Source: Escherichia phage BF17 | Sequence record: MW822008.1 | Direction: 5' to 3' (one strand) | Length of the DNA: 64,000 nucleotides | In this document: piece by piece, positions 1 to 64,000 of the stretch | Numbering within the stretch: the stretch's first letter is position 1 | Layout of the letters: the number at the start of each line of letters is the position of its first letter | Made by a program: the position numbers and the translations under genes | Notes under the pieces: generated by a model | The model's input: the letters and a program-made list of their open reading frames with translations, nothing else | What the model was told of the DNA's origin: nothing | Database searches by the model: none

Positions 1-48
1 AGGATATTGATAAATTGAATATTCATTGTGAACTTTAAGGTATAACAA

Positions 49-432
49 ATGATAAACGATGTAATGCTTTATGTATTAATTACTCCGATTCTTATTAACT
101 CAGTAATAACTATTTCAATGGCATTATTTGGTATAGTAGCAATTGTTTATGCGGTTAGTACTGGAAAGTATACTTTAATTAGTAAGGTTGATTCATGGTT
201 CGCATCTGATAGTGTACCATATTCAGCTAGTATGATTACGATTGGTATTCTAATCGTTGCATTTACACTGCACTGTATTGGTTTTATTAATACAAGTATT
301 TTTTCAGTTTTTATTGGTCTATCATTATATCCATCACTTTGGTACTTGATTTATGTAATCGATGTTTGGTATAATAACTACAAGCAGTACAAAGTGAAGA
401 AATCCATTTTATCCAAAGGAAACAAATCATGA
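49..432 (+). CDS. hypothetical membrane protein
   Basis: 127-aa ORF, strongly hydrophobic with several TM-like segments; stop overlaps next start. Confidence 0.55.
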   Translation: MINDVMLYVLITPILINSVITISMALFGIVAIVYAVSTGKYTLISKVDSWFASDSVPYSASMITIGILIVAFTLHCIGFINTSIFSVFIGLSLYPSLWYLIYVIDVWYNNYKQYKVKKSILSKGNKS

Positions 433-779
433 AAGTAATTTTGTTTTTTGTTTGTATGATTATATGTGGTATGTCTTATGCAGAACCATTACCTGGACTA
501 GTCTGTACTGAAGGTGATATTAAACACATTTACCAAGGTGATAGCGATGACCATACTATCGTTTATATCGATGGTGAAGTGTATAATTTTGTTAAAGAAC
601 ATACTGTAGGTGACATTAGTTTTACGCAGTACTCGAATGATACTGATCCCAATATGCTTGCATTTCTTCAAGTTGATGTATATGAAGAAAGTAATGGCGA
701 ACAGTATGTTAAACTTGTGATGATGCGTAAGGCAGCAAAACAGGCAACATTCGGTGGCTTGTGTAAATATGAGGACTAA
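429..779 (+). CDS. small secreted protein
   Basis: 116 aa; N-terminal signal-peptide-like MKVILFFVCMIICGMSYA; translationally coupled to upstream ORF. Confidence 0.6.
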   Translation: MKVILFFVCMIICGMSYAEPLPGLVCTEGDIKHIYQGDSDDHTIVYIDGEVYNFVKEHTVGDISFTQYSNDTDPNMLAFLQVDVYEESNGEQYVKLVMMRKAAKQATFGGLCKYED

Positions 780-783
780 ACAT

Positions 784-975
784 ATGTTGATTTATCAATG
801 TGATAACATTCGTGTTATGCAGCATCCATACTTACAAATCTTTGATGTGCAGCAGTATATGGAAGGTGATGATCCAAGAACCTATGGTCGTAAGTATGAT
901 TACTTCACTGTAAAGCAGTGTCGTGACATCAAAGAAGTACGACAATTAGTTCAAGAACTTCAAAATAAAGGTTGA
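784..975 (+). CDS. hypothetical protein
   Basis: ORF 754-975 trimmed to ATG 784, which follows GAGGA; ends in terminator hairpin. Confidence 0.45.
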   Translation: MLIYQCDNIRVMQHPYLQIFDVQQYMEGDDPRTYGRKYDYFTVKQCRDIKEVRQLVQELQNKG

Positions 976-1003
976 CTTCGGTCAACCTTTTTTGTTATAA
1001 TTA
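969..1003 (+). terminator. hairpin terminator with embedded -35 TTGACT and downstream TATAAT
   Basis: AGGTTGACTTCGGTCAACCT + T-run, then TTATAAT ~17 nt after TTGACT. Confidence 0.6.
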
Positions 1004-1030
1004 TTTCATCAACTACTGGGGATTTTAATT

Positions 1031-1471
1031 ATGTACGTATATCGTTTTGAACTTAAATTCAGTTATATTGAACCTAACTTAGATCCAGCAAAAACAGTAG
1101 GGCCGTTCGCACGGTACTCTTCACGATACAGTACTAAAAATGGATTTGACCGTTTGTGCATGACCACGCCTTCGCAATTCCAACCAGAACCAACTGAAGA
1201 TGGAATCTATTCAATCAAACGTGGCTGGGCATTTGGCTGTCAGAGTTTGAATGATTTGTTTAAGTTCTTTACTATGGACTTGGGTAAATTACATCGTGCA
1301 GGGTTTGCTGTATCAGTATATGAAGTTCCTGATAATCATGTTGACATTGGTCGTAGTCAGGTTCAGTACTATTGTGGTAGTGCCAATCTGGTTCGTATTA
1401 TGTCAGTGAGAGAAGCAAAGGATGAGTACCGCCAAAGTAAAAGAGTAATACATGAGGCTGTATATGGATAA
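1031..1471 (+). CDS. hypothetical protein
   Basis: 146-aa ORF downstream of the terminator/promoter unit. Confidence 0.6.
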   Translation: MYVYRFELKFSYIEPNLDPAKTVGPFARYSSRYSTKNGFDRLCMTTPSQFQPEPTEDGIYSIKRGWAFGCQSLNDLFKFFTMDLGKLHRAGFAVSVYEVPDNHVDIGRSQVQYYCGSANLVRIMSVREAKDEYRQSKRVIHEAVYG

Positions 1472-1808
1472 GACTCAAATAGAATTAAAAAAATTTGTAT
1501 CGTTTTATCTACCCAATGACCCACGTTGTACACAATATGATGTTGCATATTACAATGCATTGACTACACAGTTAATGAAGAAATTCAAACAGTGCTTGAC
1601 TGTATTCAATGATGATGGTAGACGTAGATATAGAATCATTCCAATGAATGATGAAAACGATAACTACTTTGACTTTGATGTTGTTTTTCGAGCATACAAT
1701 GATGATAGAATAAAATTAAATTATGAGCAAATAATGCTTGACCTGAGTGTTATCTGTGTTATAATTACTCACATAGCCGAACTTGATGGTTTAAAAGAAT
1801 GGTATTAA
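1452..1808 (+). CDS. hypothetical protein
   Basis: 118-aa ORF; true start may be ATG 1464. Confidence 0.5.
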   Translation: MRLYMDKTQIELKKFVSFYLPNDPRCTQYDVAYYNALTTQLMKKFKQCLTVFNDDGRRRYRIIPMNDENDNYFDFDVVFRAYNDDRIKLNYEQIMLDLSVICVIITHIAELDGLKEWY

Positions 1809-1822
1809 CTTAGAGGATAATC

Positions 1823-2089
1823 ATGAAGCTTAAATTACAATACAATGGTTTTACTTTGCGTAACGACACTGAGTTTGTCAATCGTTCACCCGGTGCTGAG
1901 TTGTTTTTGCGAGAGATGAACATTCCTTTCGTCATCACTACTGTTGGTGACCGTGAAGTGCTACAATACGCAGAGCATCAAGTTATTGATGTTCCGTGGT
2001 ATTCTGAGCATATGTATATGGATATGGCCCGTCGCTACGACTGTAAGTTCGTAGTTGAAGGTGATAAAATTACAGTCCAATTCAAATAA
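1823..2089 (+). CDS. hypothetical protein
   Basis: 88-aa ORF, AGGA upstream. Confidence 0.55.
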   Translation: MKLKLQYNGFTLRNDTEFVNRSPGAELFLREMNIPFVITTVGDREVLQYAEHQVIDVPWYSEHMYMDMARRYDCKFVVEGDKITVQFK

Positions 2090-2100
2090 GGTAACTTAAA

Positions 2101-2394
2101 ATGATCAGTACTTCAGTAAATGCAAGCATCGTGGCAGACGTAGAAATGGTTAAAGAATGTACAGACGAAACCCTTCGCAACATGTACATCAATGATTTGA
2201 TTTCAGAGTACGGAAGTCGTGGTGTTCATGAGTTTGTTCGCCTAAGCGGTGAATTGATGAAGAATCGCATTCGTATGAAGCTTAATGTGCATCCAAAAGC
2301 ATGGGCGTTTACAATGAAGTACGCTGAAGATATTGTTGAGTTGCGTCGCAATGATGTGTATAATCGTTTACACAATGGTACATTAAAGGACTAA
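2101..2394 (+). CDS. hypothetical protein
   Basis: 97-aa ORF; followed by inverted repeat GGAATCC...GGATTCC. Confidence 0.55.
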   Translation: MISTSVNASIVADVEMVKECTDETLRNMYINDLISEYGSRGVHEFVRLSGELMKNRIRMKLNVHPKAWAFTMKYAEDIVELRRNDVYNRLHNGTLKD

Positions 2395-2444
2395 ATTATA
2401 GGAATCCGTAAAAGGATTCCTGTTCTTGTTTATAAGGTAATAAA

Positions 2445-2669
2445 ATGAAATATCTAGTACTAGTACTGCTATTCTTGAGTACTGTTGTATGTGCTAAACC
2501 AAAGTATCATGTAGTGTGTATCAACGAGATGGAAGGATATACTGAAACATATAAGAACCATATTGTTGAAGTTGCAGCCCAAGGTTCCTATGGGACCATC
2601 ATCTTCCTTAAGAACAATGTGATTGTTCAGTACAAAAAAGATTTAAATTGTAAAGTGACTAAAAAATGA
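2445..2669 (+). CDS. small secreted protein
   Basis: 74 aa; signal-peptide-like MKYLVLVLLFLSTVVCA. Confidence 0.55.
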   Translation: MKYLVLVLLFLSTVVCAKPKYHVVCINEMEGYTETYKNHIVEVAAQGSYGTIIFLKNNVIVQYKKDLNCKVTKK

Positions 2670-2739
2670 TCTAGATCAATTTTTCAGATATTCTCTGTAA
2701 ATAATAGCAGTACAGAACATTATTTTACGGAGGTGTAAT

Positions 2740-2976
2740 ATGGAAACTATAATCATCATATGTGCGTTGTTTGCATTTTTGGTAATGTGGTCACCAACAT
2801 TCATTGCATATAAAATGAAAAATAAAAATGCAGAAGCAATTATGTACGTAAACTTATGTTGCATACTAACTTATGGAATACTTTTATTCTTTACTGAATT
2901 TACATTAATCCCAGTAGTAGTTTGTTCATCAATGTTTATTTGGTTGTTTCTGCTTTATGAATCTATTAAAAAATAA
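2740..2976 (+). CDS. small membrane protein
   Basis: 78 aa, two hydrophobic helices; GGAGG upstream. Confidence 0.55.
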   Translation: METIIIICALFAFLVMWSPTFIAYKMKNKNAEAIMYVNLCCILTYGILLFFTEFTLIPVVVCSSMFIWLFLLYESIKK

Positions 2977-3030
2977 AAGATATAGGGTTGGTAATATGCC
3001 ATCCCTTTTACTTTATGTGGGGTTTAATTA

Positions 3031-3603
3031 ATGAATAGAAAAGGTAAGTTCAAAGTATCAAAGAAGAACAAAAGTTCTAGATTTAGACCTATAACTTTAA
3101 CTTTTAAGGCTAAAGAAGAATTAACTGCACTTAGTAAAAAGATAATTTCATCTAAGATTAAAGTATCATACGTAAATTCGGTAAAATTTCAGAAGGTTAA
3201 ACCACAAGACAAACTCATTTCACTTATATTTAAACGTAATGATTTTGAGATATTAGTAGATGATTATAGAGCCTATAATGCTGGATTCATTCATGTCACT
3301 TGTAATACCGAACTAACTGAGTTGGAACATTTGACATGTATCATAAGTGTAGATAACGGTGTGGTGAAGTACAATTTTTTACATTTTACCAATATCAATA
3401 ATGGAATGGGTGTACAATCCAGACCTATAGTACCTACATGTGATGTGACTAATTTAGCAAAGCTCAATGAAGAAGAATATTTTCAAGAAAGCATTGTAAC
3501 TGAGCATTTAGATGCTATAATAGCAACTTACAAAGAATGCATATGGGTTTTGAATGCGATAAAGCCCAAATTGTGTTTAATGAATGTCGTTCGTGATTTA
3601 TAA
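3031..3603 (+). CDS. hypothetical protein
   Basis: 190-aa ORF with Lys-rich N-terminus. Confidence 0.6.
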   Translation: MNRKGKFKVSKKNKSSRFRPITLTFKAKEELTALSKKIISSKIKVSYVNSVKFQKVKPQDKLISLIFKRNDFEILVDDYRAYNAGFIHVTCNTELTELEHLTCIISVDNGVVKYNFLHFTNINNGMGVQSRPIVPTCDVTNLAKLNEEEYFQESIVTEHLDAIIATYKECIWVLNAIKPKLCLMNVVRDL

Positions 3604-3616
3604 CTGGAGATGTAGT

Positions 3617-4060
3617 ATGGGTTGGATTAACGTTAATAGCATTGAACTAAATGAGCAAGACATATTTGCCTTTGTTAATTTGGTAGAGAACATTGCTATT
3701 AAAGGTCGTCTGTTTAGTTCATCGGACGGTAAAAAATGGATCTCTCTTATGAACGACAATGGCGAGATTTATGACGTTATGCAACTACCTCATTGGGCTT
3801 ATAAGAATACATCTGATGATGTGATGGCTGCTGTTATGCGTGAGTTTGAGAAGCTGCCAGGTGGTGATATTAAGAACATCGTATTCAATGCAGAACGCAT
3901 GAACTACACACCAGAGCAGCTTCAACAGTTGGCAATTGCTGCCTATCAAGCTGCCATTAAGAAACCTGAATGTGTGATATTAAAGTACACACCGAACTTG
4001 AAGTTAACATTAGAAGATATGGATTCCTTTATCTTCAGTTCAGAACTTAAACAGTACTGA
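3617..4060 (+). CDS. hypothetical protein
   Basis: ORF 3584-4060 trimmed to ATG 3617 after GGAG. Confidence 0.55.
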   Translation: MGWINVNSIELNEQDIFAFVNLVENIAIKGRLFSSSDGKKWISLMNDNGEIYDVMQLPHWAYKNTSDDVMAAVMREFEKLPGGDIKNIVFNAERMNYTPEQLQQLAIAAYQAAIKKPECVILKYTPNLKLTLEDMDSFIFSSELKQY

Positions 4061-4171
4061 TTTGACTTTGGAACAACCATTTCATATGTGATATAATCTT
4101 AAGTGTCTGTTGAAATAAACAGCACATGAAGTATAAATATTAAAGTAATTTATCTCTTTAAGGAGTATGAA

Positions 4172-4555
4172 ATGGTTGATAAATGGAATAAGAAAGATCC
4201 ATCGCATGATGTGGATATTTCTGGAATTGATAATGCACATAAGCATAAGTATCTTGATTCACTAGGTCTACTAAAGCCTGACCAAAGTCTTGCACATGAT
4301 CGTCCTTCACGTGAAAAAGCTTTCAGTCTAGAATCACTAGGCCATGAATTGAATCGTGTATTTGAAGATCATCCAATTTATGTACGTGATATCATTGAGA
4401 AACTTAAAGTGACTCCTAAAGAGCACTTCAAGGCAACAGTACACGCAGCATTCCGTGCACTACATGAAGCACTAAAGAAAACTCATAACCTTCGCAAGAT
4501 TCATGATGACATCGTGAACTCTATTGAAGGCGAAAAACATAAGTTTAAAAAATAA
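4172..4555 (+). CDS. hypothetical protein
   Basis: 127 aa; AAGGAG upstream; shares SLGLL motif with 5403-6914. Confidence 0.6.
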   Translation: MVDKWNKKDPSHDVDISGIDNAHKHKYLDSLGLLKPDQSLAHDRPSREKAFSLESLGHELNRVFEDHPIYVRDIIEKLKVTPKEHFKATVHAAFRALHEALKKTHNLRKIHDDIVNSIEGEKHKFKK

Positions 4556-4561
4556 TTAAAA

Positions 4562-4595
4562 GGGGTTGACTTCAGTCAGCCCTTTGTCGTATAAT
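4562..4595 (+). terminator. hairpin terminator with embedded -35 and downstream TATAAT
   Basis: GGGGTTGACTTCAGTCAGCCC then TATAAT. Confidence 0.6.
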
Positions 4596-4642
4596 ATTTT
4601 CATCAAGTGATACAAAATACAAACAACGTGAGGTATTAAATT

Positions 4643-4756
4643 ATGCAAGGTACTAAATTCATCATCGCTGCCCTAATCGCTGCTGTTGTAGTGGGTACAG
4701 TATGTTATTCAATTGACACCTATATCAATACACCTAGTGTTGAACAAACCAAATAA
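4643..4756 (+). CDS. small hydrophobic peptide
   Basis: 37-aa ORF below track cutoff; GAGG upstream; single TM-like helix. Confidence 0.35.
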   Translation: MQGTKFIIAALIAAVVVGTVCYSIDTYINTPSVEQTK

Positions 4757-4764
4757 GGGATATC

Positions 4765-5028
4765 ATGGCTGAAACATTATCACTATATGCGTTAGTACTG
4801 TTATTTGTCGGATTTCTTCCCGCACTCATTACCGCCATTCGTGTTGTTAAACATGAAGCTGCATTGATTGTATGTAGTATTGGGTCGAACATTCTATTGT
4901 ATTTCTTTTTGACAAATACTATTGTACTGTTTGCTTTCTTTATCATGATTCTCTGGGTACTTGTAATTCTCGGATTCTTCATTTGGTCATTGGTTGATCC
5001 TAAGAAAAAATCAGGAGAAGTGAAATGA
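4765..5028 (+). CDS. small membrane protein
   Basis: 87 aa, three hydrophobic segments. Confidence 0.55.
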   Translation: MAETLSLYALVLLFVGFLPALITAIRVVKHEAALIVCSIGSNILLYFFLTNTIVLFAFFIMILWVLVILGFFIWSLVDPKKKSGEVK

Positions 5029-5321
5029 AATTAATTATTGCAATGATGATGTGTTTGGCTTTCCCTGTACTGGCTACTCCTAATCTGGACTGCACACTGT
5101 TGCGTTCAGATGGTGACACACTTGAAATCAACACATATGAACTCTTTGGTCCAAGTGTAGTGGAGAATGAAACCACCTACAATTTCAAAGCTATTGACTT
5201 TGAAGGTAATGTTCCAGTACTAACTACAATGACTATTGACAAAACTACTTTACTCGGACGAATCACCACACAACGAGGTGAAAGTAAAACATTCACAGCG
5301 AAAGCTGACTGTAACTACTAA
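5025..5321 (+). CDS. small secreted protein
   Basis: 98 aa; signal-peptide-like MKLIIAMMMCLAFPVLA; overlapping stop/start. Confidence 0.6.
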   Translation: MKLIIAMMMCLAFPVLATPNLDCTLLRSDGDTLEINTYELFGPSVVENETTYNFKAIDFEGNVPVLTTMTIDKTTLLGRITTQRGESKTFTAKADCNY

Positions 5322-5342
5322 TGGTATAGTACAGTGAAAATA

Positions 5343-5380
5343 GGGTTGACTTCGGTCAACCTTTTCTTTATACTATAAAT
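5343..5380 (+). terminator. hairpin terminator with embedded -35
   Basis: GGGTTGACTTCGGTCAACC + T-run. Confidence 0.55.
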
Positions 5381-5402
5381 ATAGTCATAGAGAATAAACA
5401 AT

Positions 5403-6914
5403 ATGAAATCTATGGAGAGAAATCAAATGCCAGGTCAATTTACTGATAAAAATGGCGGGAACATGGCAGGTCACTCTGATAAATGGAGTGAACGCAATCG
5501 TCGTCAAAATAGCTACCAAGCAGGACAGGGGTCACGTGGTTCACGTAATCAAGGGACAGGTTTAGCTGGTAAGGCAAACGCAGAAGCAGGTGAAGTTAAG
5601 AGTACTGAGAACATGACTGAGCTAGAAAAGCTACGTTATGTTAACTCATTAGGTCTTCTTAACGCAACACAGAAACAACGCCTTGCTGATATGGAACGTG
5701 CTGAGAAAGAACAAGCAGTTCCTAAAGAAGAACCAAAACCAGAAGCTCCTAAAGCAGCTAACCCTGTTAAAGAGTTATCTGATAACTTAGGTAAGATCTT
5801 TGCTAACAAACCACAGTTGATTCAGGGTATTGTCAAAGCACTACAGGCAGTTCCTAAAGAAGAACTCAAAGGTAAAGCACAAGCTGTACTTGATGCAATG
5901 AAAGGTAATAAGAGCACTGAACCCACTGAAGTATTCAGTACTATCATGCGTGCACTTGAAGGTACACACAAAGAAGATTCCAAAGAACCTGAACAGGGTG
6001 AAGCAAGTCTTGATGGTATTCTTAAAACTTTTGATAGTATTGGTAAAGCAGACCGTGCTAATGCCCAGCAAGTCAAGAATGTACTGGCTAAACTTGAAAA
6101 CCGTTTAGAAGGTAAAGATGATAAGGTTAAGCTCGTATCAGATGCAGTTAACAGTGCACTTAAATCTTATGTACAAGGTGAGAAAAGTCGCTTCGTAACA
6201 GCTATGGATGCTGCATTCAACACTATGAAAAAGTATGAAGCAGAACATGGTGAGAAAGTGACACCTGATGGATATCTACTACGTAAAGATGAAGAAGGTG
6301 CAGTTGAACAGAAAGATGTTGAGCCTGAGCAAGAAGATCTACCTGATACCGTTGATATGGATGGATACATTCATCGTCCTGAGATGGAAGAGTTTGGGTC
6401 AGATAAAGAAGGTTTTGAACATGCAATGGCAGTATATAAAGCATTAGTTAAAAATCCAGATTATGCTAACCGTTTTGTTGACGAGTTTGATAGTGCATGG
6501 AATAACTACAAAGAGAAAGGTTATGACTTCCCTGCTGAAGCTGCATTCTTTGAACTTGGTAAACTATTAGCTAAACATGGAATTGACGTTGGTTCATCTG
6601 ATTCTGACGGTATGGAAGAAGAACATCTTGAAATGACTGATAAATCAATTCATGAACTTCAAAAGTTAATGATGTGGATATCCGAGATTGGTAAAAAAGC
6701 AGGTGCTGATAGTAAAAGTATCAACAAAAATATTAGTTGGATTAAAGATAATGTTGGTAACAATGCTCGTAAACTTCAAAAGGCTTGGGCTGATTTAGTA
6801 AATGGTGCAGATGATGTTGACATTGAATCACCAGAAGCATATGAGTATGCACTAACTACACTTGATAACTCATTCAAAGAGTACGACCGTGGTGTTGGAA
6901 AGGATAAAAAATAA
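5403..6914 (+). CDS. large charged low-complexity protein
   Basis: 503 aa, Lys/Glu/Asp/Ala-rich; several possible start ATGs between 5403 and 5439. Confidence 0.65.
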   Translation: MKSMERNQMPGQFTDKNGGNMAGHSDKWSERNRRQNSYQAGQGSRGSRNQGTGLAGKANAEAGEVKSTENMTELEKLRYVNSLGLLNATQKQRLADMERAEKEQAVPKEEPKPEAPKAANPVKELSDNLGKIFANKPQLIQGIVKALQAVPKEELKGKAQAVLDAMKGNKSTEPTEVFSTIMRALEGTHKEDSKEPEQGEASLDGILKTFDSIGKADRANAQQVKNVLAKLENRLEGKDDKVKLVSDAVNSALKSYVQGEKSRFVTAMDAAFNTMKKYEAEHGEKVTPDGYLLRKDEEGAVEQKDVEPEQEDLPDTVDMDGYIHRPEMEEFGSDKEGFEHAMAVYKALVKNPDYANRFVDEFDSAWNNYKEKGYDFPAEAAFFELGKLLAKHGIDVGSSDSDGMEEEHLEMTDKSIHELQKLMMWISEIGKKAGADSKSINKNISWIKDNVGNNARKLQKAWADLVNGADDVDIESPEAYEYALTTLDNSFKEYDRGVGKDKK

Positions 6915-6923
6915 ACATTTAAA

Positions 6924-6957
6924 AGGTTGACTTCGGTCAACCTTTTTTTGTAAATAT
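6924..6957 (+). terminator. hairpin terminator with embedded -35
   Basis: AGGTTGACTTCGGTCAACCT + TTTTTTT. Confidence 0.6.
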
Positions 6958-6985
6958 TGTAGAGGGTTTTATAAGAGGTAATGCA

Positions 6986-7237
6986 ATGTTTAAATATGTT
7001 TTATTTTCACTTGTATTGTTTACTGATATAGTTTATAGTACTGAATACCAGTGCTCCATTGCTAGACAGGAGTTTAGAAACGGTGAGTTCTATACCAAGT
7101 CTTACACTAGAGGATTGGTACATGACAATAATAAAACTATAGGGTTCAATGCATTTGATAACAAAGATCGATATACGTCTGGAATACTATCTGAACGTAA
7201 GTCGGATATACTAGGTATCGAGCGTGAATTCCGGTGA
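6986..7237 (+). CDS. small secreted protein
   Basis: 83 aa; signal-peptide-like N-terminus. Confidence 0.5.
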   Translation: MFKYVLFSLVLFTDIVYSTEYQCSIARQEFRNGEFYTKSYTRGLVHDNNKTIGFNAFDNKDRYTSGILSERKSDILGIEREFR

Positions 7238-7598
7238 CACGGTTGCAATGTGTAATGATATTGAGAGTACTAAGAAAGTATATACTAATGGTGAAAATAC
7301 CTTTAGATTCCACAATCTTACTACCAATGAAAGTTTATACTTCTACAACTGTAAAGAGTTCATTAAACCTGCGGATAACTCATGTGATATGCCGGAGCCA
7401 AAAGCTGCTGTATGTGAGGAACCACAATCTAAAGCTGACAAAGATTCAAAAGATAAGAAAGACAAAGCTGACAAATCGGATAAAAAAGAAAACAAAAAGA
7501 AAGCTAAAGATGATAAAGATAAAAAGTCCCCTAAGCCAAATCCATTTGAAAAGCCAAAGAATGAAAAGCCAAAACCAGACATGACATGTAAAATATAA
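7224..7598 (+). CDS. Cys-containing protein with Lys/Asp-rich tail
   Basis: 124 aa; overlaps 6986-7237 by 14 nt in another frame. Confidence 0.45.
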   Translation: MNSGDTVAMCNDIESTKKVYTNGENTFRFHNLTTNESLYFYNCKEFIKPADNSCDMPEPKAAVCEEPQSKADKDSKDKKDKADKSDKKENKKKAKDDKDKKSPKPNPFEKPKNEKPKPDMTCKI

Positions 7599-7606
7599 AA
7601 GAAAAG

Positions 7607-7639
7607 GGTTGACTTCGGTCGGCCCTTTTTGCTATAATC
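7607..7639 (+). terminator. hairpin terminator with embedded -35 and TATAAT
   Basis: GGGTTGACTTCGGTCGGCCC TTTTTGC TATAAT. Confidence 0.6.
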
Positions 7640-7664
7640 ATTTCATCAACTACTGGAGGCAAAC

Positions 7665-8078
7665 ATGTTAAAAGTTATTTTCCGTTCTATCAGTTCATTA
7701 CTTCTTATGATTAGTTCAGTTTGTTATGCAAATGAAGTATCTGATTTATTTGAGAAGAATTACCCAACTGCACAAGAGATGGGTGTTTTAAAATGCAAGC
7801 TAACTTCGTACAACATCATCGGCAGTAAACTTGTACTGGAACATGAACGTAGTACACCAATCCCTCTAGTAGAAGAAGGTAGTACCTTTAGCTTCAAGTA
7901 CGGGGTGAATGTAACATCTGGTGTAATGAACAATGTTGATGCAGAGACTGGTTCAACATGGAGTACTAGCGGTAAAGATGTGTTTCATCGTATGCGTGAA
8001 AATGGTAAACTGAAGTACGTATATGAAAGTTCATTCATGAAACGTGTATTCATTATAAAAAATTGTGTACCAGCATAA
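7665..8078 (+). CDS. secreted protein
   Basis: 137 aa; signal-peptide-like MLKVIFRSISSLLLMISSVCYA. Confidence 0.6.
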   Translation: MLKVIFRSISSLLLMISSVCYANEVSDLFEKNYPTAQEMGVLKCKLTSYNIIGSKLVLEHERSTPIPLVEEGSTFSFKYGVNVTSGVMNNVDAETGSTWSTSGKDVFHRMRENGKLKYVYESSFMKRVFIIKNCVPA

Positions 8079-8089
8079 GGAACAACATC

Positions 8090-8365
8090 ATGCGTTCATT
8101 TGAAAACTTAATCGGTAAACTTCGCTTACAAGAAATTGAAGCTGATGTGAAGGAATTATCTGAAACTAAGAGTTACATTCATTTAGATGAACTGTTTATT
8201 AAGTACGGTGAGATTGGTTTTAAGTCATTATTTGTTTTTGTCATGAAGGTGCATAGTTTAAAGTACTTTGATTTGAGTTCAAAAGACGGACAACCAAATC
8301 TGTATTACATGTATTATCTTAAGAACATAGACGAAGCTAATACATTATTCTTAGAATATATGTAG
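8090..8365 (+). CDS. hypothetical protein
   Basis: ORF 8063-8365 trimmed to ATG 8090. Confidence 0.5.
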   Translation: MRSFENLIGKLRLQEIEADVKELSETKSYIHLDELFIKYGEIGFKSLFVFVMKVHSLKYFDLSSKDGQPNLYYMYYLKNIDEANTLFLEYM

Positions 8366-8374
8366 GGGTAAAAA

Positions 8375-8713
8375 ATGGAACAACATTTTGAATTAATTAA
8401 TAAGGTATCATTTTATGTAGTATCGTTAATTTGGGTGTATTACATGTTTTGTTACATTATTGCATTCTTCCGATACACGACCTTGTATCAACGCATATAC
8501 TACGATGCACCAATTTCATTTTTGATGTTCAGTGCATGTACGTGGGGGATAATTGAAGCACTGGTATGTGGATATAGTACGGACGAATTAAATCTCGTAT
8601 CGGTGTTGACATTACTAACAATTGCTACTATGATAGCTACAGTTCCGATATTTTTGCTCTTTAAACTGCTTCATCGCATCGATGAGTGGCGTAATAAAAT
8701 CCCTGAAAAGTAA
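8375..8713 (+). CDS. small membrane protein, paralog family (cluster A)
   Basis: 112 aa, hydrophobic, basic tail WRNKIPEK. Confidence 0.6.
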   Translation: MEQHFELINKVSFYVVSLIWVYYMFCYIIAFFRYTTLYQRIYYDAPISFLMFSACTWGIIEALVCGYSTDELNLVSVLTLLTIATMIATVPIFLLFKLLHRIDEWRNKIPEK

Positions 8714-8716
8714 GGA

Positions 8717-9064
8717 TTGATAATGATTTTTTACACTAATGCGTTTGCTTATGCCGTTGCATCAATCTACATTGTGTACTTCTTATTTGGTGGAGTACTG
8801 TACTTCTTTAAGTACAAAACATTGTTTAACCGAATGTATCCAAATCACCCAATTGTAGTAGTACTTTTGATTATTTCTGTTGCTCACATCATTGTAGAAA
8901 CAATAATGGGTATTAGTGCAGTACATTACAGTCTAGGTACTATTGTAATTATTACTATGATCATCGCATACATTTTAGTAATGGGTTCTGGTTTATTTGG
9001 GAATGTAGCAATGAAAATGTATAATCGAATCAAAACATTACGTGATAATCTACCGGAGCGTTGA
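8717..9064 (+). CDS. small membrane protein, paralog family (cluster A)
   Basis: 115 aa, tail LRDNLPER. Confidence 0.6.
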   Translation: MIMIFYTNAFAYAVASIYIVYFLFGGVLYFFKYKTLFNRMYPNHPIVVVLLIISVAHIIVETIMGISAVHYSLGTIVIITMIIAYILVMGSGLFGNVAMKMYNRIKTLRDNLPER

Positions 9065-9065
9065 G

Positions 9066-9410
9066 ATGTATAATTTAAATTTAATATCATATATCATAAC
9101 AACACTGTTTACTTTCTATGTCTTTGTTGGTATACTCCTACTGTACTTTAAATTTTATAAACTCTTTGACCGTTTATATCCATCATTGAAACATGAATTC
9201 TTATTGGTGATGTACATCTGTTTAACGTGTATGTCTACATTTTTCACTGTATTTGATGGTATCATCGGTATTAAAGCTGAAGATCCAAATGGGAGTACAC
9301 TTGTTGCCTTTATTCTGGTAGGATTCTTCGGTACTTATATCACTTTCATTTCAACATGGTCTGTGGTTGATTATCTCATTAGATTACGAGATAAAATGCC
9401 AAATCGATAG
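9066..9410 (+). CDS. small membrane protein, paralog family (cluster A)
   Basis: ORF 9042-9410 trimmed to ATG 9066; tail LRDKMPNR. Confidence 0.55.
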   Translation: MYNLNLISYIITTLFTFYVFVGILLLYFKFYKLFDRLYPSLKHEFLLVMYICLTCMSTFFTVFDGIIGIKAEDPNGSTLVAFILVGFFGTYITFISTWSVVDYLIRLRDKMPNR

Positions 9411-9418
9411 GGGGTGCT

Positions 9419-9676
9419 ATGTTTGCATTGCGTAATAAAAATACAAAAGAGATTCTATGTATCTCAACAGTATGGGATTGTGCAGGAAGTGAAATGATTC
9501 TCGAAGAAGGTTCAGGTGATTGTGTTTATGTTGTACAGGATCGTCGCGAACTGGAATCATTACTTGACGAATTTAATGCTGGTGGAAATCCTAAAAGTAC
9601 TCAATTCCCTGAGATCAGGAATCCAGCACCACCAGGCTCTTATGAAATTCTACAACTGTGGGAGATGGATAAGTAA
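9419..9676 (+). CDS. hypothetical protein
   Basis: 85-aa ORF, GGGGG upstream. Confidence 0.5.
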   Translation: MFALRNKNTKEILCISTVWDCAGSEMILEEGSGDCVYVVQDRRELESLLDEFNAGGNPKSTQFPEIRNPAPPGSYEILQLWEMDK

Positions 9677-9936
9677 TGCGTCAAATGCACAAAGTAACCG
9701 AGCTAAACAAGCGTCTGATTAAACAATCAATGTTTGAGGATAAAGAGTCTTACTATAACTTCAAACGTGCTGTAGAGGCTGCTATCCACATTCAGAAGCT
9801 TAAAGATAGTGGATGTATTATTCTCGAAAATGGTTCTGACGTTGTTACTGATGACTTCAGTGTAGCGTTTGATGTTTCACCTGATGGTTCGCTATCAATG
9901 CCACGCTTAGGGACTGGTGACATGACTGTGTGGTAG
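9676..9936 (+). CDS. hypothetical protein
   Basis: 86-aa ORF, start overlaps upstream stop. Confidence 0.5.
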   Translation: MRQMHKVTELNKRLIKQSMFEDKESYYNFKRAVEAAIHIQKLKDSGCIILENGSDVVTDDFSVAFDVSPDGSLSMPRLGTGDMTVW

Positions 9937-10131
9937 GTTTCACTATGGGGAATGTACCAGGCACGGTGTATGTAGATGATGCTGAGTTGAAAGAAAGCTT
10001 CAAAAACTTATCGCATCTTGAACCACAATACGCACATGAAATGAATTTATTTTGAGTTGACAAACTCATTCAGTACTGTATAATGTTTATCAAGGGGATG
10101 AACTTCTCATCCCCACAATCGAGGAATTGTC

Positions 10132-10686
10132 ATGATTACTTTTAAGAAAACTGCTAACCACATCCATGAGATCTACATTAACGGTCACAAAGCTGGCCTT
10201 CTTCGTTTACTCGCCCATCATCCGAATATTACCGTATCTGATAATGAACCTAAAGATTGGCGTGTATTTTTCTTTGGAAAGTACAGTGATTTTCAAGTAT
10301 CAAACCTGAAGAACATTCGTTCAGTATGCACGTTAACTGAAATTAAAGAAAAGTTAACCAAAGCATTGAAAACTAATCCAGATAGTGTTCTTCCACCTGA
10401 TAACTTTGTAGAGAAAGGATATGCCTTAGCTCATTTCAAAGATGGTACTATTCAATCTATCAGTACTGAATATGAATATCAATGGACTGAGTACTTCACT
10501 TATGGATCGCGTAATACATTGATGGCTTCACGTAGTAAATTGGAAGAAGTACTGACTCGTATGAATGAACGCGAGCGTCAATTTTATGACAAACCAGAAA
10601 TGTGGAGTTCAACTTACATTGACCGTATTGACTATGTTATTATGACTCCAATCTTTGACACTGCTTACTATGATTCTTTGAAATAA
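10132..10686 (+). CDS. hypothetical protein
   Basis: 184-aa ORF; GAGG upstream; preceded by TTGACA...TATAAT. Confidence 0.65.
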   Translation: MITFKKTANHIHEIYINGHKAGLLRLLAHHPNITVSDNEPKDWRVFFFGKYSDFQVSNLKNIRSVCTLTEIKEKLTKALKTNPDSVLPPDNFVEKGYALAHFKDGTIQSISTEYEYQWTEYFTYGSRNTLMASRSKLEEVLTRMNERERQFYDKPEMWSSTYIDRIDYVIMTPIFDTAYYDSLK

Positions 10687-10697
10687 GGATAACTTAT

Positions 10698-10874
10698 ATG
10701 AAACTACGTACTCGTAATCGACTGATGGATGCACTGTACCATGAACAGCTTTCACTGAATGAAGTGAAGCGTCAGTTAATGTACACATATCTGTTACCCG
10801 CTCGCATTGCAAAACAACGTGCTAAAGAATTGCTGAAAGAAGCAATCGAGTACTGGGAATCTGATTCGTACTAA
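10698..10874 (+). CDS. small hypothetical protein
   Basis: 58-aa ORF not in track; AGGA upstream. Confidence 0.4.
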   Translation: MKLRTRNRLMDALYHEQLSLNEVKRQLMYTYLLPARIAKQRAKELLKEAIEYWESDSY

Positions 10875-10902
10875 TTGTCACGTTAATTAAGTGAGGCGAT
10901 AA

Positions 10903-11154
10903 ATGAAAATTTTATTAGTTCTAATACTACTAATTGTTTTACCATTTACGTTAGTATCTCCTGAACTTGCATGGAATGTGTTTGTGTACTTACTATGTAC
11001 TATTGTAGTAAATGGTATCTTGTTCTTAGTTCTATTCATAAATGGAATAGGACACGGTGGAGGATGGACCAGTACTGCTGATATTGTACATAAAACCACT
11101 ATGTCTTTATTTGTAGTGTGGAATTTATTCTGGACTTGGTTTGTGTTCTTCTAA
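10903..11154 (+). CDS. small membrane protein
   Basis: 83 aa, hydrophobic throughout; GAGG upstream. Confidence 0.55.
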   Translation: MKILLVLILLIVLPFTLVSPELAWNVFVYLLCTIVVNGILFLVLFINGIGHGGGWTSTADIVHKTTMSLFVVWNLFWTWFVFF

Positions 11155-11164
11155 TTAAAAAAAT

Positions 11165-11536
11165 ATGAATATAGATTTGAAAGGTGCAACACGAACTGTC
11201 ATACTCATTGGGGAATATGCTATCAAGATTCCAACCTTTAAAAGTTGGAAGCTATTCTTAACAGGGATGATAGCTAACCTCAATGAACGTTCGTGGATGC
11301 AGTACTCCAAGCGTAGTAATAGTGGTATCTGCCCTACGTTGTGGTCATCATGTACTGGACTAGTAACTGTACAGAAACGTTGTAAGCCAGTGCAACATAG
11401 GGGTTTATTTTGGCTGGAGTTGTGTGCTTTAGCATTGAATTCAGAGTTAAGTGCTGACTTCTTTTATTCAGATGCGAAGCCAGAAAACTTTGGGTATCTG
11501 TGTGGTAAGTTGGTTAAACTTGATTATGGAGATTAA
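11165..11536 (+). CDS. hypothetical protein
   Basis: 123-aa ORF. Confidence 0.5.
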   Translation: MNIDLKGATRTVILIGEYAIKIPTFKSWKLFLTGMIANLNERSWMQYSKRSNSGICPTLWSSCTGLVTVQKRCKPVQHRGLFWLELCALALNSELSADFFYSDAKPENFGYLCGKLVKLDYGD

Positions 11537-11537
11537 T

Positions 11538-11810
11538 ATGTACGCACTGTATAATAAAGAAAAGAAACGATTTGCTAAGGTTGAAATTTCGATTGATACA
11601 TTTGACATGTTGGAGTACTGTATTGTAACGGACTTATATGCTAACTTGTATTACGTTCTTGATGACGTATCAGTACTGCAACGATTGCTTGAGAATTCCA
11701 AAAGTCAATGCCAGGGCATCCATGATGGTTCATCTTATGAAACACCTGAGTGTTCCTACGGCTATCTGGACGGGTATGAGATTGTGAAGTTGGGTATTGT
11801 TGGATGCTGA
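11538..11810 (+). CDS. hypothetical protein
   Basis: ORF 11451-11810 trimmed to ATG 11538 after GGAG. Confidence 0.5.
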   Translation: MYALYNKEKKRFAKVEISIDTFDMLEYCIVTDLYANLYYVLDDVSVLQRLLENSKSQCQGIHDGSSYETPECSYGYLDGYEIVKLGIVGC

Positions 11811-12084
11811 AACAATGACCAATGATGAATTCATGGAATTTATAAAAAATATACAAAGTTCAAAAACTGGAGAAGAAAAAGAAACATATAAATTTAAAAG
11901 TTCAATAATACTTATGAAAATGAAATTGATTTCTCATACTTTTAATGAGAAGTATGATTTTATCTTTGTGAACAGTGACTACAATGATTTAGTTTATAAT
12001 ATAAATGTTTTGTGGGAAGAAGAACTACAAAGCAAAATACATACAGTACGAAAACCATTAAAAAATCCTTTCAAAACGGGTTGA
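11797..12084 (+). CDS. hypothetical protein
   Basis: 95-aa ORF; ends in terminator hairpin. Confidence 0.5.
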   Translation: MLDAETMTNDEFMEFIKNIQSSKTGEEKETYKFKSSIILMKMKLISHTFNEKYDFIFVNSDYNDLVYNINVLWEEELQSKIHTVRKPLKNPFKTG

Positions 12085-12110
12085 CTTCGGTCAGCCCTTT
12101 TTGCTATAAT
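12078..12110 (+). terminator. hairpin terminator with embedded -35 and TATAAT
   Basis: GGGTTGACTTCGGTCAGCCC TTTTTGC TATAAT. Confidence 0.6.
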
Positions 12111-12138
12111 CATTTCATCAAGACGAGAGGATGAATAC

Positions 12139-12654
12139 ATGACACGCATTAACTTAGTACACGTTAAAGAACTTGCTGACCAACATCTGATGGCTGAATA
12201 TCGTGAACTCCCACGTGTGTTTGGTGCTGTACAAAAACATGTTCAAGCACGTAAGCGAGTCCGTGATTTCAAAATTAACAGTACTTACCTGTTAGGTTCA
12301 GGTCATGTAACATTCTTCTACAACAAGTTATTGTACTTACAGAAGCGTCATATTGATATTGTTAACGAATGTTTGCGTCGTGGTATGAAGATTCAAAACA
12401 CTGAAGTAAACGACATTAGCGGATTCCCTGCTGAGTTTTGTAATGACTACGTACCATCGGAGTCAGAGATTAAAATGTCTCGTGAGCGTTTGATTGAGAA
12501 GATACAGATGAAGCCTATGTGGTATAAATTTACTGACGTTGAACGCCCACAGTACGTTAAAGATATGCAGGACGTAAGTGGTGATATAGAATCTAGTACT
12601 GATATGTTCGACGAAATTGAAGAACAAATCAAAGATGAAATGAATAATTATTAA
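12139..12654 (+). CDS. denV: pyrimidine-dimer DNA glycosylase / AP lyase (T4 endonuclease V family)
   Basis: MTRINL...[19 protein letters not shown]...VRDFKI...GHVTFFY closely matches T4 endonuclease V as I recall it; ~35-aa acidic C-terminal extension. Confidence 0.88.
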
Positions 12655-12660
12655 AGGAAA

Positions 12661-12693
12661 GGGTTGACTTCGGTCAGCCCTTTTTGCTATAAT
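12661..12693 (+). terminator. hairpin terminator with embedded -35 and TATAAT
   Basis: same unit as 12078. Confidence 0.6.
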
Positions 12694-12719
12694 CATTTTA
12701 TCAACTTAAGAGGTAACAC

Positions 12720-12962
12720 ATGAAACTATCTTTTATACGATTAGCAGAATTCTTCGGTACTGATATCATTACTTTACAACAAATTGCAGACAATACTTCA
12801 TTAAGTACACAAGAAGTACTTGACTTAGATGTAATTCAGTGCGATAATACGTCCATCGATTACAAAGAAGGTCTTGTCGAAAAAGATAAGATTCAGGCTA
12901 AGATTAATGGTGCTGGACGGGTTCAGTACTGGAAAGGAGTTTTAAGTAATGTTAATTTATGA
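12720..12962 (+). CDS. hypothetical protein
   Basis: 80-aa ORF, AGAGG upstream. Confidence 0.5.
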   Translation: MKLSFIRLAEFFGTDIITLQQIADNTSLSTQEVLDLDVIQCDNTSIDYKEGLVEKDKIQAKINGAGRVQYWKGVLSNVNL

Positions 12963-14364
12963 CGAGCTTGGTGTTGGATACCATTTTACCGATGTTGTGC
13001 AATTGGAGGGTGAATATGTACGCGACGCACGAGAAGACACACCACTTGATAAAATAAAAACACTTAATTCACTAATAATAAAAAATATAATACACATTGA
13101 ATTATTACAAGGATTTGTCGTTGATGGCATAGATGAGTATAATAAAAAAAGATATTCTAAAAAATTTCGACAACCAAAATGTAATTTGAAAATAGCATTT
13201 TGGTATGATGGTTTATTGTTCATTCAAGGTTATAAACAATTTCTTTCCAACTTAAGTTCAGGAAACTATTGTCCGGGTGAAAAAATATATAATTTAGAAA
13301 AAACCATTTTATCTGCAAAAAATAAACTATCCGGTGGGTGTAGTATAATAACTGGGAATGGTGAGTGGCTGGGGAGAACAAATACTAAACTTTATGCACT
13401 CTGCACGAAAACCAATAAACCTTGGGAATTCACCATCGGTACACAATATTCTCAGAATTGTCCTGACTGTAAAAAAAGCAAAAAAACTAATAAAGACTTA
13501 GATGTGTTTTTTGAACAACAATGTATAAAATTAAATGCAAAATTTATTGGTATTTTCATGTATAATGGTGTAGATAATAGTATTGTCAAATCGGTATGTA
13601 ATTGTTGTGGTAATGAACGTATGGATTATGGAATAACGTTTCGTGCGGGCAGTAGAAAAAGTTTATGCCCACTTGAATCAAGCAGAGTAGAAAAAATAAA
13701 AAAATCCCAATACTTACAAAATGAAGTTTTGGAAGAAAAAATAAAAACTGCAATGAAAATCCATAATATAAGATTTGATGATTCTAACAAATTTGAACCT
13801 GAGAAATACGCAAATGTCAAAACTACTATTATAAATTATATTGATTCGAGTGGAACCCCTGGTAGTACATGTCTTTCAAATTTGATTTATAATACAGACA
13901 AACGAAGTATTGGTTCAAAAAACATGACTAATGGTGGTGAGTTGTATACAAATTCATTTGGAAATATGTACAAACTAGGTCACACGACAAAAACAAGTCG
14001 TAGGATATACGAACAAAATTTATCCTTCTCCAAAAAAAATATATTATGGAAAAATGAACTAATTTTAAAGTTTCCTGGTGAAAATGGGTATGGTCGAGCG
14101 ATTTATTTTGAAAAAACAATTTTAGATTATGTAAATAATATAATTGATTGGGTGAAAAACGTTCAAAAAACACCAATATTCGCCCGTGGTTGTGTTGACG
14201 AAGGTGATGGACATACTGAAACATTTTTAAAGATATATGAATCATATTTTAGATATAAATTGAATGAATTGTACTTGACATATAAAGATGAATGGGATAT
14301 AATTATTTTCAAAGATGAAAAGAATTTTATTTCTAATACAAGAGATACTAAAAATGACCAATGA
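12949..14364 (+). CDS. Cys-rich hypothetical protein in AT-rich insert
   Basis: 471 aa; Lys/Asn/Ile-rich; CPDCKK and CNCCGNE motifs. Confidence 0.6.
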   Translation: MLIYDELGVGYHFTDVVQLEGEYVRDAREDTPLDKIKTLNSLIIKNIIHIELLQGFVVDGIDEYNKKRYSKKFRQPKCNLKIAFWYDGLLFIQGYKQFLSNLSSGNYCPGEKIYNLEKTILSAKNKLSGGCSIITGNGEWLGRTNTKLYALCTKTNKPWEFTIGTQYSQNCPDCKKSKKTNKDLDVFFEQQCIKLNAKFIGIFMYNGVDNSIVKSVCNCCGNERMDYGITFRAGSRKSLCPLESSRVEKIKKSQYLQNEVLEEKIKTAMKIHNIRFDDSNKFEPEKYANVKTTIINYIDSSGTPGSTCLSNLIYNTDKRSIGSKNMTNGGELYTNSFGNMYKLGHTTKTSRRIYEQNLSFSKKNILWKNELILKFPGENGYGRAIYFEKTILDYVNNIIDWVKNVQKTPIFARGCVDEGDGHTETFLKIYESYFRYKLNELYLTYKDEWDIIIFKDEKNFISNTRDTKNDQ

Positions 14365-15412
14365 ACAAATTATTGATATTTTAAACAAACTTGGATATGA
14401 TGAAATAACAATTAATGTGGATAAATGTACATATGATGTATTTCATCCTAAAAGAAAAATAATTTATACTGGTATGGATTTAAATAAGATCAACTTTAAT
14501 ACAAAAGCAATAAAATTTCCACCGTTGGATTATAACACAATAAAATTAAGTTGTGAGAATATTTTCAAAGATAGTGAATGTAAATTTTGTTATTTGGAAT
14601 ATAATGAAAACAAACCAAATGACACAAAAGTTTTTTATTGTGCACCTAAAAGAAAAAAACCAACCAGTATATATTATAGACATTTGGTGAGTGGTGGTAT
14701 TCGTATTAATGTTGAATGGGATATTGAAGACATCTATGATAATGTCTTGATTAAAATAAAAGATATGGATGGTTTTGATATTGATCATGTTGAATATAAT
14801 GAAAAAGAAACTTCAAAAACTATAATTCATTTTAAACACCCAAATAGATTATTAACAGTTAAAAATGAATTTAGATATATAATGAGAGATAATTGGTCAT
14901 TAAAAGAACCGCAGATTTCATTAGACGAAATAAATGAGATTGGTAAGAAATTTTCAAAAGAACATCCAAAATATAAGTATCTTGGATGTAAAAGATTCAA
15001 AGGTTCAAAATCGATATTATCGTTTGTTAAAATCGATAATGGAAAAATTTGGAATCCATCATATGAATCAATAGTTTATAGTAATATTAACAGTGATGTT
15101 GGTGGATATATTGCAAATGATATAAAAAATTTATATATATTTAAAACTGATTCATTTGTTGGAACATTTATATGCAATGAAACAAAATTTAACTTTCATA
15201 AAAATGAAAGGGAGTTTTGGTTGGATGATGGGGAGATTGAGATAATTGGACAATTCAATGAACGATATTCTTTTTTAAAAGGTATTGTAGATACAGTTAA
15301 TAGTGAAATAGAAATAGATCATGATTTAGATATTGTTGGATATACGTGTATTAGGAAAATACATAATATTGAATATATACAACAACGTTGTTATGATTTA
15401 TTCAATTTATAA
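14354..15412 (+). CDS. hypothetical protein in AT-rich insert
   Basis: ORF 14315-15412 trimmed to ATG 14354; ~353 aa. Confidence 0.6.
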   Translation: MTNEQIIDILNKLGYDEITINVDKCTYDVFHPKRKIIYTGMDLNKINFNTKAIKFPPLDYNTIKLSCENIFKDSECKFCYLEYNENKPNDTKVFYCAPKRKKPTSIYYRHLVSGGIRINVEWDIEDIYDNVLIKIKDMDGFDIDHVEYNEKETSKTIIHFKHPNRLLTVKNEFRYIMRDNWSLKEPQISLDEINEIGKKFSKEHPKYKYLGCKRFKGSKSILSFVKIDNGKIWNPSYESIVYSNINSDVGGYIANDIKNLYIFKTDSFVGTFICNETKFNFHKNEREFWLDDGEIEIIGQFNERYSFLKGIVDTVNSEIEIDHDLDIVGYTCIRKIHNIEYIQQRCYDLFNL

Positions 15413-15420
15413 CAAAAAAA

Positions 15421-15453
15421 GGGTTGACTTCGGTCAGCCCTTTTTGCTATAAT
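15421..15453 (+). terminator. hairpin terminator with embedded -35 and TATAAT
   Basis: same unit as 12078. Confidence 0.6.
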
Positions 15454-15481
15454 TATTTCATCAACTGATGAGGATAACGAA

Positions 15482-16252
15482 ATGACCAGAGAAGCACGTA
15501 GCATTCAAATTCAGAAAAACTTCAACTCCATGATGGTTGCTCTTGAGTGTTTGCTCGACGATAACAGTACTGTAAAAAGTATGGTTGTCAGCGGTGCACC
15601 TGGTGTTGGTAAGACTTACACCCTGTCACAACGCCTCCAGAAAGCTCATGACGCAGCAGAATGGAACGTAGCCACTATCAGTGGTAAAATGACTACTCTT
15701 GCTCTGTACGAAGTTCTGTACAAGAATCGTCATAGCACCAACGTATTAGTACTGGATGATATGGACAGCATCTTTGATTCAGAAGACGGTATGAACCTGC
15801 TCAAAGCAGTACTGGACAGCGGTAAACGTACTGTGTCTTACATGACTAGCTCTAAGTACTTAACTACCAACGGTATCCCTAACAGCTTTGATTTTAACGG
15901 TCGTATCGTATTCATTACTAACAAAGATTTAGCACTGAATGCTAAAGCTAAAACCAAAATGTCTGCTCACTATGCTGCTCTTATGTCTCGCTCTGTGTAT
16001 GTTGACTTACAGATCCAGACTAAAAGCGATATCATGATTCACATTGAAAACGTAATGAACAAGACCAATATCCTGTCAACTAAAGGTGTTAATAGTAATG
16101 GTAGCAAAGCAATCCTGAATTGGATGCTGAAACATGAAGATGCACTTCGTGCTCCTTCACTGCGTATGCCTCTGTTGATTTCAGCAGTATACAACAACAA
16201 CCCGTATGATTGGGAAGAGCAGTGCGAAAACTTGTTCCTTGAGAAAATTTAA
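15482..16252 (+). CDS. P-loop NTPase
   Basis: Walker A GAPGVGKT and Walker B-like VLVLDDMD; GAGGA upstream. Confidence 0.7.
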   Translation: MTREARSIQIQKNFNSMMVALECLLDDNSTVKSMVVSGAPGVGKTYTLSQRLQKAHDAAEWNVATISGKMTTLALYEVLYKNRHSTNVLVLDDMDSIFDSEDGMNLLKAVLDSGKRTVSYMTSSKYLTTNGIPNSFDFNGRIVFITNKDLALNAKAKTKMSAHYAALMSRSVYVDLQIQTKSDIMIHIENVMNKTNILSTKGVNSNGSKAILNWMLKHEDALRAPSLRMPLLISAVYNNNPYDWEEQCENLFLEKI

Positions 16253-16267
16253 TTACATGTATTGACA

Positions 16268-16300
16268 GTACTACCATAGTGTAGTACTATAACTTAATAT
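16268..16300 (+). promoter_or_regulatory. sigma70-like promoter for the membrane-protein operon
   Basis: TTGACA, 17 nt, TACTAT upstream of 16320. Confidence 0.5.
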
Positions 16301-16319
16301 TCACCACCGGAGATACGAT

Positions 16320-16658
16320 ATGCTTGAGTTTTTTAATTCAGATACAATGCTTAGTATTACTTTGATTTATCTGTTTGGTTTTTTCTTTTATCATGCACTA
16401 GTTGTAGTACTATGGTATTTTAAAAAGAAAATCGTTTTCAAACTGTATCCTGATGGAAACATTTCACTACTTCTTTTCACTATTATCCAAGGTATGTTTG
16501 CAATTGTTGGTCTTATCGCACACTTAATTTATTGTGCTAATCCACAGTTGAACTCAATATCACAATATATTGTATTCCTTGGATTACTAATTTGGGTGCT
16601 GATATACTTGTTTAATCTCATCATCAATGGTAGAGCAAAAATTCGTGGGGACTTCTAA
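16320..16658 (+). CDS. small membrane protein, paralog family (cluster B)
   Basis: 112 aa, hydrophobic, basic C-terminal tail. Confidence 0.6.
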   Translation: MLEFFNSDTMLSITLIYLFGFFFYHALVVVLWYFKKKIVFKLYPDGNISLLLFTIIQGMFAIVGLIAHLIYCANPQLNSISQYIVFLGLLIWVLIYLFNLIINGRAKIRGDF

Positions 16659-17005
16659 TGTTTGAATCTTATCTTGAGTTTTTAAAGAGTAGTTCTGTTG
16701 CACATTCAATTGCAGGGATTATTCTAACAGGTTATGTAACATTTTGGGTGGTTATGTTTCTAGGATGGTATTTTAAACGACAATTCTATAAGCGTAATGG
16801 TGAAGATTTTATGAATTCTGTTATTAATCAATCGTTGTTTGCATCAACATTGATAGCATGTATTGTAGCAACACTCACAGGAAAGGTACTGCCAGCATTC
16901 TCCGCAGTTTACGGTACATTGGGTATGATATGTGTAGTTTTTTACTTGACCATTAAACTTTGTTGTGTTATGATTGACCTTCGAAACAAGATACCGGAGG
17001 AATGA
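16658..17005 (+). CDS. small membrane protein, paralog family (cluster B)
   Basis: 115 aa; tail LRNKIPEE; overlapping stop/start. Confidence 0.6.
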   Translation: MFESYLEFLKSSSVAHSIAGIILTGYVTFWVVMFLGWYFKRQFYKRNGEDFMNSVINQSLFASTLIACIVATLTGKVLPAFSAVYGTLGMICVVFYLTIKLCCVMIDLRNKIPEE

Positions 17006-17340
17006 TGGAATATTTTTTACACTTACTGCCGTGGTATATGAAAGTTAGTACTATGTACTATATTCTTAGTGCTGGATTCTACTTTCTGATGTGGTTCTTC
17101 AAACGACCAATTTCAGTATTCATCTCTGATAACATGCTGCAATTAAAATTACACGCATGGTTTTTTATGGCGATGTTTATGCCTATTATTCACTACTCAA
17201 TGATTAGTAGAGGGTTCCGTTCCAATGGTGAACCAATTATATTAGTATTCTATTGGGGTTCAACTATTGCATATGTAAGTTTGTTGTTGATCCCAGCCGT
17301 TCATAAATTACGTGCTAAAGTTCCTGATGCGAGGTACTAA
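17002..17340 (+). CDS. small membrane protein, paralog family (cluster B)
   Basis: 112 aa; tail LRAKVPDARY. Confidence 0.6.
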   Translation: MMEYFLHLLPWYMKVSTMYYILSAGFYFLMWFFKRPISVFISDNMLQLKLHAWFFMAMFMPIIHYSMISRGFRSNGEPIILVFYWGSTIAYVSLLLIPAVHKLRAKVPDARY

Positions 17341-17654
17341 TGGATATCGTAACATTGATTTACACGCTTTATTCATTCTATTTTATTATGTGTTGGGTTG
17401 GATTTTTATTTGTATTGAAGATGTTTGATTATGTTGAAAAACAGATAAAAGAATTTTGTATTCCTTTTATTGGGTCAACCATAATTAGTATTACTTGTTT
17501 GTATTATTTGGTATGTGATCCACCTGTTAATACAGCAATGATTGACTTCATGTTATTACCAACAACAGTTATTTTTTTATGTAGTCTGATGCCACCGATT
17601 AGTCGTGGGCTAACCGAATTTAGACGCAATCAAAAGCGTAAACGAGGGATGTGA
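17340..17654 (+). CDS. small membrane protein, paralog family (cluster B)
   Basis: 104 aa; basic tail. Confidence 0.6.
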   Translation: MDIVTLIYTLYSFYFIMCWVGFLFVLKMFDYVEKQIKEFCIPFIGSTIISITCLYYLVCDPPVNTAMIDFMLLPTTVIFLCSLMPPISRGLTEFRRNQKRKRGM

Positions 17655-18022
17655 TGGAAATTGCACTTATTATATTAACTGCTATGTTGTTTATTAGTAC
17701 AATTGTTATTATTGGCAAGTTCTTCTGTGTATCCTTCTTGGAAACCGTATACGATGAAATTGCTGATGATTATGAATTACATGCGGGATTTTTTACTACG
17801 TATTGGATTAGTTTATTACTACTTATCACTGTATGGATTTTACATATATTCAAATGGGGTATGGTAGATGGTGATCCAGTACTGGCAATTATCTGTGTAG
17901 TGTTTGGTCTACTCGGTGGTGCTGTCCATAATCTGATGGTAATTTGGCAAACCGTACAATATGTATTAGTTCCACATTTTCAGAGAATGCACCAAAGCAT
18001 CAAATACCGCAAACGAGGATAA
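17651..18022 (+). CDS. small membrane protein, paralog family (cluster B)
   Basis: 123 aa; basic tail. Confidence 0.6.
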   Translation: MMEIALIILTAMLFISTIVIIGKFFCVSFLETVYDEIADDYELHAGFFTTYWISLLLLITVWILHIFKWGMVDGDPVLAIICVVFGLLGGAVHNLMVIWQTVQYVLVPHFQRMHQSIKYRKRG

Positions 18023-18023
18023 C

Positions 18024-18386
18024 ATGAATAATATTGAATTATCTTTTATTGGTCAATTAATGGTAATGGCGTATACATTTATCTTCTCACTGAATGCATT
18101 CGTGTGCATTGGGAAGTACTTCCATAAGCGACCATTATCAAATATATATGATGTAATACAAAGGAGATATAGTCCAGCATATACTGTGTTGAGTACAGCA
18201 TTCAATTTTGGTTTTATTCTAATGCTGGTTGCATTATTAACATCGAGTTCGAATTTTATAACATTTGGTATTATGGTATGTTCACTAACACTGTGTGTGG
18301 TTATTCTCTGTGCATCAGTTGAGTTGATGGCGTGGATGTATAATAAGATTTCCGAAATCCATGAGCGTTTAGGTAAGAGGAACTAA
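18024..18386 (+). CDS. small membrane protein, paralog family (cluster B)
   Basis: 120 aa. Confidence 0.6.
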   Translation: MNNIELSFIGQLMVMAYTFIFSLNAFVCIGKYFHKRPLSNIYDVIQRRYSPAYTVLSTAFNFGFILMLVALLTSSSNFITFGIMVCSLTLCVVILCASVELMAWMYNKISEIHERLGKRN

Positions 18387-18387
18387 A

Positions 18388-18759
18388 ATGAGTTATCGTG
18401 AAATATTTTCGATCATTACTATTATTGTGTTTAGTTTAGGTTCTTTGATTTGGTTATTGTATTACTTCTGTGTAACCCCAGTATATAATATGCTAAATTC
18501 AGTTCGCTCTGATGTTGGTATTGTTTCTTTTATTATCTTCATGGCATATTATATGCTAAGTATCACAGGTTTGGTTTTGGTTGTTATCTTTGACCTTGGA
18601 CCGAATCAAGATGGTATGGAGATGTGGGAATTGATAACGATGTTTGCATGTATGATACCTGCATTTGGTGTATGTGCTGGTGTATTTTATGGGTTGTGTA
18701 AAGGTGTAAACTACTTAAAAAATATCCACAATACTATTCGTAAAAAACGTATGTTGTAA
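18388..18759 (+). CDS. small membrane protein, paralog family (cluster B)
   Basis: 123 aa; tail IRKKRML. Confidence 0.6.
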   Translation: MSYREIFSIITIIVFSLGSLIWLLYYFCVTPVYNMLNSVRSDVGIVSFIIFMAYYMLSITGLVLVVIFDLGPNQDGMEMWELITMFACMIPAFGVCAGVFYGLCKGVNYLKNIHNTIRKKRML

Positions 18760-18766
18760 TAAAAAA

Positions 18767-18789
18767 TCCAGTACTATAATAGTACTGGA
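18767..18789. terminator. bidirectional hairpin between convergent genes
   Basis: TCCAGTACTATAATAGTACTGGA between plus-strand stop 18759 and minus-strand stop 18796. Confidence 0.55.
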
Positions 18790-18795
18790 TTAATT

Positions 18796-19920
18796 TTAAT
18801 TATCTAAGCCACCAATTACACTGAACAGTGTGGTAACGTCTGAACTATTATCTATGTAAGTTCTTCTACCAACATAATATAGTTGTCCTTTTGCTTGAAT
18901 AAAAGTTACGGTCCCTGTATTGAATGTTATAATATCATTGTATGTAATGTCAGGTGGTAGTGCTGCTGATAACGCAGTAACTTTACTTAATGCAGCACTA
19001 GTACTACCATTTATACCAGCAGCAATACTACCAGTACCATAGAACTTATTATCTTTACCAATGAATACGTTGGCTGATGCTTGTGTAGCTGATGTTATTG
19101 CCTTACCAATTTGGAATGCGGTTCCTATGGTGTATGGTGTGCTCCTGGCTGCGTCTATGCTTTGTGTATATCCATCCCCTAGCTGACCATTAACTTTGTC
19201 ACCACATGAGTATAAAGTACCATTGAGGCTGTATATGATCCCACGGTTAGAGAAGCTAACAGCTTCTGCATTAGTCCATACTGGAGCGGTGTATGAGTTT
19301 ACACGACTAGCAGTAGTTCCTAGTCCTAGTATACCATATGTGTTATCACCACATCCAAACCATTGTCCAGTACTGTTTTGATAGAACACTGAACGTTCTG
19401 TTGATTCCATGCGTACAGCATCCACAGCACCACTTTTAACGAACGAAGTGGATGAGGATGTAGTACCAGTACCCAATGCACCATAAGTGTTTGTACCAAT
19501 CGCATAGATTGATCCTAGTGGTGTCATCACACGTATACAGTTATATCCCAATTGAACTTTACATTCAAATAGGTTGTCCCATATTTCAGGAACAGCAGAA
19601 AATAAATTTGTAATTTCGAACCATGATGTTGTCGAACCAATTAATCCTATACTGCTTTTGTTTCCTAAAATGAAAACAGTTTTGTCCTTCTTAATTATCC
19701 ATGATGATAGGAAACCTATCTCACAGCTATGAACATTTGATTCTATTTGGGTAATATAATACTTAACTGTGTTATCACCCATGAATGCCGCAGCACCGGA
19801 TGCAAAAAGGTTTCCAGTTTGTTTATTTAAAATGTAGTTATTGTTTCCATATACACTAACATCATAAGAACTTTCTTGTTTTTCGTTCCCATAATCAAAT
19901 AACAATACGAAAGGTAACAT
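18796..19920 (-). CDS. array member 1: RCC1-like repeat protein
   Basis: 374 aa; N-term MLPFVLLFDYGN; NGQLGDG and YGILGLG repeats; Gly/Thr/Ser/Asn-rich. Confidence 0.75.
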   Translation of the reverse strand: MLPFVLLFDYGNEKQESSYDVSVYGNNNYILNKQTGNLFASGAAAFMGDNTVKYYITQIESNVHSCEIGFLSSWIIKKDKTVFILGNKSSIGLIGSTTSWFEITNLFSAVPEIWDNLFECKVQLGYNCIRVMTPLGSIYAIGTNTYGALGTGTTSSSTSFVKSGAVDAVRMESTERSVFYQNSTGQWFGCGDNTYGILGLGTTASRVNSYTAPVWTNAEAVSFSNRGIIYSLNGTLYSCGDKVNGQLGDGYTQSIDAARSTPYTIGTAFQIGKAITSATQASANVFIGKDNKFYGTGSIAAGINGSTSAALSKVTALSAALPPDITYNDIITFNTGTVTFIQAKGQLYYVGRRTYIDNSSDVTTLFSVIGGLDN

Positions 19921-19997
19921 GATAAAATCTCCTTGTGTTATACTTTATTTAATCATTTTATAATGTACAATTTTACAGCGATTTAATTGAGGTACTC

Positions 19998-20648
19998 ATG
20001 AATAAAAGAAGTAAGTTCTATCAAGAATATTTCACTAAACATAAACGATTCACAAAAAAATACTTTACATCATCCCACCGACCAGTTGCAAGTTACAAAC
20101 GTCCTAATACTAACTATCTTGCTGGTGGCAAGTTTAGTGCAAAGTTCGAATTACTTATGCGTGAAAAGAATATCAAGATGCATTACGCAGAGACGAGAAA
20201 AAACTCATCAATTATTTGCTCTGATTTTCTTGAGTACGGTTGCTTAACTTATAAATTCAATGATGTATATTTGTATATTGATGTTGATTGTAACAGTACT
20301 CTTATGTTTGAGATTTCAATTCACCCAAATCACAACCGTTATATAAACATTAACTTGATTGATAAAGTACTGATTGGTATATCTAGTACTGATGGTGGTG
20401 GATTTGAATTTATTGCTTCAAAATATGATGAAGATTTCGTACTTTACCCAGTACTTGATGATGTGAAAGATATTCTCAATTCATTAAAAGGAAGTCAATA
20501 CAAATTATCTGAAGAACAGCTATTTCAGTACTCACTTATTCATGATGATATCGAGATATACTTAGAGTGTGCGAGAATCTTGGAGTATCTTTATAATGAA
20601 CTAACAACAACTGGTAAAGTGACTGCATTCACATTATATAATATGTAA
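19998..20648 (+). CDS. hypothetical protein, paralog of 40123-40782
   Basis: 216 aa; plus-strand gene inside the minus-strand array; shares CNST and LSEE[QD]LF[QM]YS with 40123-40782. Confidence 0.65.
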   Translation: MNKRSKFYQEYFTKHKRFTKKYFTSSHRPVASYKRPNTNYLAGGKFSAKFELLMREKNIKMHYAETRKNSSIICSDFLEYGCLTYKFNDVYLYIDVDCNSTLMFEISIHPNHNRYININLIDKVLIGISSTDGGGFEFIASKYDEDFVLYPVLDDVKDILNSLKGSQYKLSEEQLFQYSLIHDDIEIYLECARILEYLYNELTTTGKVTAFTLYNM

Positions 20649-20654
20649 AAGAAA

Positions 20655-20673
20655 AGCCAGTACATAGTACTGG
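20655..20673. terminator. bidirectional hairpin
   Basis: GCCAGTACATAGTACTGGC between convergent 19998-20648 and 20681-21817. Confidence 0.55.
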
Positions 20674-20680
20674 CATTATA

Positions 20681-21817
20681 TTAAACTGGTGGAGAATTAT
20701 ATGGCTCAAATTTATAAGTTGTCGTAGCAGTACCAGCAATGGCGTTGTTAGCTAGTATGTACATAGTCCTGTAGTCGATTACCACTACAGTAATACTACC
20801 ACCAAAAGCATAGTCTGTTATGTTATTAGTGTTGAATGGTAAATTAGATGAACTGGTCCATGTATTAGCTGTTGTGCTATTTGTACCATTGGAATAACCT
20901 ACACTAGATGCACCAGTTGTCCATAAGTTTCCATCATTGAACAAGGAGACATGGTTAGTTGTATATGATTTATTAGGTATAGAACTATCAATTGGTGTAT
21001 TCCAAACTTTAGTAACCCATGTTGTAACTGCTGTATTATTAGTAACGCCATTACCTAATGAACCATTTATTGGTATACCTCTTATATAAGAAGTGTTAGT
21101 ACTAGGGTCAACATATCCAAATGTATATGTATCAAATGCAAATTGAAAACAATCAGAACTCGGTAATGTGTACAGTAATGTATATGAAGACGTGTTTATT
21201 GATGAATTTGTACCGTTCACACCTTGGTATAAAATACCACTAGCCAATATTTGATTATTATTTTTTGTTATAGTGTTCATTGATGGATATGTTTTCACAT
21301 CACGCACATCATTAGTCACATATGTTTGTGTTGATAATGCAACGTTACTACCATTACCTATAACCCCTGTATTTGCACCACTCCCATAAAGTGAACCATC
21401 ATTCAAAAGAACCATTGTAACATTACCATTTCCCGTAATTGTTTTAATATTACTAACATCCACCGCAGCAAATACAGTTGATGTTAAATCAGTGAAACGT
21501 GTATAATGTGATGTTGTGCCATTGATTGGTGTCGCAAAACCAGAATACAAAATTCTATTTTCTTTGGTAATAAGGAATGTGCCAGTAACACCATTTGAAT
21601 GGATATCAACAATATTATCGCCCATTAATACCCAATCACTTACGAATGTTGTTGTACCAGTACCCAACCCATATGTCGTATTGTATCCACGTCCATACAC
21701 TCTACCATCACTGAGTAATGTTACCACACATTGACCACCACCACCAAGTATAACTTTTTGTATAGTACTCTTTACTTTTATATTCCCGTACTTAACCATT
21801 CTTGCAAAAGGTAACAT
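20681..21817 (-). CDS. array member 2: RCC1-like repeat protein
   Basis: 378 aa; N-term MLPFARMVKYGN; 14 nt downstream of member 3, so probably co-transcribed. Confidence 0.75.
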   Translation of the reverse strand: MLPFARMVKYGNIKVKSTIQKVILGGGGQCVVTLLSDGRVYGRGYNTTYGLGTGTTTFVSDWVLMGDNIVDIHSNGVTGTFLITKENRILYSGFATPINGTTSHYTRFTDLTSTVFAAVDVSNIKTITGNGNVTMVLLNDGSLYGSGANTGVIGNGSNVALSTQTYVTNDVRDVKTYPSMNTITKNNNQILASGILYQGVNGTNSSINTSSYTLLYTLPSSDCFQFAFDTYTFGYVDPSTNTSYIRGIPINGSLGNGVTNNTAVTTWVTKVWNTPIDSSIPNKSYTTNHVSLFNDGNLWTTGASSVGYSNGTNSTTANTWTSSSNLPFNTNNITDYAFGGSITVVVIDYRTMYILANNAIAGTATTTYKFEPYNSPPV

Positions 21818-21831
21818 TCTTTTTCTCCTTG

Positions 21832-22980
21832 TTATATTGATGGCATATCCAACACATATGAGTTGCTAGTGATTGATGAATATGTAGAATTTAAACCTGT
21901 ACTATAAACATAATCACCTGCCCATAAGAATGTTCTATCCAATGTTGTATGTATTTCAATATCATCATATGATGATAATGATATTTGTGCTAGTGTATAT
22001 GTAGTAGCATCAATGTTTGAACCAATACCCAAAGTACCATTGTATTGTGATTGGGAGTTTTGACCAGTTGCATATATACCAGATTTGGTTATTAAATGCT
22101 GATTATACATTGACGTACCTTTAAACAATTTAATTAAATTAGAGTTAGGTGTTGTTATTTGTGCAGGAGCAAGTATTGTTGTTGTAGTGCCACCATCACC
22201 TAATTGTCCATATCGTTGGTAACCACCAGCGTATACCTGTTTAACTCCAGTAGTAGTTTCTATAATAAAGAATGAACCATAGCCAGTAGTATTAAAGTCT
22301 ATAATTTTATTTGTACTCAAACCAACATTATATCTAGTAAATGTTGTTGCATTAGCAGAACCACCAGCATTCCCACCGACCATTTGACCACTATAATAAA
22401 ATGCACCAGTACTGTCAGTATAAGCCATACAGTTCTCACTACCATAGATTTTTACTGGTGTACTGGGGAAACTAGAGGTTATATTCACACATGTATTATA
22501 TTTTGCAGTAGTTCCAGTAATTTCACCATTGTTGTTTTGACCAATTGCCCAAACTGTGTCATCGGAACGTATAGCCATTGAGCTAAAAAACGATGACACA
22601 AATTGTTTAATAAAGGAACCAGGGAGGGAAGTAAGCATACTATTGATTTGTGCACTCACATTGGTCCATGTATTCACAACTGAATTGACACCTGCCGCTG
22701 CACCTGAACCTGAACTCCACCATGATTCATCATTCTTTTTAATCAATGTACCGTTAGCAGAACAATAAACATCAGCAACTGAACTATTAACTAATATCCA
22801 TTCCCTCGCTGTTGTGGTATTACCAGTACCTAGCTGTCCTGCTGCATTACTACCCTTAGCATATAAATCACCACTCTGCGTTAAAAGCATAGCATGTTGG
22901 TATCCAGTAGATAATTTCTTTATTTTTGGTAATGCTGGTGCTTCATTTCCATAATCAAACATTCTAACAAAAGGTAACAT
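21832..22980 (-). CDS. array member 3: RCC1-like repeat protein
   Basis: 382 aa; MLPFVRMFDYGN; AGQLGTGNTT and YGQLGDGGTT; own TATAAT/AAGGAGG cassette. Confidence 0.75.
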   Translation of the reverse strand: MLPFVRMFDYGNEAPALPKIKKLSTGYQHAMLLTQSGDLYAKGSNAAGQLGTGNTTTAREWILVNSSVADVYCSANGTLIKKNDESWWSSGSGAAAGVNSVVNTWTNVSAQINSMLTSLPGSFIKQFVSSFFSSMAIRSDDTVWAIGQNNNGEITGTTAKYNTCVNITSSFPSTPVKIYGSENCMAYTDSTGAFYYSGQMVGGNAGGSANATTFTRYNVGLSTNKIIDFNTTGYGSFFIIETTTGVKQVYAGGYQRYGQLGDGGTTTTILAPAQITTPNSNLIKLFKGTSMYNQHLITKSGIYATGQNSQSQYNGTLGIGSNIDATTYTLAQISLSSYDDIEIHTTLDRTFLWAGDYVYSTGLNSTYSSITSNSYVLDMPSI

Positions 22981-23025
22981 AATTCCCTCCTTTATTCATT
23001 ATACTATATTTAATCAAAAAGAAAA

Positions 23026-23044
23026 GCCAGCACTCTGTACTGGC
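23026..23044 (-). terminator. inter-cassette hairpin with T-run
   Basis: GCCAGCACTCTGTACTGGC, then TATAAT and AAGGAGG of the next gene. Confidence 0.55.
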
Positions 23045-23050
23045 ATAATA

Positions 23051-24202
23051 TTATTTCCACGGTAGAAGTGAATCTGGAACTCTTGTTGGTACATTGGTTG
23101 TTGACACACCTGTGAGATTTGGAACACCACATGTATATAAATTATCAGCTTCATCCACTAGCATTGTATAAGAATATCCCCTACAAAAACTACCAATTGC
23201 ACGGCCTTCTAATGCAGAAAGATTCATTTCAGTAAATGTTGTTATATTTGCCACGTTTGAACCAACACCACATTGACCATTTGTATTCAGACCACATAAA
23301 AATAACTTATTATTATTTTTAATTGTACATGATGGCCCTGCAAGGTTTGTGCCAAGTTCACCCACCAACTCTATTTCACCTTGGAATGATAAATTTGGAA
23401 TTAATGCACTCATAGGAACTGGTGTTGTATTTCCAGTACCAGCTTGTCCCCTAACGTTAGTTGAAGCCACTTTGACGGTCCCATCATTAAGAAATATATA
23501 AGAAGTTTCAATTGTATTGACTGCTTTAGTCGCAGTAATAATAGAAGATTCTTGAGTAAATGTTAGTACGTTTTGTGCTGATGTTCCTGATACAAATGTA
23601 TTACCTGCGTACCAATATGTGCCATCATTGAGCACTAATCCAGTACTGCGTATTGCACACCCAGCACTTCGAACATTTTCAATAGTACTATAAGTGAATT
23701 GTGTAACGCTTGCAGTTGAACCATTTCCAAATACACCACCTATTCCCGCTCCACAGTAGAACCACTTTCCATTTTTTAAAAATACACGTAAACAACCAGA
23801 TATAACAATATTATCAATATCATCTGCAATAACACCGAAGTCAGCAAAGTTCTGTGTTACTTCAACCCAAACACCGTTGGTATCTGCTGATAATATTGGA
23901 ATTACAGACCTTGAACCAGTGTACCAAATAGTTCCATTTTTCTTAATAGCAATTGTACCTTGAACACCACCCCAATAACGTTCCACATTTGTATTGACAT
24001 TAGTCCATGAAGTTGATGTGTTAGTTGAGCCATATGCACCATTACCGCTTTGTCCATATGTTGCTGTACCATACCAATATAGATCGCCTGTAGTGTGTAA
24101 ATAAAATTTGGAATCAGCCGAGCATTGTAATCTATTTTTAAATATAGGTTTTGGCTCTGGTGCTACATTCCCGAACTTAACCATTCTTGCAAAAGGTAAC
24201 AT
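23051..24202 (-). CDS. array member 4: beta-propeller-like repeat protein
   Basis: ORF 23051-24268 trimmed to the conserved MLPFARMVKFGN start; the longer reading runs through the RBS. Confidence 0.7.
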   Translation of the reverse strand: MLPFARMVKFGNVAPEPKPIFKNRLQCSADSKFYLHTTGDLYWYGTATYGQSGNGAYGSTNTSTSWTNVNTNVERYWGGVQGTIAIKKNGTIWYTGSRSVIPILSADTNGVWVEVTQNFADFGVIADDIDNIVISGCLRVFLKNGKWFYCGAGIGGVFGNGSTASVTQFTYSTIENVRSAGCAIRSTGLVLNDGTYWYAGNTFVSGTSAQNVLTFTQESSIITATKAVNTIETSYIFLNDGTVKVASTNVRGQAGTGNTTPVPMSALIPNLSFQGEIELVGELGTNLAGPSCTIKNNNKLFLCGLNTNGQCGVGSNVANITTFTEMNLSALEGRAIGSFCRGYSYTMLVDEADNLYTCGVPNLTGVSTTNVPTRVPDSLLPWK

Positions 24203-24247
24203 ATTTCCTCCTTTATTCATTATACTATATTTAATATAAAAAGAAAA

Positions 24248-24266
24248 GCCAGTATCAAGTACTGGC
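24248..24266 (-). terminator. inter-cassette hairpin with T-run
   Basis: minus strand reads GCCAGTACTTGATACTGGC TTTTCTTTTT, then TATAAT, AAGGAGG, ATG. Confidence 0.6.
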
Positions 24267-24279
24267 ATAGTATTAAGGT

Positions 24280-25410
24280 TTAAATATTTTTATAATTAAT
24301 TTCTACATAGTTACGTTGTGTTCCAGTATATCCTGGAACATTACCTAAATTTCCATTACCTGCACCAAACAGACGTTCTCCGACTGCAAAATATGTCCCA
24401 TAGAAACAACCATCAAACACAGGAACATCATTATAATTTGATATGTAATTATCCATTGAATCCATTCTAGTGTATGCAGTCAGAGTTACATTTGTACCTA
24501 TACCATATGCACCATAAGGGTTAGTACCAGCAACATAATACCCAGTGGGTGTACATATTACTGGTGAATTTGCCCCTGATCTCGTGTGGATAAATCTAAA
24601 TGTACCTTCAGGTACTGGTGCTTCTTTACTGAATAATGTTGTAGCTACTACTGGGTAATCAATACCATAACTATTACCACTCAACCACGTTTTACCATCA
24701 CTATCTTTGAATAATGAACAGGATTGTGTGCATCCGAACAGATTCAAATTGGTTACATTTGGAAATTTACTAATTTGTGTATATACCAGAACTGTGGTTG
24801 CGGTAGCACTACCAAGTTGTCCACGACCATTATCACCCGCACTGTACATGTACCCATCGGTCTTTAATATTATACTAGCGTTTCCTAAAATATCAAAATC
24901 AACAACATCCGTTTGTGTTAATGTAGCTATAGGATAACGAAAATTCACTGCCTCACCAGTACCAAATTGACAATTGGTGTTTACCCCACATCCATATAAG
25001 TTGCCGTTTTGCATTAATATAAACAAACCTGTTGTCATTTTAATTTTCTTAATATTAAGAATATCTATATCTTGGAATATGTGTGTTACATTTACAAATG
25101 TGGTTGAGTTAACAGCACTTGAACCATAATAAGAACCGTTCCCGCTACCAAAGAATTCATCGCCTTTTCTGTACATTGCACATAGACTGCCACCCCATAC
25201 ATCATCAACTCCAGTGTCAATTTGAATAACTGAAGTAACACTAGTTGTTGCACCAGTGCCAAGTTCACCACCTGAATTGAATCCAAAACCATACAAATCT
25301 CCACTTTCGGTGAGCACCAAAACACTGTTAGTGGTTGTGCATGAAATCTTTTTGATATTATTAGATGGTCTTTTATTTCCGTACTTAACCATTCTTGCAA
25401 AAGGTAACAT
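24280..25410 (-). CDS. array member 5: RCC1-like repeat protein
   Basis: trimmed to MLPFARMVKYGN; GGELGTG and RGQLGS repeats. Confidence 0.7.
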   Translation of the reverse strand: MLPFARMVKYGNKRPSNNIKKISCTTTNSVLVLTESGDLYGFGFNSGGELGTGATTSVTSVIQIDTGVDDVWGGSLCAMYRKGDEFFGSGNGSYYGSSAVNSTTFVNVTHIFQDIDILNIKKIKMTTGLFILMQNGNLYGCGVNTNCQFGTGEAVNFRYPIATLTQTDVVDFDILGNASIILKTDGYMYSAGDNGRGQLGSATATTVLVYTQISKFPNVTNLNLFGCTQSCSLFKDSDGKTWLSGNSYGIDYPVVATTLFSKEAPVPEGTFRFIHTRSGANSPVICTPTGYYVAGTNPYGAYGIGTNVTLTAYTRMDSMDNYISNYNDVPVFDGCFYGTYFAVGERLFGAGNGNLGNVPGYTGTQRNYVEINYKNI

Positions 25411-25454
25411 AATTCCTCCTTTATTCATTATACTATATTTAATCAAAAATAAAA

Positions 25455-25473
25455 GCCAGTATCAAGTACTGGC
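25455..25473 (-). terminator. inter-cassette hairpin
   Basis: GCCAGTATCAAGTACTGGC on plus strand. Confidence 0.6.
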
Positions 25474-25487
25474 ATAGTTTTATAGTA

Positions 25488-26597
25488 TCATTTCGGCATT
25501 GTAATTGCAGACCATGAGTTCGTGGTAATAGGACCTGGCACATACAAAAAAGAACCACAAGCATAAATTTGATTATTACCATCAAATACTATACTAAAAT
25601 GTGCACATGTGTATAATGCTGATTTTTCTGGGTTGTAATTATCTAAAGTTAGTGTATTGGTGAATCTACTCAAACCACCACCAGAACCATTTCTACCAAA
25701 TTCACCAGTACTATATATCTTTCCTTCGGTTGTTGCGTACATATTAACATATGAAGTTGCACTTGATTTTGATATTTTATGTATCTTACTATCAATAGTA
25801 GTGGAGTTAAATGCAAATGGATATACTTGTGTGTTCGTTGTAATACCGTTACCAAGTTGACCAACATACTGCCAACCTGCGTTGTATATATTGCTGGCTG
25901 AATAAGCAAGAGTACCAGTACTGTTACCACCAAACAGTTTAACACTGGTTAACCTGCTTACTAGTGTAGTATACTGTCCTGGACTTACGCCAAGTGAACC
26001 ATACCCACTACTCCCACAACCGAGAAGTTCACCATTTGATGTTAATATTAATGTGTTATTCTGTGTACCCAATATATCAAGGACTGTATTAGCTCCGGTA
26101 TTAATAACTGAAACAAAAGTACTCTGAGCCGTGGAATACCCACCACCGAGTGAATAGTTACCATTCATGCCTCTACCATAAACAATCGAACCACTAGCAT
26201 CAACGTAGTGCATTGTATCTGCACCAATTGATATCATTTTAATATTAGATATATGTGGAAATGAAGAAGTAACATTCAAACCACCCAACGGAATCGTAGT
26301 ATTTCCTGTGCCTAATTGTGTGGTAACTCCATGCATTATGAATTCTTCACCCTTGATATAAAGAATATTGTACGCCCCAGCCCATGCATCAGTAACACCT
26401 TCTGAAATTAATATCCAAGTATTTCTTGTTGCTGTATTTGTAACGTTTAACTGAAAATACGAATTAACCCCACAACCATAAAGTGAGCCATCGCCATAGA
26501 GGACGTACAAATTATCAAGACCGCACAGTACTTTCTTTATCTTTGGATCTTCAGGTGCAATATTCCCGTAATCAAACATTCTAACAAAAGGTAACAT
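25488..26597 (-). CDS. array member 6: RCC1-like repeat protein
   Basis: trimmed to MLPFVRMFDYGN; VGQLGNG repeat. Confidence 0.7.
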   Translation of the reverse strand: MLPFVRMFDYGNIAPEDPKIKKVLCGLDNLYVLYGDGSLYGCGVNSYFQLNVTNTATRNTWILISEGVTDAWAGAYNILYIKGEEFIMHGVTTQLGTGNTTIPLGGLNVTSSFPHISNIKMISIGADTMHYVDASGSIVYGRGMNGNYSLGGGYSTAQSTFVSVINTGANTVLDILGTQNNTLILTSNGELLGCGSSGYGSLGVSPGQYTTLVSRLTSVKLFGGNSTGTLAYSASNIYNAGWQYVGQLGNGITTNTQVYPFAFNSTTIDSKIHKISKSSATSYVNMYATTEGKIYSTGEFGRNGSGGGLSRFTNTLTLDNYNPEKSALYTCAHFSIVFDGNNQIYACGSFLYVPGPITTNSWSAITMPK

Positions 26598-26642
26598 ATT
26601 TCCTCCTTTATTCATTATACTATATTTAATACAAAAAGAAAA

Positions 26643-26661
26643 GCCAGTATCAAGTACTGGC
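26643..26661 (-). terminator. inter-cassette hairpin
   Basis: GCCAGTATCAAGTACTGGC. Confidence 0.6.
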
Positions 26662-26668
26662 CTATATC

Positions 26669-27406
26669 TTAGACTGAATTGTCAGGATAATATCTCCCAC
26701 GTCCCCATATTATTCGCACAGCACCACCACCAGCAGCCGTATAAGAAGAATTATCCCATATACTACCACCACCACCATACCTCTTACCAGCACCACCACT
26801 ACCAGCACCACCATTATATGAACCATCGTAGCTACCACCAATACCATTAGCACCTTGAACAATGATACCAGTACCACCACCCGTACCAATGAACGAGGTA
26901 TTATAGAATGCACCACCACCACCGCCCCCGCCAGCACCATTTTCACCAGTGATTGCATTTCCGTTACCACCTTTACCTGTGTAGCCACCAGCACCACCAC
27001 CAATGACTGCACCACCACTTAAACCAGTGTTGCCACCATTACCACCACCATCATTAATAGCGTTAGCAGCTTTTCCACCTAGTCCACCAACCGTATATGC
27101 ACCAGTGAAGCTAACACATAGTTTTTCAGTTCCACGATATAAACCGTTTTCAACTGCTGTAGTAGTGTTGGGATGTGTAAGAGAAACACTTAAGTACTCA
27201 CCACCAGAAACCGGAATATTATTACGCCACGATAAGCCGCCACCAGCACCACGTTGACCACCCGGCGAAATAACACATACTGATATTTCGGTAACGCCAG
27301 CAGGAACTGTAAATTGTGTTGTTCCTATTGTCGTGATTAATTGTTCACCATGTGGCTTATATTCAATTTTATTCCCGAACTTAACCATTCTTGCAAAAGG
27401 TAACAT
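26669..27406 (-). CDS. array member 7: glycine-rich protein with the shared N-terminal tag
   Basis: 245 aa; MLPFARMVKFGN followed by long poly-Gly tracts. Confidence 0.7.
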   Translation of the reverse strand: MLPFARMVKFGNKIEYKPHGEQLITTIGTTQFTVPAGVTEISVCVISPGGQRGAGGGLSWRNNIPVSGGEYLSVSLTHPNTTTAVENGLYRGTEKLCVSFTGAYTVGGLGGKAANAINDGGGNGGNTGLSGGAVIGGGAGGYTGKGGNGNAITGENGAGGGGGGGAFYNTSFIGTGGGTGIIVQGANGIGGSYDGSYNGGAGSGGAGKRYGGGGSIWDNSSYTAAGGGAVRIIWGRGRYYPDNSV

Positions 27407-27451
27407 AATTCCCTCCTTTATTCATTATACTATATTTAACCAAAAAGAAAA

Positions 27452-27470
27452 GCCAGTATCAAGTACTGGC
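27452..27470 (-). terminator. inter-cassette hairpin
   Basis: GCCAGTATCAAGTACTGGC. Confidence 0.6.
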
Positions 27471-27477
27471 TTTTACA

Positions 27478-28668
27478 TTACAATTGTCTAGGTGTATCCA
27501 GTACATATCTATTTGTACTAGGACCACCATCATCATAAGTTCCGGTTGAATATATATTTTTCATATCAGCAGTTAGGAAAGTACGTAACGACCCTCGATA
27601 TATTTTTATTTTATCATACATAGAATATGTTATTTCTGACGGCAATGGACATGCAGTAAATTTACCAATGGTAACATTAGAACCAACACCCAATGAACCA
27701 GCATAACTACTCGCATTTAAACCTGTTGCATATACACCAGAACTCGTAACTAGTATACTAGATTGTGCTGGGTATCCAGTATGAATTGAATACAAAGTAC
27801 CGGGTGGTAAGGTTGAACTATTATTTCCTAATACTGCTCGTGCTGTACTAGACGTAGTGTTATTACCCCATGCCCCATTATTGGCGTTCCCACCCACTAG
27901 GAACTGACGTGCTCCTGTACTTGGATTCTCCACTAAAGCACTGACTGCACCAATTGTACATACAACATATTGTAATGTTTTTGTATATGTTGTACTTGGC
28001 TGATATAAAGTATATTGATTGTATGGAGTCCATGTATCAGTAGTACTTATACCTGATGTACTACCACCAATATATAAATTATTTTGTGTATCATAAAACA
28101 TTACACAGCTATTTGTTGACTGTATTCGTGCAATATCAACATTAGGCGTGACAGCTTTTACAAATGATCCATCTGTTATTTGTTGAGTACTACCAGTACC
28201 ATCAGCGAATTGTCTAGCCCCACTCCAACCAGTACTCCATATTGTATTATTATCCATTAAGAAAGTAAACCAAGTAGTACCTGCATACATCTGTTTAATT
28301 GAAGTACCTGAACTTTGTGTGTACAAATTTTCAATATATTGGTTATAACTTAAAAATGATGTAGTACTAGTTTCTAAACCAATATGACCACCATATCCAC
28401 AATAAAAATAATTTAAGTCCTTATCTTGAACTAACAAAGTTCCTTGTGTCATCCAGCAATCTTTGACATTTTCTCTAATTAATGTCCACGACCTTACTGC
28501 ATTATTATTTCCGCGACCGAACTTCCCATAACTATTATTTCCTCGTGCGTATAGTTGACCGTCAGTATAAAGTACAACCACATCAGTATCAGTTGGTATT
28601 ATTTTCTTAATTAGAAGAGGTTCAGGTGTGATATTCCCATAATCAAACAATCTAACAAAAGGTAACAT
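27478..28668 (-). CDS. array member 8: beta-propeller-like repeat protein
   Basis: 396 aa; MLPFVRLFDYGN; Thr/Ser/Asn/Gly-rich. Confidence 0.7.
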   Translation of the reverse strand: MLPFVRLFDYGNITPEPLLIKKIIPTDTDVVVLYTDGQLYARGNNSYGKFGRGNNNAVRSWTLIRENVKDCWMTQGTLLVQDKDLNYFYCGYGGHIGLETSTTSFLSYNQYIENLYTQSSGTSIKQMYAGTTWFTFLMDNNTIWSTGWSGARQFADGTGSTQQITDGSFVKAVTPNVDIARIQSTNSCVMFYDTQNNLYIGGSTSGISTTDTWTPYNQYTLYQPSTTYTKTLQYVVCTIGAVSALVENPSTGARQFLVGGNANNGAWGNNTTSSTARAVLGNNSSTLPPGTLYSIHTGYPAQSSILVTSSGVYATGLNASSYAGSLGVGSNVTIGKFTACPLPSEITYSMYDKIKIYRGSLRTFLTADMKNIYSTGTYDDGGPSTNRYVLDTPRQL

Positions 28669-28713
28669 ATTTCCCTCCTTTATTCATTATACTATATTTA
28701 ACCAAAAAGAAAA

Positions 28714-28732
28714 GCCAGTACTTGATACTGGC
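28714..28732 (-). terminator. inter-cassette hairpin
   Basis: GCCAGTACTTGATACTGGC. Confidence 0.6.
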
Positions 28733-28738
28733 GTAATG

Positions 28739-29881
28739 TCAATAAGCTTCCCACGGTAAGGGTGTCTTCCTAAATCCATACCTGGTTGTGGTCGCACCAT
28801 CACCAGCAATGTATCGACCGATACCACATTGGTATAACTCTGTACTACTACATATAGCACCACCAATAGTACCACTACTCCACAGAATTATATTAGAATA
28901 TGTTATTGGTAAATCACTACATTTAGTATATACACCAACGGTAGCAGCCCCACTAATACCACCAAACATACTTCGGTTAGCACCAGTATAATATATACCA
29001 TCTGGACTCATAAATGCAGAGGTGTAAGTTGTACTACAATCCACTGGACTTCTTATAGTATTAAGATCGCCTGGGTATGTCCTGGCACCAAAGGTGTATA
29101 CATTACCATCAGTTGTAATACCATTACCTAACTGCCCACTGTTTTGTCCACCACATGTAAGCAACAATGCAGAACCAGAAACAATTGCAGTAGCATTATA
29201 CGAAGTACCCATCGCAATAGAAGCACCAGACAATAGTTTTGGAGTAACAATAGCTGTTGTATTACCCTGGCCTAATTCACCATTGATATTTCGTCCCCAT
29301 GCGTATATAGAAGTTGTATCCAATCGACATAGTACTGAACCATAACTAAACGTATATCGCATGTCAATTACCGCATTAGGCAAATTAACCTTAGTTGCAA
29401 CACTAATAACACCACCAGTAACACCACTGTTTGCGTTCATGTTACGACCATATGCATATAAAGAACCATCTGAAGTTTTAATATGCATCATACCATCTGT
29501 ACAATACAATGCATCTATACTATCCACTGCAACCGGACCCATACTGGTAGTTATATCGGTCCACCCAAGCGTGGTAGTACTGGAAATTAAGTTATTTCCG
29601 GCGTATAGTATTCTATTATTATTAGTAACTACAACTGTATATCTGGCAGTAACACCAATTAATCGAACATCAGTATATATCTTAGACCACGCACCTAATG
29701 AATTGGTGTTTGCATCCAAAAAGCCCAACTGCCCATCTGTATTGTATCCAATACCCCATACATCACCTGCACTGTCCAATAACACTTCATGTGAAAATCC
29801 AATCTTAAAATCTTTTATTGTAGGAACTACCGGAACTGGTGCAATATTCCCGTACTTAACCATTCTAGCAAAAGGTAACAT
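28739..29881 (-). CDS. array member 9: RCC1-like repeat protein
   Basis: 380 aa; MLPFARMVKYGN; DGQLG, NGELGQG, SGQLGNG repeats. Confidence 0.75.
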   Translation of the reverse strand: MLPFARMVKYGNIAPVPVVPTIKDFKIGFSHEVLLDSAGDVWGIGYNTDGQLGFLDANTNSLGAWSKIYTDVRLIGVTARYTVVVTNNNRILYAGNNLISSTTTLGWTDITTSMGPVAVDSIDALYCTDGMMHIKTSDGSLYAYGRNMNANSGVTGGVISVATKVNLPNAVIDMRYTFSYGSVLCRLDTTSIYAWGRNINGELGQGNTTAIVTPKLLSGASIAMGTSYNATAIVSGSALLLTCGGQNSGQLGNGITTDGNVYTFGARTYPGDLNTIRSPVDCSTTYTSAFMSPDGIYYTGANRSMFGGISGAATVGVYTKCSDLPITYSNIILWSSGTIGGAICSSTELYQCGIGRYIAGDGATTTRYGFRKTPLPWEAY

Positions 29882-29927
29882 AATTCCCTCCTTTATTCAT
29901 TATACTATATTTAATACAAATAAGAAT

Positions 29928-29946
29928 GCCAGTATCAAGTACTGGC
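29928..29946 (-). terminator. inter-cassette hairpin
   Basis: GCCAGTATCAAGTACTGGC. Confidence 0.6.
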
Positions 29947-29952
29947 ATTATG

Positions 29953-31062
29953 TTATTTTGGTAAATCAATTTTAGTAAAGACTGCAACATCCTCGCTTGC
30001 TCCAGGAATGGCGTAATACGATCCAGTACTATACACATCTCCATCTTTGGTTAATATTGATGTCAAACCATCACTAAAAAGAACATCCCTAATTGCACTA
30101 ACTTCAACGGGTAATTGTAAATTTGTAGCACTATATATAGCACCAGTTTGAGAATTGTTTAATCCCAAACCACGGTTCGCCCCAACACCCTTCTGATATG
30201 TACTAGTAATTACCATTTGTGTCGCAGTATTTAAGGCAGGTGAATTCGTCATAAACAACGGAGAACTATTCGGCAAAGTACTTACAGGAACTGCACGGAA
30301 TGTAGTCGTACCTGAACTAAGAAAGTTTGGAGTTTGACCACATACGAAATATGATGTGCCATTATAGTAATTTAATGCATTACCACCAATTGCTGCATCG
30401 ATTACACCAGAACTACGTAATCCCCAAGTGTTAACTTGTGTTTGGCTCCCCGTGCCATGCTGCCCACTGCTATTCCATCCAGAACTATATAGCTTATTAT
30501 CTAATGTAAGATACATACTATCATTCGCATTGGTCATTACTTTACGAACGTTCGTAGCACATTGAGTTAATGTGTAAATTGATGATGAACCAATACCTAA
30601 AGAACCACGATATCCATTATCTCCTGCACCATAGAGTACTGAATTAGTGCTAAGTACAAATATTAAACCATTTGTACATACAATATTAGCAATTTCACTT
30701 ACTGGTATTGCATTTGTGAACCAACTGGTTCTATCAACTAATACAGTACTGTAAGAAGTAGTTGTGGAAGATGTGAACCAGTACGTTTGACCTGATGACC
30801 ATATCGTATTATCATTTTTAATAATAACAAGTGTACGATCACCCACGAAAAAATTAGAAACATCTGTACTTACTAATATCCATGAGGATACTGTGTTGGT
30901 ATTTCCATTTCCAGATTCACCACCTTGATTTCTACCTATGTAATATAAATCATGTGAATCTGTCAATAAGAATTGACCCTGTGTAGAAGCACCAACTTTA
31001 ATTATATTTTTAGGACCAGGTGTGATATTCCCATAATCAAACAATCTAACAAAAGGTAACAT
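29953..31062 (-). CDS. array member 10: beta-propeller-like repeat protein
   Basis: 369 aa; MLPFVRLFDYGN; 10 nt downstream of member 11. Confidence 0.7.
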   Translation of the reverse strand: MLPFVRLFDYGNITPGPKNIIKVGASTQGQFLLTDSHDLYYIGRNQGGESGNGNTNTVSSWILVSTDVSNFFVGDRTLVIIKNDNTIWSSGQTYWFTSSTTTSYSTVLVDRTSWFTNAIPVSEIANIVCTNGLIFVLSTNSVLYGAGDNGYRGSLGIGSSSIYTLTQCATNVRKVMTNANDSMYLTLDNKLYSSGWNSSGQHGTGSQTQVNTWGLRSSGVIDAAIGGNALNYYNGTSYFVCGQTPNFLSSGTTTFRAVPVSTLPNSSPLFMTNSPALNTATQMVITSTYQKGVGANRGLGLNNSQTGAIYSATNLQLPVEVSAIRDVLFSDGLTSILTKDGDVYSTGSYYAIPGASEDVAVFTKIDLPK

Positions 31063-31072
31063 ATTTCTCTCC

Positions 31073-32203
31073 TTAATTTAGTAATGCCCCTGGCAAATCC
31101 ACTTTGACGAATTGTGCATATGCTGAGGAATTTTGATCAAAGTTTGGTCCCAATCCATAAAATGAGCTAATGCCGTCTTCATTTGTGTATATGATATAAA
31201 CGTTCTTTACATCATTTCCGCATATAAATCGAATGTCTTTCGTTTGTGTTCCCGCTGGAACATTACGAAGGTTCACAACGCCATTACTTGCATTGTTATC
31301 AGCCGACGCAATTGGTAATTGATTTTGACCATATTGACCACGCATATTTTTTGCATCTAAACCAAACACAGTATCTGATACCGCACCAACTTTCAAAAAT
31401 GAACCAAAACTATTATTGAATGACTTTGGAAATGTACCACTATAAACACTTCTCCCATCTGATAATACCGCTGAACTGAATTTCCCGCTATTCGATATGG
31501 CAAATTCATTGTAAGGAAGTGTACCCATTTTGGTATATACAGAATATGAATTAGTGGAAGTATTATCAATAATCTTATTACCATTATATCCAATACCATA
31601 CTGGTATCCGTCTGCATCTTGAACTATACACAAAGGACCACTTGGGGTTTGTGTCAACGAAACAACACGTTCAACTTGTATATCACCAAATGTATTTCTT
31701 CGCCATGTTCTATCTATTATAGTACTAGTATTACCCAAAGATAATGCCACACTATATAATAGATTGTTTTCAGTAAAAATGGCAACATAATATGCGTGGT
31801 TAATAACTTGCTTCATCCCAGCATCAATAACTTCCTGTGGAATATGATCAGTAACATCCAACCAATCAAGGTTAGATGATGCAATATCTGGAGTACTGAA
31901 TTTGTCAAATCTAGTTGAGCCACAAACTAGCACTCTATCATCATTTGTCAAAGCCACTGTGCTAGTCTGCATATTAGAACTGAATGATTTAACATTACTA
32001 ATGTTAGACTTGTACCAACCCTTATCAGCAGCACCCACCGTGAATCCGGTTCCCATTGATCCACTTGTACTTGTACCATAAGCCCACATCTCACCACTAT
32101 ATGTTAGTGCCATACAGTGGCTTCCATTTGCTTGGAAATCCTTTATACCAGTGGGAGCAACCACTGTATTCCCATAATCAAACATTCTAACAAAAGGTAA
32201 CAT
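31073..32203 (-). CDS. array member 11: beta-propeller-like repeat protein
   Basis: trimmed to MLPFVRMFDYGN; more divergent body. Confidence 0.65.
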   Translation of the reverse strand: MLPFVRMFDYGNTVVAPTGIKDFQANGSHCMALTYSGEMWAYGTSTSGSMGTGFTVGAADKGWYKSNISNVKSFSSNMQTSTVALTNDDRVLVCGSTRFDKFSTPDIASSNLDWLDVTDHIPQEVIDAGMKQVINHAYYVAIFTENNLLYSVALSLGNTSTIIDRTWRRNTFGDIQVERVVSLTQTPSGPLCIVQDADGYQYGIGYNGNKIIDNTSTNSYSVYTKMGTLPYNEFAISNSGKFSSAVLSDGRSVYSGTFPKSFNNSFGSFLKVGAVSDTVFGLDAKNMRGQYGQNQLPIASADNNASNGVVNLRNVPAGTQTKDIRFICGNDVKNVYIIYTNEDGISSFYGLGPNFDQNSSAYAQFVKVDLPGALLN

Positions 32204-32245
32204 AACTAAAATCTCCATATAATAATTATAATGTATTTACAAAAA

Positions 32246-32269
32246 AATACCAGTACGTATTTCAGTACT
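32246..32269 (-). terminator. inter-cassette hairpin (variant)
   Basis: ACCAGTACGTATTTCAGTACTGGT. Confidence 0.5.
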
Positions 32270-32277
32270 GGTATCAT

Positions 32278-33459
32278 TTATGGTAAAATGATAGATTGTA
32301 ACGAACTCATACCCAATGCTGGAACACTAGCCTGTGGTGCTGGAGAATTCAATTTTGGTGATGAAACCGCATAAGTCATTCCTGTACCCAAATCTGGATC
32401 AAAAACTACAGCACAATAATTCCCACTATATATAAGTCCATTCTTGTATCCTTGTGCACTTTGAATGCATTTCGTGAACGTACCAATATCTGTAGTGGCA
32501 TTTATTAAGTTCCTCCCACGATAACCGCAGGTGTATATGAAATTATCATCGCCTATGTACATACTAGAATCCCCAGAAGAACTACATAGATACGACATAT
32601 AAGCACGCATGTTTTTAGGAGCAACTGACAATGTACCTGCATAGAATTTATTATTCGAACCCGTAATATCACCATCACCCAATGCACCAAAACTTCCCCA
32701 GCCAGTACCGTAATATCTCTTATCACTCAAAAATATAATACAGTTGTTATTACACATCTTGATTTGATATATCAATGAAGGATCAACCCCAGGGAATGAT
32801 TCAGTGAATGTTAGAACAGCCGGATCAGTACTAGCATTACATTGATGATATGTATTAGTACCAGCGGACAAGATTGTTCCATTAGCTAACAGAATTCTCG
32901 CAGTACCAGTACCAGCAGTACAAGCAACTGCACTTCCTGCACTTCCGGTGTATATTTGTCTGAAAGTAAAGAAACCAACAGTCTTACTCCCTTGTCCACT
33001 CCAACCAGTATTATCAACACCACACGCCCATACTGAACCATCTTCCATGATCATCATTACACCAAAGCGTTCTATTGAAATATAAACAATCTTTTTAGTA
33101 TCAACTGCACGAAATCTAGAAGTTATATCCGTCCAAACCTTTACACTTACCGAAGTCGCACTGGAAGTAGGATCTTCACCTGCTATCATTATCCTACCAT
33201 TGTTAGTCAGATACATTGTCTGACTATAACCAGTACTACAAAACTTAACACTATCAGTCTCTGGAACTTTTAACCACTCGTTGTAACGTGTTACGTTAGT
33301 GTTATTACCTAACTGATAATAGTTATTCATCCCAGATACATATAACACACCATCCTTTATTAAACTATAAGTCGCACTATAGTCACTACAGGTATAACGT
33401 GTACCCACAGGTCGCTCAACGACGTTCCCATAATCAAACATTCTAACAAAAGGTAACAT
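32278..33459 (-). CDS. array member 12: beta-propeller-like repeat protein
   Basis: 393 aa; MLPFVRMFDYGN; 9 nt downstream of member 13. Confidence 0.7.
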   Translation of the reverse strand: MLPFVRMFDYGNVVERPVGTRYTCSDYSATYSLIKDGVLYVSGMNNYYQLGNNTNVTRYNEWLKVPETDSVKFCSTGYSQTMYLTNNGRIMIAGEDPTSSATSVSVKVWTDITSRFRAVDTKKIVYISIERFGVMMIMEDGSVWACGVDNTGWSGQGSKTVGFFTFRQIYTGSAGSAVACTAGTGTARILLANGTILSAGTNTYHQCNASTDPAVLTFTESFPGVDPSLIYQIKMCNNNCIIFLSDKRYYGTGWGSFGALGDGDITGSNNKFYAGTLSVAPKNMRAYMSYLCSSSGDSSMYIGDDNFIYTCGYRGRNLINATTDIGTFTKCIQSAQGYKNGLIYSGNYCAVVFDPDLGTGMTYAVSSPKLNSPAPQASVPALGMSSLQSIILP

Positions 33460-33468
33460 GATTTTCTC

Positions 33469-34662
33469 CTATGATTGCCATAACTGCGTTGGCATTAATG
33501 TTAATGTTTTAATTAAGTAAGTACCATCCGGTAAGTTACCACCTGAACCGTTAAAGCCCCCACATGCATATAATTTATAATCTTTAGTTATAATTATTGT
33601 TCTGGACCAGTCTTTGGATGCCATAAGAACATTGTCATATCCACCCTGTATCGCACTTAAAGAAAACGCCCCCCACGAAGTAATTACTGTTGTATTTCCC
33701 GTCCCTTCTTGACCATATGTATTGATGCCTGCACTCCTGACATATGATGGGTATTGAGCCATAGGTGCACCAATTGTTGAGTTACCCATATTACTAGGAC
33801 ACAGGAAACCATCACTAATATTCACTATAACCTGTGAATTCTGAACTGTAGTTAATTGGTTTGTAGTTGAAGTAGTACCATTCCCAGCTTGTCCAGAATT
33901 GTTTCTACCACTCCAGTACACCCTACCGGCAGTGAACCACCAGGTAACATCATAAGTAGCACTTATATAATCGACGTTGGTTCGTATTAATTTATTAGTA
34001 AAAACGTATGAGCTAGTCCCACCACCACTTTCACCAAAGTTATCCTTACCACAAAACCATGCTTCTTTATTTGTTTTGAGATAGTGCGTACCCTGTAATG
34101 AACACGCCAATTGAGAAACTTCACCCATACCAGTAACAACTGTTAGTACTGGAATGGAATTTTGGTTACCTGTTCCACATTCGGCATTTGCATTTTTACC
34201 ACAAACAACTACTCTTCCATCGTGTAGTAATATTCTAGTACTTTCACCTATATGTACACTCTTGATTAAATTAGCGTGTACATTTATTTTGTTAAATGCG
34301 GCAGTAACATCAGTCCATGTTCTAAAATAACCATTAACTGGAGTTGCATCTCCATAATCGGGGAATGCTACAGTATTCCCTGTGAAATATATTCTATTAT
34401 CCAAGTCAATCATCAATGAGCCATGAACGCCTAACCAAAAGGCTGCACAGTGCGTTGCCAGTACTGTAAAAGTAGAAACTGTCGATTGATTCCCTAGACC
34501 TAATTGGCTCAAGTTATTACCACCATAACCGTATAGTGTATTCGTGGGCTTATGTAGATACATAGCATTAGTATAATGTTGCTGTAAAACATCAGTGAAC
34601 TCAACTGGTTCAGGAATAGGCAGTTTATTCCCGTATTTAACCATTCTTGCAAAAGGTAACAT
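33469..34662 (-). CDS. array member 13: RCC1-like repeat protein
   Basis: 397 aa; MLPFARMVKYGN. Confidence 0.7.
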   Translation of the reverse strand: MLPFARMVKYGNKLPIPEPVEFTDVLQQHYTNAMYLHKPTNTLYGYGGNNLSQLGLGNQSTVSTFTVLATHCAAFWLGVHGSLMIDLDNRIYFTGNTVAFPDYGDATPVNGYFRTWTDVTAAFNKINVHANLIKSVHIGESTRILLHDGRVVVCGKNANAECGTGNQNSIPVLTVVTGMGEVSQLACSLQGTHYLKTNKEAWFCGKDNFGESGGGTSSYVFTNKLIRTNVDYISATYDVTWWFTAGRVYWSGRNNSGQAGNGTTSTTNQLTTVQNSQVIVNISDGFLCPSNMGNSTIGAPMAQYPSYVRSAGINTYGQEGTGNTTVITSWGAFSLSAIQGGYDNVLMASKDWSRTIIITKDYKLYACGGFNGSGGNLPDGTYLIKTLTLMPTQLWQS

Positions 34663-34725
34663 ATTTCCCTCCTTTATTCATTATACTATATTTAATCAAA
34701 AATAAATGCCAGTACTCATTTAATT

Positions 34726-35880
34726 TTAACGAGGTATAACTATTTTTTTGAATAATCCAGTATTTCCTGCATTTTCTTCTTCATATGGAATTGTACCCAT
34801 ACCAGCAGTTCTGCCACCATTCCCTGAACCATACAGTTCTCCATTCTTAATCATGAATGTTATCATATAACCATGTGTCATTTTATCATATGGAACTGGT
34901 TCAGTTATATTATTACATGCTCGCCATGTACTAATAACACGAGAGTTCGTTATACCATCACCTGATGCGTTTCCTCGACCAGCGAAATACCATATCCCAC
35001 CTGCTCTAACGTGTGCTTCATAATTAGAACCACCTATGTAATCAATCGCAGTACTAGGAATACTAGAAGCTGGTATCTTTGTGATTGTTCTAAGACTGTT
35101 AATAGTGCCATCAGTTCCATCACCCAACTGTCCATCTATTTGTGAACCGAATACATATAGCCCATCACTCTTTAATACGTAATTAGCACTATATGCATTT
35201 TCTGAATTTATCTGTAATACTCCAGTAGTAACAGTAGTCAATGTGGTAGTTGTACTAGTCGTACCAGTCGAACCAATACTAGATTTATTCCCACTGTACT
35301 TTAATGTCCCATCATTGTATAATACAAATGAAGCATTATTCGCGGTTACACCAATATCTTTAACATCAACTTCAGGTGTCAATGTCAGTACTGATACTCT
35401 TTGTCCAACAGCCCCAGTAAAAACTTCACCGTTGTTATTGTCACCCATCTTATATAATTTATTATCTATTGTTAATAATAATGTAACGCCGTTTCCTATA
35501 ACTATTTTACTATATGTGTCATTCACATTATTAAAAATACCAAGTATTTCTGTCCATACACGATAAGTAGTATTAACACCACGATAGATTTGAGTACCAG
35601 TACTCCACCATGTGCCATCATTTTTACGTACTAATATTCCTTGTGTATCACCAGTAGTCCAAAATTCCTTTACATCAGTTAAACATAAAACCCACTCTTC
35701 AACTATAGTAGGAGAACTACTACCAGTACCTAATTGATAGTAAAAATTATGCCCTCTGCCATATAATCTTCCGTCTTCTAATAAAATAAACACATTATTC
35801 TGTAAAACTTTTACCATCTTTATACCAACTGGCACAGGTGCTTCATTCCCATAATCGAACATTCTAACAAAAGGTAACAT
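34726..35880 (-). CDS. array member 14: RCC1-like repeat protein
   Basis: ORF 34726-36015 trimmed to MLPFVRMFDYGN; DGQLGDGTDGT. Confidence 0.7.
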   Translation of the reverse strand: MLPFVRMFDYGNEAPVPVGIKMVKVLQNNVFILLEDGRLYGRGHNFYYQLGTGSSSPTIVEEWVLCLTDVKEFWTTGDTQGILVRKNDGTWWSTGTQIYRGVNTTYRVWTEILGIFNNVNDTYSKIVIGNGVTLLLTIDNKLYKMGDNNNGEVFTGAVGQRVSVLTLTPEVDVKDIGVTANNASFVLYNDGTLKYSGNKSSIGSTGTTSTTTTLTTVTTGVLQINSENAYSANYVLKSDGLYVFGSQIDGQLGDGTDGTINSLRTITKIPASSIPSTAIDYIGGSNYEAHVRAGGIWYFAGRGNASGDGITNSRVISTWRACNNITEPVPYDKMTHGYMITFMIKNGELYGSGNGGRTAGMGTIPYEEENAGNTGLFKKIVIPR

Positions 35881-35926
35881 ATTCCCTCCTTTATTCATTA
35901 TAATATATTTAATACAAAAAAGAAAA

Positions 35927-35945
35927 GCCAGTATCAAGTACTGGC
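35927..35945 (-). terminator. inter-cassette hairpin
   Basis: GCCAGTATCAAGTACTGGC. Confidence 0.6.
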
Positions 35946-35953
35946 ATATTAAT

Positions 35954-37102
35954 TTACTGCACAAATGACATATCGACTTCGGTATAATTAAGAACGTTCT
36001 GTCCAGCACTACCACCCATTACTACAAATGAAGCACCCGAATAATATAACTTCGAAGTGTCAGTAAGTATAAGTGAACCAGATGGAGTGCGTACCAAATT
36101 ACACGAAGTATTAAACGAAGTATATGAAGGAGTATAGGAGTACTGATTATTATTATTACCAACACCTAATTGCCCAAACCCATTCGATCCAGAAGCATAT
36201 AGAACTTCATCTGCTTTGACAATATGTGATGCCATGTTACCAACACAAGTATATAGAGTATAAACTCCTGAACTCAATAATGTCGGAGTTTTATATTGTA
36301 TATCTGTAGATGTAGAAGTACCACCTGTACCAAATTCGTTCCCATATTGTGCACCGAACTGTTTACCACAAGCGTACAAATTATTATCCGATTTGATAAA
36401 AAATGTACTCTGATAACTTACATTAAAATCTATAACATCCGAAGAAATCATCGTCACCCCAGTAATAGAAGTTTGATTACCCGTGCCCAACTGGTAGTAA
36501 TAGTTAAAACCACAACCCCATAAAGTATTATCTTCTCGCAAATAAATGTTACCAACTGCCTTTTTAACCGAAGTTATAGTATCTACTCTTTTGAATGTGT
36601 TAAAAGAATTAATGTTTGTGCCATCACCAAATGATGATATGTTCGATATATTGTTAGTTCCACAACAATACAATGTACCATCGTTTGTTATCAAATTCAC
36701 CTTCATATCATAAAAACTACTCATGTATTTTATATCAGAAACATTAATACCACTTGATGTTATCCACGTAGTACAGTCCGTCCACAAAGTTTTTCTATCA
36801 GTTACACCAGTGAATGCCTTCGTGTTACCAGTGATAAAAACTTTTCCAGTACCTTTCTCTTCATACAATTGACAATCACTACTGTTATCTTCCAATAGAA
36901 CTCGTTTAACATTCTCCGCACAAAGAATAAATTTACTCGATGTTACACCTGTACCAGTACCCCAATTCGCCGCAGAAGATGCATACAACTTATCAGTATA
37001 AGTATCATGAAGATACATAGAATCACTGGAATATATTTTAAAACGCCCAGAGTTGGTAGGTGCTTCATTCCCATAATCAAACATTCTTACAAAAGGTAAC
37101 AT
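35954..37102 (-). CDS. array member 15: RCC1-like repeat protein
   Basis: 382 aa; MLPFVRMFDYGN; YYQLGTGNQTS and FGQLGVGNNNN; 12 nt downstream of member 16. Confidence 0.75.
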   Translation of the reverse strand: MLPFVRMFDYGNEAPTNSGRFKIYSSDSMYLHDTYTDKLYASSAANWGTGTGVTSSKFILCAENVKRVLLEDNSSDCQLYEEKGTGKVFITGNTKAFTGVTDRKTLWTDCTTWITSSGINVSDIKYMSSFYDMKVNLITNDGTLYCCGTNNISNISSFGDGTNINSFNTFKRVDTITSVKKAVGNIYLREDNTLWGCGFNYYYQLGTGNQTSITGVTMISSDVIDFNVSYQSTFFIKSDNNLYACGKQFGAQYGNEFGTGGTSTSTDIQYKTPTLLSSGVYTLYTCVGNMASHIVKADEVLYASGSNGFGQLGVGNNNNQYSYTPSYTSFNTSCNLVRTPSGSLILTDTSKLYYSGASFVVMGGSAGQNVLNYTEVDMSFVQ

Positions 37103-37114
37103 ATTTCCTCCAAA

Positions 37115-38020
37115 TTATTTAAAAACATACTGCGTATTAACACGTGTCCCGTTGTCGTAACCAAGTACGTAAAATATTTCAGCACTATTATTAGAGCCAA
37201 ATAATGCACCAGTACTATTACTCAACGTTGTATTGATAGCTAATGGTATCCATTTGTTTTGCTCGGCATCATATTTTAATAAATTTAATGCACCATAAGA
37301 TACTGCATATATACCTTTGTCATATCTATTGTAAATTATCTTACTAGGGTTAGCTCCACCAACTGCTGCCATTCTTGACCAAACCGCACTCTCTATGTGA
37401 TATTTTTGTGCAGGAGTAGATCCTTGTCCTGTAAAATATATGTAAGTACCATCAGTGCACATATCACCACCACCATTGTTTGTTGTATTCCCAGTAGTAC
37501 CTAACGATGCCCATGTATTAGTACTCGGCGTATAACTATATAATGCAGTATTAGACGGTGAACCCCACAAATATATCTTATCCCCTGTAGTAATCATCTT
37601 ACTATATACTGCCTGGTTAGGTTTGCCAACACTTGTATTATTCAGTGTCCATGTATCAGAGCTTATGTCATATACATAAAAATTATTATTAGCAACATTC
37701 GCTGCACCTAAACCACCGAACAAATATATTTTTCCTTGATAGGCACACAATGCACTTCCATAGGTGGATACTGGTGGTGATGATAATTGTACCCATATTC
37801 TAGAATTTAAATTAAAACTCCATAACTGATTATCCTGGTTCGAAGTATTCATTATACCACCAAATATATAAGCAGTATTTCTTGATGCATCATACGTATA
37901 ACCAAAGTTATTTCGTGCTGAAGGTACTGGTGATGTGGTAAATTGAGTTCGTACACCACCATTTGGGACTGGTAATGGAGCTTCATTCCCGTAATCAAAC
38001 ATTCTAACAAAAGGTAACAT
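37115..38020 (-). CDS. array member 16: Kelch-like repeat protein with the shared N-terminal tag
   Basis: 301 aa; MLPFVRMFDYGN then repeated IY(L)FGG...W blades. Confidence 0.7.
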   Translation of the reverse strand: MLPFVRMFDYGNEAPLPVPNGGVRTQFTTSPVPSARNNFGYTYDASRNTAYIFGGIMNTSNQDNQLWSFNLNSRIWVQLSSPPVSTYGSALCAYQGKIYLFGGLGAANVANNNFYVYDISSDTWTLNNTSVGKPNQAVYSKMITTGDKIYLWGSPSNTALYSYTPSTNTWASLGTTGNTTNNGGGDMCTDGTYIYFTGQGSTPAQKYHIESAVWSRMAAVGGANPSKIIYNRYDKGIYAVSYGALNLLKYDAEQNKWIPLAINTTLSNSTGALFGSNNSAEIFYVLGYDNGTRVNTQYVFK

Positions 38021-38123
38021 AAATCCCTCCTTTATTCATTATATCATATTTACCCCAAAAAGAAAACCCTTGACAACCTTCCAGTACTGATGTACTATAG
38101 AAGGAATATAAGGAGAACTGTAC
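38021..38123. promoter_or_regulatory. divergent promoter region
   Basis: minus-strand TATAAT/AAGGAGG for member 16 plus plus-strand TTGACA-17-TACTAT and AAGGAG for 38124. Confidence 0.5.
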
Positions 38124-38351
38124 ATGACAACTACACTTAAGTACTACATTAATACTCTAAATGAAATAGAGTACGCGAAGTTTCTCGCGGATAGTTCGTG
38201 GCTAATTGAGCTAAAAACACATAACAGTACTGGATGTAACCTTATGCTGAACAATGCACTTGATACCCTTGTAGTGAGTATTTTACACAGCAACATCTGC
38301 GGGAATAGCAATAAACAATTATCAAAAATCTTAGTACTGGTAGCTCTATGA
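38124..38351 (+). CDS. small protein, ~60-aa paralog family
   Basis: 75 aa; first gene of the plus-strand array. Confidence 0.55.
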   Translation: MTTTLKYYINTLNEIEYAKFLADSSWLIELKTHNSTGCNLMLNNALDTLVVSILHSNICGNSNKQLSKILVLVAL

Positions 38352-38560
38352 ACACTATGAACATTGAACAGTACTACATTGATGCACTACCAACAAAAGG
38401 TCTACGAGAAAGCCTACTGTATACACAAAATAATTATATAAACCTCAAACATTGTCCTAAACTCTTGAACTCGTACAGGAATAATAAAATAAGAAATGCT
38501 GTACAAGGGGTAGAAAGTATGCAATACTATTACATCCTAACCCTTTTAATCGAGCACTAA
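38348..38560 (+). CDS. small protein, ~60-aa paralog family
   Basis: 70 aa; shared Y-Y near N-terminus and L-x-L-I near C-terminus. Confidence 0.55.
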   Translation: MNTMNIEQYYIDALPTKGLRESLLYTQNNYINLKHCPKLLNSYRNNKIRNAVQGVESMQYYYILTLLIEH

Positions 38561-38561
38561 T

Positions 38562-38747
38562 ATGTATAAAGAATTCTACTGTAGTAAGCTGCACAAACAA
38601 TACAGAGATTCATTTCCCAATGAACCTATGGATATGAATAGTCCCTTTTATAAATTTGACTTCAGACTGGAGACACGTTATGCAATAGAACATCAATTTC
38701 CTGAAACTAAGTACTTATCTATCATGAACCTCATCTTTAAGTTCTAA
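38562..38747 (+). CDS. small protein, ~60-aa paralog family
   Basis: 61 aa. Confidence 0.5.
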   Translation: MYKEFYCSKLHKQYRDSFPNEPMDMNSPFYKFDFRLETRYAIEHQFPETKYLSIMNLIFKF

Positions 38748-38758
38748 AAGAGTACTAT

Positions 38759-38971
38759 ATGAAAACAATGAACATACACCAGTACTACTTAGATATTCTC
38801 CCTAAAGATGTACAGTTCATCCTTAAACAAGAATACAGTACTTTAAAAAACCTTAAAAGAACCGCACCGAATGTATTAATCCTGCACCAAGAAAATGTAG
38901 TTGATAATATTCTACAAGGTGTACCAGGGACCGAGTACTTTAACATAATAAGGCTAATTACATTACCATGA
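38759..38971 (+). CDS. small protein, ~60-aa paralog family
   Basis: 70 aa; close paralog of 38348. Confidence 0.55.
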   Translation: MKTMNIHQYYLDILPKDVQFILKQEYSTLKNLKRTAPNVLILHQENVVDNILQGVPGTEYFNIIRLITLP

Positions 38972-39153
38972 ATCATATATTATACTATTACCAAAATCTA
39001 TCCGACAGGGACAAGTACACCCACAACTCCAATGTATGGTACTACAAACGCGGTAGTATAAGAGATAAACAACATTACTTCTGTATTGCTATAAAAGAAG
39101 CACTAACAACTAAGTACACGTACAGAGCAGTACTGAAACTTATTGATATGTAA
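38968..39153 (+). CDS. small protein, ~60-aa paralog family
   Basis: 61 aa; C-term YTYRAVLKLIDM. Confidence 0.5.
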   Translation: MNHILYYYQNLSDRDKYTHNSNVWYYKRGSIRDKQHYFCIAIKEALTTKYTYRAVLKLIDM

Positions 39154-39163
39154 AGAGAATACT

Positions 39164-39346
39164 ATGAGCATTGAATTGTACTTAAGTAAATTACAGCCTG
39201 GCGATAGATTCATCTACAATAAGTTCGAATTCAACTACAAGAACGGGAGCAACAAATATCGTCGAGGATACCTATATACAAGCACAAGAGATGCACAAAA
39301 CGAAAAGTACACATACAGAGAAGTACTTAAACTAATCTCTATTTGA
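39164..39346 (+). CDS. small protein, ~60-aa paralog family
   Basis: ORF 39143 trimmed to ATG 39164; C-term YTYREVLKLISI. Confidence 0.5.
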   Translation: MSIELYLSKLQPGDRFIYNKFEFNYKNGSNKYRRGYLYTSTRDAQNEKYTYREVLKLISI

Positions 39347-39354
39347 GGTAATAT

Positions 39355-39540
39355 ATGAATACATTTGAGTACTATACCAATAAACTATCTATGCCTGAAA
39401 GATCTCATCTCTATGTGTGGAGAAATGCGTATAAAAGCGGCAATAAACTTATACAAAGAAATTCCCTTACAGTGTGTACAAATTTAATTAAAGCAGAGTA
39501 CCGCACATATATTGAAGTACTGAAGCTGATAGCAATCTAA
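39355..39540 (+). CDS. small protein, ~60-aa paralog family
   Basis: 61 aa; MNTFEYY...VLKLIAI. Confidence 0.55.
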   Translation: MNTFEYYTNKLSMPERSHLYVWRNAYKSGNKLIQRNSLTVCTNLIKAEYRTYIEVLKLIAI

Positions 39541-39548
39541 GGTACTCT

Positions 39549-39728
39549 ATGCAAGAATTCTATATCTATAACCTCCAGCACAAAGATAGATACAACTATA
39601 ATAAATTCCAAAGGTACTACACAGTCGGGAACAAAAGAGATAAAAAACGATACCTACTATCATGTACAGTAGAAGCACAAAACGAAAAGTACACGTACAG
39701 AGAAGTACTTAAACTAATCTCAATCTAA
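39549..39728 (+). CDS. small protein, ~60-aa paralog family
   Basis: 59-aa ORF below track cutoff; MQEFYIY...YTYREVLKLISI. Confidence 0.5.
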   Translation: MQEFYIYNLQHKDRYNYNKFQRYYTVGNKRDKKRYLLSCTVEAQNEKYTYREVLKLISI

Positions 39729-39735
39729 GGTAGAC

Positions 39736-39924
39736 ATGAACACTTTTGAGTACTACTTCAATAAACTAAACCGCATAGAACAAAGTATGCACAACTCATT
39801 TATTCAGCACCATCAATCATCTGCATCTGGAATTAAAAATATATCGATTGAGATTATCACTACCCGTGTACTGTCATCTGAACGTTATATGTATATTGAT
39901 GTACTGAAACTCATCTCTATGTAA
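39736..39924 (+). CDS. small protein, ~60-aa paralog family
   Basis: 62 aa; MNTFEYY...VLKLISM. Confidence 0.55.
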   Translation: MNTFEYYFNKLNRIEQSMHNSFIQHHQSSASGIKNISIEIITTRVLSSERYMYIDVLKLISM

Positions 39925-39932
39925 GGAATAAT

Positions 39933-40112
39933 ATGCAAGAATACTATATAGAACACATAAGCATTAAAGACCGTTTCATGTACGACACCTTCGTGAAGTA
40001 CTACAACCTGGCAACTAACAGTACTAAAAATATTAATCTCAATAGCTGCATTCATCACGCACTAACAAAAGATAATCCCTTCAGGGAAATCCTCGCACTA
40101 GCATCTGTATAA
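39933..40112 (+). CDS. small protein, ~60-aa paralog family
   Basis: 59-aa ORF below track cutoff; MQEYYIEH. Confidence 0.45.
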   Translation: MQEYYIEHISIKDRFMYDTFVKYYNLATNSTKNINLNSCIHHALTKDNPFREILALASV

Positions 40113-40122
40113 AGGAAACCAA

Positions 40123-40782
40123 ATGAAACTTAATGCACACAGCAAACAATACCTTAAGCACTTTAAGTACCTCAACAGTATTCAAGCAGAATCTTTTACA
40201 TCTGCATATACGTATCACCCAAATGTACTAAAGAAACGAAATAAAAAGAAAAAATCCAGAAATGTTCTCGTATCTAAGAACCTCAAATCGTACTTGAAGA
40301 AAAATAATATAGCTCTTGCTTTTATTAATATCTATAATACTGATTTAAAAGTATTGAGTACTAATACCAGCACAAAAGCACTAAAGAATGCATCTATCTA
40401 TATACACATGGATAATATCCCGTGCACTATAATTCTATCTTTCGGGAATGTATACTTCTTCGGGAATTGTAATAGCACCCATGATATCAGTACTGCACAA
40501 TTCCAAATCGGAGATATGTACTGCATGGGTTCAGAAAAAATACACGATAACATGCACTTCTTCCAAAAGCAACGTACTAACGAAACTGATACAGTACTGC
40601 AATTCCTCAAAGAACTACAAAACAAAGAATTATCAGAAGAAGATCTATTCATGTACAGTACTGTAATCGATAATCCAGGACTCTATAAAAACGCGTACAA
40701 ACTAACAAAACATGTACAGGAACTTATCAGTACTGATAAGAAATTTCATAACCTCATTACGTATATTTCAAACTATGTATAA
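40123..40782 (+). CDS. hypothetical protein, paralog of 19998-20648
   Basis: 219 aa; embedded in the small-protein array. Confidence 0.65.
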   Translation: MKLNAHSKQYLKHFKYLNSIQAESFTSAYTYHPNVLKKRNKKKKSRNVLVSKNLKSYLKKNNIALAFINIYNTDLKVLSTNTSTKALKNASIYIHMDNIPCTIILSFGNVYFFGNCNSTHDISTAQFQIGDMYCMGSEKIHDNMHFFQKQRTNETDTVLQFLKELQNKELSEEDLFMYSTVIDNPGLYKNAYKLTKHVQELISTDKKFHNLITYISNYV

Positions 40783-40957
40783 AGAATACTACAAAGATAA
40801 AATCCCAATGCATCTACAACACCATATACCAAACGTTGCATTGGGTATCAAAGAACACGCAAAGATAATGTTCCAACAATGTACTAAGTACACGCTCATA
40901 TACGATGATAATCCATATATGCTGTACTACGTAGTAATGCTAACATTCAGGTACTAA
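40775..40957 (+). CDS. small protein, ~60-aa paralog family
   Basis: ORF 40712 trimmed to MYKEYYKDK. Confidence 0.5.
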   Translation: MYKEYYKDKIPMHLQHHIPNVALGIKEHAKIMFQQCTKYTLIYDDNPYMLYYVVMLTFRY

Positions 40958-40958
40958 T

Positions 40959-41138
40959 ATGCACAAATATAAAGAATTCTACCTCTCGTACCTTAATTCC
41001 GATATAGTAACATCCAATACCTTCAGTACTAAAATTATCTATAATGAATTAATGAAAGAATGTATTAAAGGTGCTATTAACCCTAAAGATACGTATGACT
41101 TGTACTATGCAGTACTAACCCTTGTTTTCACGAAATAA
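40959..41138 (+). CDS. small protein, ~60-aa paralog family
   Basis: 59-aa ORF below track cutoff; MHKYKEFY. Confidence 0.45.
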   Translation: MHKYKEFYLSYLNSDIVTSNTFSTKIIYNELMKECIKGAINPKDTYDLYYAVLTLVFTK

Positions 41139-41146
41139 CACATAAT

Positions 41147-41338
41147 ATGAATAACCACAAAGAATACTACATAGAGAAACTCCCAATGTATCTCCAACAT
41201 CTTGTACCAACAGAACCATTGCGTATAGAAAAAGACTACGAAAAAGACTACTTCGTTAAGTGCACTAAATCCTCGATAGATATTGAGGACTATAATCGAG
41301 TACTGTATCACATCCTTTTACTAATATATAAGTACTAA
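41147..41338 (+). CDS. small protein, ~60-aa paralog family
   Basis: 63 aa; MNNHKEYYIEKL...LLLIYKY. Confidence 0.55.
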   Translation: MNNHKEYYIEKLPMYLQHLVPTEPLRIEKDYEKDYFVKCTKSSIDIEDYNRVLYHILLLIYKY

Positions 41339-41339
41339 T

Positions 41340-41528
41340 ATGAATAACCACAAAGAATACTACATACAATTTCTCCCCAGTATTTTTGAACACTACGCCA
41401 GATATAAAGTCCCCCTGGATAACGATTTGGCAGTACTGGGATTCAATAACTGCATAGAACGAAGTATAGAAAATAGTAGTAGCTATGACCAATTATATAA
41501 CACTATCCTACTTATATTCAGGTACTAA
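41340..41528 (+). CDS. small protein, ~60-aa paralog family
   Basis: 62 aa; MNNHKEYYIQFL...LLIFRY. Confidence 0.55.
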   Translation: MNNHKEYYIQFLPSIFEHYARYKVPLDNDLAVLGFNNCIERSIENSSSYDQLYNTILLIFRY

Positions 41529-41529
41529 T

Positions 41530-41718
41530 ATGCATAAAGAATACTACACAAAATATTTCCCAATGTACCTCAGTACTAATCTATTAGATAAACCTCGCGG
41601 TATCAATGCTCAAAACGATAAAGTGTACTTTACTATGTGCACTAAAGCATGTATACTAGATTTTGACAGCTATCATCGAGTACTGTATCATACCCTGTAC
41701 CTAGCTTTCGTGTACTAA
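41530..41718 (+). CDS. small protein, ~60-aa paralog family
   Basis: ORF 41485 trimmed to MHKEYYTKY. Confidence 0.55.
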   Translation: MHKEYYTKYFPMYLSTNLLDKPRGINAQNDKVYFTMCTKACILDFDSYHRVLYHTLYLAFVY

Positions 41719-41728
41719 AGAGGCCAAT

Positions 41729-41935
41729 ATGAACGAACAGAAAGAATTTTACACCAAACACCTCAGTGCATCAGAACAAATGTTTCTAAGGAGTGTATCA
41801 CCTTTAAGTTTAGATACACCACACGCCAGAGATTGCTTTAATAATTGTATACGTATTACTCTAGAAGCTTTAGAAAACAATAACAAAAATATTCAGTACT
41901 CAGGCGTAATGGGACTAATATTCTTCTATGAATAA
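41729..41935 (+). CDS. small protein, ~60-aa paralog family
   Basis: 68 aa; close paralog of 42309. Confidence 0.55.
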   Translation: MNEQKEFYTKHLSASEQMFLRSVSPLSLDTPHARDCFNNCIRITLEALENNNKNIQYSGVMGLIFFYE

Positions 41936-42116
41936 CAAAGAATTCTACTTAAACCATCTGGAACTAAACTCCCAAATGCTTATACCACTAAAACCAATAG
42001 ATATCAAGGATAAGAAAAATACCAAACAATTCCACTACCACACACTATGTGCAATCAACCCAGATTATAATACATATAAACTGTACTACATTCTCGCCCT
42101 AATATACAGGTACTGA
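41928..42116 (+). CDS. small protein, ~60-aa paralog family
   Basis: 62 aa; ends LALIYRY. Confidence 0.55.
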   Translation: MNNKEFYLNHLELNSQMLIPLKPIDIKDKKNTKQFHYHTLCAINPDYNTYKLYYILALIYRY

Positions 42117-42117
42117 T

Positions 42118-42303
42118 ATGCATAGAGAATACTACACACAATTTGTTAAAGGGAACTACAAACACGCCGTCCCCGTAAACCCCTTAAATTCTAATGACCC
42201 AAGTACTATATTCTTGTTCCATGACGCAATACGTACAGTACTCAATACTAAAGATGAACAGGTGCAGTACGTATTCTTACTATTACTTATATACAGACAC
42301 TAA
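42118..42303 (+). CDS. small protein, ~60-aa paralog family
   Basis: 61 aa; MHREYYTQF...LLLIYRH. Confidence 0.55.
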   Translation: MHREYYTQFVKGNYKHAVPVNPLNSNDPSTIFLFHDAIRTVLNTKDEQVQYVFLLLLIYRH

Positions 42304-42308
42304 CTAAT

Positions 42309-42518
42309 ATGAATAAAGAACATAAAGAATACTACTCCAAACACCTCAGCCCCTCAGAACAAATGTTTCTAAGGACTACAGCACCTTTAAGTACTGATAC
42401 ATATTTCGGCAGATTATGCTACAATAATTGTATTCAAATGACTTTAAACGCAAACGACAATAATAACAGTACTAACCTGTACTCAGGCATCATAGGTATA
42501 CTATTTCTATATGAATAA
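42309..42518 (+). CDS. small protein, ~60-aa paralog family
   Basis: 69 aa; MNKEHKEYYSKHLSPSEQMFLR. Confidence 0.55.
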   Translation: MNKEHKEYYSKHLSPSEQMFLRTTAPLSTDTYFGRLCYNNCIQMTLNANDNNNSTNLYSGIIGILFLYE

Positions 42519-42693
42519 AAAACATAAAGAGTACTATATAAGTAAACTAACATTCGTCCCCGTAAAAATATATAAAGAATGCGACCCAAGATTATACCTA
42601 TGGCACTTCAATGAGTGCATAAAAGATTCTATATACCATAAGAACTATAAAGAACAATTGATCTCAGTACTAACACTAGTACTATCATATTAA
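42511..42693 (+). CDS. small protein, ~60-aa paralog family
   Basis: 60 aa; MNKKHKEYYISKL. Confidence 0.55.
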   Translation: MNKKHKEYYISKLTFVPVKIYKECDPRLYLWHFNECIKDSIYHKNYKEQLISVLTLVLSY

Positions 42694-42706
42694 TAGAGAT
42701 AATACT

Positions 42707-42889
42707 ATGTATAAAGACTTCTATATAAGTAAACTAAAAGAAAATGAACAAATATGGATTAACAATCTAATCCCCCTACCAATGACTCAATACGAATTTA
42801 ATATGTGTACAAAGATTGTTTTAACTAGTAATGATATCTCTAATACGTACTACTTCCTATTAAGAGTACTATATGGTACTTTGAAATAA
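42707..42889 (+). CDS. small protein, ~60-aa paralog family
   Basis: 60 aa; MYKDFYISKL. Confidence 0.5.
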   Translation: MYKDFYISKLKENEQIWINNLIPLPMTQYEFNMCTKIVLTSNDISNTYYFLLRVLYGTLK

Positions 42890-42900
42890 TAAGGTATACT

Positions 42901-43107
42901 ATGCAGAACATAAAAAACTATAAAGAGTACTATATAAGTAAACTACCACCGACTGACCAAGCATGGATTAGATCTATAATAGTACTGGCATTTAATAGAT
43001 ATGCATTTAACAGATGTACCGAGATTGCTATAGACCCTTATAATATTAAAGAGAATGTACAGCATAATCAGTACTACTATATGTTAATGCTTATATATAG
43101 GAAGTAA
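42901..43107 (+). CDS. small protein, ~60-aa paralog family
   Basis: 68 aa; last member; ...YKEYYISKL...MLMLIYRK. Confidence 0.55.
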   Translation: MQNIKNYKEYYISKLPPTDQAWIRSIIVLAFNRYAFNRCTEIAIDPYNIKENVQHNQYYYMLMLIYRK

Positions 43108-43227
43108 TTCAACATATAGACAGGGGAAGCTCCGCAGGGAAAGCATTGGACAGGCTTTAACATATGTTATATATGTTAAAATTCAGCCTGGACAAATGCG
43201 ATCACTAGGATTCTCCCCAGGCTAAAC

Positions 43228-43520
43228 CCCGTAATCATATGTAGTCATAAGTAATCATATATAAACATTTATGTAATCATTTATAATCATTGTAGTGATT
43301 AGTATTGAGTACTAGAGTGTAATAGAGTACAGGAATGTGCACGTTTAATCAAGAACGTAGCAGTACTGCCCCAAAAGTATTCAGTACTGAAGGTGTCGAT
43401 ATCCCACTAAAGTAGGCAGAGGAAGTCTGCCGTACTTTTTAGTTTCCAAGCTCCTTTTCCATTTTTCAAATTACATCAAATGTAATCAAAAGTAATCACG
43501 CAATGATTAGTACTGAATTA
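43228..43520. repeat. cluster of GTAATCA / TGATTAC heptamer repeats
   Basis: GTAATCAT five times in 43228-43300; ATGTAATCAAAAGTAATCACGCAATGATTAG at 43470-43515. Confidence 0.5.
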
Positions 43521-44194
43521 TTACTTTCACCTTAATTTCAATTACCCTTTTACCCGTCGGGGTAAAATTCAATTACCCCTTGAGGCTCCAGAAAAAAGTT
43601 GGTTAGTACTCCATCCTAAATCTCGATCCTAAAAATTTTGGAGTACCTATGAAATAAAAGTTGGATCTTCGAAAGTTGAAATTTACGTTGGGACGTTTAT
43701 GATTTGTGGGATATAATGATGTTTGTAGACGGGTAGTTCTCAAGAATATCAGTACTGAATAATGAAAGAAAGTTATTGACATTATGATTCAGTACTGTAT
43801 AATGTTCTACATAGCTTCAAGGGTGATGAGTTGCTGCGAACAATTCATTTACTCTACCTCCTGTCGTGAGACAGTACAGAAAAGATAGTTCCTCCTGTGG
43901 TGGTACATCTTTTTGAACCTCATATGAAAATCGTAATAACAGTACTGATATTAACAGAATGGTGTCAGTACTGATTTTAATCTAAAGCATTATGCCACCA
44001 GCACAAGCTGGTGGATTCCCTCTAACAGTATTCAGTACTACATGATAGTCTTCATCCTCCTAGGGTAACATAGTGAGGGCTATGATGGCAGTACTGAATA
44101 CTCCCTTTCAAAAGATAGATCTATGGTATAGTACTGACGGATTTTGGGCGTAGTTACCCTGGATGGATTTTGGACGTAGATATGTCTAGCCCTC

Positions 44195-44335
44195 CAGAAG
44201 TCTGGAAGTAAAGATGGCTATCCATCTAGACGGCTAAACGGCTAGATTTCTGGATGGCTAGATGGCTAGACGTTTGGACGGCTAAACGGCTAGATGGTTA
44301 CACGTCTGGAAGTATAGACGGCTAAATCAAAATTT
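44195..44335. repeat. iteron-like cluster of GGCTA(A/G)A / ACGGCTA repeats
   Basis: GGCTA nine times in ~130 bp. Confidence 0.55.
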
Positions 44336-45081
44336 TATTTTGTTTTTCCAATAGTTCCCCTACCGCGTGGGGATAGTTTCCCCGCAGTATCTGGAGTTAG
44401 ATTTTTCTGAATCTGGAATCATTATCTTATAAACTGGGGGCAATGTCAACGACCTGGACGGATATTTTTAAAAATTTTTTCAGTACTGAATTTTGGGCGT
44501 AACTATGCACCCGGTGGGCTTGAGTCTTTCTCGACTTGATGGAACTATTATACAGTACTGAAAAAATAAAGCAATACCCTGGAAGCAAAAAAGTTTTAAT
44601 TAATTTGCTTGCTATCCTGGGCCGGACTATGGTACTATATTTCAGTACTGAGAAAGTGCGTTTACCTGCTAGGGTGCGGGAGTGTATCCTTTTTTTATAT
44701 CTTGAATTTTGGGCGTAATTTCGCACCCTCTGGGGTTTCCGCTTTCTCGCGTCTATGTAGTAATTATACGCTTTTTCAGGATCAAGTCAATACCTAAAAA
44801 CAAAATAATTGAAAATAATTTAACGCGTTTAAACGGCCCGTAAAGCCCTGGAATGATTGGAATGGTGCAAATGTATAGCTTATGTGTATTAATGCGTTAG
44901 AATGCGTCTGAGGCCGTTTTACGGGGTATGGGGATGATTTGGTGGATTGATTCAGTACTGAATAATAGTACTACTATATAGAAAGATAGTTCCCCTGGAT
45001 GGTTGCAGTACTGAATGATAGTACTGAATAATAGTTCCCCTATATAGAAAGAAAACTATTTTAAAAGTATTTGTAGAAAGT

Positions 45082-45142
45082 ACTTGCAAACTAAGTTTAA
45101 CGGCGTATAATGTTTTACATCGAGAGCGGGAACACTTCCCGC
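45082..45142 (+). promoter_or_regulatory. early-type sigma70-like promoter with leader hairpin
   Basis: ACTTGCAAACTAAGTTTAACGGCG TATAAT ... GCGGGAACACTTCCCGC. Confidence 0.6.
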
Positions 45143-45166
45143 TACATATTACGAGAGATTAAAACG

Positions 45167-45529
45167 ATGGCGACTCAAATCACTAAAATTATTGCTAACC
45201 TGGTTAACTTTCGCGACGAGATGAAAGATCTTCCGGCAGAAACGGTAAAAATTCACATTTCAGCTTATCGGGAACTTATTGCAATGTTACCGCTTAAGCG
45301 TGAACAATACGCCGCGACCGTGATGCTTGATGCGATGATCCATAAGATGATCGCCAGTGATTTAACGATGGTTTATCAGTATATGGGCGAAAATTTCGCG
45401 GTGTATAGTAAACCAGTACCAGGAATGGAAAGTACAGAAGTATTACACGGTTTAAATTTAAAACAAGATGCATGGGATAATATGCCTCGTTTCCTGGTAT
45501 GGGCTGACAGTGGCAAAATTTACGAATAA
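45167..45529 (+). CDS. hypothetical protein
   Basis: ORF 45110 trimmed to MATQITK; the longer reading starts inside the promoter. Confidence 0.6.
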   Translation: MATQITKIIANLVNFRDEMKDLPAETVKIHISAYRELIAMLPLKREQYAATVMLDAMIHKMIASDLTMVYQYMGENFAVYSKPVPGMESTEVLHGLNLKQDAWDNMPRFLVWADSGKIYE

Positions 45530-45541
45530 GTTTAATAAAGT

Positions 45542-45602
45542 ACTTGCAAACTAAGTTTAAAAGCGTATAATACTTTACATCAGGTGGGGAATAGTTCCCC
45601 AC
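45542..45602 (+). promoter_or_regulatory. early-type promoter with leader hairpin
   Basis: TACTTGCAAACTAAGTTTAAAAGCG TATAAT; hairpin GGGGAATAGTTCCCC. Confidence 0.6.
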
Positions 45603-45623
45603 TATAATTAAGAGATTAATTTT

Positions 45624-45857
45624 ATGAGTACTATTTTAACTGTTTCTCAATCCGTTGCACTGACTGACCTATTAAACGCTTTAAGCCGTTGCACTGAGGT
45701 TGGCTTGTTTGATGTGGTTGACGTTGCACCGGACGTTATTAATCATTTTTGTGATGCGATGGAAGAATGTAAGGAAGATGATAGCCGTATGATGGCGGTC
45801 GCCTTTGAGGAAGTACAGCCGGGTGAGATCAAAGGTTTACCAGTACTGAAAAAATAG
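45624..45857 (+). CDS. hypothetical protein
   Basis: 77-aa ORF after promoter/hairpin. Confidence 0.6.
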   Translation: MSTILTVSQSVALTDLLNALSRCTEVGLFDVVDVAPDVINHFCDAMEECKEDDSRMMAVAFEEVQPGEIKGLPVLKK

Positions 45858-45918
45858 TACTTGCAAACTAAGTTTAAAAGCGTATAATACTTTCTATCAG
45901 GTGGTGAATAGTTCCCCA
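45858..45918 (+). promoter_or_regulatory. early-type promoter with leader hairpin
   Basis: near-identical copy of 45542 unit. Confidence 0.6.
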
Positions 45919-45939
45919 CTATATAAGAGGATTAAAAAA

Positions 45940-46179
45940 ATGGCTAAATCAAAAATGTTCTTAGGTCACAAAAACAAAACTCATTGGAATGTAAGCCTTT
46001 GGATTAATAACGATGAGTCATTGTACCGGTTGGCCCAGGACTTTATTAATGATAGCACTAATCGCAATGATGCGGCCCGTCATATGATGCTATTTTTAGA
46101 ACAGACTGGACAAGATAAAACACCGGACGGATTCAAATATAGCACTACTGCGATCCGTGCGGCGATGGTTGGAATGTAA
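45940..46179 (+). CDS. hypothetical protein, paralog of 47980-48219
   Basis: trimmed to MAKSK; shares GHKNKT.WNVSLWINN and PDGFKYSTTAIRAAMVGM. Confidence 0.6.
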   Translation: MAKSKMFLGHKNKTHWNVSLWINNDESLYRLAQDFINDSTNRNDAARHMMLFLEQTGQDKTPDGFKYSTTAIRAAMVGM

Positions 46180-46265
46180 TAGAATTTATTTAAAGTACTA
46201 TCATTTTTTTGCGATAGTACTTTATAATAGTGTTTTATTCATACACCAACGATAAGGGTAACAGC

Positions 46266-46532
46266 ATGAATATTAAGTATTTTGCGACGCGTGAACAAGC
46301 TCGGATCGCCGCACGCCAGGACGGGGCAACGTTTAAAGATATGGGAGCGGGATCGGCAAGTGGTGAACGTTGGGCCATTGTAAAGCGTAGTACCGCCAGA
46401 TCATTACAGTACTGGTTAGCGGCGTTAAAAAGTCCCGATAGTGTATCGCGTCGAGTGGTAGAAATAAAGCTCGACCGAAAGGGCAACCGCGTGACCGTGT
46501 ACCGTACTAAAAAGATTGCAGTACTTGAATAA
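46266..46532 (+). CDS. hypothetical protein, paralog of 58638-59033
   Basis: trimmed to MNIKYFATREQARIAARQDG; shares DRKGNRVTVY. Confidence 0.6.
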   Translation: MNIKYFATREQARIAARQDGATFKDMGAGSASGERWAIVKRSTARSLQYWLAALKSPDSVSRRVVEIKLDRKGNRVTVYRTKKIAVLE

Positions 46533-46536
46533 AAAG

Positions 46537-46598
46537 TACTTGCAAACTATGTTTAATGGCGTATAATGTTTTACATCGAGAGCGGGAACACTTCCCGC
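46537..46598 (+). promoter_or_regulatory. early-type promoter with leader hairpin
   Basis: ACTTGCAAACTATG...TATAAT...GCGGGAACACTTCCCGC. Confidence 0.6.
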
Positions 46599-46619
46599 CT
46601 ATAACCTGGAGTAATAAAA

Positions 46620-46850
46620 ATGACTAATATGTATATGACTGAAGTTAAAACCGTAAAAGATACTACCACGAATAAAACTACTTACTTACAGCGGATCTGC
46701 GGTGTATGGCAACGTATCAGCAAATCAAAGTACTTTAAATTAACATCATATGCAAACCGTTCGGATTCATTCAGTACTGAAATAAAAGGTAATAAAGTAC
46801 ACCAATACGGCACTTATTATTATTATAGCCTGGACGCGATTGCAGTATAA
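46620..46850 (+). CDS. hypothetical protein
   Basis: 76-aa ORF, GGAG upstream. Confidence 0.55.
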   Translation: MTNMYMTEVKTVKDTTTNKTTYLQRICGVWQRISKSKYFKLTSYANRSDSFSTEIKGNKVHQYGTYYYYSLDAIAV

Positions 46851-47092
46851 GCAGTTTACAAATCTTTACAATTGCCGGTATTGACTTATTTTGTCAGTAC
46901 TGGCATAATGTATTCATTGGCAGATAAGCCGTAGCCCATAGGGTGCGGGAGTGTATCTATAGAAAAAGTAGTTTATTACAGTTACAATTGTGCACCCGGT
47001 GGGTTAGCTGTTGTCATGGGGTATATTATGCCAGTACTTGATAATGCTGTCAATACTTTTTTTACTATTCAGTACTGAAAACTATTTTTAAA

Positions 47093-47130
47093 AAGTACTT
47101 GCAAACTATGTTTAAAGGCGTATAATGTTT
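47093..47130 (+). promoter_or_regulatory. early-type promoter driving a non-coding leader
   Basis: ACTTGCAAACTATGTTTAAAGGCG TATAAT; no ORF before the next promoter. Confidence 0.55.
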
Positions 47131-47215
47131 TACATCAGGACGGGGAACGAAATAAGTAACTCCCCGTTAAGTAGCCCAGGAGTAAGGCACACGAAAAACT
47201 CCCCTGATAAAATAG
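47131..47215 (+). ncRNA. candidate small RNA / structured leader, copy 1
   Basis: ~85-nt conserved block CAGGACGGGGAACGAAA.AAGTAAC.CCCGTTAAGTAG.CCAGGAGTAAG...CCCCTGATAAAA; second copy at 57447-57525. Confidence 0.4.
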
Positions 47216-47262
47216 TTTGACAAATGTTTTTAAAAGCGTATAATACTTACATCAACTACTGA
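47216..47262 (+). promoter_or_regulatory. promoter upstream of 47277
   Basis: TTGACA ... TATAAT before GAGGG and ATG. Confidence 0.45.
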
Positions 47263-47276
47263 ATGAGGGTTACAAA

Positions 47277-47888
47277 ATGAAAACTATCACTACTACTACT
47301 TTCGTTATGGATTTTTCTGAATTGAACGCAGAACAAAAAACGTCAGCTATCGAACTGGTTCGGGAACGTGAAAAAAACTTAAACGATGATTATTTTTCTG
47401 AAAGTGAAATTGAATACTATAAAGAAACAGTACTACCGGAATATGGCATTAATGACGCTGATTTACGTTTCAGTGGCTTTTGGTCCCAGGGTGACGGTGC
47501 ATCAATCAGTACTGACCACGTTGACGCAGTGAAGTTTTTACGCAAGGTAAGAGCATTAACTAAGTATCGCTCAATCCGTCACTTGCTGAATGAAGATGAT
47601 TTGGCGATGAGTGTAAAGCGTTCTCACTCCCACTACTCGCATGAAAACACTGTAAGCGGGTACATTGAATCGGCTTACACTGATTTAACCGCAAAACAAG
47701 AAACGTTAGTTAATGAGCTTGAGGAACTACTCACTGAAACTATTCGTGAATTATCCCGCAAGTTGTACCGTGATTTAGAGAATGCATATGAGGATCAATT
47801 CACTACTGAAAACATTACGGCACTGATTGAGGGTAACGAATATCAATTCAATGTTATTGATGGCGTAGTAGAATCAATCGAATATTAA
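47277..47888 (+). CDS. hypothetical acidic protein
   Basis: 203-aa ORF. Confidence 0.65.
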   Translation: MKTITTTTFVMDFSELNAEQKTSAIELVREREKNLNDDYFSESEIEYYKETVLPEYGINDADLRFSGFWSQGDGASISTDHVDAVKFLRKVRALTKYRSIRHLLNEDDLAMSVKRSHSHYSHENTVSGYIESAYTDLTAKQETLVNELEELLTETIRELSRKLYRDLENAYEDQFTTENITALIEGNEYQFNVIDGVVESIEY

Positions 47889-47896
47889 TTTAAAAA

Positions 47897-47960
47897 AGTA
47901 CTTGCAAACTAAGTTTAAAAGCGTATAATACTTTATATCGAGGCGGGGAGTGGTTCCCCG
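47897..47960 (+). promoter_or_regulatory. early-type promoter with leader hairpin
   Basis: ACTTGCAAACTAAG...TATAAT; hairpin GCGGGGAGTGGTTCCCCGC. Confidence 0.6.
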
Positions 47961-47979
47961 CTCAAACGAGGATTTAAAA

Positions 47980-48219
47980 ATGGCTAGTTCTAAAACTTAC
48001 AACGGGCACAAAAACAAAACTCAATGGAATGTAAGCCTTTGGATTAATAACGGTGAGTCATTGTATCGGCTTGCACAAAGTTGTATCGCACAAAGTAGAA
48101 CTAAAGATATTGCAGCGGAATGTATGTACCGCAGATTAAAAGCCAACGGTACTACTACAACGCCGGACGGTTTTAAGTATAGCACTACTGCGATCCGTGC
48201 TGCAATGGTTGGAATGTAA
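47980..48219 (+). CDS. hypothetical protein, paralog of 45940-46179
   Basis: trimmed to MASSKTYNGHKNKTQWNVSLWINN. Confidence 0.6.
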   Translation: MASSKTYNGHKNKTQWNVSLWINNGESLYRLAQSCIAQSRTKDIAAECMYRRLKANGTTTTPDGFKYSTTAIRAAMVGM

Positions 48220-48276
48220 TATTCAGTACTGAGATAATGGCGGGTAATAGTTCCCGCCTTTACTGAGGGTTATCTA

Positions 48277-48537
48277 ATGAGTAAAGTAATAAAGTACAAT
48301 GTGTTAAGCAAATCATTGTCTATCAGTGAATGCACCGATGGTTTTTGGATGTACGATGAAACGCGTGGCATGAATTTAGCTATGCGTGCAAAAACTGCTG
48401 AGGCGGCGTATATTCAAGCACTGGAATACTACCAGGAACGTTTAAAGGAAGTAGAAGAAGATTATAAAAGCCTCAAAGCGAAAGTAGATCATTTCGTCGG
48501 TCAATTCATCGAGGAAGACGACGACAAACAATATTGA
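48277..48537 (+). CDS. hypothetical protein
   Basis: 86-aa ORF, GAGGG upstream. Confidence 0.55.
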   Translation: MSKVIKYNVLSKSLSISECTDGFWMYDETRGMNLAMRAKTAEAAYIQALEYYQERLKEVEEDYKSLKAKVDHFVGQFIEEDDDKQY

Positions 48538-48540
48538 AAA

Positions 48541-48606
48541 AGTACTTGCAATTAGTTTTCAGTACTGTATAATGGTTTACATCAAAGGGAGAAATGGTTC
48601 TCCCTG
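48541..48606 (+). promoter_or_regulatory. early-type promoter with leader hairpin
   Basis: ACTTGCAATTAG...TATAAT; hairpin GGGAGAAATGGTTCTCCC. Confidence 0.6.
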
Positions 48607-48623
48607 GTAATGAGGAAAATAAA

Positions 48624-48845
48624 ATGGCTAATATCACTACTCTTTCCCAACTGGAAGCACTGGTTAAATCTATGCGGGAACATGCCGACAAAATCGGCGT
48701 ACAAGATCCAGCCGTTTGCTTCTGCGACGAATTGAATGATGATACCCTGGTAATAGCAGAAGTCCAGGACGTTTCTAACTATTCATCGCGTTACACTGGC
48801 GGCGTAGCAAATAAAGGTGACTTCTGTTTATACCTTACAAAATAA
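48624..48845 (+). CDS. hypothetical protein
   Basis: trimmed to MANITTLSQ. Confidence 0.55.
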   Translation: MANITTLSQLEALVKSMREHADKIGVQDPAVCFCDELNDDTLVIAEVQDVSNYSSRYTGGVANKGDFCLYLTK

Positions 48846-49009
48846 CAACGCGGGGAGATAATAACTCCCCGTTACTTTTTCAGTACTGAATCATTTAATA
48901 GACGGATCTATGCACCCGGTGGGTTAGTGACTGTTTCGTCTTGATGTAGTAATTATGCCAGTACTGGATGCACTTGTCAACAACTATTTTTCAAATACTT
49001 TTTATTAAA

Positions 49010-49068
49010 ATACTTGCAATTAGTTTTTAAACGCGTATAATGTTTTGCATAGGGGGAGCGGTTCCCCT
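49010..49068 (+). promoter_or_regulatory. early-type promoter with leader hairpin
   Basis: ACTTGCAATTAG...TATAAT; hairpin GGGGGAGCGGTTCCCC. Confidence 0.6.
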
Positions 49069-49088
49069 GGTAACTAAGGAATAATAAA

Positions 49089-49325
49089 ATGCTTGAACAA
49101 ATCAAATCAACGTCTTCGAATGTAACGGGAACGGTAGCACACTTTACTAGTGATGAATCGCGGGGCGTTCCCTATTGTGCTGTACATGTAAACACTGAGG
49201 GTAACTACTGGTTTACGGTTTACGGATCATATTCATTTGGACGGCCAGGGCATCAAAAAATTCTGGATAAAGTACAACCAACGGGTAAAAATATCACTGC
49301 TGAAATGTTTTATAAAAAATCATAA
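49089..49325 (+). CDS. hypothetical protein
   Basis: 78-aa ORF. Confidence 0.55.
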   Translation: MLEQIKSTSSNVTGTVAHFTSDESRGVPYCAVHVNTEGNYWFTVYGSYSFGRPGHQKILDKVQPTGKNITAEMFYKKS

Positions 49326-49326
49326 A

Positions 49327-49390
49327 GTACTTGATAATAGTTTTTAGTACTGTATAATATTTTACATCGCAAGGGGGAGCGGTTCCCCCT
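49327..49390 (+). promoter_or_regulatory. early-type promoter with leader hairpin
   Basis: ACTTGATAATAG...TATAAT; hairpin GGGGGAGCGGTTCCCCC. Confidence 0.55.
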
Positions 49391-49409
49391 GGTAACTAAG
49401 GATAATCAA

Positions 49410-49709
49410 ATGAAAATTGCAATCATCGCCCTGGCTTTATCTGTTTCCTCTTTCGCTGTTAATGCGTCATTAGATGTAAGTAGTGAAAAATTCATTCAGT
49501 GCACTGTTGCAATGACCGATGAAAGTACTGGCGAGATTGTTTTAAAGGATTTAGAGATCCAGCCGGAAGCATTTAAAAACGGGCCGTTCCATGAAGAAGA
49601 CGAAAAAGGTAGCACGACAATTTATTACGATGCAAGTACTAAACGCGGTTCGGTCACTGTTATGGATACTGAGAAAGTAACTCATACTGGCGTTATTAAT
49701 TGCCGTTGA
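49410..49709 (+). CDS. small secreted protein
   Basis: 99 aa; signal-peptide-like MKIAIIALALSVSSFAVNA. Confidence 0.6.
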   Translation: MKIAIIALALSVSSFAVNASLDVSSEKFIQCTVAMTDESTGEIVLKDLEIQPEAFKNGPFHEEDEKGSTTIYYDASTKRGSVTVMDTEKVTHTGVINCR

Positions 49710-49730
49710 TATATACTACGGGGTAACATC

Positions 49731-49961
49731 ATGACTAAGCGAATTGTTTTACTTAACGAAAGCAGTACTACACAACTACTTAACGCCGTGCATTATGATA
49801 TTGAAACGAGCGTTAATCTTATCAGTACTGTAGTACTGTTGGACACTGGAAAGGTCGCCAATGATAAAGCGATTGCAGGTATACTAACGGATCTTGAGCC
49901 TGGTAGCAGTGCATCAATAACGTTAAATGGTAAAGTGTTTAACATTTTACTTACTGATTAA
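49731..49961 (+). CDS. hypothetical protein
   Basis: 76-aa ORF. Confidence 0.5.
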   Translation: MTKRIVLLNESSTTQLLNAVHYDIETSVNLISTVVLLDTGKVANDKAIAGILTDLEPGSSASITLNGKVFNILLTD

Positions 49962-49966
49962 GTACA

Positions 49967-49995
49967 TAGCCCACCTGGTGGGCTTTTTTGTTTTT
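49967..49995 (+). terminator. rho-independent terminator
   Basis: AGCCCACCTGGTGGGCT + TTTTTGTTTTTG. Confidence 0.65.
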
Positions 49996-50043
49996 GTAGT
50001 ATCGTAGTACTGAGATACTTTGAAAATAGTTTTAAAAAAGTAG

Positions 50044-50072
50044 TTGACATTACCGCAGAAAAGCGTAGAATG
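50044..50072 (+). promoter_or_regulatory. sigma70-like promoter with ~120-nt leader
   Basis: TTGACA, 16-17 nt, TAGAAT. Confidence 0.5.
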
Positions 50073-50194
50073 TATTACATCAAGACGGGGAGCACTAAGT
50101 AGACCGCCAGTAAGTCGAACGAAAAACTGGACACGTCGAGAAAACTTTGATACACTAATAAACGTAAACTAAACTTTAATTGAGGATTTATAAA

Positions 50195-50677
50195 ATGGCT
50201 AATGTAAAATCATTCATCAAAGCACTGGTAGCAAATGAAACTAACGTCGCGGCTGAGATCCTGGCTGAACTGGATAACGATACCATGAAAGCGGTACGCA
50301 ATAATTTTAACATCGCGTACAGTACTGCGAAAGAACTACAAGCAAATAAAGCGGCAGAAATTGAAGCGGCAAAGGCGGCCCGTGAAGCAGAACTACAAGC
50401 AACAATCGAAAGTATTCAGGCGGCAGTAGTTGGATTGGATCTGGAAGTAGTTACAGAGATGGCACAAAAAGCCCTGGCGGTTAAGTATGGGGAAGACAAG
50501 CCAGAAGTAAAAGCCAAAAAATGGATTCAGGAACGCGTAGCGGTAGTACTGGACAACGGGGAAGAATATCTGATTCCGGTGCGTGGTAACTGCATTGCGG
50601 TAGTACTGGACGCGATTAACTCCAGTGGTATGACTCGCGAGGAATGGATCGAAGCTCATCGCAAAGTTGAAGCATAA
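50195..50677 (+). CDS. hypothetical Ala/Glu-rich protein
   Basis: trimmed to MANVKSF after GAGGA; ~160 aa. Confidence 0.6.
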   Translation: MANVKSFIKALVANETNVAAEILAELDNDTMKAVRNNFNIAYSTAKELQANKAAEIEAAKAAREAELQATIESIQAAVVGLDLEVVTEMAQKALAVKYGEDKPEVKAKKWIQERVAVVLDNGEEYLIPVRGNCIAVVLDAINSSGMTREEWIEAHRKVEA

Positions 50678-50698
50678 CAATTAAAGTACTGAATCACT

Positions 50699-50730
50699 AG
50701 CCCACTTATACAGTGGGCTTTTTTGTGTTT
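50699..50730 (+). terminator. rho-independent terminator
   Basis: AGCCCACTTATACAGTGGGCT + TTTTTGTGTTT. Confidence 0.65.
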
Positions 50731-50875
50731 ATCGTTTACCAGGCCACCAGCACCGCCTAGAAACGATTCTAACGCATTAAACTGATTATCTGATGCATCA
50801 CCCTAGCTGGTGGCGTTAAGGTCGTTAGAATGCGATTGAGTGCGTTTAAAGTATTTTACAAAAAGTAATAAAAAG

Positions 50876-50940
50876 TACTTGCACGATTAAGAGATTAGCG
50901 TATAATGTTTTACATCGAGAGGGGGAAACGGTTCTCCTTC
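50876..50940 (+). promoter_or_regulatory. early-type promoter with leader hairpin
   Basis: ACTTGCACGATT...TATAAT; hairpin GGGGGAAACGGTTCTCC. Confidence 0.55.
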
Positions 50941-50961
50941 CAAATCAAAGGAATCAAAACA

Positions 50962-51189
50962 ATGGCTATTATCATTACTCGCGTATCTGGTACTACTGGC
51001 AACGAACAAGTAGTTGCAGTCATTACCAACAAGGAAGGTGCGGAATTGCAAAATGCAATGAATACCTGGGCCGTTAATGAGTTCGGTCAGTGGGCAAGTG
51101 TAGCATACATTGAAACCTATCAAGTGCCGTCGATTAGTTTAACTGATTTGGGCGTTGAGCGTATCCTTTGCCTTGATGAATTAAATTAA
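50962..51189 (+). CDS. hypothetical protein
   Basis: trimmed to MAIIITRVSG. Confidence 0.55.
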   Translation: MAIIITRVSGTTGNEQVVAVITNKEGAELQNAMNTWAVNEFGQWASVAYIETYQVPSISLTDLGVERILCLDELN

Positions 51190-51193
51190 AAAA

Positions 51194-51260
51194 GTACTTG
51201 CAAAGTAAATCGAATAAAGTATAATACATTACATCAAGGGGAGAAAATGGTTCTCCCCAC
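51194..51260 (+). promoter_or_regulatory. early-type promoter with leader hairpin
   Basis: ACTTGCAAAGTAAATCGAATAAAG TATAAT; hairpin GGGGAGAAAATGGTTCTCCCC. Confidence 0.55.
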
Positions 51261-51275
51261 TACAAGGAAACTAAA

Positions 51276-51419
51276 ATGAAAACTTGTCAATGTGGTCAGA
51301 AATCTATTACGGGTTTAAAGCGGGGCGTTGCTCTTTGCCAGTACCATTATAATTTACAAGTATGGGGTAAAGAATGGGCCGACCAGGTGGAAGCAGCAAA
51401 GAAAGCAAAAAGTAAGTAA
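51276..51419 (+). CDS. small Cys-containing protein
   Basis: 47-aa ORF below cutoff; MKTCQCGQ...CQYH. Confidence 0.4.
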   Translation: MKTCQCGQKSITGLKRGVALCQYHYNLQVWGKEWADQVEAAKKAKSK

Positions 51420-51438
51420 AAATATTATCACAGTACTA

Positions 51439-51467
51439 TTGACATAGTTTGATAGTACTGGCATAAT
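51439..51467 (+). promoter_or_regulatory. sigma70-like promoter (TTGACA class), in an ~80-bp repeat
   Basis: TTGACATAGTTTGATAGTACTGG CATAAT; block repeated at 51712-51790. Confidence 0.55.
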
Positions 51468-51498
51468 AGATTTTATCAAGACGACTAAGGAAAACAAA

Positions 51499-51711
51499 AT
51501 GGCTATCATTACAAAAATCAAAGTAAACAAATCACTGGTTAAACTTGAACAAGTGAAAGCAGGTTATAAAGTATCGTGGTGCGGTATGTATCGGATGTTC
51601 GCAGATATTGATGAAGCGATCAATTATTACAGCGACACGGTTAAAAACTTTGTTCGTGCTGATGTGGTTATGGCAGTGGCAGCACATAAAGCAGCGAAAG
51701 AAAGTAAGTAA
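51499..51711 (+). CDS. hypothetical protein
   Basis: 70 aa; MAIITKIKV; N-terminal similarity to 54613-54792. Confidence 0.55.
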   Translation: MAIITKIKVNKSLVKLEQVKAGYKVSWCGMYRMFADIDEAINYYSDTVKNFVRADVVMAVAAHKAAKESK

Positions 51712-51730
51712 AAATATTATCACAGTACTA

Positions 51731-51759
51731 TTGACATAGTTTGATAGTACTGGCATAAT
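51731..51759 (+). promoter_or_regulatory. sigma70-like promoter (TTGACA class), repeat copy
   Basis: same sequence as 51439-51467. Confidence 0.55.
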
Positions 51760-51800
51760 AGATTTTATCAAGACAACATATTAATTTAAGGAATACAAAA

Positions 51801-52124
51801 ATGGCTAAAACTATCATTAACACCGTTTCCCTGGCTGCAATCCGTGCAATCAATGTTGACGGTAAACGTTGGACTGATTCATATGGCAATACTTATCATT
51901 CTTGTCATGTAAGCGTTGAACTGGATAACGGTTTGAATGATCTGGCGGTTGAATCATTTACTTATGGCTATGAAGATGCATATCAACAAACGGCGTTAGA
52001 TCTCTTAAAGGAATCAGTAGACGGGCTTAATACTGATGAAACCTCCCTTACTCGTTTGTGCAATGATCTTAATATCCCGTTGCATTGTACTGTACAGAAT
52101 GTTAAACGCAAAAAAGATCTTTAA
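51801..52124 (+). CDS. hypothetical protein, paralog of 58219-58542
   Basis: 107 aa; shared RWTDS.GNTYHSC.VS and FTYGY, ending VKRKKD. Confidence 0.6.
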   Translation: MAKTIINTVSLAAIRAINVDGKRWTDSYGNTYHSCHVSVELDNGLNDLAVESFTYGYEDAYQQTALDLLKESVDGLNTDETSLTRLCNDLNIPLHCTVQNVKRKKDL

Positions 52125-52204
52125 TTAGCTTTACTTTATGCAGATACTTTGATATAGTGTCTGCATAGGGGAAAGAAATTAAATTAACTTAAGAGGATCG
52201 TATA

Positions 52205-52474
52205 ATGAAAAATATCAGTACTTTAATCGATGCAGGTACACATGTTCGGCGGTCTATGGTTGCAACCAGTACTACAAAACAAGTAGCGAGCGGTTATCTT
52301 GTATTTGTGCACGATGGTAAACTCCTGGAACGTTCAATCAATTTTGATGTTAAAAACAATTGCCGTTTTATTATCTTTAAGCGTGAACAATATAAAATTG
52401 ATTTACCAGCGAAGCCCATAAGCGGGGCGTACAACGTGCAATCATTGTTTGAGCGTCAACCTTACACCTATTAA
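52205..52474 (+). CDS. hypothetical protein
   Basis: 89-aa ORF, GAGGA upstream. Confidence 0.55.
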   Translation: MKNISTLIDAGTHVRRSMVATSTTKQVASGYLVFVHDGKLLERSINFDVKNNCRFIIFKREQYKIDLPAKPISGAYNVQSLFERQPYTY

Positions 52475-52525
52475 TCAAAACATCGTTAGCGGTCGTTTAA
52501 GGCCGCTTATATTGGGGATTATACC

Positions 52526-52798
52526 ATGAACGTTAATCAAGTACTGAATGAGATCGAAAGCATCATTAAACCGATGAAGCGTACTGATGCTATGTTAACA
52601 CCGGAAGAAAGCCGCCTATATGAGCGTTACAGCGTCGAACAAGTCCAGGCAATGGCTATGGCTACGCCAGCCGTTAAACCGCCTGAGAATGCGTTACAGG
52701 ACGTTACAGGGGATTATATCATTAATCCAGTACTAGGGAAGATGCCGCCAATCACCGAAGAACAAAAAGACTATTTGAGTCAGTACTTAAAAGGTTAA
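52526..52798 (+). CDS. hypothetical protein
   Basis: 90-aa ORF. Confidence 0.55.
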   Translation: MNVNQVLNEIESIIKPMKRTDAMLTPEESRLYERYSVEQVQAMAMATPAVKPPENALQDVTGDYIINPVLGKMPPITEEQKDYLSQYLKG

Positions 52799-52803
52799 TT
52801 AAT

Positions 52804-53013
52804 ATGCTTACTGTACAGGATAAGATCGACATCTTAAAGGTTAATATGTATGTGATTGATGCCGTACCTGGTAAAGTATTTGCATACGATGATTCTAATC
52901 GCAGTCCTTTCTATTGTAGTCATGTAGTTGGATACGTGCCGTTGGCGTATGTTATCGAAAGAGTGGTTGATGCAGCATACAATCATTTTTTAGAAAATAA
53001 TACTTGCAATTAG
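52804..53013 (+). CDS. hypothetical protein
   Basis: 69-aa ORF. Confidence 0.5.
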   Translation: MLTVQDKIDILKVNMYVIDAVPGKVFAYDDSNRSPFYCSHVVGYVPLAYVIERVVDAAYNHFLENNTCN

Positions 53014-53065
53014 TTTTTAAACGCGTATAATGTTTTACATGAAGGGGAGAAATGATTCTCCCCAC
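53002..53065 (+). promoter_or_regulatory. early-type promoter with leader hairpin
   Basis: ACTTGCAATTAG...TATAAT; hairpin GGGGAGAAATGATTCTCCCC. Confidence 0.55.
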
Positions 53066-53082
53066 TAATTAAGGAATATGAA

Positions 53083-53229
53083 ATGAAAGCATCAAAAAAG
53101 AGTAATACCAAGAAAGCATGTTCACCTTTCGCTGGGGTATTCCCTTTACGTTTCGTTGATGAAGTGGTTTCCTACCCGCTGGGCCTTACTCCTGAGATGG
53201 TAGAAAGTTTGCGTAAATCTAAAAAATAA
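53083..53229 (+). CDS. small basic protein
   Basis: 48-aa ORF below cutoff. Confidence 0.4.
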   Translation: MKASKKSNTKKACSPFAGVFPLRFVDEVVSYPLGLTPEMVESLRKSKK

Positions 53230-53230
53230 T

Positions 53231-53292
53231 ACTTGCAATTAGTTTTCAGTACTGTATAATAGTTTACATGAAGGGGAGAAATGATTCTCCCC
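53231..53292 (+). promoter_or_regulatory. early-type promoter with leader hairpin
   Basis: near-duplicate of 53002 unit. Confidence 0.55.
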
Positions 53293-53310
53293 AATAACAG
53301 GAGAAACAAA

Positions 53311-53463
53311 ATGAAACAATACAACGCTCGGTTTGATGTTACTATCGGCAACGGCAAAGGTCAATTCTCTTTCAGTACTCGCCGCAGTTATACAGAAAAC
53401 TTCCTGCGAAATTGTGCACTGACCGCCGCACAAATTAAACATTACTTCCAGGCTAAAAAATGA
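53311..53463 (+). CDS. small protein
   Basis: trimmed to MKQYNARF; 50 aa. Confidence 0.45.
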   Translation: MKQYNARFDVTIGNGKGQFSFSTRRSYTENFLRNCALTAAQIKHYFQAKK

Positions 53464-53679
53464 AATCATTAGCTTATTACAGTTCGGCGGTGATCGGTGC
53501 ATTGATCGCGGCATTGTTAGTAACCTATCTATTCTTTATGGTGATTTAAATGAATCCTAACGGTTTAATTTACAGTACTACTAAAACGAAAGCAGATAAA
53601 GCGAAAGTAAAGGAGTACATTAAGCAAGGCATGACGCGAAAGGCGGCAGTACTGAAAGCTAAAAAATAAATGAAAAAAG

Positions 53680-53699
53680 TGGTTGACTTCGGTCAGCCA
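53680..53699 (+). terminator. hairpin terminator with embedded TTGACT
   Basis: TGGTTGACTTCGGTCAGCCA. Confidence 0.5.
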
Positions 53700-53800
53700 T
53701 TTTGCTATTATATATTCATTGAGAGATAGCTCACTAGCCCACCGGGTGCATAAGTGTATCTATTATATAAGTATTGAGTACTGAGAACTATTTTTAAAAA

Positions 53801-53866
53801 GTACTTGCAAACTATCTCAATTGGCGTATAATGTTTTACATCGAGAGGGGGAACGGTTTCCCCTGG
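53801..53866 (+). promoter_or_regulatory. early-type promoter with leader hairpin
   Basis: ACTTGCAAACTATCTCAATTGGCG TATAAT; hairpin GGGGGAACGGTTTCCCC. Confidence 0.6.
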
Positions 53867-53883
53867 TAATAAGGAAACGAATC

Positions 53884-54225
53884 ATGACTATCTCAATTGC
53901 TCAATCTAACTTTGAAAATGAAATCATCGCCCAGGCACTGCGTTTAAATGATGGTCGGGCCGAAATTAATTACGGTTTCAATTCAGGCGGTTGTGAAAAC
54001 TATCAGTACTTTGTAACTGCTGATGGCGGTGTCCTGGGCATCAATACCGTTATTGTAAACATTCAGAAAATTAATTTCAATGATCCAGACGATAGCCAGT
54101 TTTACATTGTAGGCGTAGACGTGAACTATGAGGATGACTCACTAACTGATGATCACACTGGCGAGAAGTTAGAAAGTGCATACGGTGAAGATGATTATCA
54201 GTCCGGTCCAGAAGATTTTGAATAA
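53884..54225 (+). CDS. hypothetical acidic protein
   Basis: trimmed to MTISIAQSNFE; 113 aa. Confidence 0.6.
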   Translation: MTISIAQSNFENEIIAQALRLNDGRAEINYGFNSGGCENYQYFVTADGGVLGINTVIVNIQKINFNDPDDSQFYIVGVDVNYEDDSLTDDHTGEKLESAYGEDDYQSGPEDFE

Positions 54226-54238
54226 TATTAAAAAATAG

Positions 54239-54300
54239 TTTGACAATAGATTATAGTACTGTATAATAAGTTACATCAAGGGGAGAATAGTTCTCCCCAC
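54239..54300 (+). promoter_or_regulatory. sigma70-like promoter with leader hairpin
   Basis: TTGACA-17-TATAAT; hairpin GGGGAGAATAGTTCTCCCC. Confidence 0.6.
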
Positions 54301-54316
54301 TAACAGAGAAAACAAA

Positions 54317-54529
54317 ATGGCTAATATCTGCACTGTACTGAAAAATGCAAAACAAGTTTTATTTTCTGACCACGATTATTTTAATAAAGATATTACAGGC
54401 GTTCGGAATATCAAAGATGTAAAAAGTGTTATGGGTATCTATTGCAATATGAAACGTGTTGGAACGTTCGGCGACAAAGTACTATACCAGGCAGGGGATT
54501 ACAATTTTACACTGACTATCATTAACTAA
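54317..54529 (+). CDS. hypothetical protein
   Basis: 70-aa ORF. Confidence 0.55.
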   Translation: MANICTVLKNAKQVLFSDHDYFNKDITGVRNIKDVKSVMGIYCNMKRVGTFGDKVLYQAGDYNFTLTIIN

Positions 54530-54548
54530 AAATATTATCACAGTACTA

Positions 54549-54578
54549 TTGACATAGTTTGATAGTACTGACATAATA
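54549..54578 (+). promoter_or_regulatory. sigma70-like promoter (TTGACA class), repeat copy
   Basis: third copy of the 51421 block with -10 variant ACATAAT. Confidence 0.5.
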
Positions 54579-54612
54579 ACTTTTATCAACTACACTACTA
54601 AGGAATTAAAAA

Positions 54613-54792
54613 ATGGCTATCATCGCAAAAACTGAAATCGTTGGTCTGGATTCTATCATCATGACGTTTGAAGATCAAAAAGGTATGTATGTAGTTTCAT
54701 ATGGTGATTATGTTCGGGAGTATGAAACGGTAGACGAAGCCTTTGAAAGTTATATTCGCCAGGTGAATAAAGCATACGACGACTACCGCTAA
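54613..54792 (+). CDS. small protein
   Basis: 59-aa ORF below cutoff; MAIIAKTEIVGL. Confidence 0.45.
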   Translation: MAIIAKTEIVGLDSIIMTFEDQKGMYVVSYGDYVREYETVDEAFESYIRQVNKAYDDYR

Positions 54793-54819
54793 AATATATT
54801 ACCAGTACTATTAAAGTTA

Positions 54820-54848
54820 TTGACATAGTTTGATAGTACTGTATAATA
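54820..54848 (+). promoter_or_regulatory. sigma70-like promoter (TTGACA class)
   Basis: TTGACATAGTTTGATAGTACTG TATAAT. Confidence 0.5.
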
Positions 54849-54891
54849 AGTTTTATAAACAGTAGTTAACTTAACCTAAGAGAGAAATAAA

Positions 54892-55035
54892 ATGATCGCA
54901 CTGGATTCATTCATCGACGCAGTACTGGCAAAAACTGGCGAGGATCTGACCGCAGAACAATACGCGATGATCGAGCAATGTCAGCAAAACGGTAAATCGG
55001 TGAAAGATACTGTTAAGATTATCCGCAAGATGTAA
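54892..55035 (+). CDS. small protein
   Basis: 47-aa ORF below cutoff; followed by terminator-like inverted repeat. Confidence 0.4.
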   Translation: MIALDSFIDAVLAKTGEDLTAEQYAMIEQCQQNGKSVKDTVKIIRKM

Positions 55036-55134
55036 GATTATAGCCCACTGGTTAACGCTGGTGGGCTTTAATCCTTTACCCTATACAATGTCAGTACTAA
55101 ACCGTTTATCTCATTAGAATGCGTTACAGGACGT

Positions 55135-55338
55135 TTGACAATGATTAGCATGAAATCAGTACAAAAACAAATAGAAACATTATCAAAAATTAAACGTAAA
55201 CAGTACTCGTTAGAATATACAATCAATGGTAACTATCATCTAATGAAAGAGAATAATTTTATCGTCATTGATGAATCATTGCAAGTTATTAGTATAGTAC
55301 TGAAAGCATTAATTAATGATAGAAAAAAATTAAAATAA
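55135..55338 (+). CDS. hypothetical protein
   Basis: 67-aa ORF. Confidence 0.45.
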   Translation: MTMISMKSVQKQIETLSKIKRKQYSLEYTINGNYHLMKENNFIVIDESLQVISIVLKALINDRKKLK

Positions 55339-55669
55339 TCTATTGACAATATCCTCCAGTACTGGCATAATACTTACATCAAGACGAGAACGTCACTAAC
55401 CCATAGGGTGCACAAATGTAACTGTATAATATTGATCAAAAAATGATCTGATCAATACTTGATCAATTTGCGTAAAGTAGTATAATTCTATGCAGTTGGT
55501 TAGACGAAAGGTTATGATTAGTAGTGCAAGTGTATAAAAATTTTCATGGTGTATCGTTCCGCACATATGGCAATGAATATGTGGTATCATGTGGATTGGA
55601 AAAAGTAAGAACAAGTAATATTATTGTCGCATTACAGTACTATAGTATTTTTATAATGAGGTTAAAATA

Positions 55670-55927
55670 ATGGCTGTAGGATTCGCGAAAGATGGGGCCG
55701 AACAAGACGAGATTAACGCAGTGATTCAGGCCGCCGTTAACCACGCTAGAAAGCAAATTAACGCACAAATAGAATCACTGATACATTGCCTCGACTGCGG
55801 CGATATAATCCCTGAGAAACGACGCCAGGCCGTTAAGGGATGTAAGTACTGCATAACTTGCCAGGAGGATCATGATAGTACTTTTAAACGTCCCCCGCGT
55901 AATTGTTGGCATAGATCTATGAGATAA
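55670..55927 (+). CDS. TraR/DksA-family C4 zinc-finger protein
   Basis: 85 aa; C-x2-C...C-x2-C in HCLDCGDIIPEKRRQAVKGCKYCITCQE. Confidence 0.65.
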   Translation: MAVGFAKDGAEQDEINAVIQAAVNHARKQINAQIESLIHCLDCGDIIPEKRRQAVKGCKYCITCQEDHDSTFKRPPRNCWHRSMR

Positions 55928-55933
55928 AAAGTA

Positions 55934-55990
55934 TTGACAGTACTATCCAGTAGTGTTATAGTACTTACATCAAGGGGAAACATCTTCCCC
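55934..55990 (+). promoter_or_regulatory. sigma70-like promoter with leader hairpin
   Basis: TTGACAGTACTATCCAGTAGTG TTATAGT; hairpin GGGGAAACATCTTCCCC. Confidence 0.5.
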
Positions 55991-56002
55991 TACTAAGAGG
56001 AA

Positions 56003-56197
56003 ATGAAAATGGAAAACTTATCAAGTATTTTAGTACAAGATGATTTCGGTAATCCTGGAAGTGCTATCATTGTTCGGGGTAATAAAGCAACATTTGTTAT
56101 TGCTGGTGGACCTGTACAGCGTAGCATTAAAAACAATGCCGTTACTATTAATAATGTACGCTATCGCTTAGATAAAGAATTGATTCATAAACTGTAA
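56003..56197 (+). CDS. hypothetical protein
   Basis: 64-aa ORF (alternative start 56009). Confidence 0.5.
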   Translation: MKMENLSSILVQDDFGNPGSAIIVRGNKATFVIAGGPVQRSIKNNAVTINNVRYRLDKELIHKL

Positions 56198-56224
56198 TAT
56201 TAATTTAATAGAGGATAACAATAA

Positions 56225-56548
56225 ATGTACATTCATACTACTATCACAAAGGAAGTCCGTTGCCAGTTCGAAAGTATTCCGGGCGTATGTTTCATCACTG
56301 GTACGTTTTCCCCTGGTGATCGTGATAATCCAGTACTGTTACAATTACGCCATCCATCATGGGATAAAGCATTTGATCTACCGTTGAATGAATTCGCAAC
56401 TACTGCTGAAAAGTACATTAAAAATATTCGCGAGAATGATCGACTATTCATTAATGCTTTCAGTGATTCCGCGTTAAGCGAGATCCACAGCGTATTGGTT
56501 GCAATCATGGAATCAATGGAGAAAACTAAATTCAAACAAGGTGAATAA
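56225..56548 (+). CDS. hypothetical protein
   Basis: 107-aa ORF, GAGGA upstream. Confidence 0.55.
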   Translation: MYIHTTITKEVRCQFESIPGVCFITGTFSPGDRDNPVLLQLRHPSWDKAFDLPLNEFATTAEKYIKNIRENDRLFINAFSDSALSEIHSVLVAIMESMEKTKFKQGE

Positions 56549-56553
56549 AAACT

Positions 56554-56616
56554 ATTGACAAGATAATCTAGTACTGTATAATAAGTTACATGAAGGGGAG
56601 AAATGATTCTCCCCAC
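56554..56616 (+). promoter_or_regulatory. sigma70-like promoter with leader hairpin
   Basis: TTGACA-17-TATAAT; hairpin GGGGAGAAATGATTCTCCCC. Confidence 0.6.
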
Positions 56617-56631
56617 TGAGAGGAAAGAAAA

Positions 56632-56844
56632 ATGCAAGGTCAACTAATCGTTCGTAAATGGTCTGATACTAACGCTAAACCGTGGGATGTACAATACATC
56701 GGACCGGATGGGGTATCACGTTATCAGCCTGGCGTAACGCATAGTACTGAGCAATATGCCGCCGCTCACCGCGAACGCCTGTTAGAATCCATGAAACAGG
56801 GATACGGTGAAAAATTCATTCAAGATCATTGGCTGAAAGATTAA
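56632..56844 (+). CDS. hypothetical protein
   Basis: 70-aa ORF. Confidence 0.55.
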   Translation: MQGQLIVRKWSDTNAKPWDVQYIGPDGVSRYQPGVTHSTEQYAAAHRERLLESMKQGYGEKFIQDHWLKD

Positions 56845-56861
56845 TATAAGGAGTACAGCTT

Positions 56862-56954
56862 ATGCAAATGAATCCGATGATTATTGTGTTAGCTGTACTT
56901 ATGATCATTCATGCAATAGTAAAAGTATTAACGCAATCAGGAGTAATAAAATGA
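56862..56954 (+). CDS. small hydrophobic peptide
   Basis: 30-aa ORF; AAGGAG upstream; single TM-like helix. Confidence 0.35.
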   Translation: MQMNPMIIVLAVLMIIHAIVKVLTQSGVIK

Positions 56955-57124
56955 TTCAAGTAGAATTATCAGTACTGAAAGATCTGTTTTATCGGTTAGG
57001 TACTACTGGCGAGTATCCTAAAAGTGATACCGCAAAACTTTTTGTATCACTCGACTTATGGCAACGCGAACAATTAGTAATGTCCTGGCGTAAAGGTAAA
57101 GCAGATAGCGAGGTGAAAGCATGA
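56951..57124 (+). CDS. small protein
   Basis: 57-aa ORF overlapping upstream stop (ATGA). Confidence 0.35.
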   Translation: MIQVELSVLKDLFYRLGTTGEYPKSDTAKLFVSLDLWQREQLVMSWRKGKADSEVKA

Positions 57125-57270
57125 AAGAATTCTTATTCGAAGTAGTGTTTCAAGGTGTCGGTAGTAACCAACTGATTCGCTCAAGTGGTTATAATGTTAA
57201 CCAGGCATGGAATAACATTAAACAAATGTACCCGAACGCTATCACCTATCGCAACCCGAAAGAAGTTTAA
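57121..57270 (+). CDS. small protein
   Basis: 49-aa ORF overlapping upstream stop. Confidence 0.35.
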   Translation: MKEFLFEVVFQGVGSNQLIRSSGYNVNQAWNNIKQMYPNAITYRNPKEV

Positions 57271-57284
57271 AAATATTTGAAAAA

Positions 57285-57306
57285 GGGATTGACTCCGGTC
57301 AGTCCC
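57285..57306 (+). terminator. hairpin terminator with embedded TTGACT
   Basis: GGGATTGACTCCGGTCAGTCCC. Confidence 0.55.
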
Positions 57307-57414
57307 TTTGCTATTATATACGCATAGAAACAAATCAGCCCACAGGGTGCATAAATGTATCTATTGTTTGCTGGTGGCTAGTACTGAAAACTATTTTTAA
57401 AAAAGTACTTGCAT

Positions 57415-57446
57415 TGTACTTAGAATCAAGTATAATGTTTTACATC
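57415..57446 (+). promoter_or_regulatory. early-type promoter driving the second candidate small-RNA copy
   Basis: ACTTGCATTGTACTTAGAATCAAG TATAAT. Confidence 0.55.
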
Positions 57447-57525
57447 AGGACGGGGAACGAAACAAGTAACCCCGTTAAGTAGTCCAGGAGTAAGACATAA
57501 GAAAACCTCCCCTGATAAAATAGTT
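57447..57525 (+). ncRNA. candidate small RNA / structured leader, copy 2
   Basis: near-identical to 47131-47215; again between an upstream promoter and a downstream TTGACA...TATAAT. Confidence 0.4.
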
Positions 57526-57585
57526 TGACAATAGAAAGTAAACGAGTATAATACTTACATCAACCACTGATAAGGAAACATTAAA

Positions 57586-57861
57586 ATGCGGATTCTACTG
57601 ACAGCTAACGAAATCGAACAAGTACTGACTACTAACCTGGAAGACTGGAAACGTGAAGCAGATATCCAGGCGGTTCAACTGCTTAACGATAAGTTAACGC
57701 CGGATGACTTAAGCAAGATTGTAGATCCTCAATTCTACGAAGATATCCACGACACCGCGTTAAGCGTCGAGGATGTACTAGATAAGCACTACATTGATAT
57801 TGATTTGCAGGTTTACGGTCGTAAAAACTTTATCACTATTCACGACATTTATAATAATTAA
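57586..57861 (+). CDS. hypothetical protein
   Basis: 91-aa ORF. Confidence 0.55.
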   Translation: MRILLTANEIEQVLTTNLEDWKREADIQAVQLLNDKLTPDDLSKIVDPQFYEDIHDTALSVEDVLDKHYIDIDLQVYGRKNFITIHDIYNN

Positions 57862-57863
57862 GT

Positions 57864-57925
57864 ATTGACAAAGTATCTTAGTACTGTATAATAGTTTACA
57901 TCGAGAGGGGGAATGGTTCCCCTCC
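57864..57925 (+). promoter_or_regulatory. sigma70-like promoter with leader hairpin
   Basis: TTGACAAAGTATCTTAGTACTG TATAAT; hairpin GGGGGAATGGTTCCCCTCC. Confidence 0.6.
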
Positions 57926-57947
57926 TAACAAAGAGAGAGAAATAAAA

Positions 57948-58130
57948 ATGGCTAAATGCACTATCTGCAAGAAAGAAATAGTATTAGTTCCAAGTGCCCG
58001 TGAACGTGCCGCTCGGTTCGGTGGCAAAGCGTCAGACTATACAAAAATGTTTACTACCCATGCAGCTTGCCAGGTAGCAAAACGTTCACAAGAAAGCGTA
58101 GAATTAATGCGTAAACTTTCCAAAAAATAA
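57948..58130 (+). CDS. small Cys-containing protein
   Basis: 60 aa; C-x2-C at N-terminus. Confidence 0.5.
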   Translation: MAKCTICKKEIVLVPSARERAARFGGKASDYTKMFTTHAACQVAKRSQESVELMRKLSKK

Positions 58131-58133
58131 GTA

Positions 58134-58196
58134 TTGACAAAGTATCTTAGTACTGTATAATAGTTTACATCAAGTGAGGGGAAACGGTTCCCCTCC
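58134..58196 (+). promoter_or_regulatory. sigma70-like promoter with leader hairpin
   Basis: near-duplicate of 57864 unit. Confidence 0.6.
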
Positions 58197-58218
58197 TAAC
58201 AAAGAGAGAGAAATAAAA

Positions 58219-58542
58219 ATGGCTATGATCCTTGCCCAGAAAGTAGAACTGAAAATTGTAACCTCCTTTGACATTAAAGTTAATCGGTGGACTGATTCAC
58301 ACGGCAATACTTACCACTCTTGCTACGTGTCCGCGTTAATTGGCGACCGCTGGGAAGACTTGGGACATGAAACCTTTACTTACGGTTACGGTACACAAGG
58401 AGAATACACGGGCTTGGAGATCATTAAAGAAACCGTTATAGGTTTCAACCCGAAAGAAAAAGTTATTCACCGCATCGAAAAAGAGATTAACAAAGAAATA
58501 ACAGTTCGCTACTACGATGTAAAACGTAAGAAAGACATGTAA
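58219..58542 (+). CDS. hypothetical protein, paralog of 51801-52124
   Basis: trimmed to MAMILAQ. Confidence 0.6.
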   Translation: MAMILAQKVELKIVTSFDIKVNRWTDSHGNTYHSCYVSALIGDRWEDLGHETFTYGYGTQGEYTGLEIIKETVIGFNPKEKVIHRIEKEINKEITVRYYDVKRKKDM

Positions 58543-58637
58543 TAGAATCCATTTAAAGTACTATTTGACATTGCCCAGATAGTACTTTATAATAGACTCT
58601 AACTTGTAGTACTAACTCAACTAATAGGATGTATACC

Positions 58638-59033
58638 ATGATTACTAAATTCTACGCTACCCGTGAAGCTGCCCGTATTGTTGCACGCGAGGAAGGAGCA
58701 GCATTTAAAGACATGGGCAAAGATGCACCGAAAGGTCAACGCTGGGCCGTACAGTTCAAAGAAATCTCTGATATTGTGAATTCACCTGAGCCAGTACTAA
58801 CAGCAGCAGAACTAAAACGAGCGGATTTACTGGCGGCAGTACTTAACGCACAAGATGAATTTATCGCTGATTCTGATATCAAAGTACAGACAAACCATAC
58901 CGCTTGGACTCACGCGGATCACCTGGCAAACCTTAAGCGTCCAAGTGAACTGGTTCGCAACCAGAAAGAGATCCGACACGACCGTAAGGGTAATCGTGTA
59001 ACAGTATACAGTAAACGCCGCCAGGTTATCTAA
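58638..59033 (+). CDS. hypothetical protein, paralog of 46266-46532
   Basis: trimmed to MITKFYATREAARIVAREEG. Confidence 0.6.
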   Translation: MITKFYATREAARIVAREEGAAFKDMGKDAPKGQRWAVQFKEISDIVNSPEPVLTAAELKRADLLAAVLNAQDEFIADSDIKVQTNHTAWTHADHLANLKRPSELVRNQKEIRHDRKGNRVTVYSKRRQVI

Positions 59034-59054
59034 TAACTTGCAGTACTAACAACA

Positions 59055-59088
59055 CGGCGGGATCAGTTCCCGCCTTTTTTATAGGATA
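59055..59088 (+). terminator. rho-independent terminator
   Basis: GGCGGGATCAGTTCCCGCC + TTTTTT. Confidence 0.65.
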
Positions 59089-59095
59089 AACTAAA

Positions 59096-59350
59096 ATGAT
59101 TAAGGTACAACTATCTAAAGATAATATCTTGCGGGTACACTATAAAGCACCACAGAGAATCATCACAAAGGCCGTACAGCTTGCTAATGAGTTTATTAAT
59201 GGTAACCTATTACCAAGGAAGTTAAGCAACGGAAAACTGCGTGTAATCGATGTAGACACTAACAACAGAATAGTAATTGAGAACACAGGAAAGATAAACC
59301 TATATGAACACCAACAATATAATAAGAAAATAAAACTAATATCACGTTGA
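59096..59350 (+). CDS. hypothetical protein
   Basis: 84-aa ORF. Confidence 0.5.
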   Translation: MIKVQLSKDNILRVHYKAPQRIITKAVQLANEFINGNLLPRKLSNGKLRVIDVDTNNRIVIENTGKINLYEHQQYNKKIKLISR

Positions 59351-59376
59351 CAGTACTCAATTGTTTTAGTATTATG
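59347..59376 (+). promoter_or_regulatory. sigma70-like promoter
   Basis: TTGACA-17-TATTAT; duplicated at 59623. Confidence 0.55.
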
Positions 59377-59403
59377 TACACATACCAACACGGGAGAAAC
59401 AAA

Positions 59404-59622
59404 ATGAAATTATCTAAAATCGAAAAGAAAACTATTGATGAAGCAGTTAAGCACGGTTATACCTTTCGTAATGATTCACATTTTACCAATTTTCAACAAG
59501 GCCAAAGGACTATTAAAAAACTAATTGACAAAGGTTTATTAGTTAAAGTAGATAACGGTAACGGCATTGAGTATCAGCCAACCCAAGACGCATTATCTTT
59601 AAAGAAATATGCAATTATCTAA
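59404..59622 (+). CDS. hypothetical protein
   Basis: trimmed to MKLSKIEKK. Confidence 0.55.
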   Translation: MKLSKIEKKTIDEAVKHGYTFRNDSHFTNFQQGQRTIKKLIDKGLLVKVDNGNGIEYQPTQDALSLKKYAII

Positions 59623-59653
59623 TTGACAGTACTCAAATGTTTTAGTACTATAT
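59623..59653 (+). promoter_or_regulatory. sigma70-like promoter (duplicate of 59347 unit)
   Basis: TTGACAGTACTCAAATGTTTTAG TACTAT. Confidence 0.55.
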
Positions 59654-59679
59654 GTACATACCAACACGGGGAAAACAAA

Positions 59680-59922
59680 ATGATTACTTTAGAAAAACGT
59701 ATCAAAGAAACTACATCGCTGGTGGAACTGTTAACAGTACTGAAATGCCGTACTACTCGGTTTAGTACACCGGACTTTATTAATATGGTTGATGTTAACG
59801 GTCGTTATCGCATTGCAGTAGAACATGGAACAGCGAAAGTATTCAGTACTAAAAACACTAAGGAAGTGATTCACGCGGTTAGTGTGAAAAAAGTGGTTGC
59901 CATTGATAGTAAAGTACTGTAA
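59680..59922 (+). CDS. hypothetical protein
   Basis: trimmed to MITLEKRIKE. Confidence 0.55.
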   Translation: MITLEKRIKETTSLVELLTVLKCRTTRFSTPDFINMVDVNGRYRIAVEHGTAKVFSTKNTKEVIHAVSVKKVVAIDSKVL

Positions 59923-59953
59923 GATAGTTTCATTAACTCAAGGAGAACATGCA

Positions 59954-60538
59954 ATGCGTAATTATACTAAATTCATCCGTACCCTGTCAGAAATGGAAAC
60001 CAACAAAGAGATCCTTTCAGCTTGTCGGTTAGCTGGTCTGGAGATCATCGGTGCGGGTTCTTCCCGTATTGTATTCGCTTTAAATGATCGGTTAGTGATT
60101 AAGGTCGCCAATTGTGATGCGGGTGTAGAACAAAATGAAACTGAATGTAAGGTATGGAATTTTTTAGACTATGACCGCCCTCAATTGAAACAGTACTTTG
60201 CAAAGGTGCATATGCATTTATGCGATCCTGATAATATGTTTATCGTTATGGATCGGTTGAGTACTGCAAGCAAAGGCAGTGTAAAGCACGTTAACGCGTG
60301 CAACGAATTAAAGTACAATATTAAACGTAATGCCATTGAACGCCAGCACCGCTTTGCTGATGCACTACAACACGTCGATGATACATTATCAACACTAACG
60401 ATAAGAGATATCAGAAAACAGAATATCGGCCAGGATCGTAATGGACTTATTAAAGTACTTGATTACGGTTTAACCCGCAATATCTGGAATCAGTACTATA
60501 AAAAGCGTGATGTGGCAGCAAGTAAAGTAACACGATAA
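59954..60538 (+). CDS. possible small protein-kinase-like protein
   Basis: trimmed to MRNYTKF after AGGAGA; kinase-like motifs IGAGSSRIVF, VIKVA, IRDIRKQNIG, VLDYGL. Confidence 0.45.
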   Translation: MRNYTKFIRTLSEMETNKEILSACRLAGLEIIGAGSSRIVFALNDRLVIKVANCDAGVEQNETECKVWNFLDYDRPQLKQYFAKVHMHLCDPDNMFIVMDRLSTASKGSVKHVNACNELKYNIKRNAIERQHRFADALQHVDDTLSTLTIRDIRKQNIGQDRNGLIKVLDYGLTRNIWNQYYKKRDVAASKVTR

Positions 60539-60551
60539 AAAAGATTAAAAA

Positions 60552-60573
60552 AGGGATTGATTTCGGTCAGTCC
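60552..60573 (+). terminator. hairpin terminator with embedded -35-like box
   Basis: GGGATTGATTTCGGTCAGTCCC. Confidence 0.55.
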
Positions 60574-60674
60574 CTTTGCTATTATATATTCATTGAGAGA
60601 TAGCTCACTGACCCACAGGGTGCATAAATGTATCTATTATATAAGTATTCAGTACTGAAAACTATTTTTAAAAA

Positions 60675-60742
60675 GTACTTGCATTGTACTTAGAATCAAG
60701 TATAATGTTTTATATCGAGAGGGGGGGAACGGTTCTCCCTCA
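60675..60742 (+). promoter_or_regulatory. early-type promoter with leader hairpin
   Basis: ACTTGCATTGTACTTAGAATCAAG TATAAT; hairpin GGGGGGGAACGGTTCTCCCTC. Confidence 0.6.
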
Positions 60743-60761
60743 AAGAATAAGGAATAAAATC

Positions 60762-60983
60762 ATGACTACAATGACTTGCATTTACGCTTCCAATCTTCTG
60801 AATGATGCGGCCTTTAATGTTGATTCAGAATATCAATGTTATCGGGATGAAAATAAAAAAGTTTTTGTAGTTGATAATAATGGTTTCCATATTGAAATAC
60901 AATCCGGCTTCACTGGTGTTGATGGTAAATCAGTATGGGGCGTACAGGATGATAACGGTACATATCATTTTAAACGTAATTAA
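60762..60983 (+). CDS. hypothetical protein
   Basis: trimmed to MTTMTCIYAS. Confidence 0.55.
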   Translation: MTTMTCIYASNLLNDAAFNVDSEYQCYRDENKKVFVVDNNGFHIEIQSGFTGVDGKSVWGVQDDNGTYHFKRN

Positions 60984-60985
60984 GT

Positions 60986-61046
60986 ATTGACAAAGTATCT
61001 TAGTACTGTATAATAGTTTACATCAAGGGGAGAATAGTTCTCCCCG
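60986..61046 (+). promoter_or_regulatory. sigma70-like promoter with leader hairpin
   Basis: TTGACAAAGTATCTTAGTACTG TATAAT; hairpin GGGGAGAATAGTTCTCCCC. Confidence 0.6.
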
Positions 61047-61067
61047 ATACTAAAAGGAAACAAAATT

Positions 61068-61340
61068 ATGTCCAGCTACTCCGCTACTATGATCATTAAA
61101 GATATGAACGGTAATCCTACTTCCGCTGGTGGATCATTTGGAAACATTAATTTAGATGGTCGGTTATCCATGCAATCAGCCATCGATGCAGCGAAAGAAG
61201 TTTTTAAGAATGAATGCACTGTAAGCAAGCTGGATTATATGGGATTCGCTATCGAGAAAACTAATCGTTTTGTGAACTACAAAAATCCACTGATGATTGA
61301 TACTAACCTGAAAGCTAACGAAGTGGAATACTTATTATGA
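61068..61340 (+). CDS. hypothetical protein
   Basis: 90-aa ORF. Confidence 0.55.
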   Translation: MSSYSATMIIKDMNGNPTSAGGSFGNINLDGRLSMQSAIDAAKEVFKNECTVSKLDYMGFAIEKTNRFVNYKNPLMIDTNLKANEVEYLL

Positions 61341-61528
61341 CAGTTGAAGAAGTTAAAAAAGTACTGGCAGTACTACGCTATCATAATCATTGCAAGGTGA
61401 AGAATGATCCTGATTATGTTGATTCATCCCTGGAGGAAGACACATTAAACGCAATAAGCCATATGCAAACATTAGCAAAGCGTATGACCGAAAAGAATAG
61501 ACCGGACTATATCGGAAATAAAATTTAA
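61337..61528 (+). CDS. hypothetical protein
   Basis: 63-aa ORF overlapping upstream stop. Confidence 0.5.
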   Translation: MTVEEVKKVLAVLRYHNHCKVKNDPDYVDSSLEEDTLNAISHMQTLAKRMTEKNRPDYIGNKI

Positions 61529-61530
61529 AA

Positions 61531-61597
61531 AGTACTTGCATTGTAGTTAGATTAACGTATAATGTTTTACATAGAGCGGGGGAATAGTTCTCCCGCC
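61531..61597 (+). promoter_or_regulatory. early-type promoter with leader hairpin
   Basis: ACTTGCATTGTAGTTAGATTAACG TATAAT; hairpin GCGGGGGAATAGTTCTCCCGC. Confidence 0.6.
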
Positions 61598-61614
61598 AGT
61601 CCAGGAGATACACC

Positions 61615-61878
61615 ATGAACACTATCGAAATCACTATCAATGCACACGTATACGACAACGTAGTACTGCAAACTACTATGACCGCTAACGATACCAGTAC
61701 TTTGCGGAATACTGTTATTAGTGCCGTATGTGCCGCTATCGGTGATGTCGCCCTGGAAAATGCAAAACACGTAAACGATGGTTTCACTATGTGCAAACGT
61801 GATAACGCAAAACATATCATCGTGGAAGGTTACGGCGGTGTAGAATTTAATGTTTATATGAAAAAAGTACTTGCATAA
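61615..61878 (+). CDS. hypothetical protein
   Basis: 87-aa ORF. Confidence 0.55.
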   Translation: MNTIEITINAHVYDNVVLQTTMTANDTSTLRNTVISAVCAAIGDVALENAKHVNDGFTMCKRDNAKHIIVEGYGGVEFNVYMKKVLA

Positions 61879-61927
61879 TAACTAAAACAAAGTATAATGT
61901 TTTGCATAGGGGGAGATGTCCTCCCCC
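61866..61927 (+). promoter_or_regulatory. early-type promoter with leader hairpin
   Basis: ACTTGCATAATAACTAAAACAAAG TATAAT; hairpin GGGGGAGATGTCCTCCCCC. Confidence 0.55.
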
Positions 61928-61945
61928 ACTAAAAGGAGTAATAAA

Positions 61946-62170
61946 ATGGCTAACTTTGATGAACTGATGCGGGAAGTAGCTAACCTGGCAGAAGAGAAAA
62001 AATCATTCGATTCTATCTATAACACCTCTTACCGTGATTCAGTACTGGCATGTAACCAGGATCAAAAAGATGAACTAATCGCCACCTATCATGAAGCATG
62101 GAAGTACTACCGACAATGGGAGAAAGAAGAAAGAGAGTCTACCATTGACGGCCTCAATAATCTAATCTAA
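61946..62170 (+). CDS. hypothetical protein
   Basis: trimmed to MANFDELMRE. Confidence 0.55.
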   Translation: MANFDELMREVANLAEEKKSFDSIYNTSYRDSVLACNQDQKDELIATYHEAWKYYRQWEKEERESTIDGLNNLI

Positions 62171-62189
62171 AAGTTTTATTTCAGTACTA

Positions 62190-62220
62190 TTGACATAGCT
62201 TGATAGTACTGATGTAATAA
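62190..62220 (+). promoter_or_regulatory. sigma70-like promoter (TTGACA class), repeat copy
   Basis: TTGACATAGCTTGATAGTACTGA TGTAAT. Confidence 0.5.
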
Positions 62221-62246
62221 CTTTACTAACTACAAGGGGAAACATC

Positions 62247-62504
62247 ATGGAACAATTCACACAATATCGGGTAAATCCTCAAGCTATGGCCTACGTAGAA
62301 GACCATAAAACGTTACCAGTACTGCAACCAGTTAAAGGCCATATCTATCGTGCAATGTCGTGGAGTACGGCCCAGGATGGCTATAAAACCGTAGCCGTTG
62401 GTATGTACTGCGGTAATGGTGAATGGTTTGATCCAAATAATCCGGTAGCCATTGACAGTACTGAAAAAATGAAATGGGCCGACTACATCGAAGATATTTC
62501 ATAA
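62247..62504 (+). CDS. hypothetical protein
   Basis: 85-aa ORF. Confidence 0.55.
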   Translation: MEQFTQYRVNPQAMAYVEDHKTLPVLQPVKGHIYRAMSWSTAQDGYKTVAVGMYCGNGEWFDPNNPVAIDSTEKMKWADYIEDIS

Positions 62505-62518
62505 AAAGAATAAAAAAA

Positions 62519-62540
62519 AGGAGTTGACTTCGGTCCGCTC
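62519..62540 (+). terminator. hairpin terminator with embedded TTGACT
   Basis: GGAGTTGACTTCGGTCCGCTCC. Confidence 0.55.
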
Positions 62541-62746
62541 CTTTAGTACTATATACGCATAGAAACAAATCAGCCCACAGGGTGCATAAGTGTATCCAAA
62601 ATATATAGTTAATAACGGTGAGTAACTATCTGCTGGTGGAACTAAAACTATTAATAAAAAAGTATTGACAAAGTATATCAGTACTGCAATAATGTATCTC
62701 GTAGGGCGGCAATGGTGCGACGGCCCACAAAGTTAGGAGATTCAAA

Positions 62747-63079
62747 ATGAGTACTTCAATCGCTATCGTTAAAGCTTTCATCCGTACCAATGTTTCATCT
62801 GTATTCATCGACGGTCTGGATCGGGAAGTAGAATACTCAATCATTATCGCACAGACTGCAAACGGTGCTCGGTATATCCTTAATGATAGTGAAGCAAATC
62901 ACTACTACTTCACTAAAGCTACTGGCTTTAAACGCATCGATGCTGATGTAGTATACGCTAAGATGAATAAGCTGGTAGACAAGATTAACGCTAAAGGTAC
63001 TATAGATTTACAGTACTGGACCGAAACCGATCCAGAATATGGATCTCACCGCTACCTGAATCCAGGTATTAAAATGTAA
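62747..63079 (+). CDS. hypothetical protein
   Basis: 110-aa ORF; AGGAG upstream; preceded by TTGACA promoter at 62664. Confidence 0.55.
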   Translation: MSTSIAIVKAFIRTNVSSVFIDGLDREVEYSIIIAQTANGARYILNDSEANHYYFTKATGFKRIDADVVYAKMNKLVDKINAKGTIDLQYWTETDPEYGSHRYLNPGIKM

Positions 63080-63083
63080 AAAG

Positions 63084-63150
63084 TACTTGCATAGTACTTA
63101 GAATCAAGTATAATGTTTTACATAGAGAGGGGGAAATGGTTCTCCCTCCT
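63084..63150 (+). promoter_or_regulatory. early-type promoter with leader hairpin
   Basis: ACTTGCATAGTACTTAGAATCAAG TATAAT; hairpin GAGGGGGAAATGGTTCTCCCTCC. Confidence 0.6.
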
Positions 63151-63168
63151 AAATTAAGGAGTTTTATC

Positions 63169-63570
63169 ATGACCTTCTCAATCAATTCCTTCGCTGACGT
63201 TTTAGTACTGGCTCGGACTTTCGGTAAAGATGCACTGGAGTACGCTGTAAGTAATGGCACTATCCAACCGGAACAGTGCCGCATCATTGGAAACTGCAAA
63301 CGTTGGGCGGTATCCAATACTATTGCACTGGAAAACTTCCACGATGGCAACAATGAATATTCTGTTGATGTAGTATTCGAAGCCGTTGATCTCGGCGGTA
63401 TCTATAATACTAACCTGAATGATGTGCGTATCGTTCGCACGGGGTTCGGTGCTTATGATGTATCTATCCGTGAAGCTATGGACAACGGATACATTAGCAA
63501 GGACTTACTTGCTCACATCATGCAGCTGTGTACGGAACGTAACGAAGCACGCACTATCTTAGGACTGTAA
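63169..63570 (+). CDS. hypothetical protein
   Basis: trimmed to MTFSINSF; 133 aa. Confidence 0.6.
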   Translation: MTFSINSFADVLVLARTFGKDALEYAVSNGTIQPEQCRIIGNCKRWAVSNTIALENFHDGNNEYSVDVVFEAVDLGGIYNTNLNDVRIVRTGFGAYDVSIREAMDNGYISKDLLAHIMQLCTERNEARTILGL

Positions 63571-63584
63571 GCGTTACACATCAC

Positions 63585-63615
63585 CAAACATCATAGGCCG
63601 CCTTGTAGCGGCCTT
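63585..63615 (+). terminator. terminator-like hairpin
   Basis: GGCCGCCTTGTAGCGGCC; no strong T-run. Confidence 0.4.
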
Positions 63616-63638
63616 AACTATATCAGGAGTACATACAT

Positions 63639-63848
63639 ATGTTCTATACAGTATACAGCGTTCTAGGTACTATTGCAGGCGTACATGATAACGTCAATGA
63701 TGCTATGCGTACAGTACTGCAACAGGTTCCACTAAAGCCTAAGACCATTAAGCAGATGACAGCACGACTAACCAGGGCGACCGATGGCGTGGAAGTATGG
63801 CAGGACTACGGGGATACACAGATAATCGTTAGCGTAACGAAGGATTAA
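63639..63848 (+). CDS. hypothetical protein
   Basis: 69-aa ORF, AGGAG upstream. Confidence 0.55.
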   Translation: MFYTVYSVLGTIAGVHDNVNDAMRTVLQQVPLKPKTIKQMTARLTRATDGVEVWQDYGDTQIIVSVTKD

Positions 63849-64000
63849 TGCGTAAAGGGATCTAGTACTGATTCAGAAAAAAGTCAAGGCGTTTTTAAAA
63901 TTATGCGTTAAAAAAATGCATAGGTAATCCCTTGACTTTTTTGAAATAAAAGGGATTGGACTATGGCAAAATGCGTAGGGGGCTAAAGGGCGGGTAACCT

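Follow-up and report, generated by a model that had tools for sequence, protein, structure and literature searches.

The window, that is, the complete 64,000-nucleotide stretch of Escherichia phage BF17 DNA (MW822008.1) analysed here, derives from the Asteriusvirus group (121Q/PBECO4-like jumbo coliphages) and carries the denV coding sequence, the ortholog of 121Q gp217, at 12139..12654 on the plus strand. The open reading frame occupies exactly these positions with 171 codons plus TAA and an ATG start, and its C-terminal sequence reads as quoted in the preliminary description of this DNA. Immediately upstream, at 12078..12110 (+), lies a terminator hairpin with a terminator-like stem of 8 pairs and a T-run (GGGTTGAC-TTCG-GTCAGCCC), which would terminate the preceding cassette and which overlaps a sigma70-like promoter on the same strand (-35 TTGACT at 12081-12086, 18-nt spacer, TG-extended -10 TATAAT at 12105-12110; 11/12 promoter matches). 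This promoter would drive denV. It is followed by a Shine-Dalgarno-like GAGAGGA (12125..12131, +), as read from the sequence, whose GAGG core at 12127-12130 is located 8 nt 5' of the ATG. A second terminator hairpin and promoter unit, the downstream copy at 12661..12693 (+), would mark the end of the denV transcript and the start of the next cassette. The hairpin core occurs in 12 copies in the window, all on the plus strand, as compared to 0.01 expected. Flanked by two such terminator-promoter units, denV would be expressed as a single-gene early cassette.

The gene is the T4-type UV-damage repair gene denV, as judged from family, catalytic residues and predicted fold. On the DenV homology proposed in the preliminary description, PF03013, PHROG 1183, the match to T4 endonuclease V in the PDB and the predicted fold all agree. 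T4 endonuclease V (PDB 2END, 138 aa) aligns without gaps with residues 1-131 (E=2.8e-53; 61-64% identity), PF03013 (Pyr_excise) is matched with 55.2 bits at a cut-off of 23 (E=9e-15), and PHROG 1183 with E=1.4e-58 (residues 1-133 versus profile positions 1-137/139). The catalytic core, comprising codons 1-134 (12139..12540, +), is predicted to adopt the T4 endonuclease V fold: the AF2 model has a mean pLDDT of 90.3, with residue blocks 11-140 at 89-98, and its all-alpha arrangement of three helices (residues 14-36, 64-80 and 108-124) resembles 1ENI, 2END, 1ENK and 1ENJ in Foldseek comparisons (target-normalised TM 0.92-0.93; rmsd 1.0-2.0 Å). The N-terminal Thr and the AEYRE region, to which the preliminary description had drawn attention, both align to T4 endonuclease V, as the M-T-R-I-N N-terminus and AEYRELPR are found within the T4-aligned part. 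Thr2 directly follows the initiator Met, and its free alpha-amino group is reported to act as the catalytic nucleophile (Schrock and Lloyd 1991/1993). The catalytic Glu23 and the residues for basic DNA contacts (Arg3, Arg22, Arg26, Arg117 and Lys121) are likewise all present and aligned to T4. Residues M1, T2 and R3 as well as R22, E23, R26 and R117 are invariant in alignments of 12 and 72 sequences, and K121 is invariant in the former and nearly so in the latter. The window protein has in common with T4 endonuclease V (T4-PDG; PDB 2END, 1VAS, 2FCC) Thr2, Glu23, the Arg/Lys DNA contacts, the W-Y-K-aromatic segment and the predicted fold. In this segment (W128-Y129-K130-F131), Tyr131 of T4 is replaced by Phe, a conservative exchange frequently seen among the jumbo-phage sequences of this clade. 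The product is predicted to be a working T4-type pyrimidine-dimer DNA glycosylase/AP lyase, an activity that we propose tentatively and jointly with the tail mechanism discussed below.

With 171 residues, the product exceeds T4 DenV by 33 residues and extends 40 residues past the alignable part. Whereas T4 endonuclease V ends at residue 138 with the basic sequence YGKAIYA, the window protein continues with 12 other residues and a 28-residue acidic tail. The Asp/Glu-rich extension past residue ~135 noticed in the preliminary description is borne out by the composition: residues 136-171 contain 11 Asp/Glu versus 1 Arg and 2 Lys, yielding a net charge of -8. The core (residues 1-135) has a net charge of +5 and a pI of 9.27 (T4: +5 and 9.38), and the pI of the whole window protein is 5.98. 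When the 155 open reading frames of the window with 60 aa or more are ranked by the charge of their last 20 residues, denV is the second most negative. Three segments follow the core. The first, codons 135-143 (ERPQYVKDM; 12541..12567, +), represents the start of an allele-specific 3' cassette; nucleotide similarity to the short-form phages PBECO4, Turkey3 and CMSTMSU stops at 12541. At the protein level, it corresponds to P-x-Y-Y-x-x-M, the clade-specific sequence with which the short forms end, and P-x-Y-[YVF]-x-x-[MIL] counterparts occur in all RaK2-like jumbo-phage DenV proteins; therefore, the truly optional acidic part comprises residues ~144-171 only. The second segment, codons 144-154 (12568..12600, +), is a variable polar/acidic spacer rich in S/T/D/N, which measures 0 to ~22 residues across relatives and is unalignable between subclades. 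The third, codons 155-171 (12601..12651, +), is a conserved terminal motif predicted to form an amphipathic acidic helix, with the consensus D-x-[FYL]-x-x-[IV]-E-x-Q-I-K-x-E-M. Its hydrophobic positions are F157, I160, I164 and M168 (hydrophobic moment up to 0.63), and E161, Q163-I164-K165 and E167-M168 are identical in all intact copies. The tail is thus modular, consisting of a flexible polar spacer and a conserved 17-residue acidic amphipathic helix.

The tail is present in 18 phage records, 17 of which match over all 171 residues. The same architecture is found in 121Q gp217 (YP_009101804 / AIT14107), annotated as 'endonuclease V N-glycosylase UV repair enzyme', and in proteins of identical length and annotation from Ecwhy_1, TH47, SP27, G17 and others. 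These 121Q-type proteins are 93-98% identical to the window protein, share the tail motif and differ only by point changes in the spacer, e.g. G148/D149 here versus S148 and K/N149; the deposited annotations inspected leave the tail unmentioned. Canonical homologs end 10-13 residues past W128 with a positive ending (+1 to +4) and the RaK2-like jumbo phages 17-20 residues past W128, whereas the long forms extend 40-52 residues past W128 with net charges of -5 to -9. Alignment, as the preliminary description had suggested, reveals that the tail is lineage-specific rather than common to all homologs: T4-like and marine homologs do not have it, nor do about half of the Asteriusvirus records (18 long versus 17 short). 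The short-form DenV proteins (PBECO4, Turkey3, phAPEC6, RaK2, GAP32, CBB) measure 144-147 aa, share the P-x-Y-Y-x-x-M ending and stop 1-4 residues past the conserved Met/Leu, with cores that are up to 98% identical (Turkey3). Nucleotide similarity between short and long alleles breaks sharply at codon 135 and restarts at the downstream terminator-promoter unit (12661..12693), and no relic of the tail was found 3' of the short-form genes of PBECO4, Turkey3, CMSTMSU, RaK2, GAP32, CBB and Kaldavass. Losses are of at least four kinds, namely 3'-end replacement (PBECO4, Turkey3, CMSTMSU), clean deletion (P0010 versus P0008), an apparent frameshift (P0012) and an apparent frameshift plus truncation (P0015), the frameshifts of the latter two being located in the spacers of metagenomic relatives. 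Taken together, the tail is specific to one lineage, in which it is patchily distributed and has been lost repeatedly. As about half of the Asteriusvirus phages lack it and losses recur, it is not needed for basic DenV function.

An ORF-calling or sequencing artefact (a missed stop codon or a frameshift, for instance) can practically be discounted as the origin of the tail. Nothing in this window points to it, and the only observations in its favour are the spacer frameshifts in the two metagenomic relatives. Conversely, the same 171-codon frame is present in independently sequenced isolates (8 aligned by codon; 17 matched over 171 residues), and the stop is located directly after the motif, just before the terminator hairpin. 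The 18 records, the indels that keep the frame and the retention of the motif in three subclades likewise dispose of the concern, voiced in the preliminary description, that the extension could be an annotation error.

Codon-by-codon alignment of 8 Asteriusvirus alleles yielded a pN/pS ratio of 0.087 for the core as compared to 0.69 for codons 135-154, while pN of the motif was 0.015. Between lineages, in comparisons that included synonymous differences, pN/pS was 0.21-0.44 for the motif versus 0.16-0.30 for the core. The spacer evolves nearly neutrally and tolerates in-frame deletions of 4 codons (ph0011) or 13 codons (P0003, P0004), in each case with the motif kept. P0003 and P0004, both devoid of the spacer, differ at 9 core positions, whereas their tails are identical and retain the motif. 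The motif is also conserved across three subclades whose cores are merely ~65-75% identical. The tail is therefore real and translated, and its motif is under selection. A rather improbable alternative is that the tail does little or nothing and is simply tolerated, perhaps slightly influencing solubility or stability, and that linkage and recombination in a mosaic early region keep it in place. The at least four kinds of loss, the near-equal numbers of long and short records and the near-neutral spacer would fit this scenario. However, conservation in three subclades, invariant residues and a between-lineage pN/pS of 0.2-0.4 argue against it, as do the in-frame spacer indels that preserve motif and stop, since a neutral tail would be expected to decay like the spacer.

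What might the tail do? The preliminary description had suggested altered DNA binding or a protein interaction, and both ideas are plausible. T4 endonuclease V reportedly scans DNA processively in a salt-sensitive, charge-dependent manner, and this scanning is reported to matter for repair in vivo (Lloyd 1980, Gruskin & Lloyd 1986, Dowd & Lloyd 1989/1990). We infer that the target of the tail is the DNA-binding face of the enzyme itself and that the tail's effect on DNA search is what has been selected. Accordingly conditional is our leading, albeit tentative, reading, in which the optional module on a working DenV serves as a shield that tunes DNA search. The tail (-8) would be tethered beside the basic DNA-binding face of the core (+5, pI 9.3) and could compete with DNA for this face by acting as a DNA-like shield on a tether. 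Non-specific affinity for DNA would then be lower, which would tune electrostatic scanning for dimers, and the enzyme could be trapped less often on undamaged DNA, of which a very large pool is present in a jumbo-phage infection. The shield reading is supported by the charge difference between canonical endings (+1 to +4) and long forms (-5 to -9). Moreover, the GAP32-like homolog P0027 carries a different tail that also has a net charge of -7, which suggests that acidity itself may matter. This tail has no significant motif match, and its interpretation as a divergent motif copy is unsupported, as 561/5000 shuffles score equally well. As a precedent, DNA-binding domains are autoinhibited by acidic disordered tails tethered to them, and such tails can quicken target search amid decoy DNA (PMC10250230).

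Several observations speak against the shield. In the AF2 model of the window protein, the tail forms one long helix (residues 138-169, pLDDT 67-83) that is not folded back onto the core; this is weak evidence, as the tail alignment was very shallow and the output consisted of confidence and secondary structure without coordinates. For the XbC2-type protein, AF2 predicts a helix, then a disordered stretch and then again a helix (pLDDT 45-59), with spacer pLDDT below 50 as compared to 67-70 in the window protein. Furthermore, the conserved non-acidic residues Q163, I164, K165 and M168 and the aromatic residue or Leu at position 157 are more specific than charge alone needs. The spacer-less P0003 and P0004 keep the motif, although fold-back would be geometrically harder for them, and about half of the Asteriusvirus phages do without the tail, having lost it by deletion, frameshift or 3'-end replacement.

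Some of these features would fit a different role, in which the terminal helix is a docking motif for another protein and the spacer a mere tether. Conceivable partners would be an SSB, a polymerase, a ligase or a recombinase of phage or host, on whose basic or hydrophobic groove the helix could fold upon binding; such docking might recruit DenV to a repair/replication complex or hand off the nicked product. The combination of a variable-length spacer (0-22 residues) with a conserved, sequence-specific helix that is hydrophobic on one side is typical for short docking motifs, spacer-less variants retain the motif, the AF2 helix is undocked, and patchy presence would be in accordance with a partner that is itself variably present. 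A glycosylase-tail precedent for partner binding is provided by the C-terminal domain of NEIL1, which is reported to bind replication proteins and mitochondrial SSB (references 36 and 102 listed in PMC12499884). Against docking, no candidate partner has emerged: a position-score scan of six frames detected no second C-terminal copy of the motif at any ORF end in the window or in bases 1-150,000 of 121Q, replication and recombination genes included. The best other match, the N-terminus of 121Q gp128, scored 36.6 versus 74 for the true motif and is probably due to chance. In addition, a tblastn query consisting of the last 20 tail residues matched Asteriusvirus denV only among 50,697 phage records, and no neighbouring gene was seen to co-vary with the tail. 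Profile searches had low power owing to the short motif and say only that nothing strikingly similar exists: a 46-column tail profile produced 137 word-sharing candidates from a 5.8-billion-protein index, none with E<=10, and a 33-position profile retrieved 0 of 1.84 billion representatives at E<=0.001. On balance, partner docking is possible, though somewhat doubtful, and we consider it nearly as likely as the shield.

That the tail represents a sliding-clamp-binding peptide of the T4/RB69 type is very improbable. The tail sequence STDMFDEI resembles the C-terminus of RB69 polymerase (...SLFDMFDF). This resemblance is local, confined to 'DMFD', and the 'MFD' core is unconserved, being EYE, PYE or QYD in other lineages. 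No similar C-terminus exists on 121Q replication proteins or on the ORFs of the 150 kb and the window, and the annotation of the phage polymerase describes a split enzyme that is Pol III-like, not gp43-like. A gp45 clamp homolog was undetected in the related phage CBB, which also counts against a clamp peptide (PMC5259590).

Comparison with known tails places the window protein among several precedents, none of which it matches in full. In mammalian base-excision glycosylases, disordered non-catalytic tails such as the C-terminal domain of NEIL1 likewise extend the glycosylase core, are absent from simpler homologs and bind partners, but they are much longer (~100 residues), eukaryotic and not homologous to the tail described here (references listed in PMC12499884). 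With the D/E tail of HMGB1 (PMC10250230), the window protein shares a net-negative tether beside a basic domain and an expected influence on both non-specific binding and the search for targets. However, long D/E runs are lacking in the window protein (longest run, 2 residues), and its tail, with a net charge of -8 beside the basic domain, is predicted to be helical and ends in a specific conserved sequence instead of low-complexity acid.

Single-stranded DNA-binding proteins (T7 gp2.5, T4 gp32, E. coli SSB) have acidic C-terminal tails that both shield the DNA-binding cleft of the protein itself and dock partners, the two roles weighed above, and that possess an essential terminal aromatic residue. 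Shared with the window protein are the acidic tail, the flexible tether and the basic DNA-binding protein, while the fold differs (all-alpha endonuclease V rather than OB fold), the window protein is a glycosylase and sequence similarity is lacking. The terminal aromatic residue is not a constant of window-type tails: most copies terminate in Y and P0008 in E (...EMNLE), and the conserved residues lie inside the helix. An analogous switch can nevertheless be envisaged, even if we regard it as unlikely: the free enzyme would shield its own face, and upon DNA binding the helix would be released to dock a repair/replication partner of phage or host. If true, such a switch would couple dimer incision to downstream processing, and the tailed, spacer-less and tail-less alleles on near-identical cores would provide a ready allelic series for testing scanning and hand-off in vivo in the repair of a 350-kb genome.

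DenV is the textbook example of lesion finding through charge-driven sliding along DNA. Here, a natural tethered tail of -8 offsets the positive charge of the core, and alleles without the tail occur with cores of up to 98% identity. This system may inform on what degree of non-specific DNA affinity is best for finding lesions in a cell full of phage DNA or, returning to the docking alternative, might reveal a DenV partner protein, of which we know none. The significance is modest, as the denV gene itself is ordinary and was annotated before; the C-terminal tail is undescribed and optional. In the literature, we found no paper on an acidic C-terminal tail of a pyrimidine dimer glycosylase, and the DenV proteins of 121Q-like phages were found only as gene listings. 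The motif D-x-[FYL]-x-x-[IV]-E-x-Q-I-K-x-E-M provides an additional C-terminal annotation for DenV of RaK2-like jumbo phages, and some of the 'alternative tails' in the databases are frameshifted copies of this terminal motif.

Database comparisons bore out that the protein encoded at 12139-12654 (+) is a DenV homolog whose first ~135 residues are T4-like, as the preliminary description had claimed from the sequence. The protein scores 55.2 bits against Pfam PF03013 (pyrimidine dimer DNA glycosylase; cut-off 23), its residues 1-133 align with positions 1-137 of the 139-position profile PHROG 1183 ('endonuclease V N-glycosylase UV repair enzyme'; E=1.4e-58), and residues 1-131 align without gaps with the T4 endonuclease V structures 2END, 1ENI, 1VAS and 2FCC (E~1e-53). 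An AlphaFold2 model (mean pLDDT 90.3) can be superimposed on crystal structures of the T4 enzyme (target-normalised TM scores 0.92-0.93, rmsd 1.0-2.0 Å). Except for Y131, which is replaced by F, the protein has all residues that we take to be functional in the T4 enzyme, that is Thr2 (after the initiator Met), Arg3, Arg22, Glu23, Arg26, Arg117, Lys121, W128-Y129-K130 and Y131. Thr2, Arg3, Arg22, Glu23, Arg26, Arg117 and Tyr129 are invariant in both a 12- and a 72-sequence alignment, Lys121 and Trp128 in the 12-sequence alignment. On sequence evidence, the assignment to the DenV family could hardly be more secure. In tblastn and megablast searches of the phage collection, the closest relatives of the window belong to Asteriusvirus, the genus of the 121Q/PBECO4-like jumbo coliphages (~350 kb; best matches Ecwhy_1 and TH47). 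Gp217 of 121Q is likewise a 171-aa DenV, shares 94% identity with the window protein and is annotated 'endonuclease V'. The gene is thus already known and annotated.

Comparison of DenV C-termini extracted from 90 loci revealed distinct classes of length and charge. T4-like and marine/metagenomic proteins end 10-13 residues past W128 (WYKYYGKAIYA and similar) with a net charge of +1 to +4, and those of the RaK2-like jumbo phages (RaK2, GAP32, CBB, PBECO4, Kaldavass) end 17-20 residues past W128 in [TS]-x-x-x-x-P-x-Y-[YF]-x-x-[ML]-x, with a net charge of +2 to -2. The long forms continue for 40-52 residues and carry a net charge of -5 to -9. The core of the window protein (residues 1-135; +5, pI 9.27) is as basic as its T4 equivalent (+5, pI 9.38), and residues 136-171 carry a net charge of -8, the whole protein having a pI of 5.98. 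The acidic extension reported previously is thus confirmed and, judged from these loci, is specific to one lineage.

We tentatively favour the view that the tail acts on the enzyme's own DNA binding. A peptide of charge -8 tethered beside a DNA-binding face of charge +5 should compete with DNA. The classical papers by Lloyd from 1980, Gruskin and Lloyd from 1986 and Dowd and Lloyd from 1989 and 1990, listed among the references of PMC12499884, are said to show that T4 endonuclease V finds dimers by salt-sensitive electrostatic scanning, and that repair in vivo is reduced when scanning is lost. Elsewhere, tethered acidic tails autoinhibit DNA-binding domains and speed target search amid abundant decoy DNA (PMC10250230).

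Alignment of the long forms (window, 121Q, ph0011, the metagenomic clusters P0001-P0004, P0008 and P0014, and Xanthomonas phage XbC2) resolves the tail into two parts, an S/T/D/N/E-rich spacer and a terminal motif. The spacer ranges from 0 residues in P0003/P0004 to ~22 in XbC2 and is unalignable between subclades. Every intact copy of the motif, e.g. DEYEDVERQIKEEMNNY in XbC2 and DPYEDIEQQIKDEMNLE in P0008, has the same E161, Q163-I164-K165 and E167-M168. The hydrophobic residues at 157, 160, 164 and 168 occupy a single helix face (hydrophobic moment up to 0.63), and AlphaFold2 predicts the motif to be helical in each of the two lineages modelled. One helix spans residues 138-169 of the window protein (pLDDT 70, 67 and 83 per successive ten-residue block); in P0014, helices at 138-155 and 164-177 (the latter with pLDDT 54-59) enclose a disordered stretch at 156-163 (pLDDT <50). 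Judged from model confidence and secondary structure, neither model places the tail helix confidently against the core; the tail alignment comprises only a handful of sequences. The main rival explanation, docking of the tail helix to another protein, would account for the sequence-specific conservation of the motif, the existence of spacer-less variants and the undocked helix in the models; however, no candidate partner is at hand, and we consider docking possible but somewhat unlikely. The two models are not mutually exclusive. SSB-type acidic tails both shield their own DNA binding and dock partners, and a DenV tail with both roles is a further, rather unlikely possibility.

Evolutionary rates differ sharply between the parts of the protein. 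Nei-Gojobori counts summed over pairs of eight Asteriusvirus long alleles yielded a pN/pS of 0.087 for the core (codons 1-134) and of 0.69 for junction and spacer (codons 135-154); in the motif (codons 155-171) pN was 0.015, about the core value, with zero synonymous differences. Between lineages (window, XbC2, P0008 and the shifted frame of P0012), motif pN/pS was 0.21-0.44 as compared to 0.16-0.30 for the core, and synonymous changes such as ATT/ATA, GAA/GAG and GAT/GAC were seen in the motif. The low pN of the motif and these between-lineage ratios, set against the value for the spacer, indicate that the motif is constrained at the protein level and the spacer nearly free. The spacer has lost 4 codons in ph0011 and 13 in P0003/P0004, each time in frame and with motif and stop still in place; the tails of P0003 and P0004 are identical despite 9 differences in the core. 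Taken together, motif constraint and in-frame spacer indels argue against a purely neutral tail and rule out an artefact of ORF calling, a possibility that the preliminary description had raised and that can be set aside with near certainty. Among the eight alleles, the 17 motif codons free of synonymous differences (window 12601-12651) compare with a pS of 0.15 in the core and 0.11 in the spacer, and the last 28 nt of the window gene match XbC2 at 26 of 28 positions, the XbC2 gene being 71% identical elsewhere. Codon bias in an AT-rich genome, recent spread of the segment or nucleotide-level constraint beside the terminator are possible reasons.

The gene is a single long ORF with an ATG start (171 aa), preceded by a Shine-Dalgarno-like GAGAGGA (12125-12131, +) whose GAGG core lies 8 nt ahead of the ATG. 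It is flanked by two identical 33-nt units, GGGTTGACTTCGGTCAGCCCTTTTTGCTATAAT, at 12078-12110 and 12661-12693 (both +), in each of which a GC-rich hairpin with T-run is combined with a sigma70-type promoter close to consensus (TTGACT, 18-nt spacer, TG-extended TATAAT; 11 of 12 positions match). Given these units on both flanks, denV seems to be a single-gene cassette equipped with promoter and terminator. The promoter agrees with the placement of the CBB gene (CBB_519) in an early region with RpoD-like promoters (PMC5259590). Minus-strand ORFs of 61 and 77 aa overlap denV and start within the repeated hairpin; we take them to be chance ORFs of an AT-rich genome.

In the phage collection, the tail motif is present in 18 records and absent from 17 closely related ones, so that it is far from common to all homologs. 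Of the motif-less records, that of Salmonella phage SD-2_S15 encodes a downstream fusion and the others encode short forms. Relatedness of the cores does not predict tail state. Indeed, the core nearest to that of the window belongs to the short form of Turkey3 (98% amino-acid identity); nucleotide identity in 11-codon blocks is mostly 97-100%, with two blocks at 91% and 88%, and drops to 64% from codon 133 on. BLASTN similarity of the window to PBECO4, Turkey3 and CMSTMSU ends at 12541 (codon 135) and returns near 12657 at the downstream terminator-promoter unit, which indicates that what distinguishes long from short forms is an exchanged 3' cassette with the repeated unit at its border. In a neighbour-joining core tree, motif-bearers fall into three subclades (Asteriusvirus; P0008 among RaK2-like sequences; XbC2/P0014 beside Kaldavass), each interleaved with short forms whose cores are 88-98% identical. 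Among metagenomic homologs, P0010 (146 aa) has the tail segment cleanly deleted relative to P0008, with homologous flanks. The seemingly different tail of P0012 (164 aa) reflects an apparent spacer frameshift, its +1 frame reading ...GEPDQYDEIEQQIKDEMQEY* with an intact motif, and P0015 (153 aa) retains a shortened relic in the +2 frame, ...ESSTDMYDEIEQQIK; either shift may be real or an assembly error. This deletion, frameshift and relic indicate that the tail is old in the clade and has been lost repeatedly. No relics were found 3' of the short forms in PBECO4, Turkey3, CMSTMSU, RaK2, GAP32, CBB and Kaldavass. Such frequent losses would suit a largely functionless tail, but with the motif conserved we regard this as improbable.

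In the SD-2_S15 protein (P0005, 242 aa), the annotated DenV continues after residue ~135 into unrelated sequence (...WYKFTDVEL joined to TISTIQRTKTF...). As this joint coincides with the point where long and short alleles diverge, the junction appears to be a recurrent breakpoint. A 268-bp segment at 11805-12072, missing from 121Q, PBECO4 and Turkey3 and present in CMSTMSU, encodes a 95-aa ORF (11797-12084, +), an insertion immediately 5' of the denV promoter unit; the sole match of this ORF is sub-threshold, to colicin/pyocin immunity PF01320 (17.4 bits, cut-off 21.2; E=0.005).

No second C-terminal copy of the motif turned up in a position-score scan that covered all six frames of the window and the first 150 kb of 121Q. 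The scanned part of 121Q holds genes annotated as SSB, recombinase (RecA), UvsY, UvsW-like helicase, primase, gp41-like helicase, RNase H, Dda-like helicase, polymerase pieces and a clamp-loader subunit; none of the listed C-termini of these replication and recombination proteins resembles the motif. When the final 20 residues were compared by tblastn with 50,697 phage records, only Asteriusvirus denV was recovered, and tail profile searches of huge protein collections, of low power for so short a query, found nothing. A clamp-binding peptide of the T4/RB69 type is essentially excluded, since the 'MFD' of the tail is unconserved, the polymerase genes of 121Q are annotated as Pol III-like fragments and the CBB genome paper does not report a gp45 homolog (PMC5259590). 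The best non-DenV match in the 150 kb is the N-terminus of hypothetical 121Q gp128, MFSEYEEAIKRNLEDY (record 74246-74599; about 24243-24293 in locus L092), with a score of 36.6 (true motif 74, other hits <=27); the resemblance is probably due to chance. A 113-aa ORF (53884-54225, +) ends in ...GEDDYQSGPEDFE and has a more acidic C-terminus (net -7 in the final 20 residues) than any other ORF of the window. It matches PHROG 18238 (unknown function; E=6e-57), shows a weak hit to a PHROG that is labelled DNA ligase (E=2e-8) and matches no Pfam family.

A GAP32-like DenV (P0027, 181 aa; locus L100, 539-1084) has a different tail of net charge -7, ...HDEFSEVADATWNEYYQENHF, ending ...NEYYQENHF, and its gene is followed by the same terminator hairpin as the window denV. 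The resemblance of this tail to the motif is not significant, as 561 of 5000 shuffles score equally well; it may represent an independent gain of acidity. A DenV homolog from a eukaryotic data set (eukprot; P0095, 214 aa; 53% identity over the core) carries yet another unrelated extension of ~75 residues, in which N, S, T, E and K abound.

The tail lies outside the family profiles PF03013 and PHROG 1183, the deposited records that we examined do not remark on it, and our literature search found no publication mentioning it. Functionally, it resembles the acidic tails of SSB, autoinhibitory tails of the HMGB1 type and those of mammalian glycosylases; however, it probably belongs to none of these, because it has no conserved terminal aromatic residue or OB fold, and its longest D/E run is 2 residues. 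A tail on a glycosylase will not surprise the specialist and its significance is modest, but tailed, spacer-less and tail-less natural alleles on near-identical cores provide a handy experimental series.

The hairpin core GGTTGACTTCGGTCAGCC occurs in 12 copies in the window with <=3 mismatches (at 970, 4564, 5344, 6925, 7607, 12079, 12662, 15422, 53681, 57287, 60555 and 62522, all +), as compared to 0.01 expected, and also in loci L001-L003, L008, L014, L093, L100, L101 and L103 of relatives. It is usually followed by TTTTTGCTATAAT, generating a combined terminator and sigma70-like promoter with the -35 box within the stem. The same hairpin sequence lies 3' of denV in RaK2-like phages, CBB and metagenomic relatives, whose DenV is only ~65-70% identical to that of the window, and it also sits at the borders of swapped gene cassettes. 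The repeat may be both a punctuation signal of the early region and a recombination substrate for cassette shuffling.

Follow-up and report, generated by a model that had tools for sequence, protein, structure and literature searches.

The Asteriusvirus jumbo coliphage BF17 (BF17/Turkey3-like), of which a stretch of 64,000 nt (hereafter the window) was analysed, harbours a 2.46-kb AT-rich insert with two genes, both on the + strand, in a slot between denV and a conserved ATPase gene. This slot is a hot spot for homing-endonuclease-type genes, and the insert that occupies it in BF17 has spread recently. Taken together, the insert is probably a selfish cassette of the homing-endonuclease type, consisting of a putative nuclease gene (ORF471) and a nuclease-less relative of such genes (ORF352). 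Judged from profile comparisons, ORF471 appears to be a very fast-evolving and highly divergent member of the T5orf172 homing-endonuclease family (GIY-YIG superfamily), with presumed nuclease activity. An element of this kind is known and belongs to ordinary phage biology; what is new is the highly divergent occupant. The features of the region are the following:

12073..12143, + strand: terminator/promoter repeat copy 1, upstream of denV (repeat search)
12139..12654, + strand: denV (endonuclease V, pyrimidine-dimer glycosylase; Pfam Pyr_excise, E = 9e-15; phrog_1183, E = 1e-58)
12656..12726, + strand: terminator/promoter repeat copy 2, left end of a 2760-bp repeat-bounded cassette
12720..12962, + strand: conserved 80-aa gene (phrog_34150, E = 1e-54)
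12949..14364, + strand: ORF471, divergent homing-endonuclease-like protein of 471 aa (ORF; remote homology)
12950..15413, + strand: AT-rich variable insert (blastn break points in eight relatives)
13387..13671, + strand: two degenerate zinc-ribbon-like motifs, ORF471 aa 147-241 (Cys positions)
13951..14304, + strand: T5orf172-like (GIY-YIG superfamily) nuclease-type domain, ORF471 aa 335-452 (HMM, hhalign)
14275..14303, + strand: perfect sigma-70 promoter (TTGACA, 17 nt, TATAAT; 12/12 consensus matches)
14354..15412, + strand: ORF352, ~64-aa repeat modules of homing-endonuclease type (BLASTP, HMM)
14519..15139, + strand: similarity to Turkey5 modules, ORF352 aa 56-262 (three-module HMM, 15.3 and 27.2 bits)
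15416..15486, + strand: terminator/promoter repeat copy 3, which ends the cassette and carries the ATPase gene promoter
15482..16252, + strand: P-loop (AAA/STAND-like) ATPase (phrog_1250, E = 7e-103)

Comparison with eight relatives by blastn revealed that sequence similarity stops at 12949-12953 and restarts at 15410-15418, the right edge being uncertain by 2-3 bases because it falls in an A-run. According to these break points, the segment 12949-15412, which had been singled out in the initial annotation, contains both ORFs and coincides almost to the base with the true variable segment. The AT-richness claimed for it was confirmed by the local GC content, which amounts to 0.272 for 12952-15412 and to 0.364 ± 0.020 in all other 2461-bp windows, the lowest of these reaching 0.322 (z = -4.66 for the insert). 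GC3 equals 0.21 in ORF471 and 0.15 in ORF352, as compared to 0.36 in denV and 0.44 in the ATPase gene. The two proteins are indeed rich in Lys, Asn and Ile, their combined share being 28.5% in ORF471 and 32.4% in ORF352, whereas the remaining 31 long ORFs of the window have 19.7 ± 3.7%. One must bear in mind that the other nuclease genes found in the slot in related phages are likewise AT-rich (GC 0.29-0.35), hence the AT-richness is no peculiarity of the BF17 insert. Both ORFs are intact at a GC content of 24-29% and, given this base composition, frames of such length are very unlikely to arise by chance. No RNA families, tRNAs or meaningful tandem repeats were found within the insert.

The left neighbour of the insert was annotated correctly as denV, a conserved gene lying outside the insert. 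It is followed by the 80-aa gene, which is 94-99% identical in JP4, vB_Ec-M-J and phAPEC6 and the last codons of which are altered by the insert. ORF471 owes its ribosome-binding site (AAGGAG, 12934-12939) and the first letter, A, of its ATG to the 3' end of this gene; in SD-15_S21, which has no occupant, the 80-aa gene runs into the hairpin. On the right side, the ATPase (with weak nSTAND and GajB-like P-loop matches) is encoded directly after denV in EC.P1 and fEgEco12 and directly after the 80-aa gene in SD-15_S21. This P-loop NTPase had been proposed as a member of the same module, a proposal that has to be abandoned, since its gene is present and conserved throughout the relatives examined, also where the site is empty, and represents a conserved backbone gene outside the insert.

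The whole region is punctuated by a composite repeat of ~60 bp, in which the hairpin GGGTTGACTTCGGTCAGCCC is followed by T5 and then by TGCTATAAT, the promoter part being TTGACT, 18 nt and TATAAT with a TG extension. The 30-nt core of the repeat occurs five times in the window (0 expected), and the hairpin of copy 3 has a predicted energy of -19 kcal/mol (z = -5.9). The copies at 12656 and 15416 lie 2760 bp apart, and the cassette delimited by them is absent from EC.P1 and fEgEco12. The lone repeat of EC.P1 is chimeric, with the left context of copy 2 and the right context of copy 3. Thus, bracketing repeats that collapse into a single chimeric copy at the empty site characterize the whole cassette, the 80-aa gene included; the left edge of the AT-rich insert does not follow this pattern.

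The slot is highly polymorphic. As the note on this DNA had suggested checking, the presence of the insert was compared among related phages, and it was found in Turkey3 only, i.e. in 1 of 58 related records. EC.P1 and fEgEco12 represent the allele devoid of the whole cassette. In SD-15_S21, the 80-aa gene is present with nothing after it, the junction being AAGTAA followed directly by AAAAAGGG. In JP4, vB_Ec-M-J and G17, the 80-aa gene precedes a ~372-aa phrog_559 protein, and in PBECO4 (379 aa), 121Q (487 aa, with CapR repeats) and phAPEC6 (628 aa) it precedes a phrog_681 "endonuclease". The same slot is occupied by a 527-aa DUF4379 protein in Turkey5 and by frameshifted fragments of an endonuclease gene in WPEC5. 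At least five different nuclease genes share one and the same start codon, with the ribosome-binding site supplied by the neighbouring gene. ORF471 and ORF352 occur together in 12 of the 12 known contexts, and no second insertion site was detected, all other ORF471-bearing contigs showing the same context.

In agreement with the suggestion that the segment was acquired recently, not a single substitution was detected in 12897-15481 between BF17, Turkey3 and two ENA metagenome contigs, whereas 11-14 substitutions fall within the adjacent ~200 bp in the region of the 80-aa gene (12694-12896). The identical tract extends to 16624 in Turkey3, past which the divergence is ~1.5%, and stops before 15733 in L012; it is lopsided, reaching ~50 bp on the left side of the insert and 0.3-1.2 kb on its right side. 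Since the insert is identical base for base across backgrounds with flanks differing by 1.5-4.6%, it has spread recently, with signs that flanking DNA was carried along in the horizontal transfer.

The initial annotation regarded a nuclease as one possible product of the insert. The cysteine motifs it had pointed out, CPDCKK at aa 171 and CNCCGNE at aa 217 of ORF471, are located as described and belong to two zinc-ribbon-like motifs, C152...C171-P-D-C174 and C217-N-C219-C220...C240, the ligand sets of which are incomplete. The BLASTP search revealed a similarity between ORF471 (aa 203-440) and gp306 of PBECO4 (aa 128-351; 30 bits, E = 1e-4), with an alignment that passes through the zinc ribbon and DUF4379 module of gp306 and pairs the second ORF471 motif with the CNDCG...CQEC ribbon. 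An HMM built from the C-terminal domain of the PBECO4, 121Q, WPEC5 and Turkey5 proteins scored 20.7 bits on ORF471, a value reached by none of 3000 shuffled sequences (maximum 9.3), and among the 266 ORFs of the window ORF471 was the better of only two matches below E = 0.01 (the next scored 12.7 bits). In addition, hhalign aligned the C-terminus of ORF471 with this domain over 117 columns (Prob 89.5%, P = 1.9e-6), and all 16 positions at which the five-sequence domain alignment is invariant are retained in ORF471, including the R of "SRRI", the N of "EQN", the E of "FEK" and the GDGxTET motif. The same domain is related (hhalign Prob 92.4%, P = 5.3e-7) to a second subtype comprising, among others, ICP1 ORF130, phi92 gp222 and RB49 ORF239c; the second subtype retrieves ICP1 ORF130 by tblastn with E = 8e-16, and ICP1 Gp130 is a representative of the T5orf172 homing endonucleases (PMC10448857). 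Direct matches to Pfam T5orf172/MUG113 were obtained for three of the six members of the second subtype and lay under the curated cut-off. The link of ORF471 to T5orf172 is thus transitive and runs via two profile steps; the homology is remote, yet statistically significant, and speaks in favour of the nuclease originally considered.

The profile search for nuclease folds gave a divided answer: the domain profiles of the slot genes match ORF471, whereas the curated models of T5orf172, MUG113 and GIY-YIG do not. Even at E = 10, neither full-length ORF471 nor its last 144 aa matched any Pfam model, CapR and DUF4379 included; PHROGs gave nothing relevant, no GIY-YIG match was obtained in the PDB profile search, and models and motifs of HNH, LAGLIDADG and PD-(D/E)XK nucleases were likewise without a hit in Pfam or PHROGs. 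When 5.8 billion protein clusters were searched by word index, only identical copies of ORF471 and ORF352 were returned, and the full HMMER search of 1.84 billion representatives found nothing but ORF471 itself. The phrog_559 proteins of JP4 and vB_Ec-M-J share no significant similarity with the insert proteins. A resemblance of the ORF471 N-terminus to the N-terminus common to the JP4 and PBECO4 proteins, noticed by eye, scored 2.2 bits and was rejected. An HMM of the canonical CapR/DUF4379-type module gave 1-6 bits on ORF471 and ORF352 (1.3-3.5 bits on ORF471), which is suggestive only, and the single-sequence AlphaFold2 models of the two insert proteins were unusable (pLDDT 30.3 and 33.8). 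The large protein search with the C-terminal domain of WPEC3 found nothing; two family-pattern scans of viral contigs detected 3 and 1 loci, and a scan of metagenomes none. The module alignment was too divergent for pattern scanning.

The start of ORF352 at 14354 (352 aa) is the one used in the Turkey3 annotation and in metagenome gene calls; an alternative ATG at 14315 would give 365 aa. Its sigma-70 promoter is embedded in the 3' part of ORF471, precedes the ORF352 start by 51 nt, and is one of two perfect sites in the 64 kb (0.05 expected). The sole relatives of ORF352 are the N-terminal ~64-aa modules of the Turkey5 527-aa protein, with which it shares two BLASTP segments (43.5 bits, E = 5e-9 each). 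The Turkey5 module HMM scored 43.3 bits on whole ORF352 (E = 4e-13); of the 266 window ORFs, no other fell below E = 0.1. In ORF352, [HA]PxR motifs recur at aa 31, 97 and 162. No match to Pfam CapR was found, the cysteines are not conserved across the modules, and the modules compare to canonical CapR/DUF4379 modules with hhalign P = 0.002. The C-terminus was considered by eye as a degenerate nuclease domain; this reading was dropped because the nuclease-domain HMM scores for aa 246-352 are no better than those of shuffled sequences. ORF352 thus combines endonuclease-type modules with the lack of a detectable nuclease domain, as in CapR-like nuclease-free derivatives. It may be what is left of an older endonuclease gene, or else a DNA-binding derivative that has dispensed with the nuclease.

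If the insert is a selfish cassette, ORF471 would cut the allele lacking it near the junction of the 80-aa gene and the ATPase gene during mixed infection, and in the recombinational repair of the cut genome the insert would be copied into it along with DNA from its flanks. Translation of ORF471 would rely on the ribosome-binding site and the start-codon "A" contributed by the 3' end of the 80-aa gene. ORF352 could then be a second gene from an element of the same kind, of which only the ~64-aa modules have been kept under a strong promoter of its own. The whole cassette might also be gained and lost by recombination between the bracketing terminator/promoter repeats. Several points weigh against the selfish cassette: Pfam, PHROGs, PDB and PADLOC match neither protein even at E = 10, the link to T5orf172 is transitive, the zinc-ribbon motifs of ORF471 are incomplete, the structure models are unusable, the identical tract is asymmetric, and plain recombination at shared flanks could give the same pattern without an active nuclease. 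The term "accessory module" used previously holds as regards an acquired and variable insert; a more fitting description of the segment is that of a selfish cassette of the homing-endonuclease type, placed in a hot spot for such genes.

Alternatively, both genes could be inactive relics of homing-endonuclease genes that are moved passively by homologous recombination between conserved flanks, namely the 80-aa gene on the left and the terminator/promoter repeat with the ATPase gene on the right. The extreme divergence with no match to curated models, the incomplete zinc-ribbon ligands of ORF471 and the missing nuclease domain of ORF352 are compatible with this, decay does occur at the slot, as exemplified by WPEC5, and the bracketing repeats offer a nuclease-independent route of gain and loss. 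However, 471 and 352 codons have remained open in such AT-rich DNA, the invariant domain columns of ORF471 are all retained, and neither the promoter, still perfect, nor the good ribosome-binding site has been lost. Furthermore, the insert is identical in at least three diverged backgrounds, which favours efficient recent spread over slow decay. Passive relics therefore seem unlikely.

It is also conceivable that the genes have been put to phage use, with ORF352 (and possibly ORF471) binding specific DNA sequences as a regulator or an interference factor, or with ORF352 serving as a specificity or immunity subunit for ORF471. Such a role would be in line with an ORF352 made of repeat modules only and driven by its own perfect promoter, with the constant association of the two genes, and with the documented domestication of such DNA-binding repeats and nuclease domains (PMC10448857). 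Nevertheless, neither a target nor a satellite or regulated gene can be identified, the modules resemble canonical CapR/DUF4379 modules only weakly, and they lack the Cys ligands. Moreover, the element is very rare, and because of this rarity (1/58) a selfish element fits better than a beneficial function, leaving phage use a rather improbable option. Similarly doubtful is a two-component homing system, in which ORF352 would be no dead remnant, functioning instead as a partner of the putative nuclease ORF471 in specificity, immunity or regulation, or as a CapR-like repressor in the competition of co-infecting jumbo phages. Finally, an accessory anti-defence or defence module working with the P-loop NTPase, as had been envisaged, is highly improbable: its only grounds are the adjacency to the AAA/STAND-like ATPase with its weak nSTAND and GajB-like matches and the foreign base composition, but the ATPase gene forms its own promoter/terminator unit and is found in all relatives examined irrespective of the insert, PADLOC gave no match for ORF471, ORF352 or the 80-aa protein, and both ORFs are instead homologous to homing-endonuclease genes.

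With the selfish cassette as the preferred reading, an orphan-looking and compositionally foreign block is explained as a further occupant of a homing-endonuclease hot spot, and the suggested link with the P-loop NTPase is removed. The case illustrates rapid divergence, as two intact genes have only identical copies among ~15 billion proteins and are nevertheless placeable by comparison with the genes found at the same position in sister phages. The result opens no long-standing question. The slot itself ranges from an empty site through a lone 80-aa gene to at least five nuclease genes and a frameshifted copy, and provides a compact natural series for studying the turnover of nuclease genes in jumbo phages.

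As to known systems, the region shares with the PeSL cassettes of T4-like phages (Arbiol et al. 2010, PMC2839356; Comeau et al. 2014, PMC4122927) a terminator hairpin and an early-type promoter repeated between genes, repeats that bracket a segment variable among relatives, and an empty allele with a single chimeric copy. It differs in lineage (Asteriusvirus) and in the position of the -35 box, which in BF17 lies inside the hairpin stem; besides, the left edge of the AT-rich insert coincides with the start codon, within the 3'-terminal part of the 80-aa gene, and not with a repeat.

A closer likeness is offered by the T5orf172 homing endonuclease genes with CapR/DUF723/DUF4379 repeats (ICP1 Gp53, Gp121 and Gp130; Barth, Dunham and Seed 2023, PMC10448857), the PHROGs counterpart of which is phrog_681 "endonuclease". 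In these, as here, modules precede the C-terminal nuclease-type domain like "beads-on-a-string", the genes are variably present at a precise site between close relatives, and several unrelated nuclease genes may be found at one locus with decayed copies nearby; ORF471 aa 335-452 is homologous to the family at the profile level. Unlike the described members, ORF471 has no Pfam T5orf172, CapR or DUF4379 match and its zinc ligands are incomplete, and its neighbours are denV and the ATPase gene rather than the terminase, ribonucleotide reductase and capsid genes stressed in that study. In the case of ORF352, the comparison is with CapR-like nuclease-free derivatives, which similarly keep only the endonuclease-type repeat modules and are separately expressed. 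ORF352, however, lacks the CxxC...CxC zinc finger of CapR and is encoded by a phage beside a putative nuclease, not in a satellite.

The nearest counterparts are the occupants of the same slot, PBECO4 gp306 (379 aa), 121Q gp221 (487 aa) and the Turkey5 protein (527 aa), which share with ORF471 the insertion point, the use of the upstream ribosome-binding site and the family of the C-terminal domain, although the identity of ORF471 to PBECO4 gp306 is only ~26% over 260 aa. The genes of these three occupants, too, are AT-rich, with GC values of 0.29-0.34. In Turkey5, modules and nuclease domain are united in one protein, whereas in BF17 the Turkey5-like modules are encoded by a separate, downstream and nuclease-less gene.

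Megablast with the region 11000-17500 matched 58 phage records, and most of these belong to Asteriusvirus, a genus of jumbo coliphages that includes 121Q, PBECO4 and their relatives and in which BF17 itself is placed (PMC13070987); the best match was Escherichia phage Turkey3. The features of this region, together with more distant copies of its repeat, are as follows.

Features between denV and the P-loop ATPase, with the terminator/promoter repeat
12139-12654 (+): denV (Pfam, PHROGs)
12720-12962 (+): 80-aa gene, phrog_34150, 94-99% identity in relatives
12949-14364 (+): ORF471, 471-aa protein (ORF call)
14354-15412 (+): ORF352, 352 aa, or 365 aa with a start at 14315 (ORF call)
15482-16252 (+): P-loop ATPase (Pfam, PHROGs)
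12073, 12656, 15416 (+): main copies 1, 2 and 3 of the repeat (repeat search)
972-1001, 7609-7638 (+): further repeat copies, differing from the 30-nt core at 3 and 1 positions

The insert, i.e. the segment 12949-15412 encoding ORF471 and ORF352, had been described in the initial annotation as very AT-rich and its proteins as rich in Lys, Asn and Ile, and both properties were confirmed. The GC content of 12952-15412 is 0.272 (z = -4.66 against all other 2461-bp windows; mean 0.364 +/- 0.020, minimum 0.322), and Lys+Asn+Ile account for 28.5% of ORF471 and 32.4% of ORF352, compared with 19.7 +/- 3.7% across the remaining long ORFs of the window. The motifs CPDCKK and CNCCGNE are likewise present in ORF471, at aa 171 and aa 217. 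GC3 falls to 0.21 (ORF471) and 0.15 (ORF352); the nuclease genes of relatives at the same locus are also AT-rich (GC 0.29-0.35, GC3 0.15-0.26). Low GC is a trait of this class of nuclease genes at the locus in these phages, with ORF352 at its extreme.

The anatomy of the insert was delineated directly by blastn: similarity to eight relatives stops at 12949-12953 and returns at 15410-15418, so that the limits drawn initially proved accurate. On the left, the insert starts at the ORF471 ATG, which is situated within the final codons of the conserved 80-aa gene, whose sequence also provides the putative ribosome-binding site of ORF471 (AAGGAG, 12934-12939). The right edge adjoins the ~60-bp repeat, which consists of a terminator hairpin (folding energy -19 kcal/mol, z = -5.9) and a predicted TG-extended promoter (TTGACT, 18 nt, TATAAT), laid out as GGGTTGACTTCGGTCAGCCC, then T5, then TGCTATAAT. 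No copies are expected by chance in the window, and the repeat appears to be a general unit separating the early genes of the region.

Presence/absence comparison of relatives directly revealed an allelic series, with the insert variable and the slot elsewhere empty or differently filled. In EC.P1 and fEgEco12 the ATPase comes directly after denV, with a single repeat between them whose left context is that of copy 2 and right context that of copy 3. Salmonella phage SD-15_S21 harbours the 80-aa gene without an occupant (junction ...AAGGAGTTTTAAGTAA joined to AAAAAGGGTTGAC...); this precise empty site (L031, 1563-1858) lets the 80-aa gene run into the terminator hairpin and encode 88 aa, which indicates that the insert rewrites the C-terminus of its neighbour. 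The 80-aa gene is accompanied by a ~372-aa phrog_559 protein in JP4, vB_Ec-M-J and G17, and is followed by a phrog_681 'endonuclease' in PBECO4 (379 aa), phAPEC6 (628 aa) and 121Q (487 aa; this protein contains Pfam CapR repeats). In WPEC3, CMSTMSU and Turkey5, denV and the ATPase enclose genes for other DUF4379/phrog_681 proteins. Turkey3 has a DUF4379/phrog_681 protein too, upstream of its own copy of the insert: an extra cassette of a 46-aa ORF and this 432-aa protein (L001, 488-1995), missing from the window, lies between denV and the 80-aa gene, so nuclease-type genes stand there in tandem, one terminator/promoter repeat per cassette. In WPEC5 the nuclease gene is broken into frameshifted fragments over all three frames (L022, 1912-3411), with modules in differing frames and an intact C-terminal domain, the result of decay or else of misassembly in the repeats. 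Since the ATPase is found in every relative examined, with or without the insert, it is backbone outside the insert.

A second variable slot lies directly upstream of denV (11797-12084, +; 95-aa ORF, GC 0.257); CMSTMSU carries the same version, and WPEC3, JP4, EC.P1 and fEgEco12 have a 137-aa 'HNH endonuclease' there. Downstream of the ATPase, seven genes lie close together (16320-18759, +), each encoding a small hydrophobic protein of 104-123 aa, and one extra gene of this run in JP4 and G17 suggests copy-number variation. The plus-strand early block ends at a minus-strand gene of 374 codons (18796-19920, -); the annotations of its counterparts in Turkey3 and fEgEco12 are HERC1-like and chromosome condensation regulator (RCC1-like repeats).

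Neither ORF471 nor ORF352 had a match in Pfam, PHROGs or PADLOC; tblastn over 50,697 phage records found Turkey3 as the sole carrier, and neither 5.8 billion clusters nor 1.84 billion representatives, the latter searched in full with HMMER, yielded anything but identical copies. Single-sequence AlphaFold2 models (pLDDT 30 and 34) were unusable. Because these approaches gave no placement, both proteins were compared with the same-slot genes of sister phages, which suggests that they are orphans in appearance, not in fact.

Homology of ORF471 to these genes was detected directly. Its residues 203-440 align with aa 128-351 of PBECO4 gp306 (260-residue alignment, 30 bits, pairwise E = 1e-4), a stretch spanning a zinc ribbon, one DUF4379-type module and the C-terminal domain. 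An HMM of the C-terminal domains of PBECO4, 121Q, WPEC5 and Turkey5 scored 20.7 bits on ORF471 aa 335-452, the best of 3000 composition-matched shuffles reaching 9.3 bits. Two of the 266 six-frame ORFs of the window matched below E = 0.01, with ORF471 at the top (E = 4.5e-6); the other, an ORF of 74 aa at 2445-2669 (+) whose N-terminus resembles a signal peptide, matched through a short GYTETY motif (12.7 bits, E = 0.0013), probably by chance. All 16 invariant columns of the five-sequence domain alignment, the GDGxTET motif among them, are retained in ORF471. Pfam and PHROGs yielded no nuclease fold; against the slot-domain profile, hhalign gave Prob 89.5% (P = 1.9e-6, 117 columns). A second subtype (the Turkey3 DUF4379 protein, WPEC3, phAPEC6, GAP32-like and CBB-like contigs) maps, like the ORF471-type domain, to the phrog_681 C-terminus; when it was widened with phi92 gp222, RB49 ORF239c, ICP1 ORF130 and others, profile alignment of the two subtypes gave Prob 92.4% (P = 5.3e-7). 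ICP1 ORF130 matched the second subtype with 39-40% identity (tblastn, E = 8e-16), and Pfam T5orf172/MUG113 gave sub-threshold matches in 3 of 6 members. In the study of Barth, Dunham and Seed (PMC10448857), ICP1 Gp130 serves as a representative of the T5orf172 homing endonucleases, a GIY-YIG subfamily for which repeated CapR/DUF723/DUF4379 DNA-binding domains, variable presence and frameshifted copies are described. From the slot-domain homology and the link of the second subtype to ICP1 Gp130, we conclude that ORF471 is a putative, very divergent T5orf172 homing-endonuclease family member, the link being transitive and curated models giving no match.

BLASTP of ORF352 against the 527-aa Turkey5 protein yielded two independent segments (43.5 bits, E = 5e-9 each), both mapping to N-terminal ~64-aa repeats with the motif I-x-[FY]-x-H-P-x-R; [HA]PxR occurs in ORF352 at aa 31, 97 and 162. 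An HMM of three Turkey5 modules alone scored 43.3 bits on ORF352 (E = 4e-13), and no other ORF of the window fell below E = 0.1; ORF352-type modules aligned in proper register with those of the canonical CapR/DUF4379 type, at P = 0.002 only. Similarity to the nuclease domain was not found in the last ~100 residues; the nuclease function initially suspected would hence apply to ORF471, by remote homology to a T5orf172-type domain, and not to ORF352. A perfect promoter consensus (TTGACA, 17 nt, TATAAT; 14275-14303) is located 51 nt upstream of the 14354 ATG; two such sites occur in 64 kb against 0.05 expected, the second at 58565-58593 (+). The Turkey5-type modules, the own promoter and the lack of nuclease-domain similarity argue that ORF352 is a separately transcribed endonuclease-type repeat protein without a nuclease domain. 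It may be what is left of an older endonuclease gene, or else a derivative that binds DNA.

Recent spread was directly evident from the substitutions between the window, Turkey3 and two ENA metagenome contigs: 11-14 in the 80-aa gene region (12694-12896) and 0 in the whole insert. The identical tract extends to 16624 in Turkey3, with ~1.5% divergence beyond, and ends before 15733 in one contig (L012). Against flanks diverged by 1.5-4.6%, 0 changes over 2.46 kb are not plausible without recent transfer that included some flanking DNA. The known copies (the window and eleven contigs, Turkey3 among them) share the same context in 12 of 12 cases. Of the 'recently acquired accessory module', the recent transfer therefore stands, and the module is better seen, as judged from sequence, as a cassette of the homing-endonuclease type that occupies a hot spot, apparently of an ordinary kind in unusually divergent form.

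The transfer footprint is as expected from homing, and ordinary recombination could yield the same. That the two genes are inactive relics, moved passively by recombination, seems unlikely. Domestication as a regulator or interference factor, or a role as a two-component system, is rather improbable, and a defence or anti-defence module working with the ATPase hardly credible, as PADLOC gave no match and the ATPase is kept irrespective of the insert. According to the homing-cassette reading, ORF471 would, during co-infection, cut insert-less genomes near the 80-aa gene/ATPase junction, repair of the cut genome would copy the insert in, and the bracketing repeats may permit gain or loss of the whole cassette. 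Comparable gain and loss via repeats is described for PeSL elements of T4-like phages (PMC2839356; PMC4122927), the likeness lying in flanking repeats that allow a whole cassette to be lost or gained, and ORF352, if a DNA-binding derivative, would resemble CapR, itself such a derivative (PMC10448857).

Follow-up and report, generated by a model that had tools for sequence, protein, structure and literature searches.

The hexanucleotide AGTACT is a phage-intrinsic, selection-maintained and genome-wide "highly iterated palindrome" of the phage DNA analysed here, and most likely represents the site of a phage-encoded symmetric DNA reader, for which both a binding protein and an orphan Dam-family methyltransferase are candidates. 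The window, i.e. the whole 64-kb stretch of DNA under analysis, is the right end of the genome of an Asteriusvirus (121Q/PBECO4-like) jumbo coliphage.

Abundance and distribution of AGTACT

The description of AGTACT as very frequent, given in an earlier note on this DNA, turned out to be an understatement: the window holds 275 copies vs about 21 expected (dinucleotide-preserving shuffles, 21.3 ± 3.9, maximum 29), which makes AGTACT its most over-represented palindromic hexamer. The enrichment amounts to 12.7-fold over base composition or an order-1 Markov model, far from the ratio near 1 that a mere effect of composition would leave. Models of order 3 and order 4 predict 108 and 227 copies, respectively, but these expectations are inflated and circular because AGTACT dominates its own sub-words (275 of the 382 occurrences of AGTAC belong to it), and therefore they do not refute the enrichment.

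The excess is a property of the exact hexamer, which is 7- to 13-fold enriched, while its one-letter variants, grouped into nine classes, show observed/expected ratios of 0.3–3.7. The flanking bases are symmetric as well, with C at −1 and G at +1 in 130 of the 275 sites each, T preferred at −3 and A at +3, and G being the rarest base at −1. Accordingly, 155 sites have the form YAGTACTR and only 31 the form RAGTACTY, and CAGTACTG occurs 63 times vs ~0.7 expected by a rough base-composition estimate. Being its own reverse complement with symmetric flanks, AGTACT is not an oriented motif of the Chi or KOPS type. Distances between neighbouring sites range from random to slightly regular, with a coefficient of variation of 0.80 both in the terminal repeat region and in phage GAP32, as is expected if density is what counts.

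The excess is not confined to positions 18760–64000, since another 43 sites lie within positions 1–18759, where the density of 2.3 per kb corresponds to about 7-fold enrichment. The density is 2.3 per kb across the first 38 kb and 6.9 per kb from 38 to 64 kb, a part that includes the right copy of the direct terminal repeat (DTR; Table 1). The last position of the window coincides with the end of the DTR, as was found by end-to-end alignment with the annotated DTR (1–21525) of vB_Ec-M-J; in the relative fEgEco12, a DTR of 20,993 bp has been experimentally confirmed (PMC13070987). The non-coding region noted earlier for its crowding of sites spans the DTR boundary and is indeed dense, its sites being mostly of the extended palindromic consensus (T)TCAGTACTGA(A). 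The true Chi sequence of E. coli shows an enrichment of its own in the DTR.

Table 1. Coordinates of AGTACT-containing features in the window.
Feature	Position	Strand	Details
All AGTACT sites	1..64000	.	275 sites; 195 in ORFs, 80 intergenic
DTR, right copy, early-gene region	43411..64000	.	135 AGTACT sites, 6.6 per kb, about 20-fold
Non-coding stretch across DTR boundary	43108..45109	.	20 AGTACT sites in 2 kb, 10 per kb
Bidirectional intrinsic terminator between convergent genes	18765..18790	.	12-bp stem UCCAGUACUAUA / UAUAGUACUGGA as folded
Terminator of RCC1-repeat paralogue array	25455..25473	-	GCCAGUA-loop-UACUGGC, then U-run
Terminator hairpin	32246..32275	-	11-bp stem AUACCAGUACU / GUACUGGUAU, then U-run
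Promoter class TTGACA-N16-TATAAT	54240..54267	+	AGTACT 54255-54260, then G, directly 5' of -10
Promoter class AAAAAGTACTTGCAA-N16-TATAAT	45079..45111	+	AGTACT 45079-45084 fused to -35, A-tract 5'
Two-box promoter AGTACTATTGACA...AGTACTGACATAAT	54542..54577	+	Boxes at 54542 and 54564 (22 bp apart) flank -35 and -10

Selection on sites within genes

The majority of the sites (71%) are intragenic and fall into all three reading frames (83/40/72). The count of coding sites was 196 vs 57 ± 7 in within-gene synonymous shuffles and 42 ± 5 in pooled shuffles, a 3.4- to 4.7-fold excess over sequences keeping both the protein sequence and codon usage. Ser-Thr dipeptides are spelled AGT-ACT in 83 of 169 cases vs 24 expected, while the reverse codon pair ACT-AGT is seen 8 times vs 13.5 expected; the dipeptide itself is more common than predicted (169 vs 104), i.e. 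the AGTACT excess shifts even amino-acid usage. AGTACT is thus maintained by selection at the DNA level, even within genes.

That the excess is an artefact, produced by codon and dipeptide usage or by copies of promoters, terminators and paralogous genes, deserves practically no credence. AGT and ACT are indeed common codons, and the terminators of the RCC1 array and several early promoters are paralogous copies. However, most sites lie within genes in every frame, they exceed the synonymous shuffles, and the same excess is found in four other genera without shared nucleotide similarity; the synonymous-shuffle and cross-genus tests refute this reading.

Conservation in related phages

AGTACT is enriched 7.0-fold in RaK2, 6.8-fold in GAP32, 9.2-fold in fHe-Yen9-04, 11.9-fold in XaC1 and 3.6- to 12.5-fold in five further Asteriusvirus segments, and is depleted in PA5oct (0.2-fold), XacN1 (0-fold) and Atu_ph07 (0.2-fold). 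The excess sets apart one subclade of RaK2-like jumbo phages with genomes of roughly 350 kb. Since the enriched relatives infect Klebsiella, Cronobacter, Yersinia and, in the case of XaC1, Xanthomonas, and a sample of E. coli K-12 has AGTACT at 0.3-fold (about 0.06 per kb), the signal is phage-intrinsic and independent of the host. The flanks are genus-specific, C/G being preferred in Asteriusvirus and RaK2 and A/T being as common in GAP32, XaC1 and fHe-Yen9-04, and therefore the common denominator is 6 bp only. The tetranucleotide GCGC is totally absent from exactly the AGTACT-enriched phages; no report of this absence, or of the AGTACT excess, was found.

A host protein reading AGTACT, mainly the nucleoid-occlusion factor SlmA, which the phage would titrate or activate, is an extremely improbable explanation. 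The SlmA-binding site GTGAGTACTCAC shares the central AGTACT (PMC3020112) and most of the enriched phages infect Enterobacterales. However, SlmA needs G, T, A and G at positions 1, 2, 4 and 5, a purine at 3 and a pyrimidine at 6 of its 12-bp palindrome (PMC3020112), whereas position 3 is a pyrimidine in 194 of the 275 window sites, in keeping with the scarcity of G at −1 and of the RAGTACTY form, and GTRAGYRCTYAC has no match in 214 kb (window, RaK2, GAP32 and UE-S1 segments). With the required flanks missing and the Xanthomonas phage XaC1 equally strongly enriched, the SlmA reading is essentially refuted.

The sites are conserved beyond coding constraint. In orthologues with 45–54% amino-acid identity, 20.7% of AGTACT sites are conserved in position vs 8.3% of other hexamers, and where the amino acids are identical across genera, AGTACT is nucleotide-identical in 85% of cases vs 41% of controls. 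At 95% identity the figures are 91% and 82%. These comparisons bear on the very unlikely possibility of a neutral by-product, in which biased mutation, repair or gene conversion keeps regenerating functionless AGTACT sites. The positional turnover is high, about 79% of the sites not being shared between genera, and site-free patches (the tailspike genes of RaK2; 22.5–25 kb and 30–35 kb of vB_Ec-M-J) resemble recently acquired DNA still lacking accumulated AGTACT. On the other hand, synonymous positions within the sites are twice as conserved as controls in the 45–54% identity range, none of the one-letter neighbours was judged depleted, amino-acid usage is shifted, and the sites take up fixed offsets in promoters and places in terminator stems.

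Early promoters and terminators

Of 38 strong sigma70-like early promoters, 28 have AGTACT next to the −10 or −35 hexamer, at offsets that are fixed, as is typical of an operator in co-regulated promoters. In 18 of them it starts 7–8 nt upstream of the −10 hexamer, in agreement with the spacer position noted earlier, and in 14 it starts 27–31 nt upstream, abutting or overlapping the −35 hexamer. AGTACT is constant in these spacers while the remaining letters vary, and the offset next to −10 occurs with several distinct spacer sequences; the form fused to −35 is represented by 10 promoters. The two boxes of two-box promoters are 14 to 40 bp apart, a variability which implies no fixed cooperative geometry. 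The arrangement is seen only in Asteriusvirus DTRs, and AGTACT was not seen embedded in the RpoD-like promoters published for CBB, a related phage. The regulatory use of AGTACT may hence be lineage-specific rather than its ancestral function.

The occurrence of AGTACT in terminator stems was likewise borne out by four well-folding hairpins trailed by U-runs (18765–18790, 20656–20674, 25455–25473 and 32246–32275). The first is built on the inverted repeat ATCCAGTACT / AGTACTGGAT, with one AGTACT per arm and U-runs on both strands, and folds with −15.6 and −15.7 kcal/mol (z = −7.0 and −6.3). The RCC1-array terminator exists in about 9 paralogous copies within 20.6–34.7 kb, and their AGTACT sites are therefore not independent. 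Altogether, about 10 AGTACT sites (<4% of all) belong to intrinsic terminators, and as these are largely paralogous, terminators do not explain the excess.

The view that AGTACT sits in functional elements is correct as regards these promoters and terminators, but leaves aside the 195 sites inside ORFs. In the relatives, outside the DTR, AGTACT density is alike in coding and non-coding DNA, and in the window the sites are not concentrated in regulatory regions as operators would be; a promoter or terminator motif is therefore not the main story. The same limit applies to the proposal of a motif used by the regulators of the phage: the signal is phage-intrinsic, selected and fixed in early promoters, yet it is 71% intragenic and was not seen in the published RpoD-like promoters of CBB.

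Candidate readers of AGTACT

As selection retains AGTACT even inside genes, the phage itself probably reads it. We infer that a protein reads AGTACT, that this protein is phage-encoded, and that its binding has the effect outlined below. An exact 6-bp palindrome is the target type of both restriction-modification enzymes and dimeric binding proteins.

The most likely reading, if a tentative one, is that AGTACT is the site of a putative phage-encoded, two-fold symmetric double-stranded-DNA-binding protein marking phage DNA. The best form of the site in the non-coding DNA of Asteriusvirus is TTCAGTACTGAA, and an extended symmetric palindrome of 8–12 bp is what a dimeric binder would contact. Such a protein would load densely on phage DNA (1–10 sites per kb) and scarcely on that of the host (~0.06 per kb), and might form a phage-specific chromatin or "self" tag nearly missing from host DNA. 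In Asteriusvirus, AGTACT would have been co-opted into the sigma70-type early promoters of the DTR, directly 5' of −10 and −35, where box occupancy could control all early transcription at once, in the simplest case by masking the sigma contacts and so turning it off. A sharp preference for an exact hexamer, however, is commoner among restriction-modification enzymes than among transcription factors. The earlier note had also proposed a search for a DNA-binding protein; a Pfam scan of the 114 window ORFs revealed no helix-turn-helix and no other obvious DNA-binding domain. The orphan methyltransferase encoded elsewhere in the genome is another candidate reader.

This enzyme belongs to the Pfam Dam family PF05869 (Sharanji gp542; 121Q gene 417). 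It is an unlikely, though by no means negligible, alternative that AGTACT is a HIP-like target of this conserved N6-adenine methyltransferase, the methylated sites serving as an epigenetic self-mark for strand discrimination, for protection or for methylation-gated early promoters. An exact adenine-containing 6-bp palindrome is a typical target of type II methyltransferases, RaK2 DNA has been reported to be methylated (PMC3622015), and each alternate HIP co-occurs with its cognate methyltransferase (Elhai 2015, PMC4390886). The gene is conserved and syntenic, adjoining a cytidyltransferase gene, in the AGTACT-enriched lineages covered, namely Asteriusvirus, RaK2/K64-1, the Salmonella phages Munch/7t3, XaC1 and fHe-Yen9-04, its presence in GAP32 being inferred only from two Cronobacter records. 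A methyltransferase is not mentioned in the paper on the AGTACT-depleted PA5oct, and the matches at E ≤ 1e-30 include two Xanthomonas records, neither of which is XacN1.

Several observations argue against such specificity. The characterised members of the PF05869 family (T1, VT-2) methylate GATC. The conserved orphan adenine methyltransferase is a candidate for the cognate enzyme which the earlier note proposed to look for, but an equally close homologue is encoded by the AGTACT-poor Geobacillus phage NIIg9.7: it matches the fHe-Yen9-04 enzyme at 53% (that of XaC1 at 54%), and yet NIIg9.7 has one AGTACT in 39 kb (0.09-fold). There is no Vsr-type footprint, as neither deamination neighbour (AGTATT, AATACT) is depleted (0.95–1.5), and the one-letter variants as a whole form no biased pattern pointing to methylation-linked repair; flank preferences out to ±3 are unusual for such a target; and the window contains neither GGTACC nor CGTACG, so that protection does not extend to GTAC as such.

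It is improbable that AGTACT serves as the site of an enzyme of phage DNA metabolism needing frequent sites on both strands, e.g. a site-specific nickase providing clamp-loading or recombination entry, a T4-type topoisomerase II with a 4-bp stagger centred on GTAC, or a primase. The sites are genome-wide and fairly even (one per 150–800 bp), a palindrome offers the same site on either strand, and the phages encode primase, helicase, clamp loader and topoisomerase II subunits. However, trinucleotides are what the known primases recognise, the consensus sequences of topoisomerases are weak, the 20-fold density in the DTR and the fixed promoter offsets are left unexplained, and a primase subunit is also present in PA5oct, where AGTACT is depleted.

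Comparison with known systems

AGTACT is also the target of ScaI and shares the sharp specificity of restriction-modification systems. Phage genomes avoid restriction targets that lack protection; AGTACT, by contrast, is enriched 13-fold, while 25 other palindromic hexamers, all GC-rich, are absent from the window. No ScaI-like gene came to light in the part of the proteome that was covered. Hence, of the suggested selection linked to modification or restriction, the exact palindrome and the selection itself stand, but restriction pressure predicts avoidance and not such an excess. Both options of the earlier note, regulators and modification or restriction, are supported in outline only. In the case of fEgEco12, ten enzymes were used on the DNA, ScaI not being among them (PMC13070987).

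The operators of global phage early-gene repressors, which overlap sigma70 promoters, offer another parallel. The sites of TF1 of phage SPO1 lie in early promoters of its terminal redundancy, and in the window, too, a palindromic box abuts −10 or −35 in promoters clustered in a terminal repeat; unlike such operators, most AGTACT sites are intragenic and far from promoters, and they were not seen in the published CBB promoters. DUS of Neisseria, USS of Haemophilus and Chi are likewise over-represented, as genomic tags that a DNA-processing machine reads. Like these, AGTACT occurs in hundreds to thousands of copies, in genes and in all frames, affects codon and peptide usage, often forms inverted-repeat pairs in terminator stems and separates self from foreign DNA by its density. 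DUS, USS and Chi are asymmetric, however (Chi with an orientation bias), and no uptake or RecBCD-like reader is implied for the palindromic AGTACT.

The closest likeness is to HIP1 (GCGATCGC) and the "alternate HIPs" of cyanobacterial genomes (Elhai 2015, PMC4390886; Xu, Lawrence & Durand 2018, PMC5861425). Unlike HIP1, AGTACT is AT-rich, only 6 bp long and found in a lytic phage rather than a cellular chromosome; its one-letter variants show no biased pattern, the orphan methyltransferase is only a candidate cognate enzyme, and the sites take fixed places in promoters, occur in terminators and are accompanied by the total loss of GCGC. Like HIP1, it is a short exact palindrome in at least 10-fold excess in both coding and non-coding DNA, with an orphan methyltransferase in the same genomes, and in both cases conservation beyond coding constraint points to selection.

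Frequency and selection of AGTACT

The earlier note described AGTACT as very frequent between positions 18760 and 64000, and counting bears this out: the window contains 275 copies, as opposed to 21.3 ± 3.9 in dinucleotide-preserving shuffles (maximum 29), i.e. 12.7 times the expectation derived from composition or an order-1 Markov model. The range itself was drawn too narrowly, the excess extending into 1-18759 as well (43 sites, 2.3 per kb). AGTACT is the most over-represented palindromic hexamer of the window, the runner-up being GTGCAC (2.9x). Order-3 and order-4 Markov models predict 108 and 227 copies, respectively, the latter giving an observed/expected ratio of 1.2. This high-order correction was set aside as circular, since 275 of the 382 AGTAC pentamers belong to AGTACT and the pentamer counts thus consist of the motif itself. 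The flanks of the sites are symmetric, with C at -1 and G at +1 (130/275 each), T at -3 and A at +3, so that the preferred extended form is TTCAGTACTGAA; CAGTACTG was found 63 times (∼0.7 expected by a base-composition estimate).

Within coding sequences, 196 sites were counted versus 57 ± 6.6 when synonymous codons were shuffled within each gene and 42 ± 5.5 in a pooled-codon shuffle. Ser-Thr dipeptides number 169 (104 expected from amino acid frequencies), 83 of them being encoded by AGT-ACT versus 24 expected, while ACT-AGT, the same codons in the opposite order, is found 8 times versus 13.5 expected; GTA-CTN encodes Val-Leu 91 times versus 33 expected. Coding-frame counts, synonymous shuffles and codon pairs rule out duplicated promoters, terminators and paralogues, or codon usage, as the source of an artefact. 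Vsr-type biased repair is ruled out as well, the one-letter neighbours of AGTACT showing no depletion.

In comparison with vB_Ec-M-J (95% identity), 91% of AGTACT sites are intact versus 82% of control hexamers. Among 80 orthologue pairs from four genera (45-54% amino acid identity), 20.7% of AGTACT sites occupy the same aligned position, versus 8.3% of all other hexamers, and of the sites that overlap identical amino acids, 85% are identical at the nucleotide level in the case of AGTACT versus 41% in that of controls. Individual sites are therefore under purifying selection, and AGTACT is a DNA-level signal. The fact that four in five sites turn over between genera suggests that density matters too.

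A general avoidance of restriction-type palindromes was also observed in the window, and the AGTACT excess stands out against it. Twenty-five GC-rich palindromic hexamers (GGATCC, CTGCAG, GAGCTC, GTCGAC, CCATGG, GGTACC, CGTACG and others) are absent, and GATC is present at 0.44-0.72 of expectation. The avoidance is compatible with a lack of DNA modification at these sequences; ten enzymes have been found to cut the DNA of phage fEgEco12 normally (PMC13070987).

Genomic position of the window and placement of the sites

The window was assigned to the genus Asteriusvirus (megablast, 90-98% identity), comprising ∼350-kb jumbo myoviruses of E. coli and Salmonella such as 121Q, PBECO4, phAPEC6, CRJP21 and vB_Ec-M-J. 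Positions 43411-64000 match, from one end to the other, the direct terminal repeat (DTR) annotated in vB_Ec-M-J (1-21525; 21,525 bp). Judged by this alignment, the window is the right end of the genome, with unique sequence up to 43410 followed by the right DTR copy, which starts at 43411 and ends at the window's last base, 64000. A 20,993-bp DTR has been experimentally confirmed in the close relative fEgEco12 (PMC13070987). Since dozens of small DTR genes follow consensus sigma70-type promoters, the DTR is the early region. Positions 39001-64000 matched 203 phage records by megablast, ∼155 of them at 80-90% identity; the matches include non-jumbo groups (Campylobacter phages, Phapecoctavirus, Justusliebigvirus), hence some short segment is common to phages far outside the genus.

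Inside ORFs, 195 AGTACT sites were located (AGT-ACT 83, xxA-GTA-CTx 72, xAG-TAC-Txx 40), and 80 are intergenic. In coding sequence their density is 2.3 per kb between 1 and 38 kb and 5.9 per kb between 38 and 64 kb, and non-coding DNA beyond 18.7 kb has ∼10 per kb, with ∼0.33 per kb expected. The earlier note had placed the motif in promoters, terminator stems and, densely, in non-coding DNA, and all three placements were recovered. The non-coding stretch over the DTR boundary alone holds 20 sites. As for promoters, 38 strong sigma70-like ones lie in 38-64 kb, and 28 of them have AGTACT at fixed offsets: the motif starts 7-8 nt upstream of the -10 hexamer in 18 (e.g. ...AGTACTGTATAAT or ...AGTACTGGCATAAT) and 27-31 nt upstream of it in 14, there as AAAAAGTACTTGCAA (fused to the -35 element) or AGTACTATTGACA, both boxes being present in several promoters. 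AGTACT is constant in these spacers, the remainder of which is variable. Terminator stems include a bidirectional hairpin and the terminators of the RCC1-repeat array, whose GCCAGUA/UACUGGC stems are followed by U-runs and fold far better than shuffles, yet these are paralogous copies and account for only ∼10 AGTACT sites. No helical or fixed box-to-box spacing of AGTACT was found, and neither Rfam nor ARAGORN detected RNA families in the window.

Among the segments examined, the promoter pattern is confined to Asteriusvirus DTRs. AGTACT is missing from the RpoD-like promoters published for phage CBB, though one CBB terminator has AGTACTGG...CCAGTACT arms. The promoter use of the motif thus seems lineage-specific.

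Features of the window
Feature	Position	Strand	Description
Bidirectional terminator hairpin	18765-18790		AGTACT in each arm; folds far better than shuffles
RCC1/Kelch beta-propeller tandem array	18796-38020	minus	∼14 paralogous genes, 370-430 aa
Mini-gene family	38124-43107	plus	∼25 back-to-back ORFs, 60-75 aa
Non-coding stretch over DTR boundary	43108-45109		2 kb
Short GTAATCAT-type repeats	43231-43291		near iteron-like array
Iteron-like array	44216-44324		∼0.8 kb inside DTR; 8-bp period CTAGACGG, ∼12 copies
Chi octamers	43995, 44007, 50744, 50806, 55057, 56102, 57370, 59718, 61125, 62632
Leader hairpins, 45-64 kb	e.g. 54275-54295, 57898-57923, 53838-53863		immediately 3' of early promoters
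CCCACMGGGTGCATAAGTGTATC copies	46935-46957, 53738-53760, 57339-57361, 60612-60634, 62574-62596	plus
CCCACMGGGTGCATAAGTGTATC copy	46981-47003	minus

Other elements of the window

The likely start (...TTTACATC...) of most early promoters is followed by a conserved G/C-rich leader hairpin, GGGGAGAAnnGTTCTCCCC, and then by a Shine-Dalgarno sequence. This hairpin has no Rfam match; it could be a regulatory stem or make early mRNAs more stable at their 5' ends. A ∼23-nt element, CCCACMGGGTGCATAAGTGTATC, occurs in six copies versus none in shuffles and is in several cases preceded by a hairpin with a 12-bp stem, AAAGGGATTGACTYCGGTCAGTCCCTTT; the stem includes TTGAC, a -35-like hexamer, with GCTATTATAT after it.

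Copies of the E. coli Chi octamer are far more numerous in the DTR than composition predicts, with eight of GCTGGTGG on the plus strand and two of its complement (∼0.1 expected by a composition estimate). Two pairs (43995/44007 and 50744/50806) form hairpins with Chi in both arms, and the same sites are found in vB_Ec-M-J. Given the orientation of Chi, the plus-strand copies face a RecBCD enzyme entering at the right genome end, and the Chi copies of the DTR may therefore protect the linear DNA ends. The iteron-like array, whose 8-bp repeats are nested in 24- and 32-bp units (GGCTAGA..ACGGCTAAAC), and the GTAATCAT-type repeats are candidate signals of packaging or replication.

Nearly all proteins of the RCC1/Kelch array begin with MLPF(V/A)RM(F/V)(D/K)YGN, and each gene has the same upstream TATAGTATAATGAATAAAGGAGG and a GCCAGTA...TACTGGC terminator; in relatives such genes are annotated, by homology alone, as "regulator of chromosome condensation" or "DNA condensation protein". 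The mini-genes just upstream of the DTR are paralogous and AGTACT-dense, many of their products having a C-terminal motif like KYTYREVLKLI. According to Pfam, one ORF of the window encodes a DksA/TraR-type zinc-finger protein, which would likely modulate the RNA polymerase secondary channel. The ORF is probably situated in the DTR part, because relatives annotate a DksA-like zinc-finger protein there. Another ORF matches T4 endonuclease V-like pyrimidine-dimer glycosylase (Pyr_excise).

Distribution across phages and hosts

Counted per 50-kb segment, AGTACT occurs 209 and 168 times in two segments of the E. coli phage Sharanji (12.5x and 10x), 60 times in the replication module of UE-S1, also from E. 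coli (3.6x), 119 times in Klebsiella phage RaK2 (7.0x), 114 times in Cronobacter phage GAP32 (6.8x), 151 times in Yersinia phage fHe-Yen9-04 (9.2x) and 201 times in Xanthomonas phage XaC1 (11.9x). It tops the palindromic hexamers in each of these segments. Outside the DTR, the sites of the relatives are almost all intragenic, with the same density in coding and non-coding DNA. More distant jumbo relatives have no excess (PA5oct, 3 sites, 0.2x; XacN1, none in 30 kb; Atu_ph07, two in 30 kb), and an E. coli K-12 sample contains three sites in 50 kb (0.06 per kb). The excess is thus clade-wide and phage-intrinsic. An Enterobacterales-specific host factor is ruled out by the excess in XaC1. SlmA was also rejected as a host factor: its site requires G, T, A and G at positions 1, 2, 4 and 5 and a purine at position 3 (PMC3020112), a pattern with no matches, G being the rarest base at -1.

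Patches poor in or free of AGTACT were observed in the otherwise site-rich genomes of vB_Ec-M-J (22.5-25 and 30-35 kb of segment L001) and RaK2 (27.5-37.5 kb of segment L005), the latter corresponding to tail fibre and tailspike genes. These patches, which still contain no GCGC, are possibly recently acquired DNA in which the motif has yet to accumulate.

Absence of GCGC

The tetramer GCGC is missing from the window (∼68 expected) and from a further 400 kb of Asteriusvirus, RaK2, GAP32, XaC1 and fHe-Yen9-04 sequence (segments L001, L002, L005 and L007-L011). Overall, it occurs 0 times in 464 kb of phage DNA versus ∼380 expected, while E. coli has 6.8 per kb (342 per 50 kb). It is present in PA5oct (47 per 50 kb), XacN1 (49 per 30 kb) and Atu_ph07 (51 per 30 kb), and the loss of GCGC and the excess of AGTACT co-occur perfectly in the twelve segments sampled. 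Host restriction is a poor explanation, because the loss is complete across hosts from E. coli to Xanthomonas; it suggests instead a phage-encoded nuclease or nickase directed at GCGC. No report of either the AGTACT enrichment or the GCGC absence in these phages was found in full-text searches of open-access papers.

Candidate readers of AGTACT

Pfam analysis of the 114 ORFs of the window revealed no recognisable DNA-binding protein or methyltransferase, the only domains being RCC1/Kelch, DksA/TraR zinc-finger, Pyr_excise, ParE-like, AAA and DUF7247/7249. Elsewhere, the genome encodes a 173-aa orphan adenine methyltransferase (Pfam Dam, PF05869), corresponding to 121Q gene 417 and Sharanji gp542, which makes a candidate reader of AGTACT by analogy with HIP1, the highly iterated palindrome of cyanobacteria: in the HIP1 literature every such palindrome is accompanied by its cognate methyltransferase (PMC4390886), and the sites are under selection (PMC5861425). 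The enzyme is kept and syntenic in the AGTACT-rich lineages checked (42-100% identity), with GAP32, not among the matches listed, counted by inference from two unlisted Cronobacter records. XacN1 apparently has no close orthologue, and no methyltransferase is mentioned for PA5oct. Methylation of RaK2 DNA has been reported (PMC3622015). However, Geobacillus phage NIIg9.7, with one AGTACT in 39 kb, encodes a homologue that is just as similar, sharing 53% identity with the enzyme of the Yersinia phage, which counts against the putative link between motif and methyltransferase.

Other proteins were considered and rejected. Neither the fHe-Yen9-04 g122/g123 "methyltransferase + endonuclease" pair nor the RaK2 ORF488 endonuclease shows a MutH-, Vsr- or restriction-enzyme-like family, and in Sharanji gp548, described as a methyltransferase where it was published, Pfam recognises no domain of this kind. 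As to the type of reader, the extended symmetric flanks that the sites have in non-coding DNA of Asteriusvirus and their operator-like position in promoters lean towards a protein that binds DNA as a dimer, while the sharpness of the exact hexamer and the flanks varying between genera lean towards an enzyme of the restriction-modification type.

Proposed role

The most likely reading, to which we nevertheless give somewhat less than an even chance, is that a phage-encoded symmetric reader would bind AGTACT and mark or organise phage DNA. Such marking could be selective because the motif is 20-160 times denser per kb than in the host. In Asteriusvirus, the boxes beside -10 and -35 would allow the same putative reader to switch the DTR's early promoters in concert. 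The analysis itself shows the statistics, the conservation, the independence from the host and the placement of the sites; that a reader binds them, which protein it is and what the binding brings about are inferred.

A broader scheme, which we consider unlikely, is a two-palindrome system of self/non-self discrimination with AGTACT as the phage "self" tag and GCGC as the "host-only" tag. A phage protein or methyltransferase would read AGTACT (1-10 per kb in phage, ∼0.06 per kb in E. coli), and a phage-encoded nuclease or nickase would target GCGC, destroying host DNA.

If AGTACT does tag the phage's own DNA, it would indicate, above all in combination with the total loss of GCGC, how unmodified jumbo-phage DNA is told from that of the host. 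In practical terms, high AGTACT with zero GCGC is a simple metagenome classifier for this phage subclade, AGTACT-free patches may flag recently acquired genes, and phage engineering would have a ready set of co-regulated promoters in the early ones that bear AGTACT.

Comparison with known systems

Of the known systems, the HIP1 class of cyanobacteria comes closest: AGTACT shares two of its defining features and differs in one, and for a further one, a cognate methyltransferase, the orphan Dam-family enzyme is a candidate. To our knowledge, 25 years of work on HIP1 have not revealed its function. A HIP-like selected palindrome is now available in a lytic phage, where growth, recoding and methylation sequencing are a matter of days, and, given clear positive and negative relatives and a promoter-embedded readout, the question of what iterated palindromes are for becomes directly testable. 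Like uptake sequences and Chi, AGTACT is a genome-wide tag that has reshaped codon usage and is present in terminator stems; unlike them, it is symmetric. Phage T4 distinguishes its own DNA from that of the host by hydroxymethylcytosine, and a two-palindrome code would be the counterpart of this strategy that is free of base modification.
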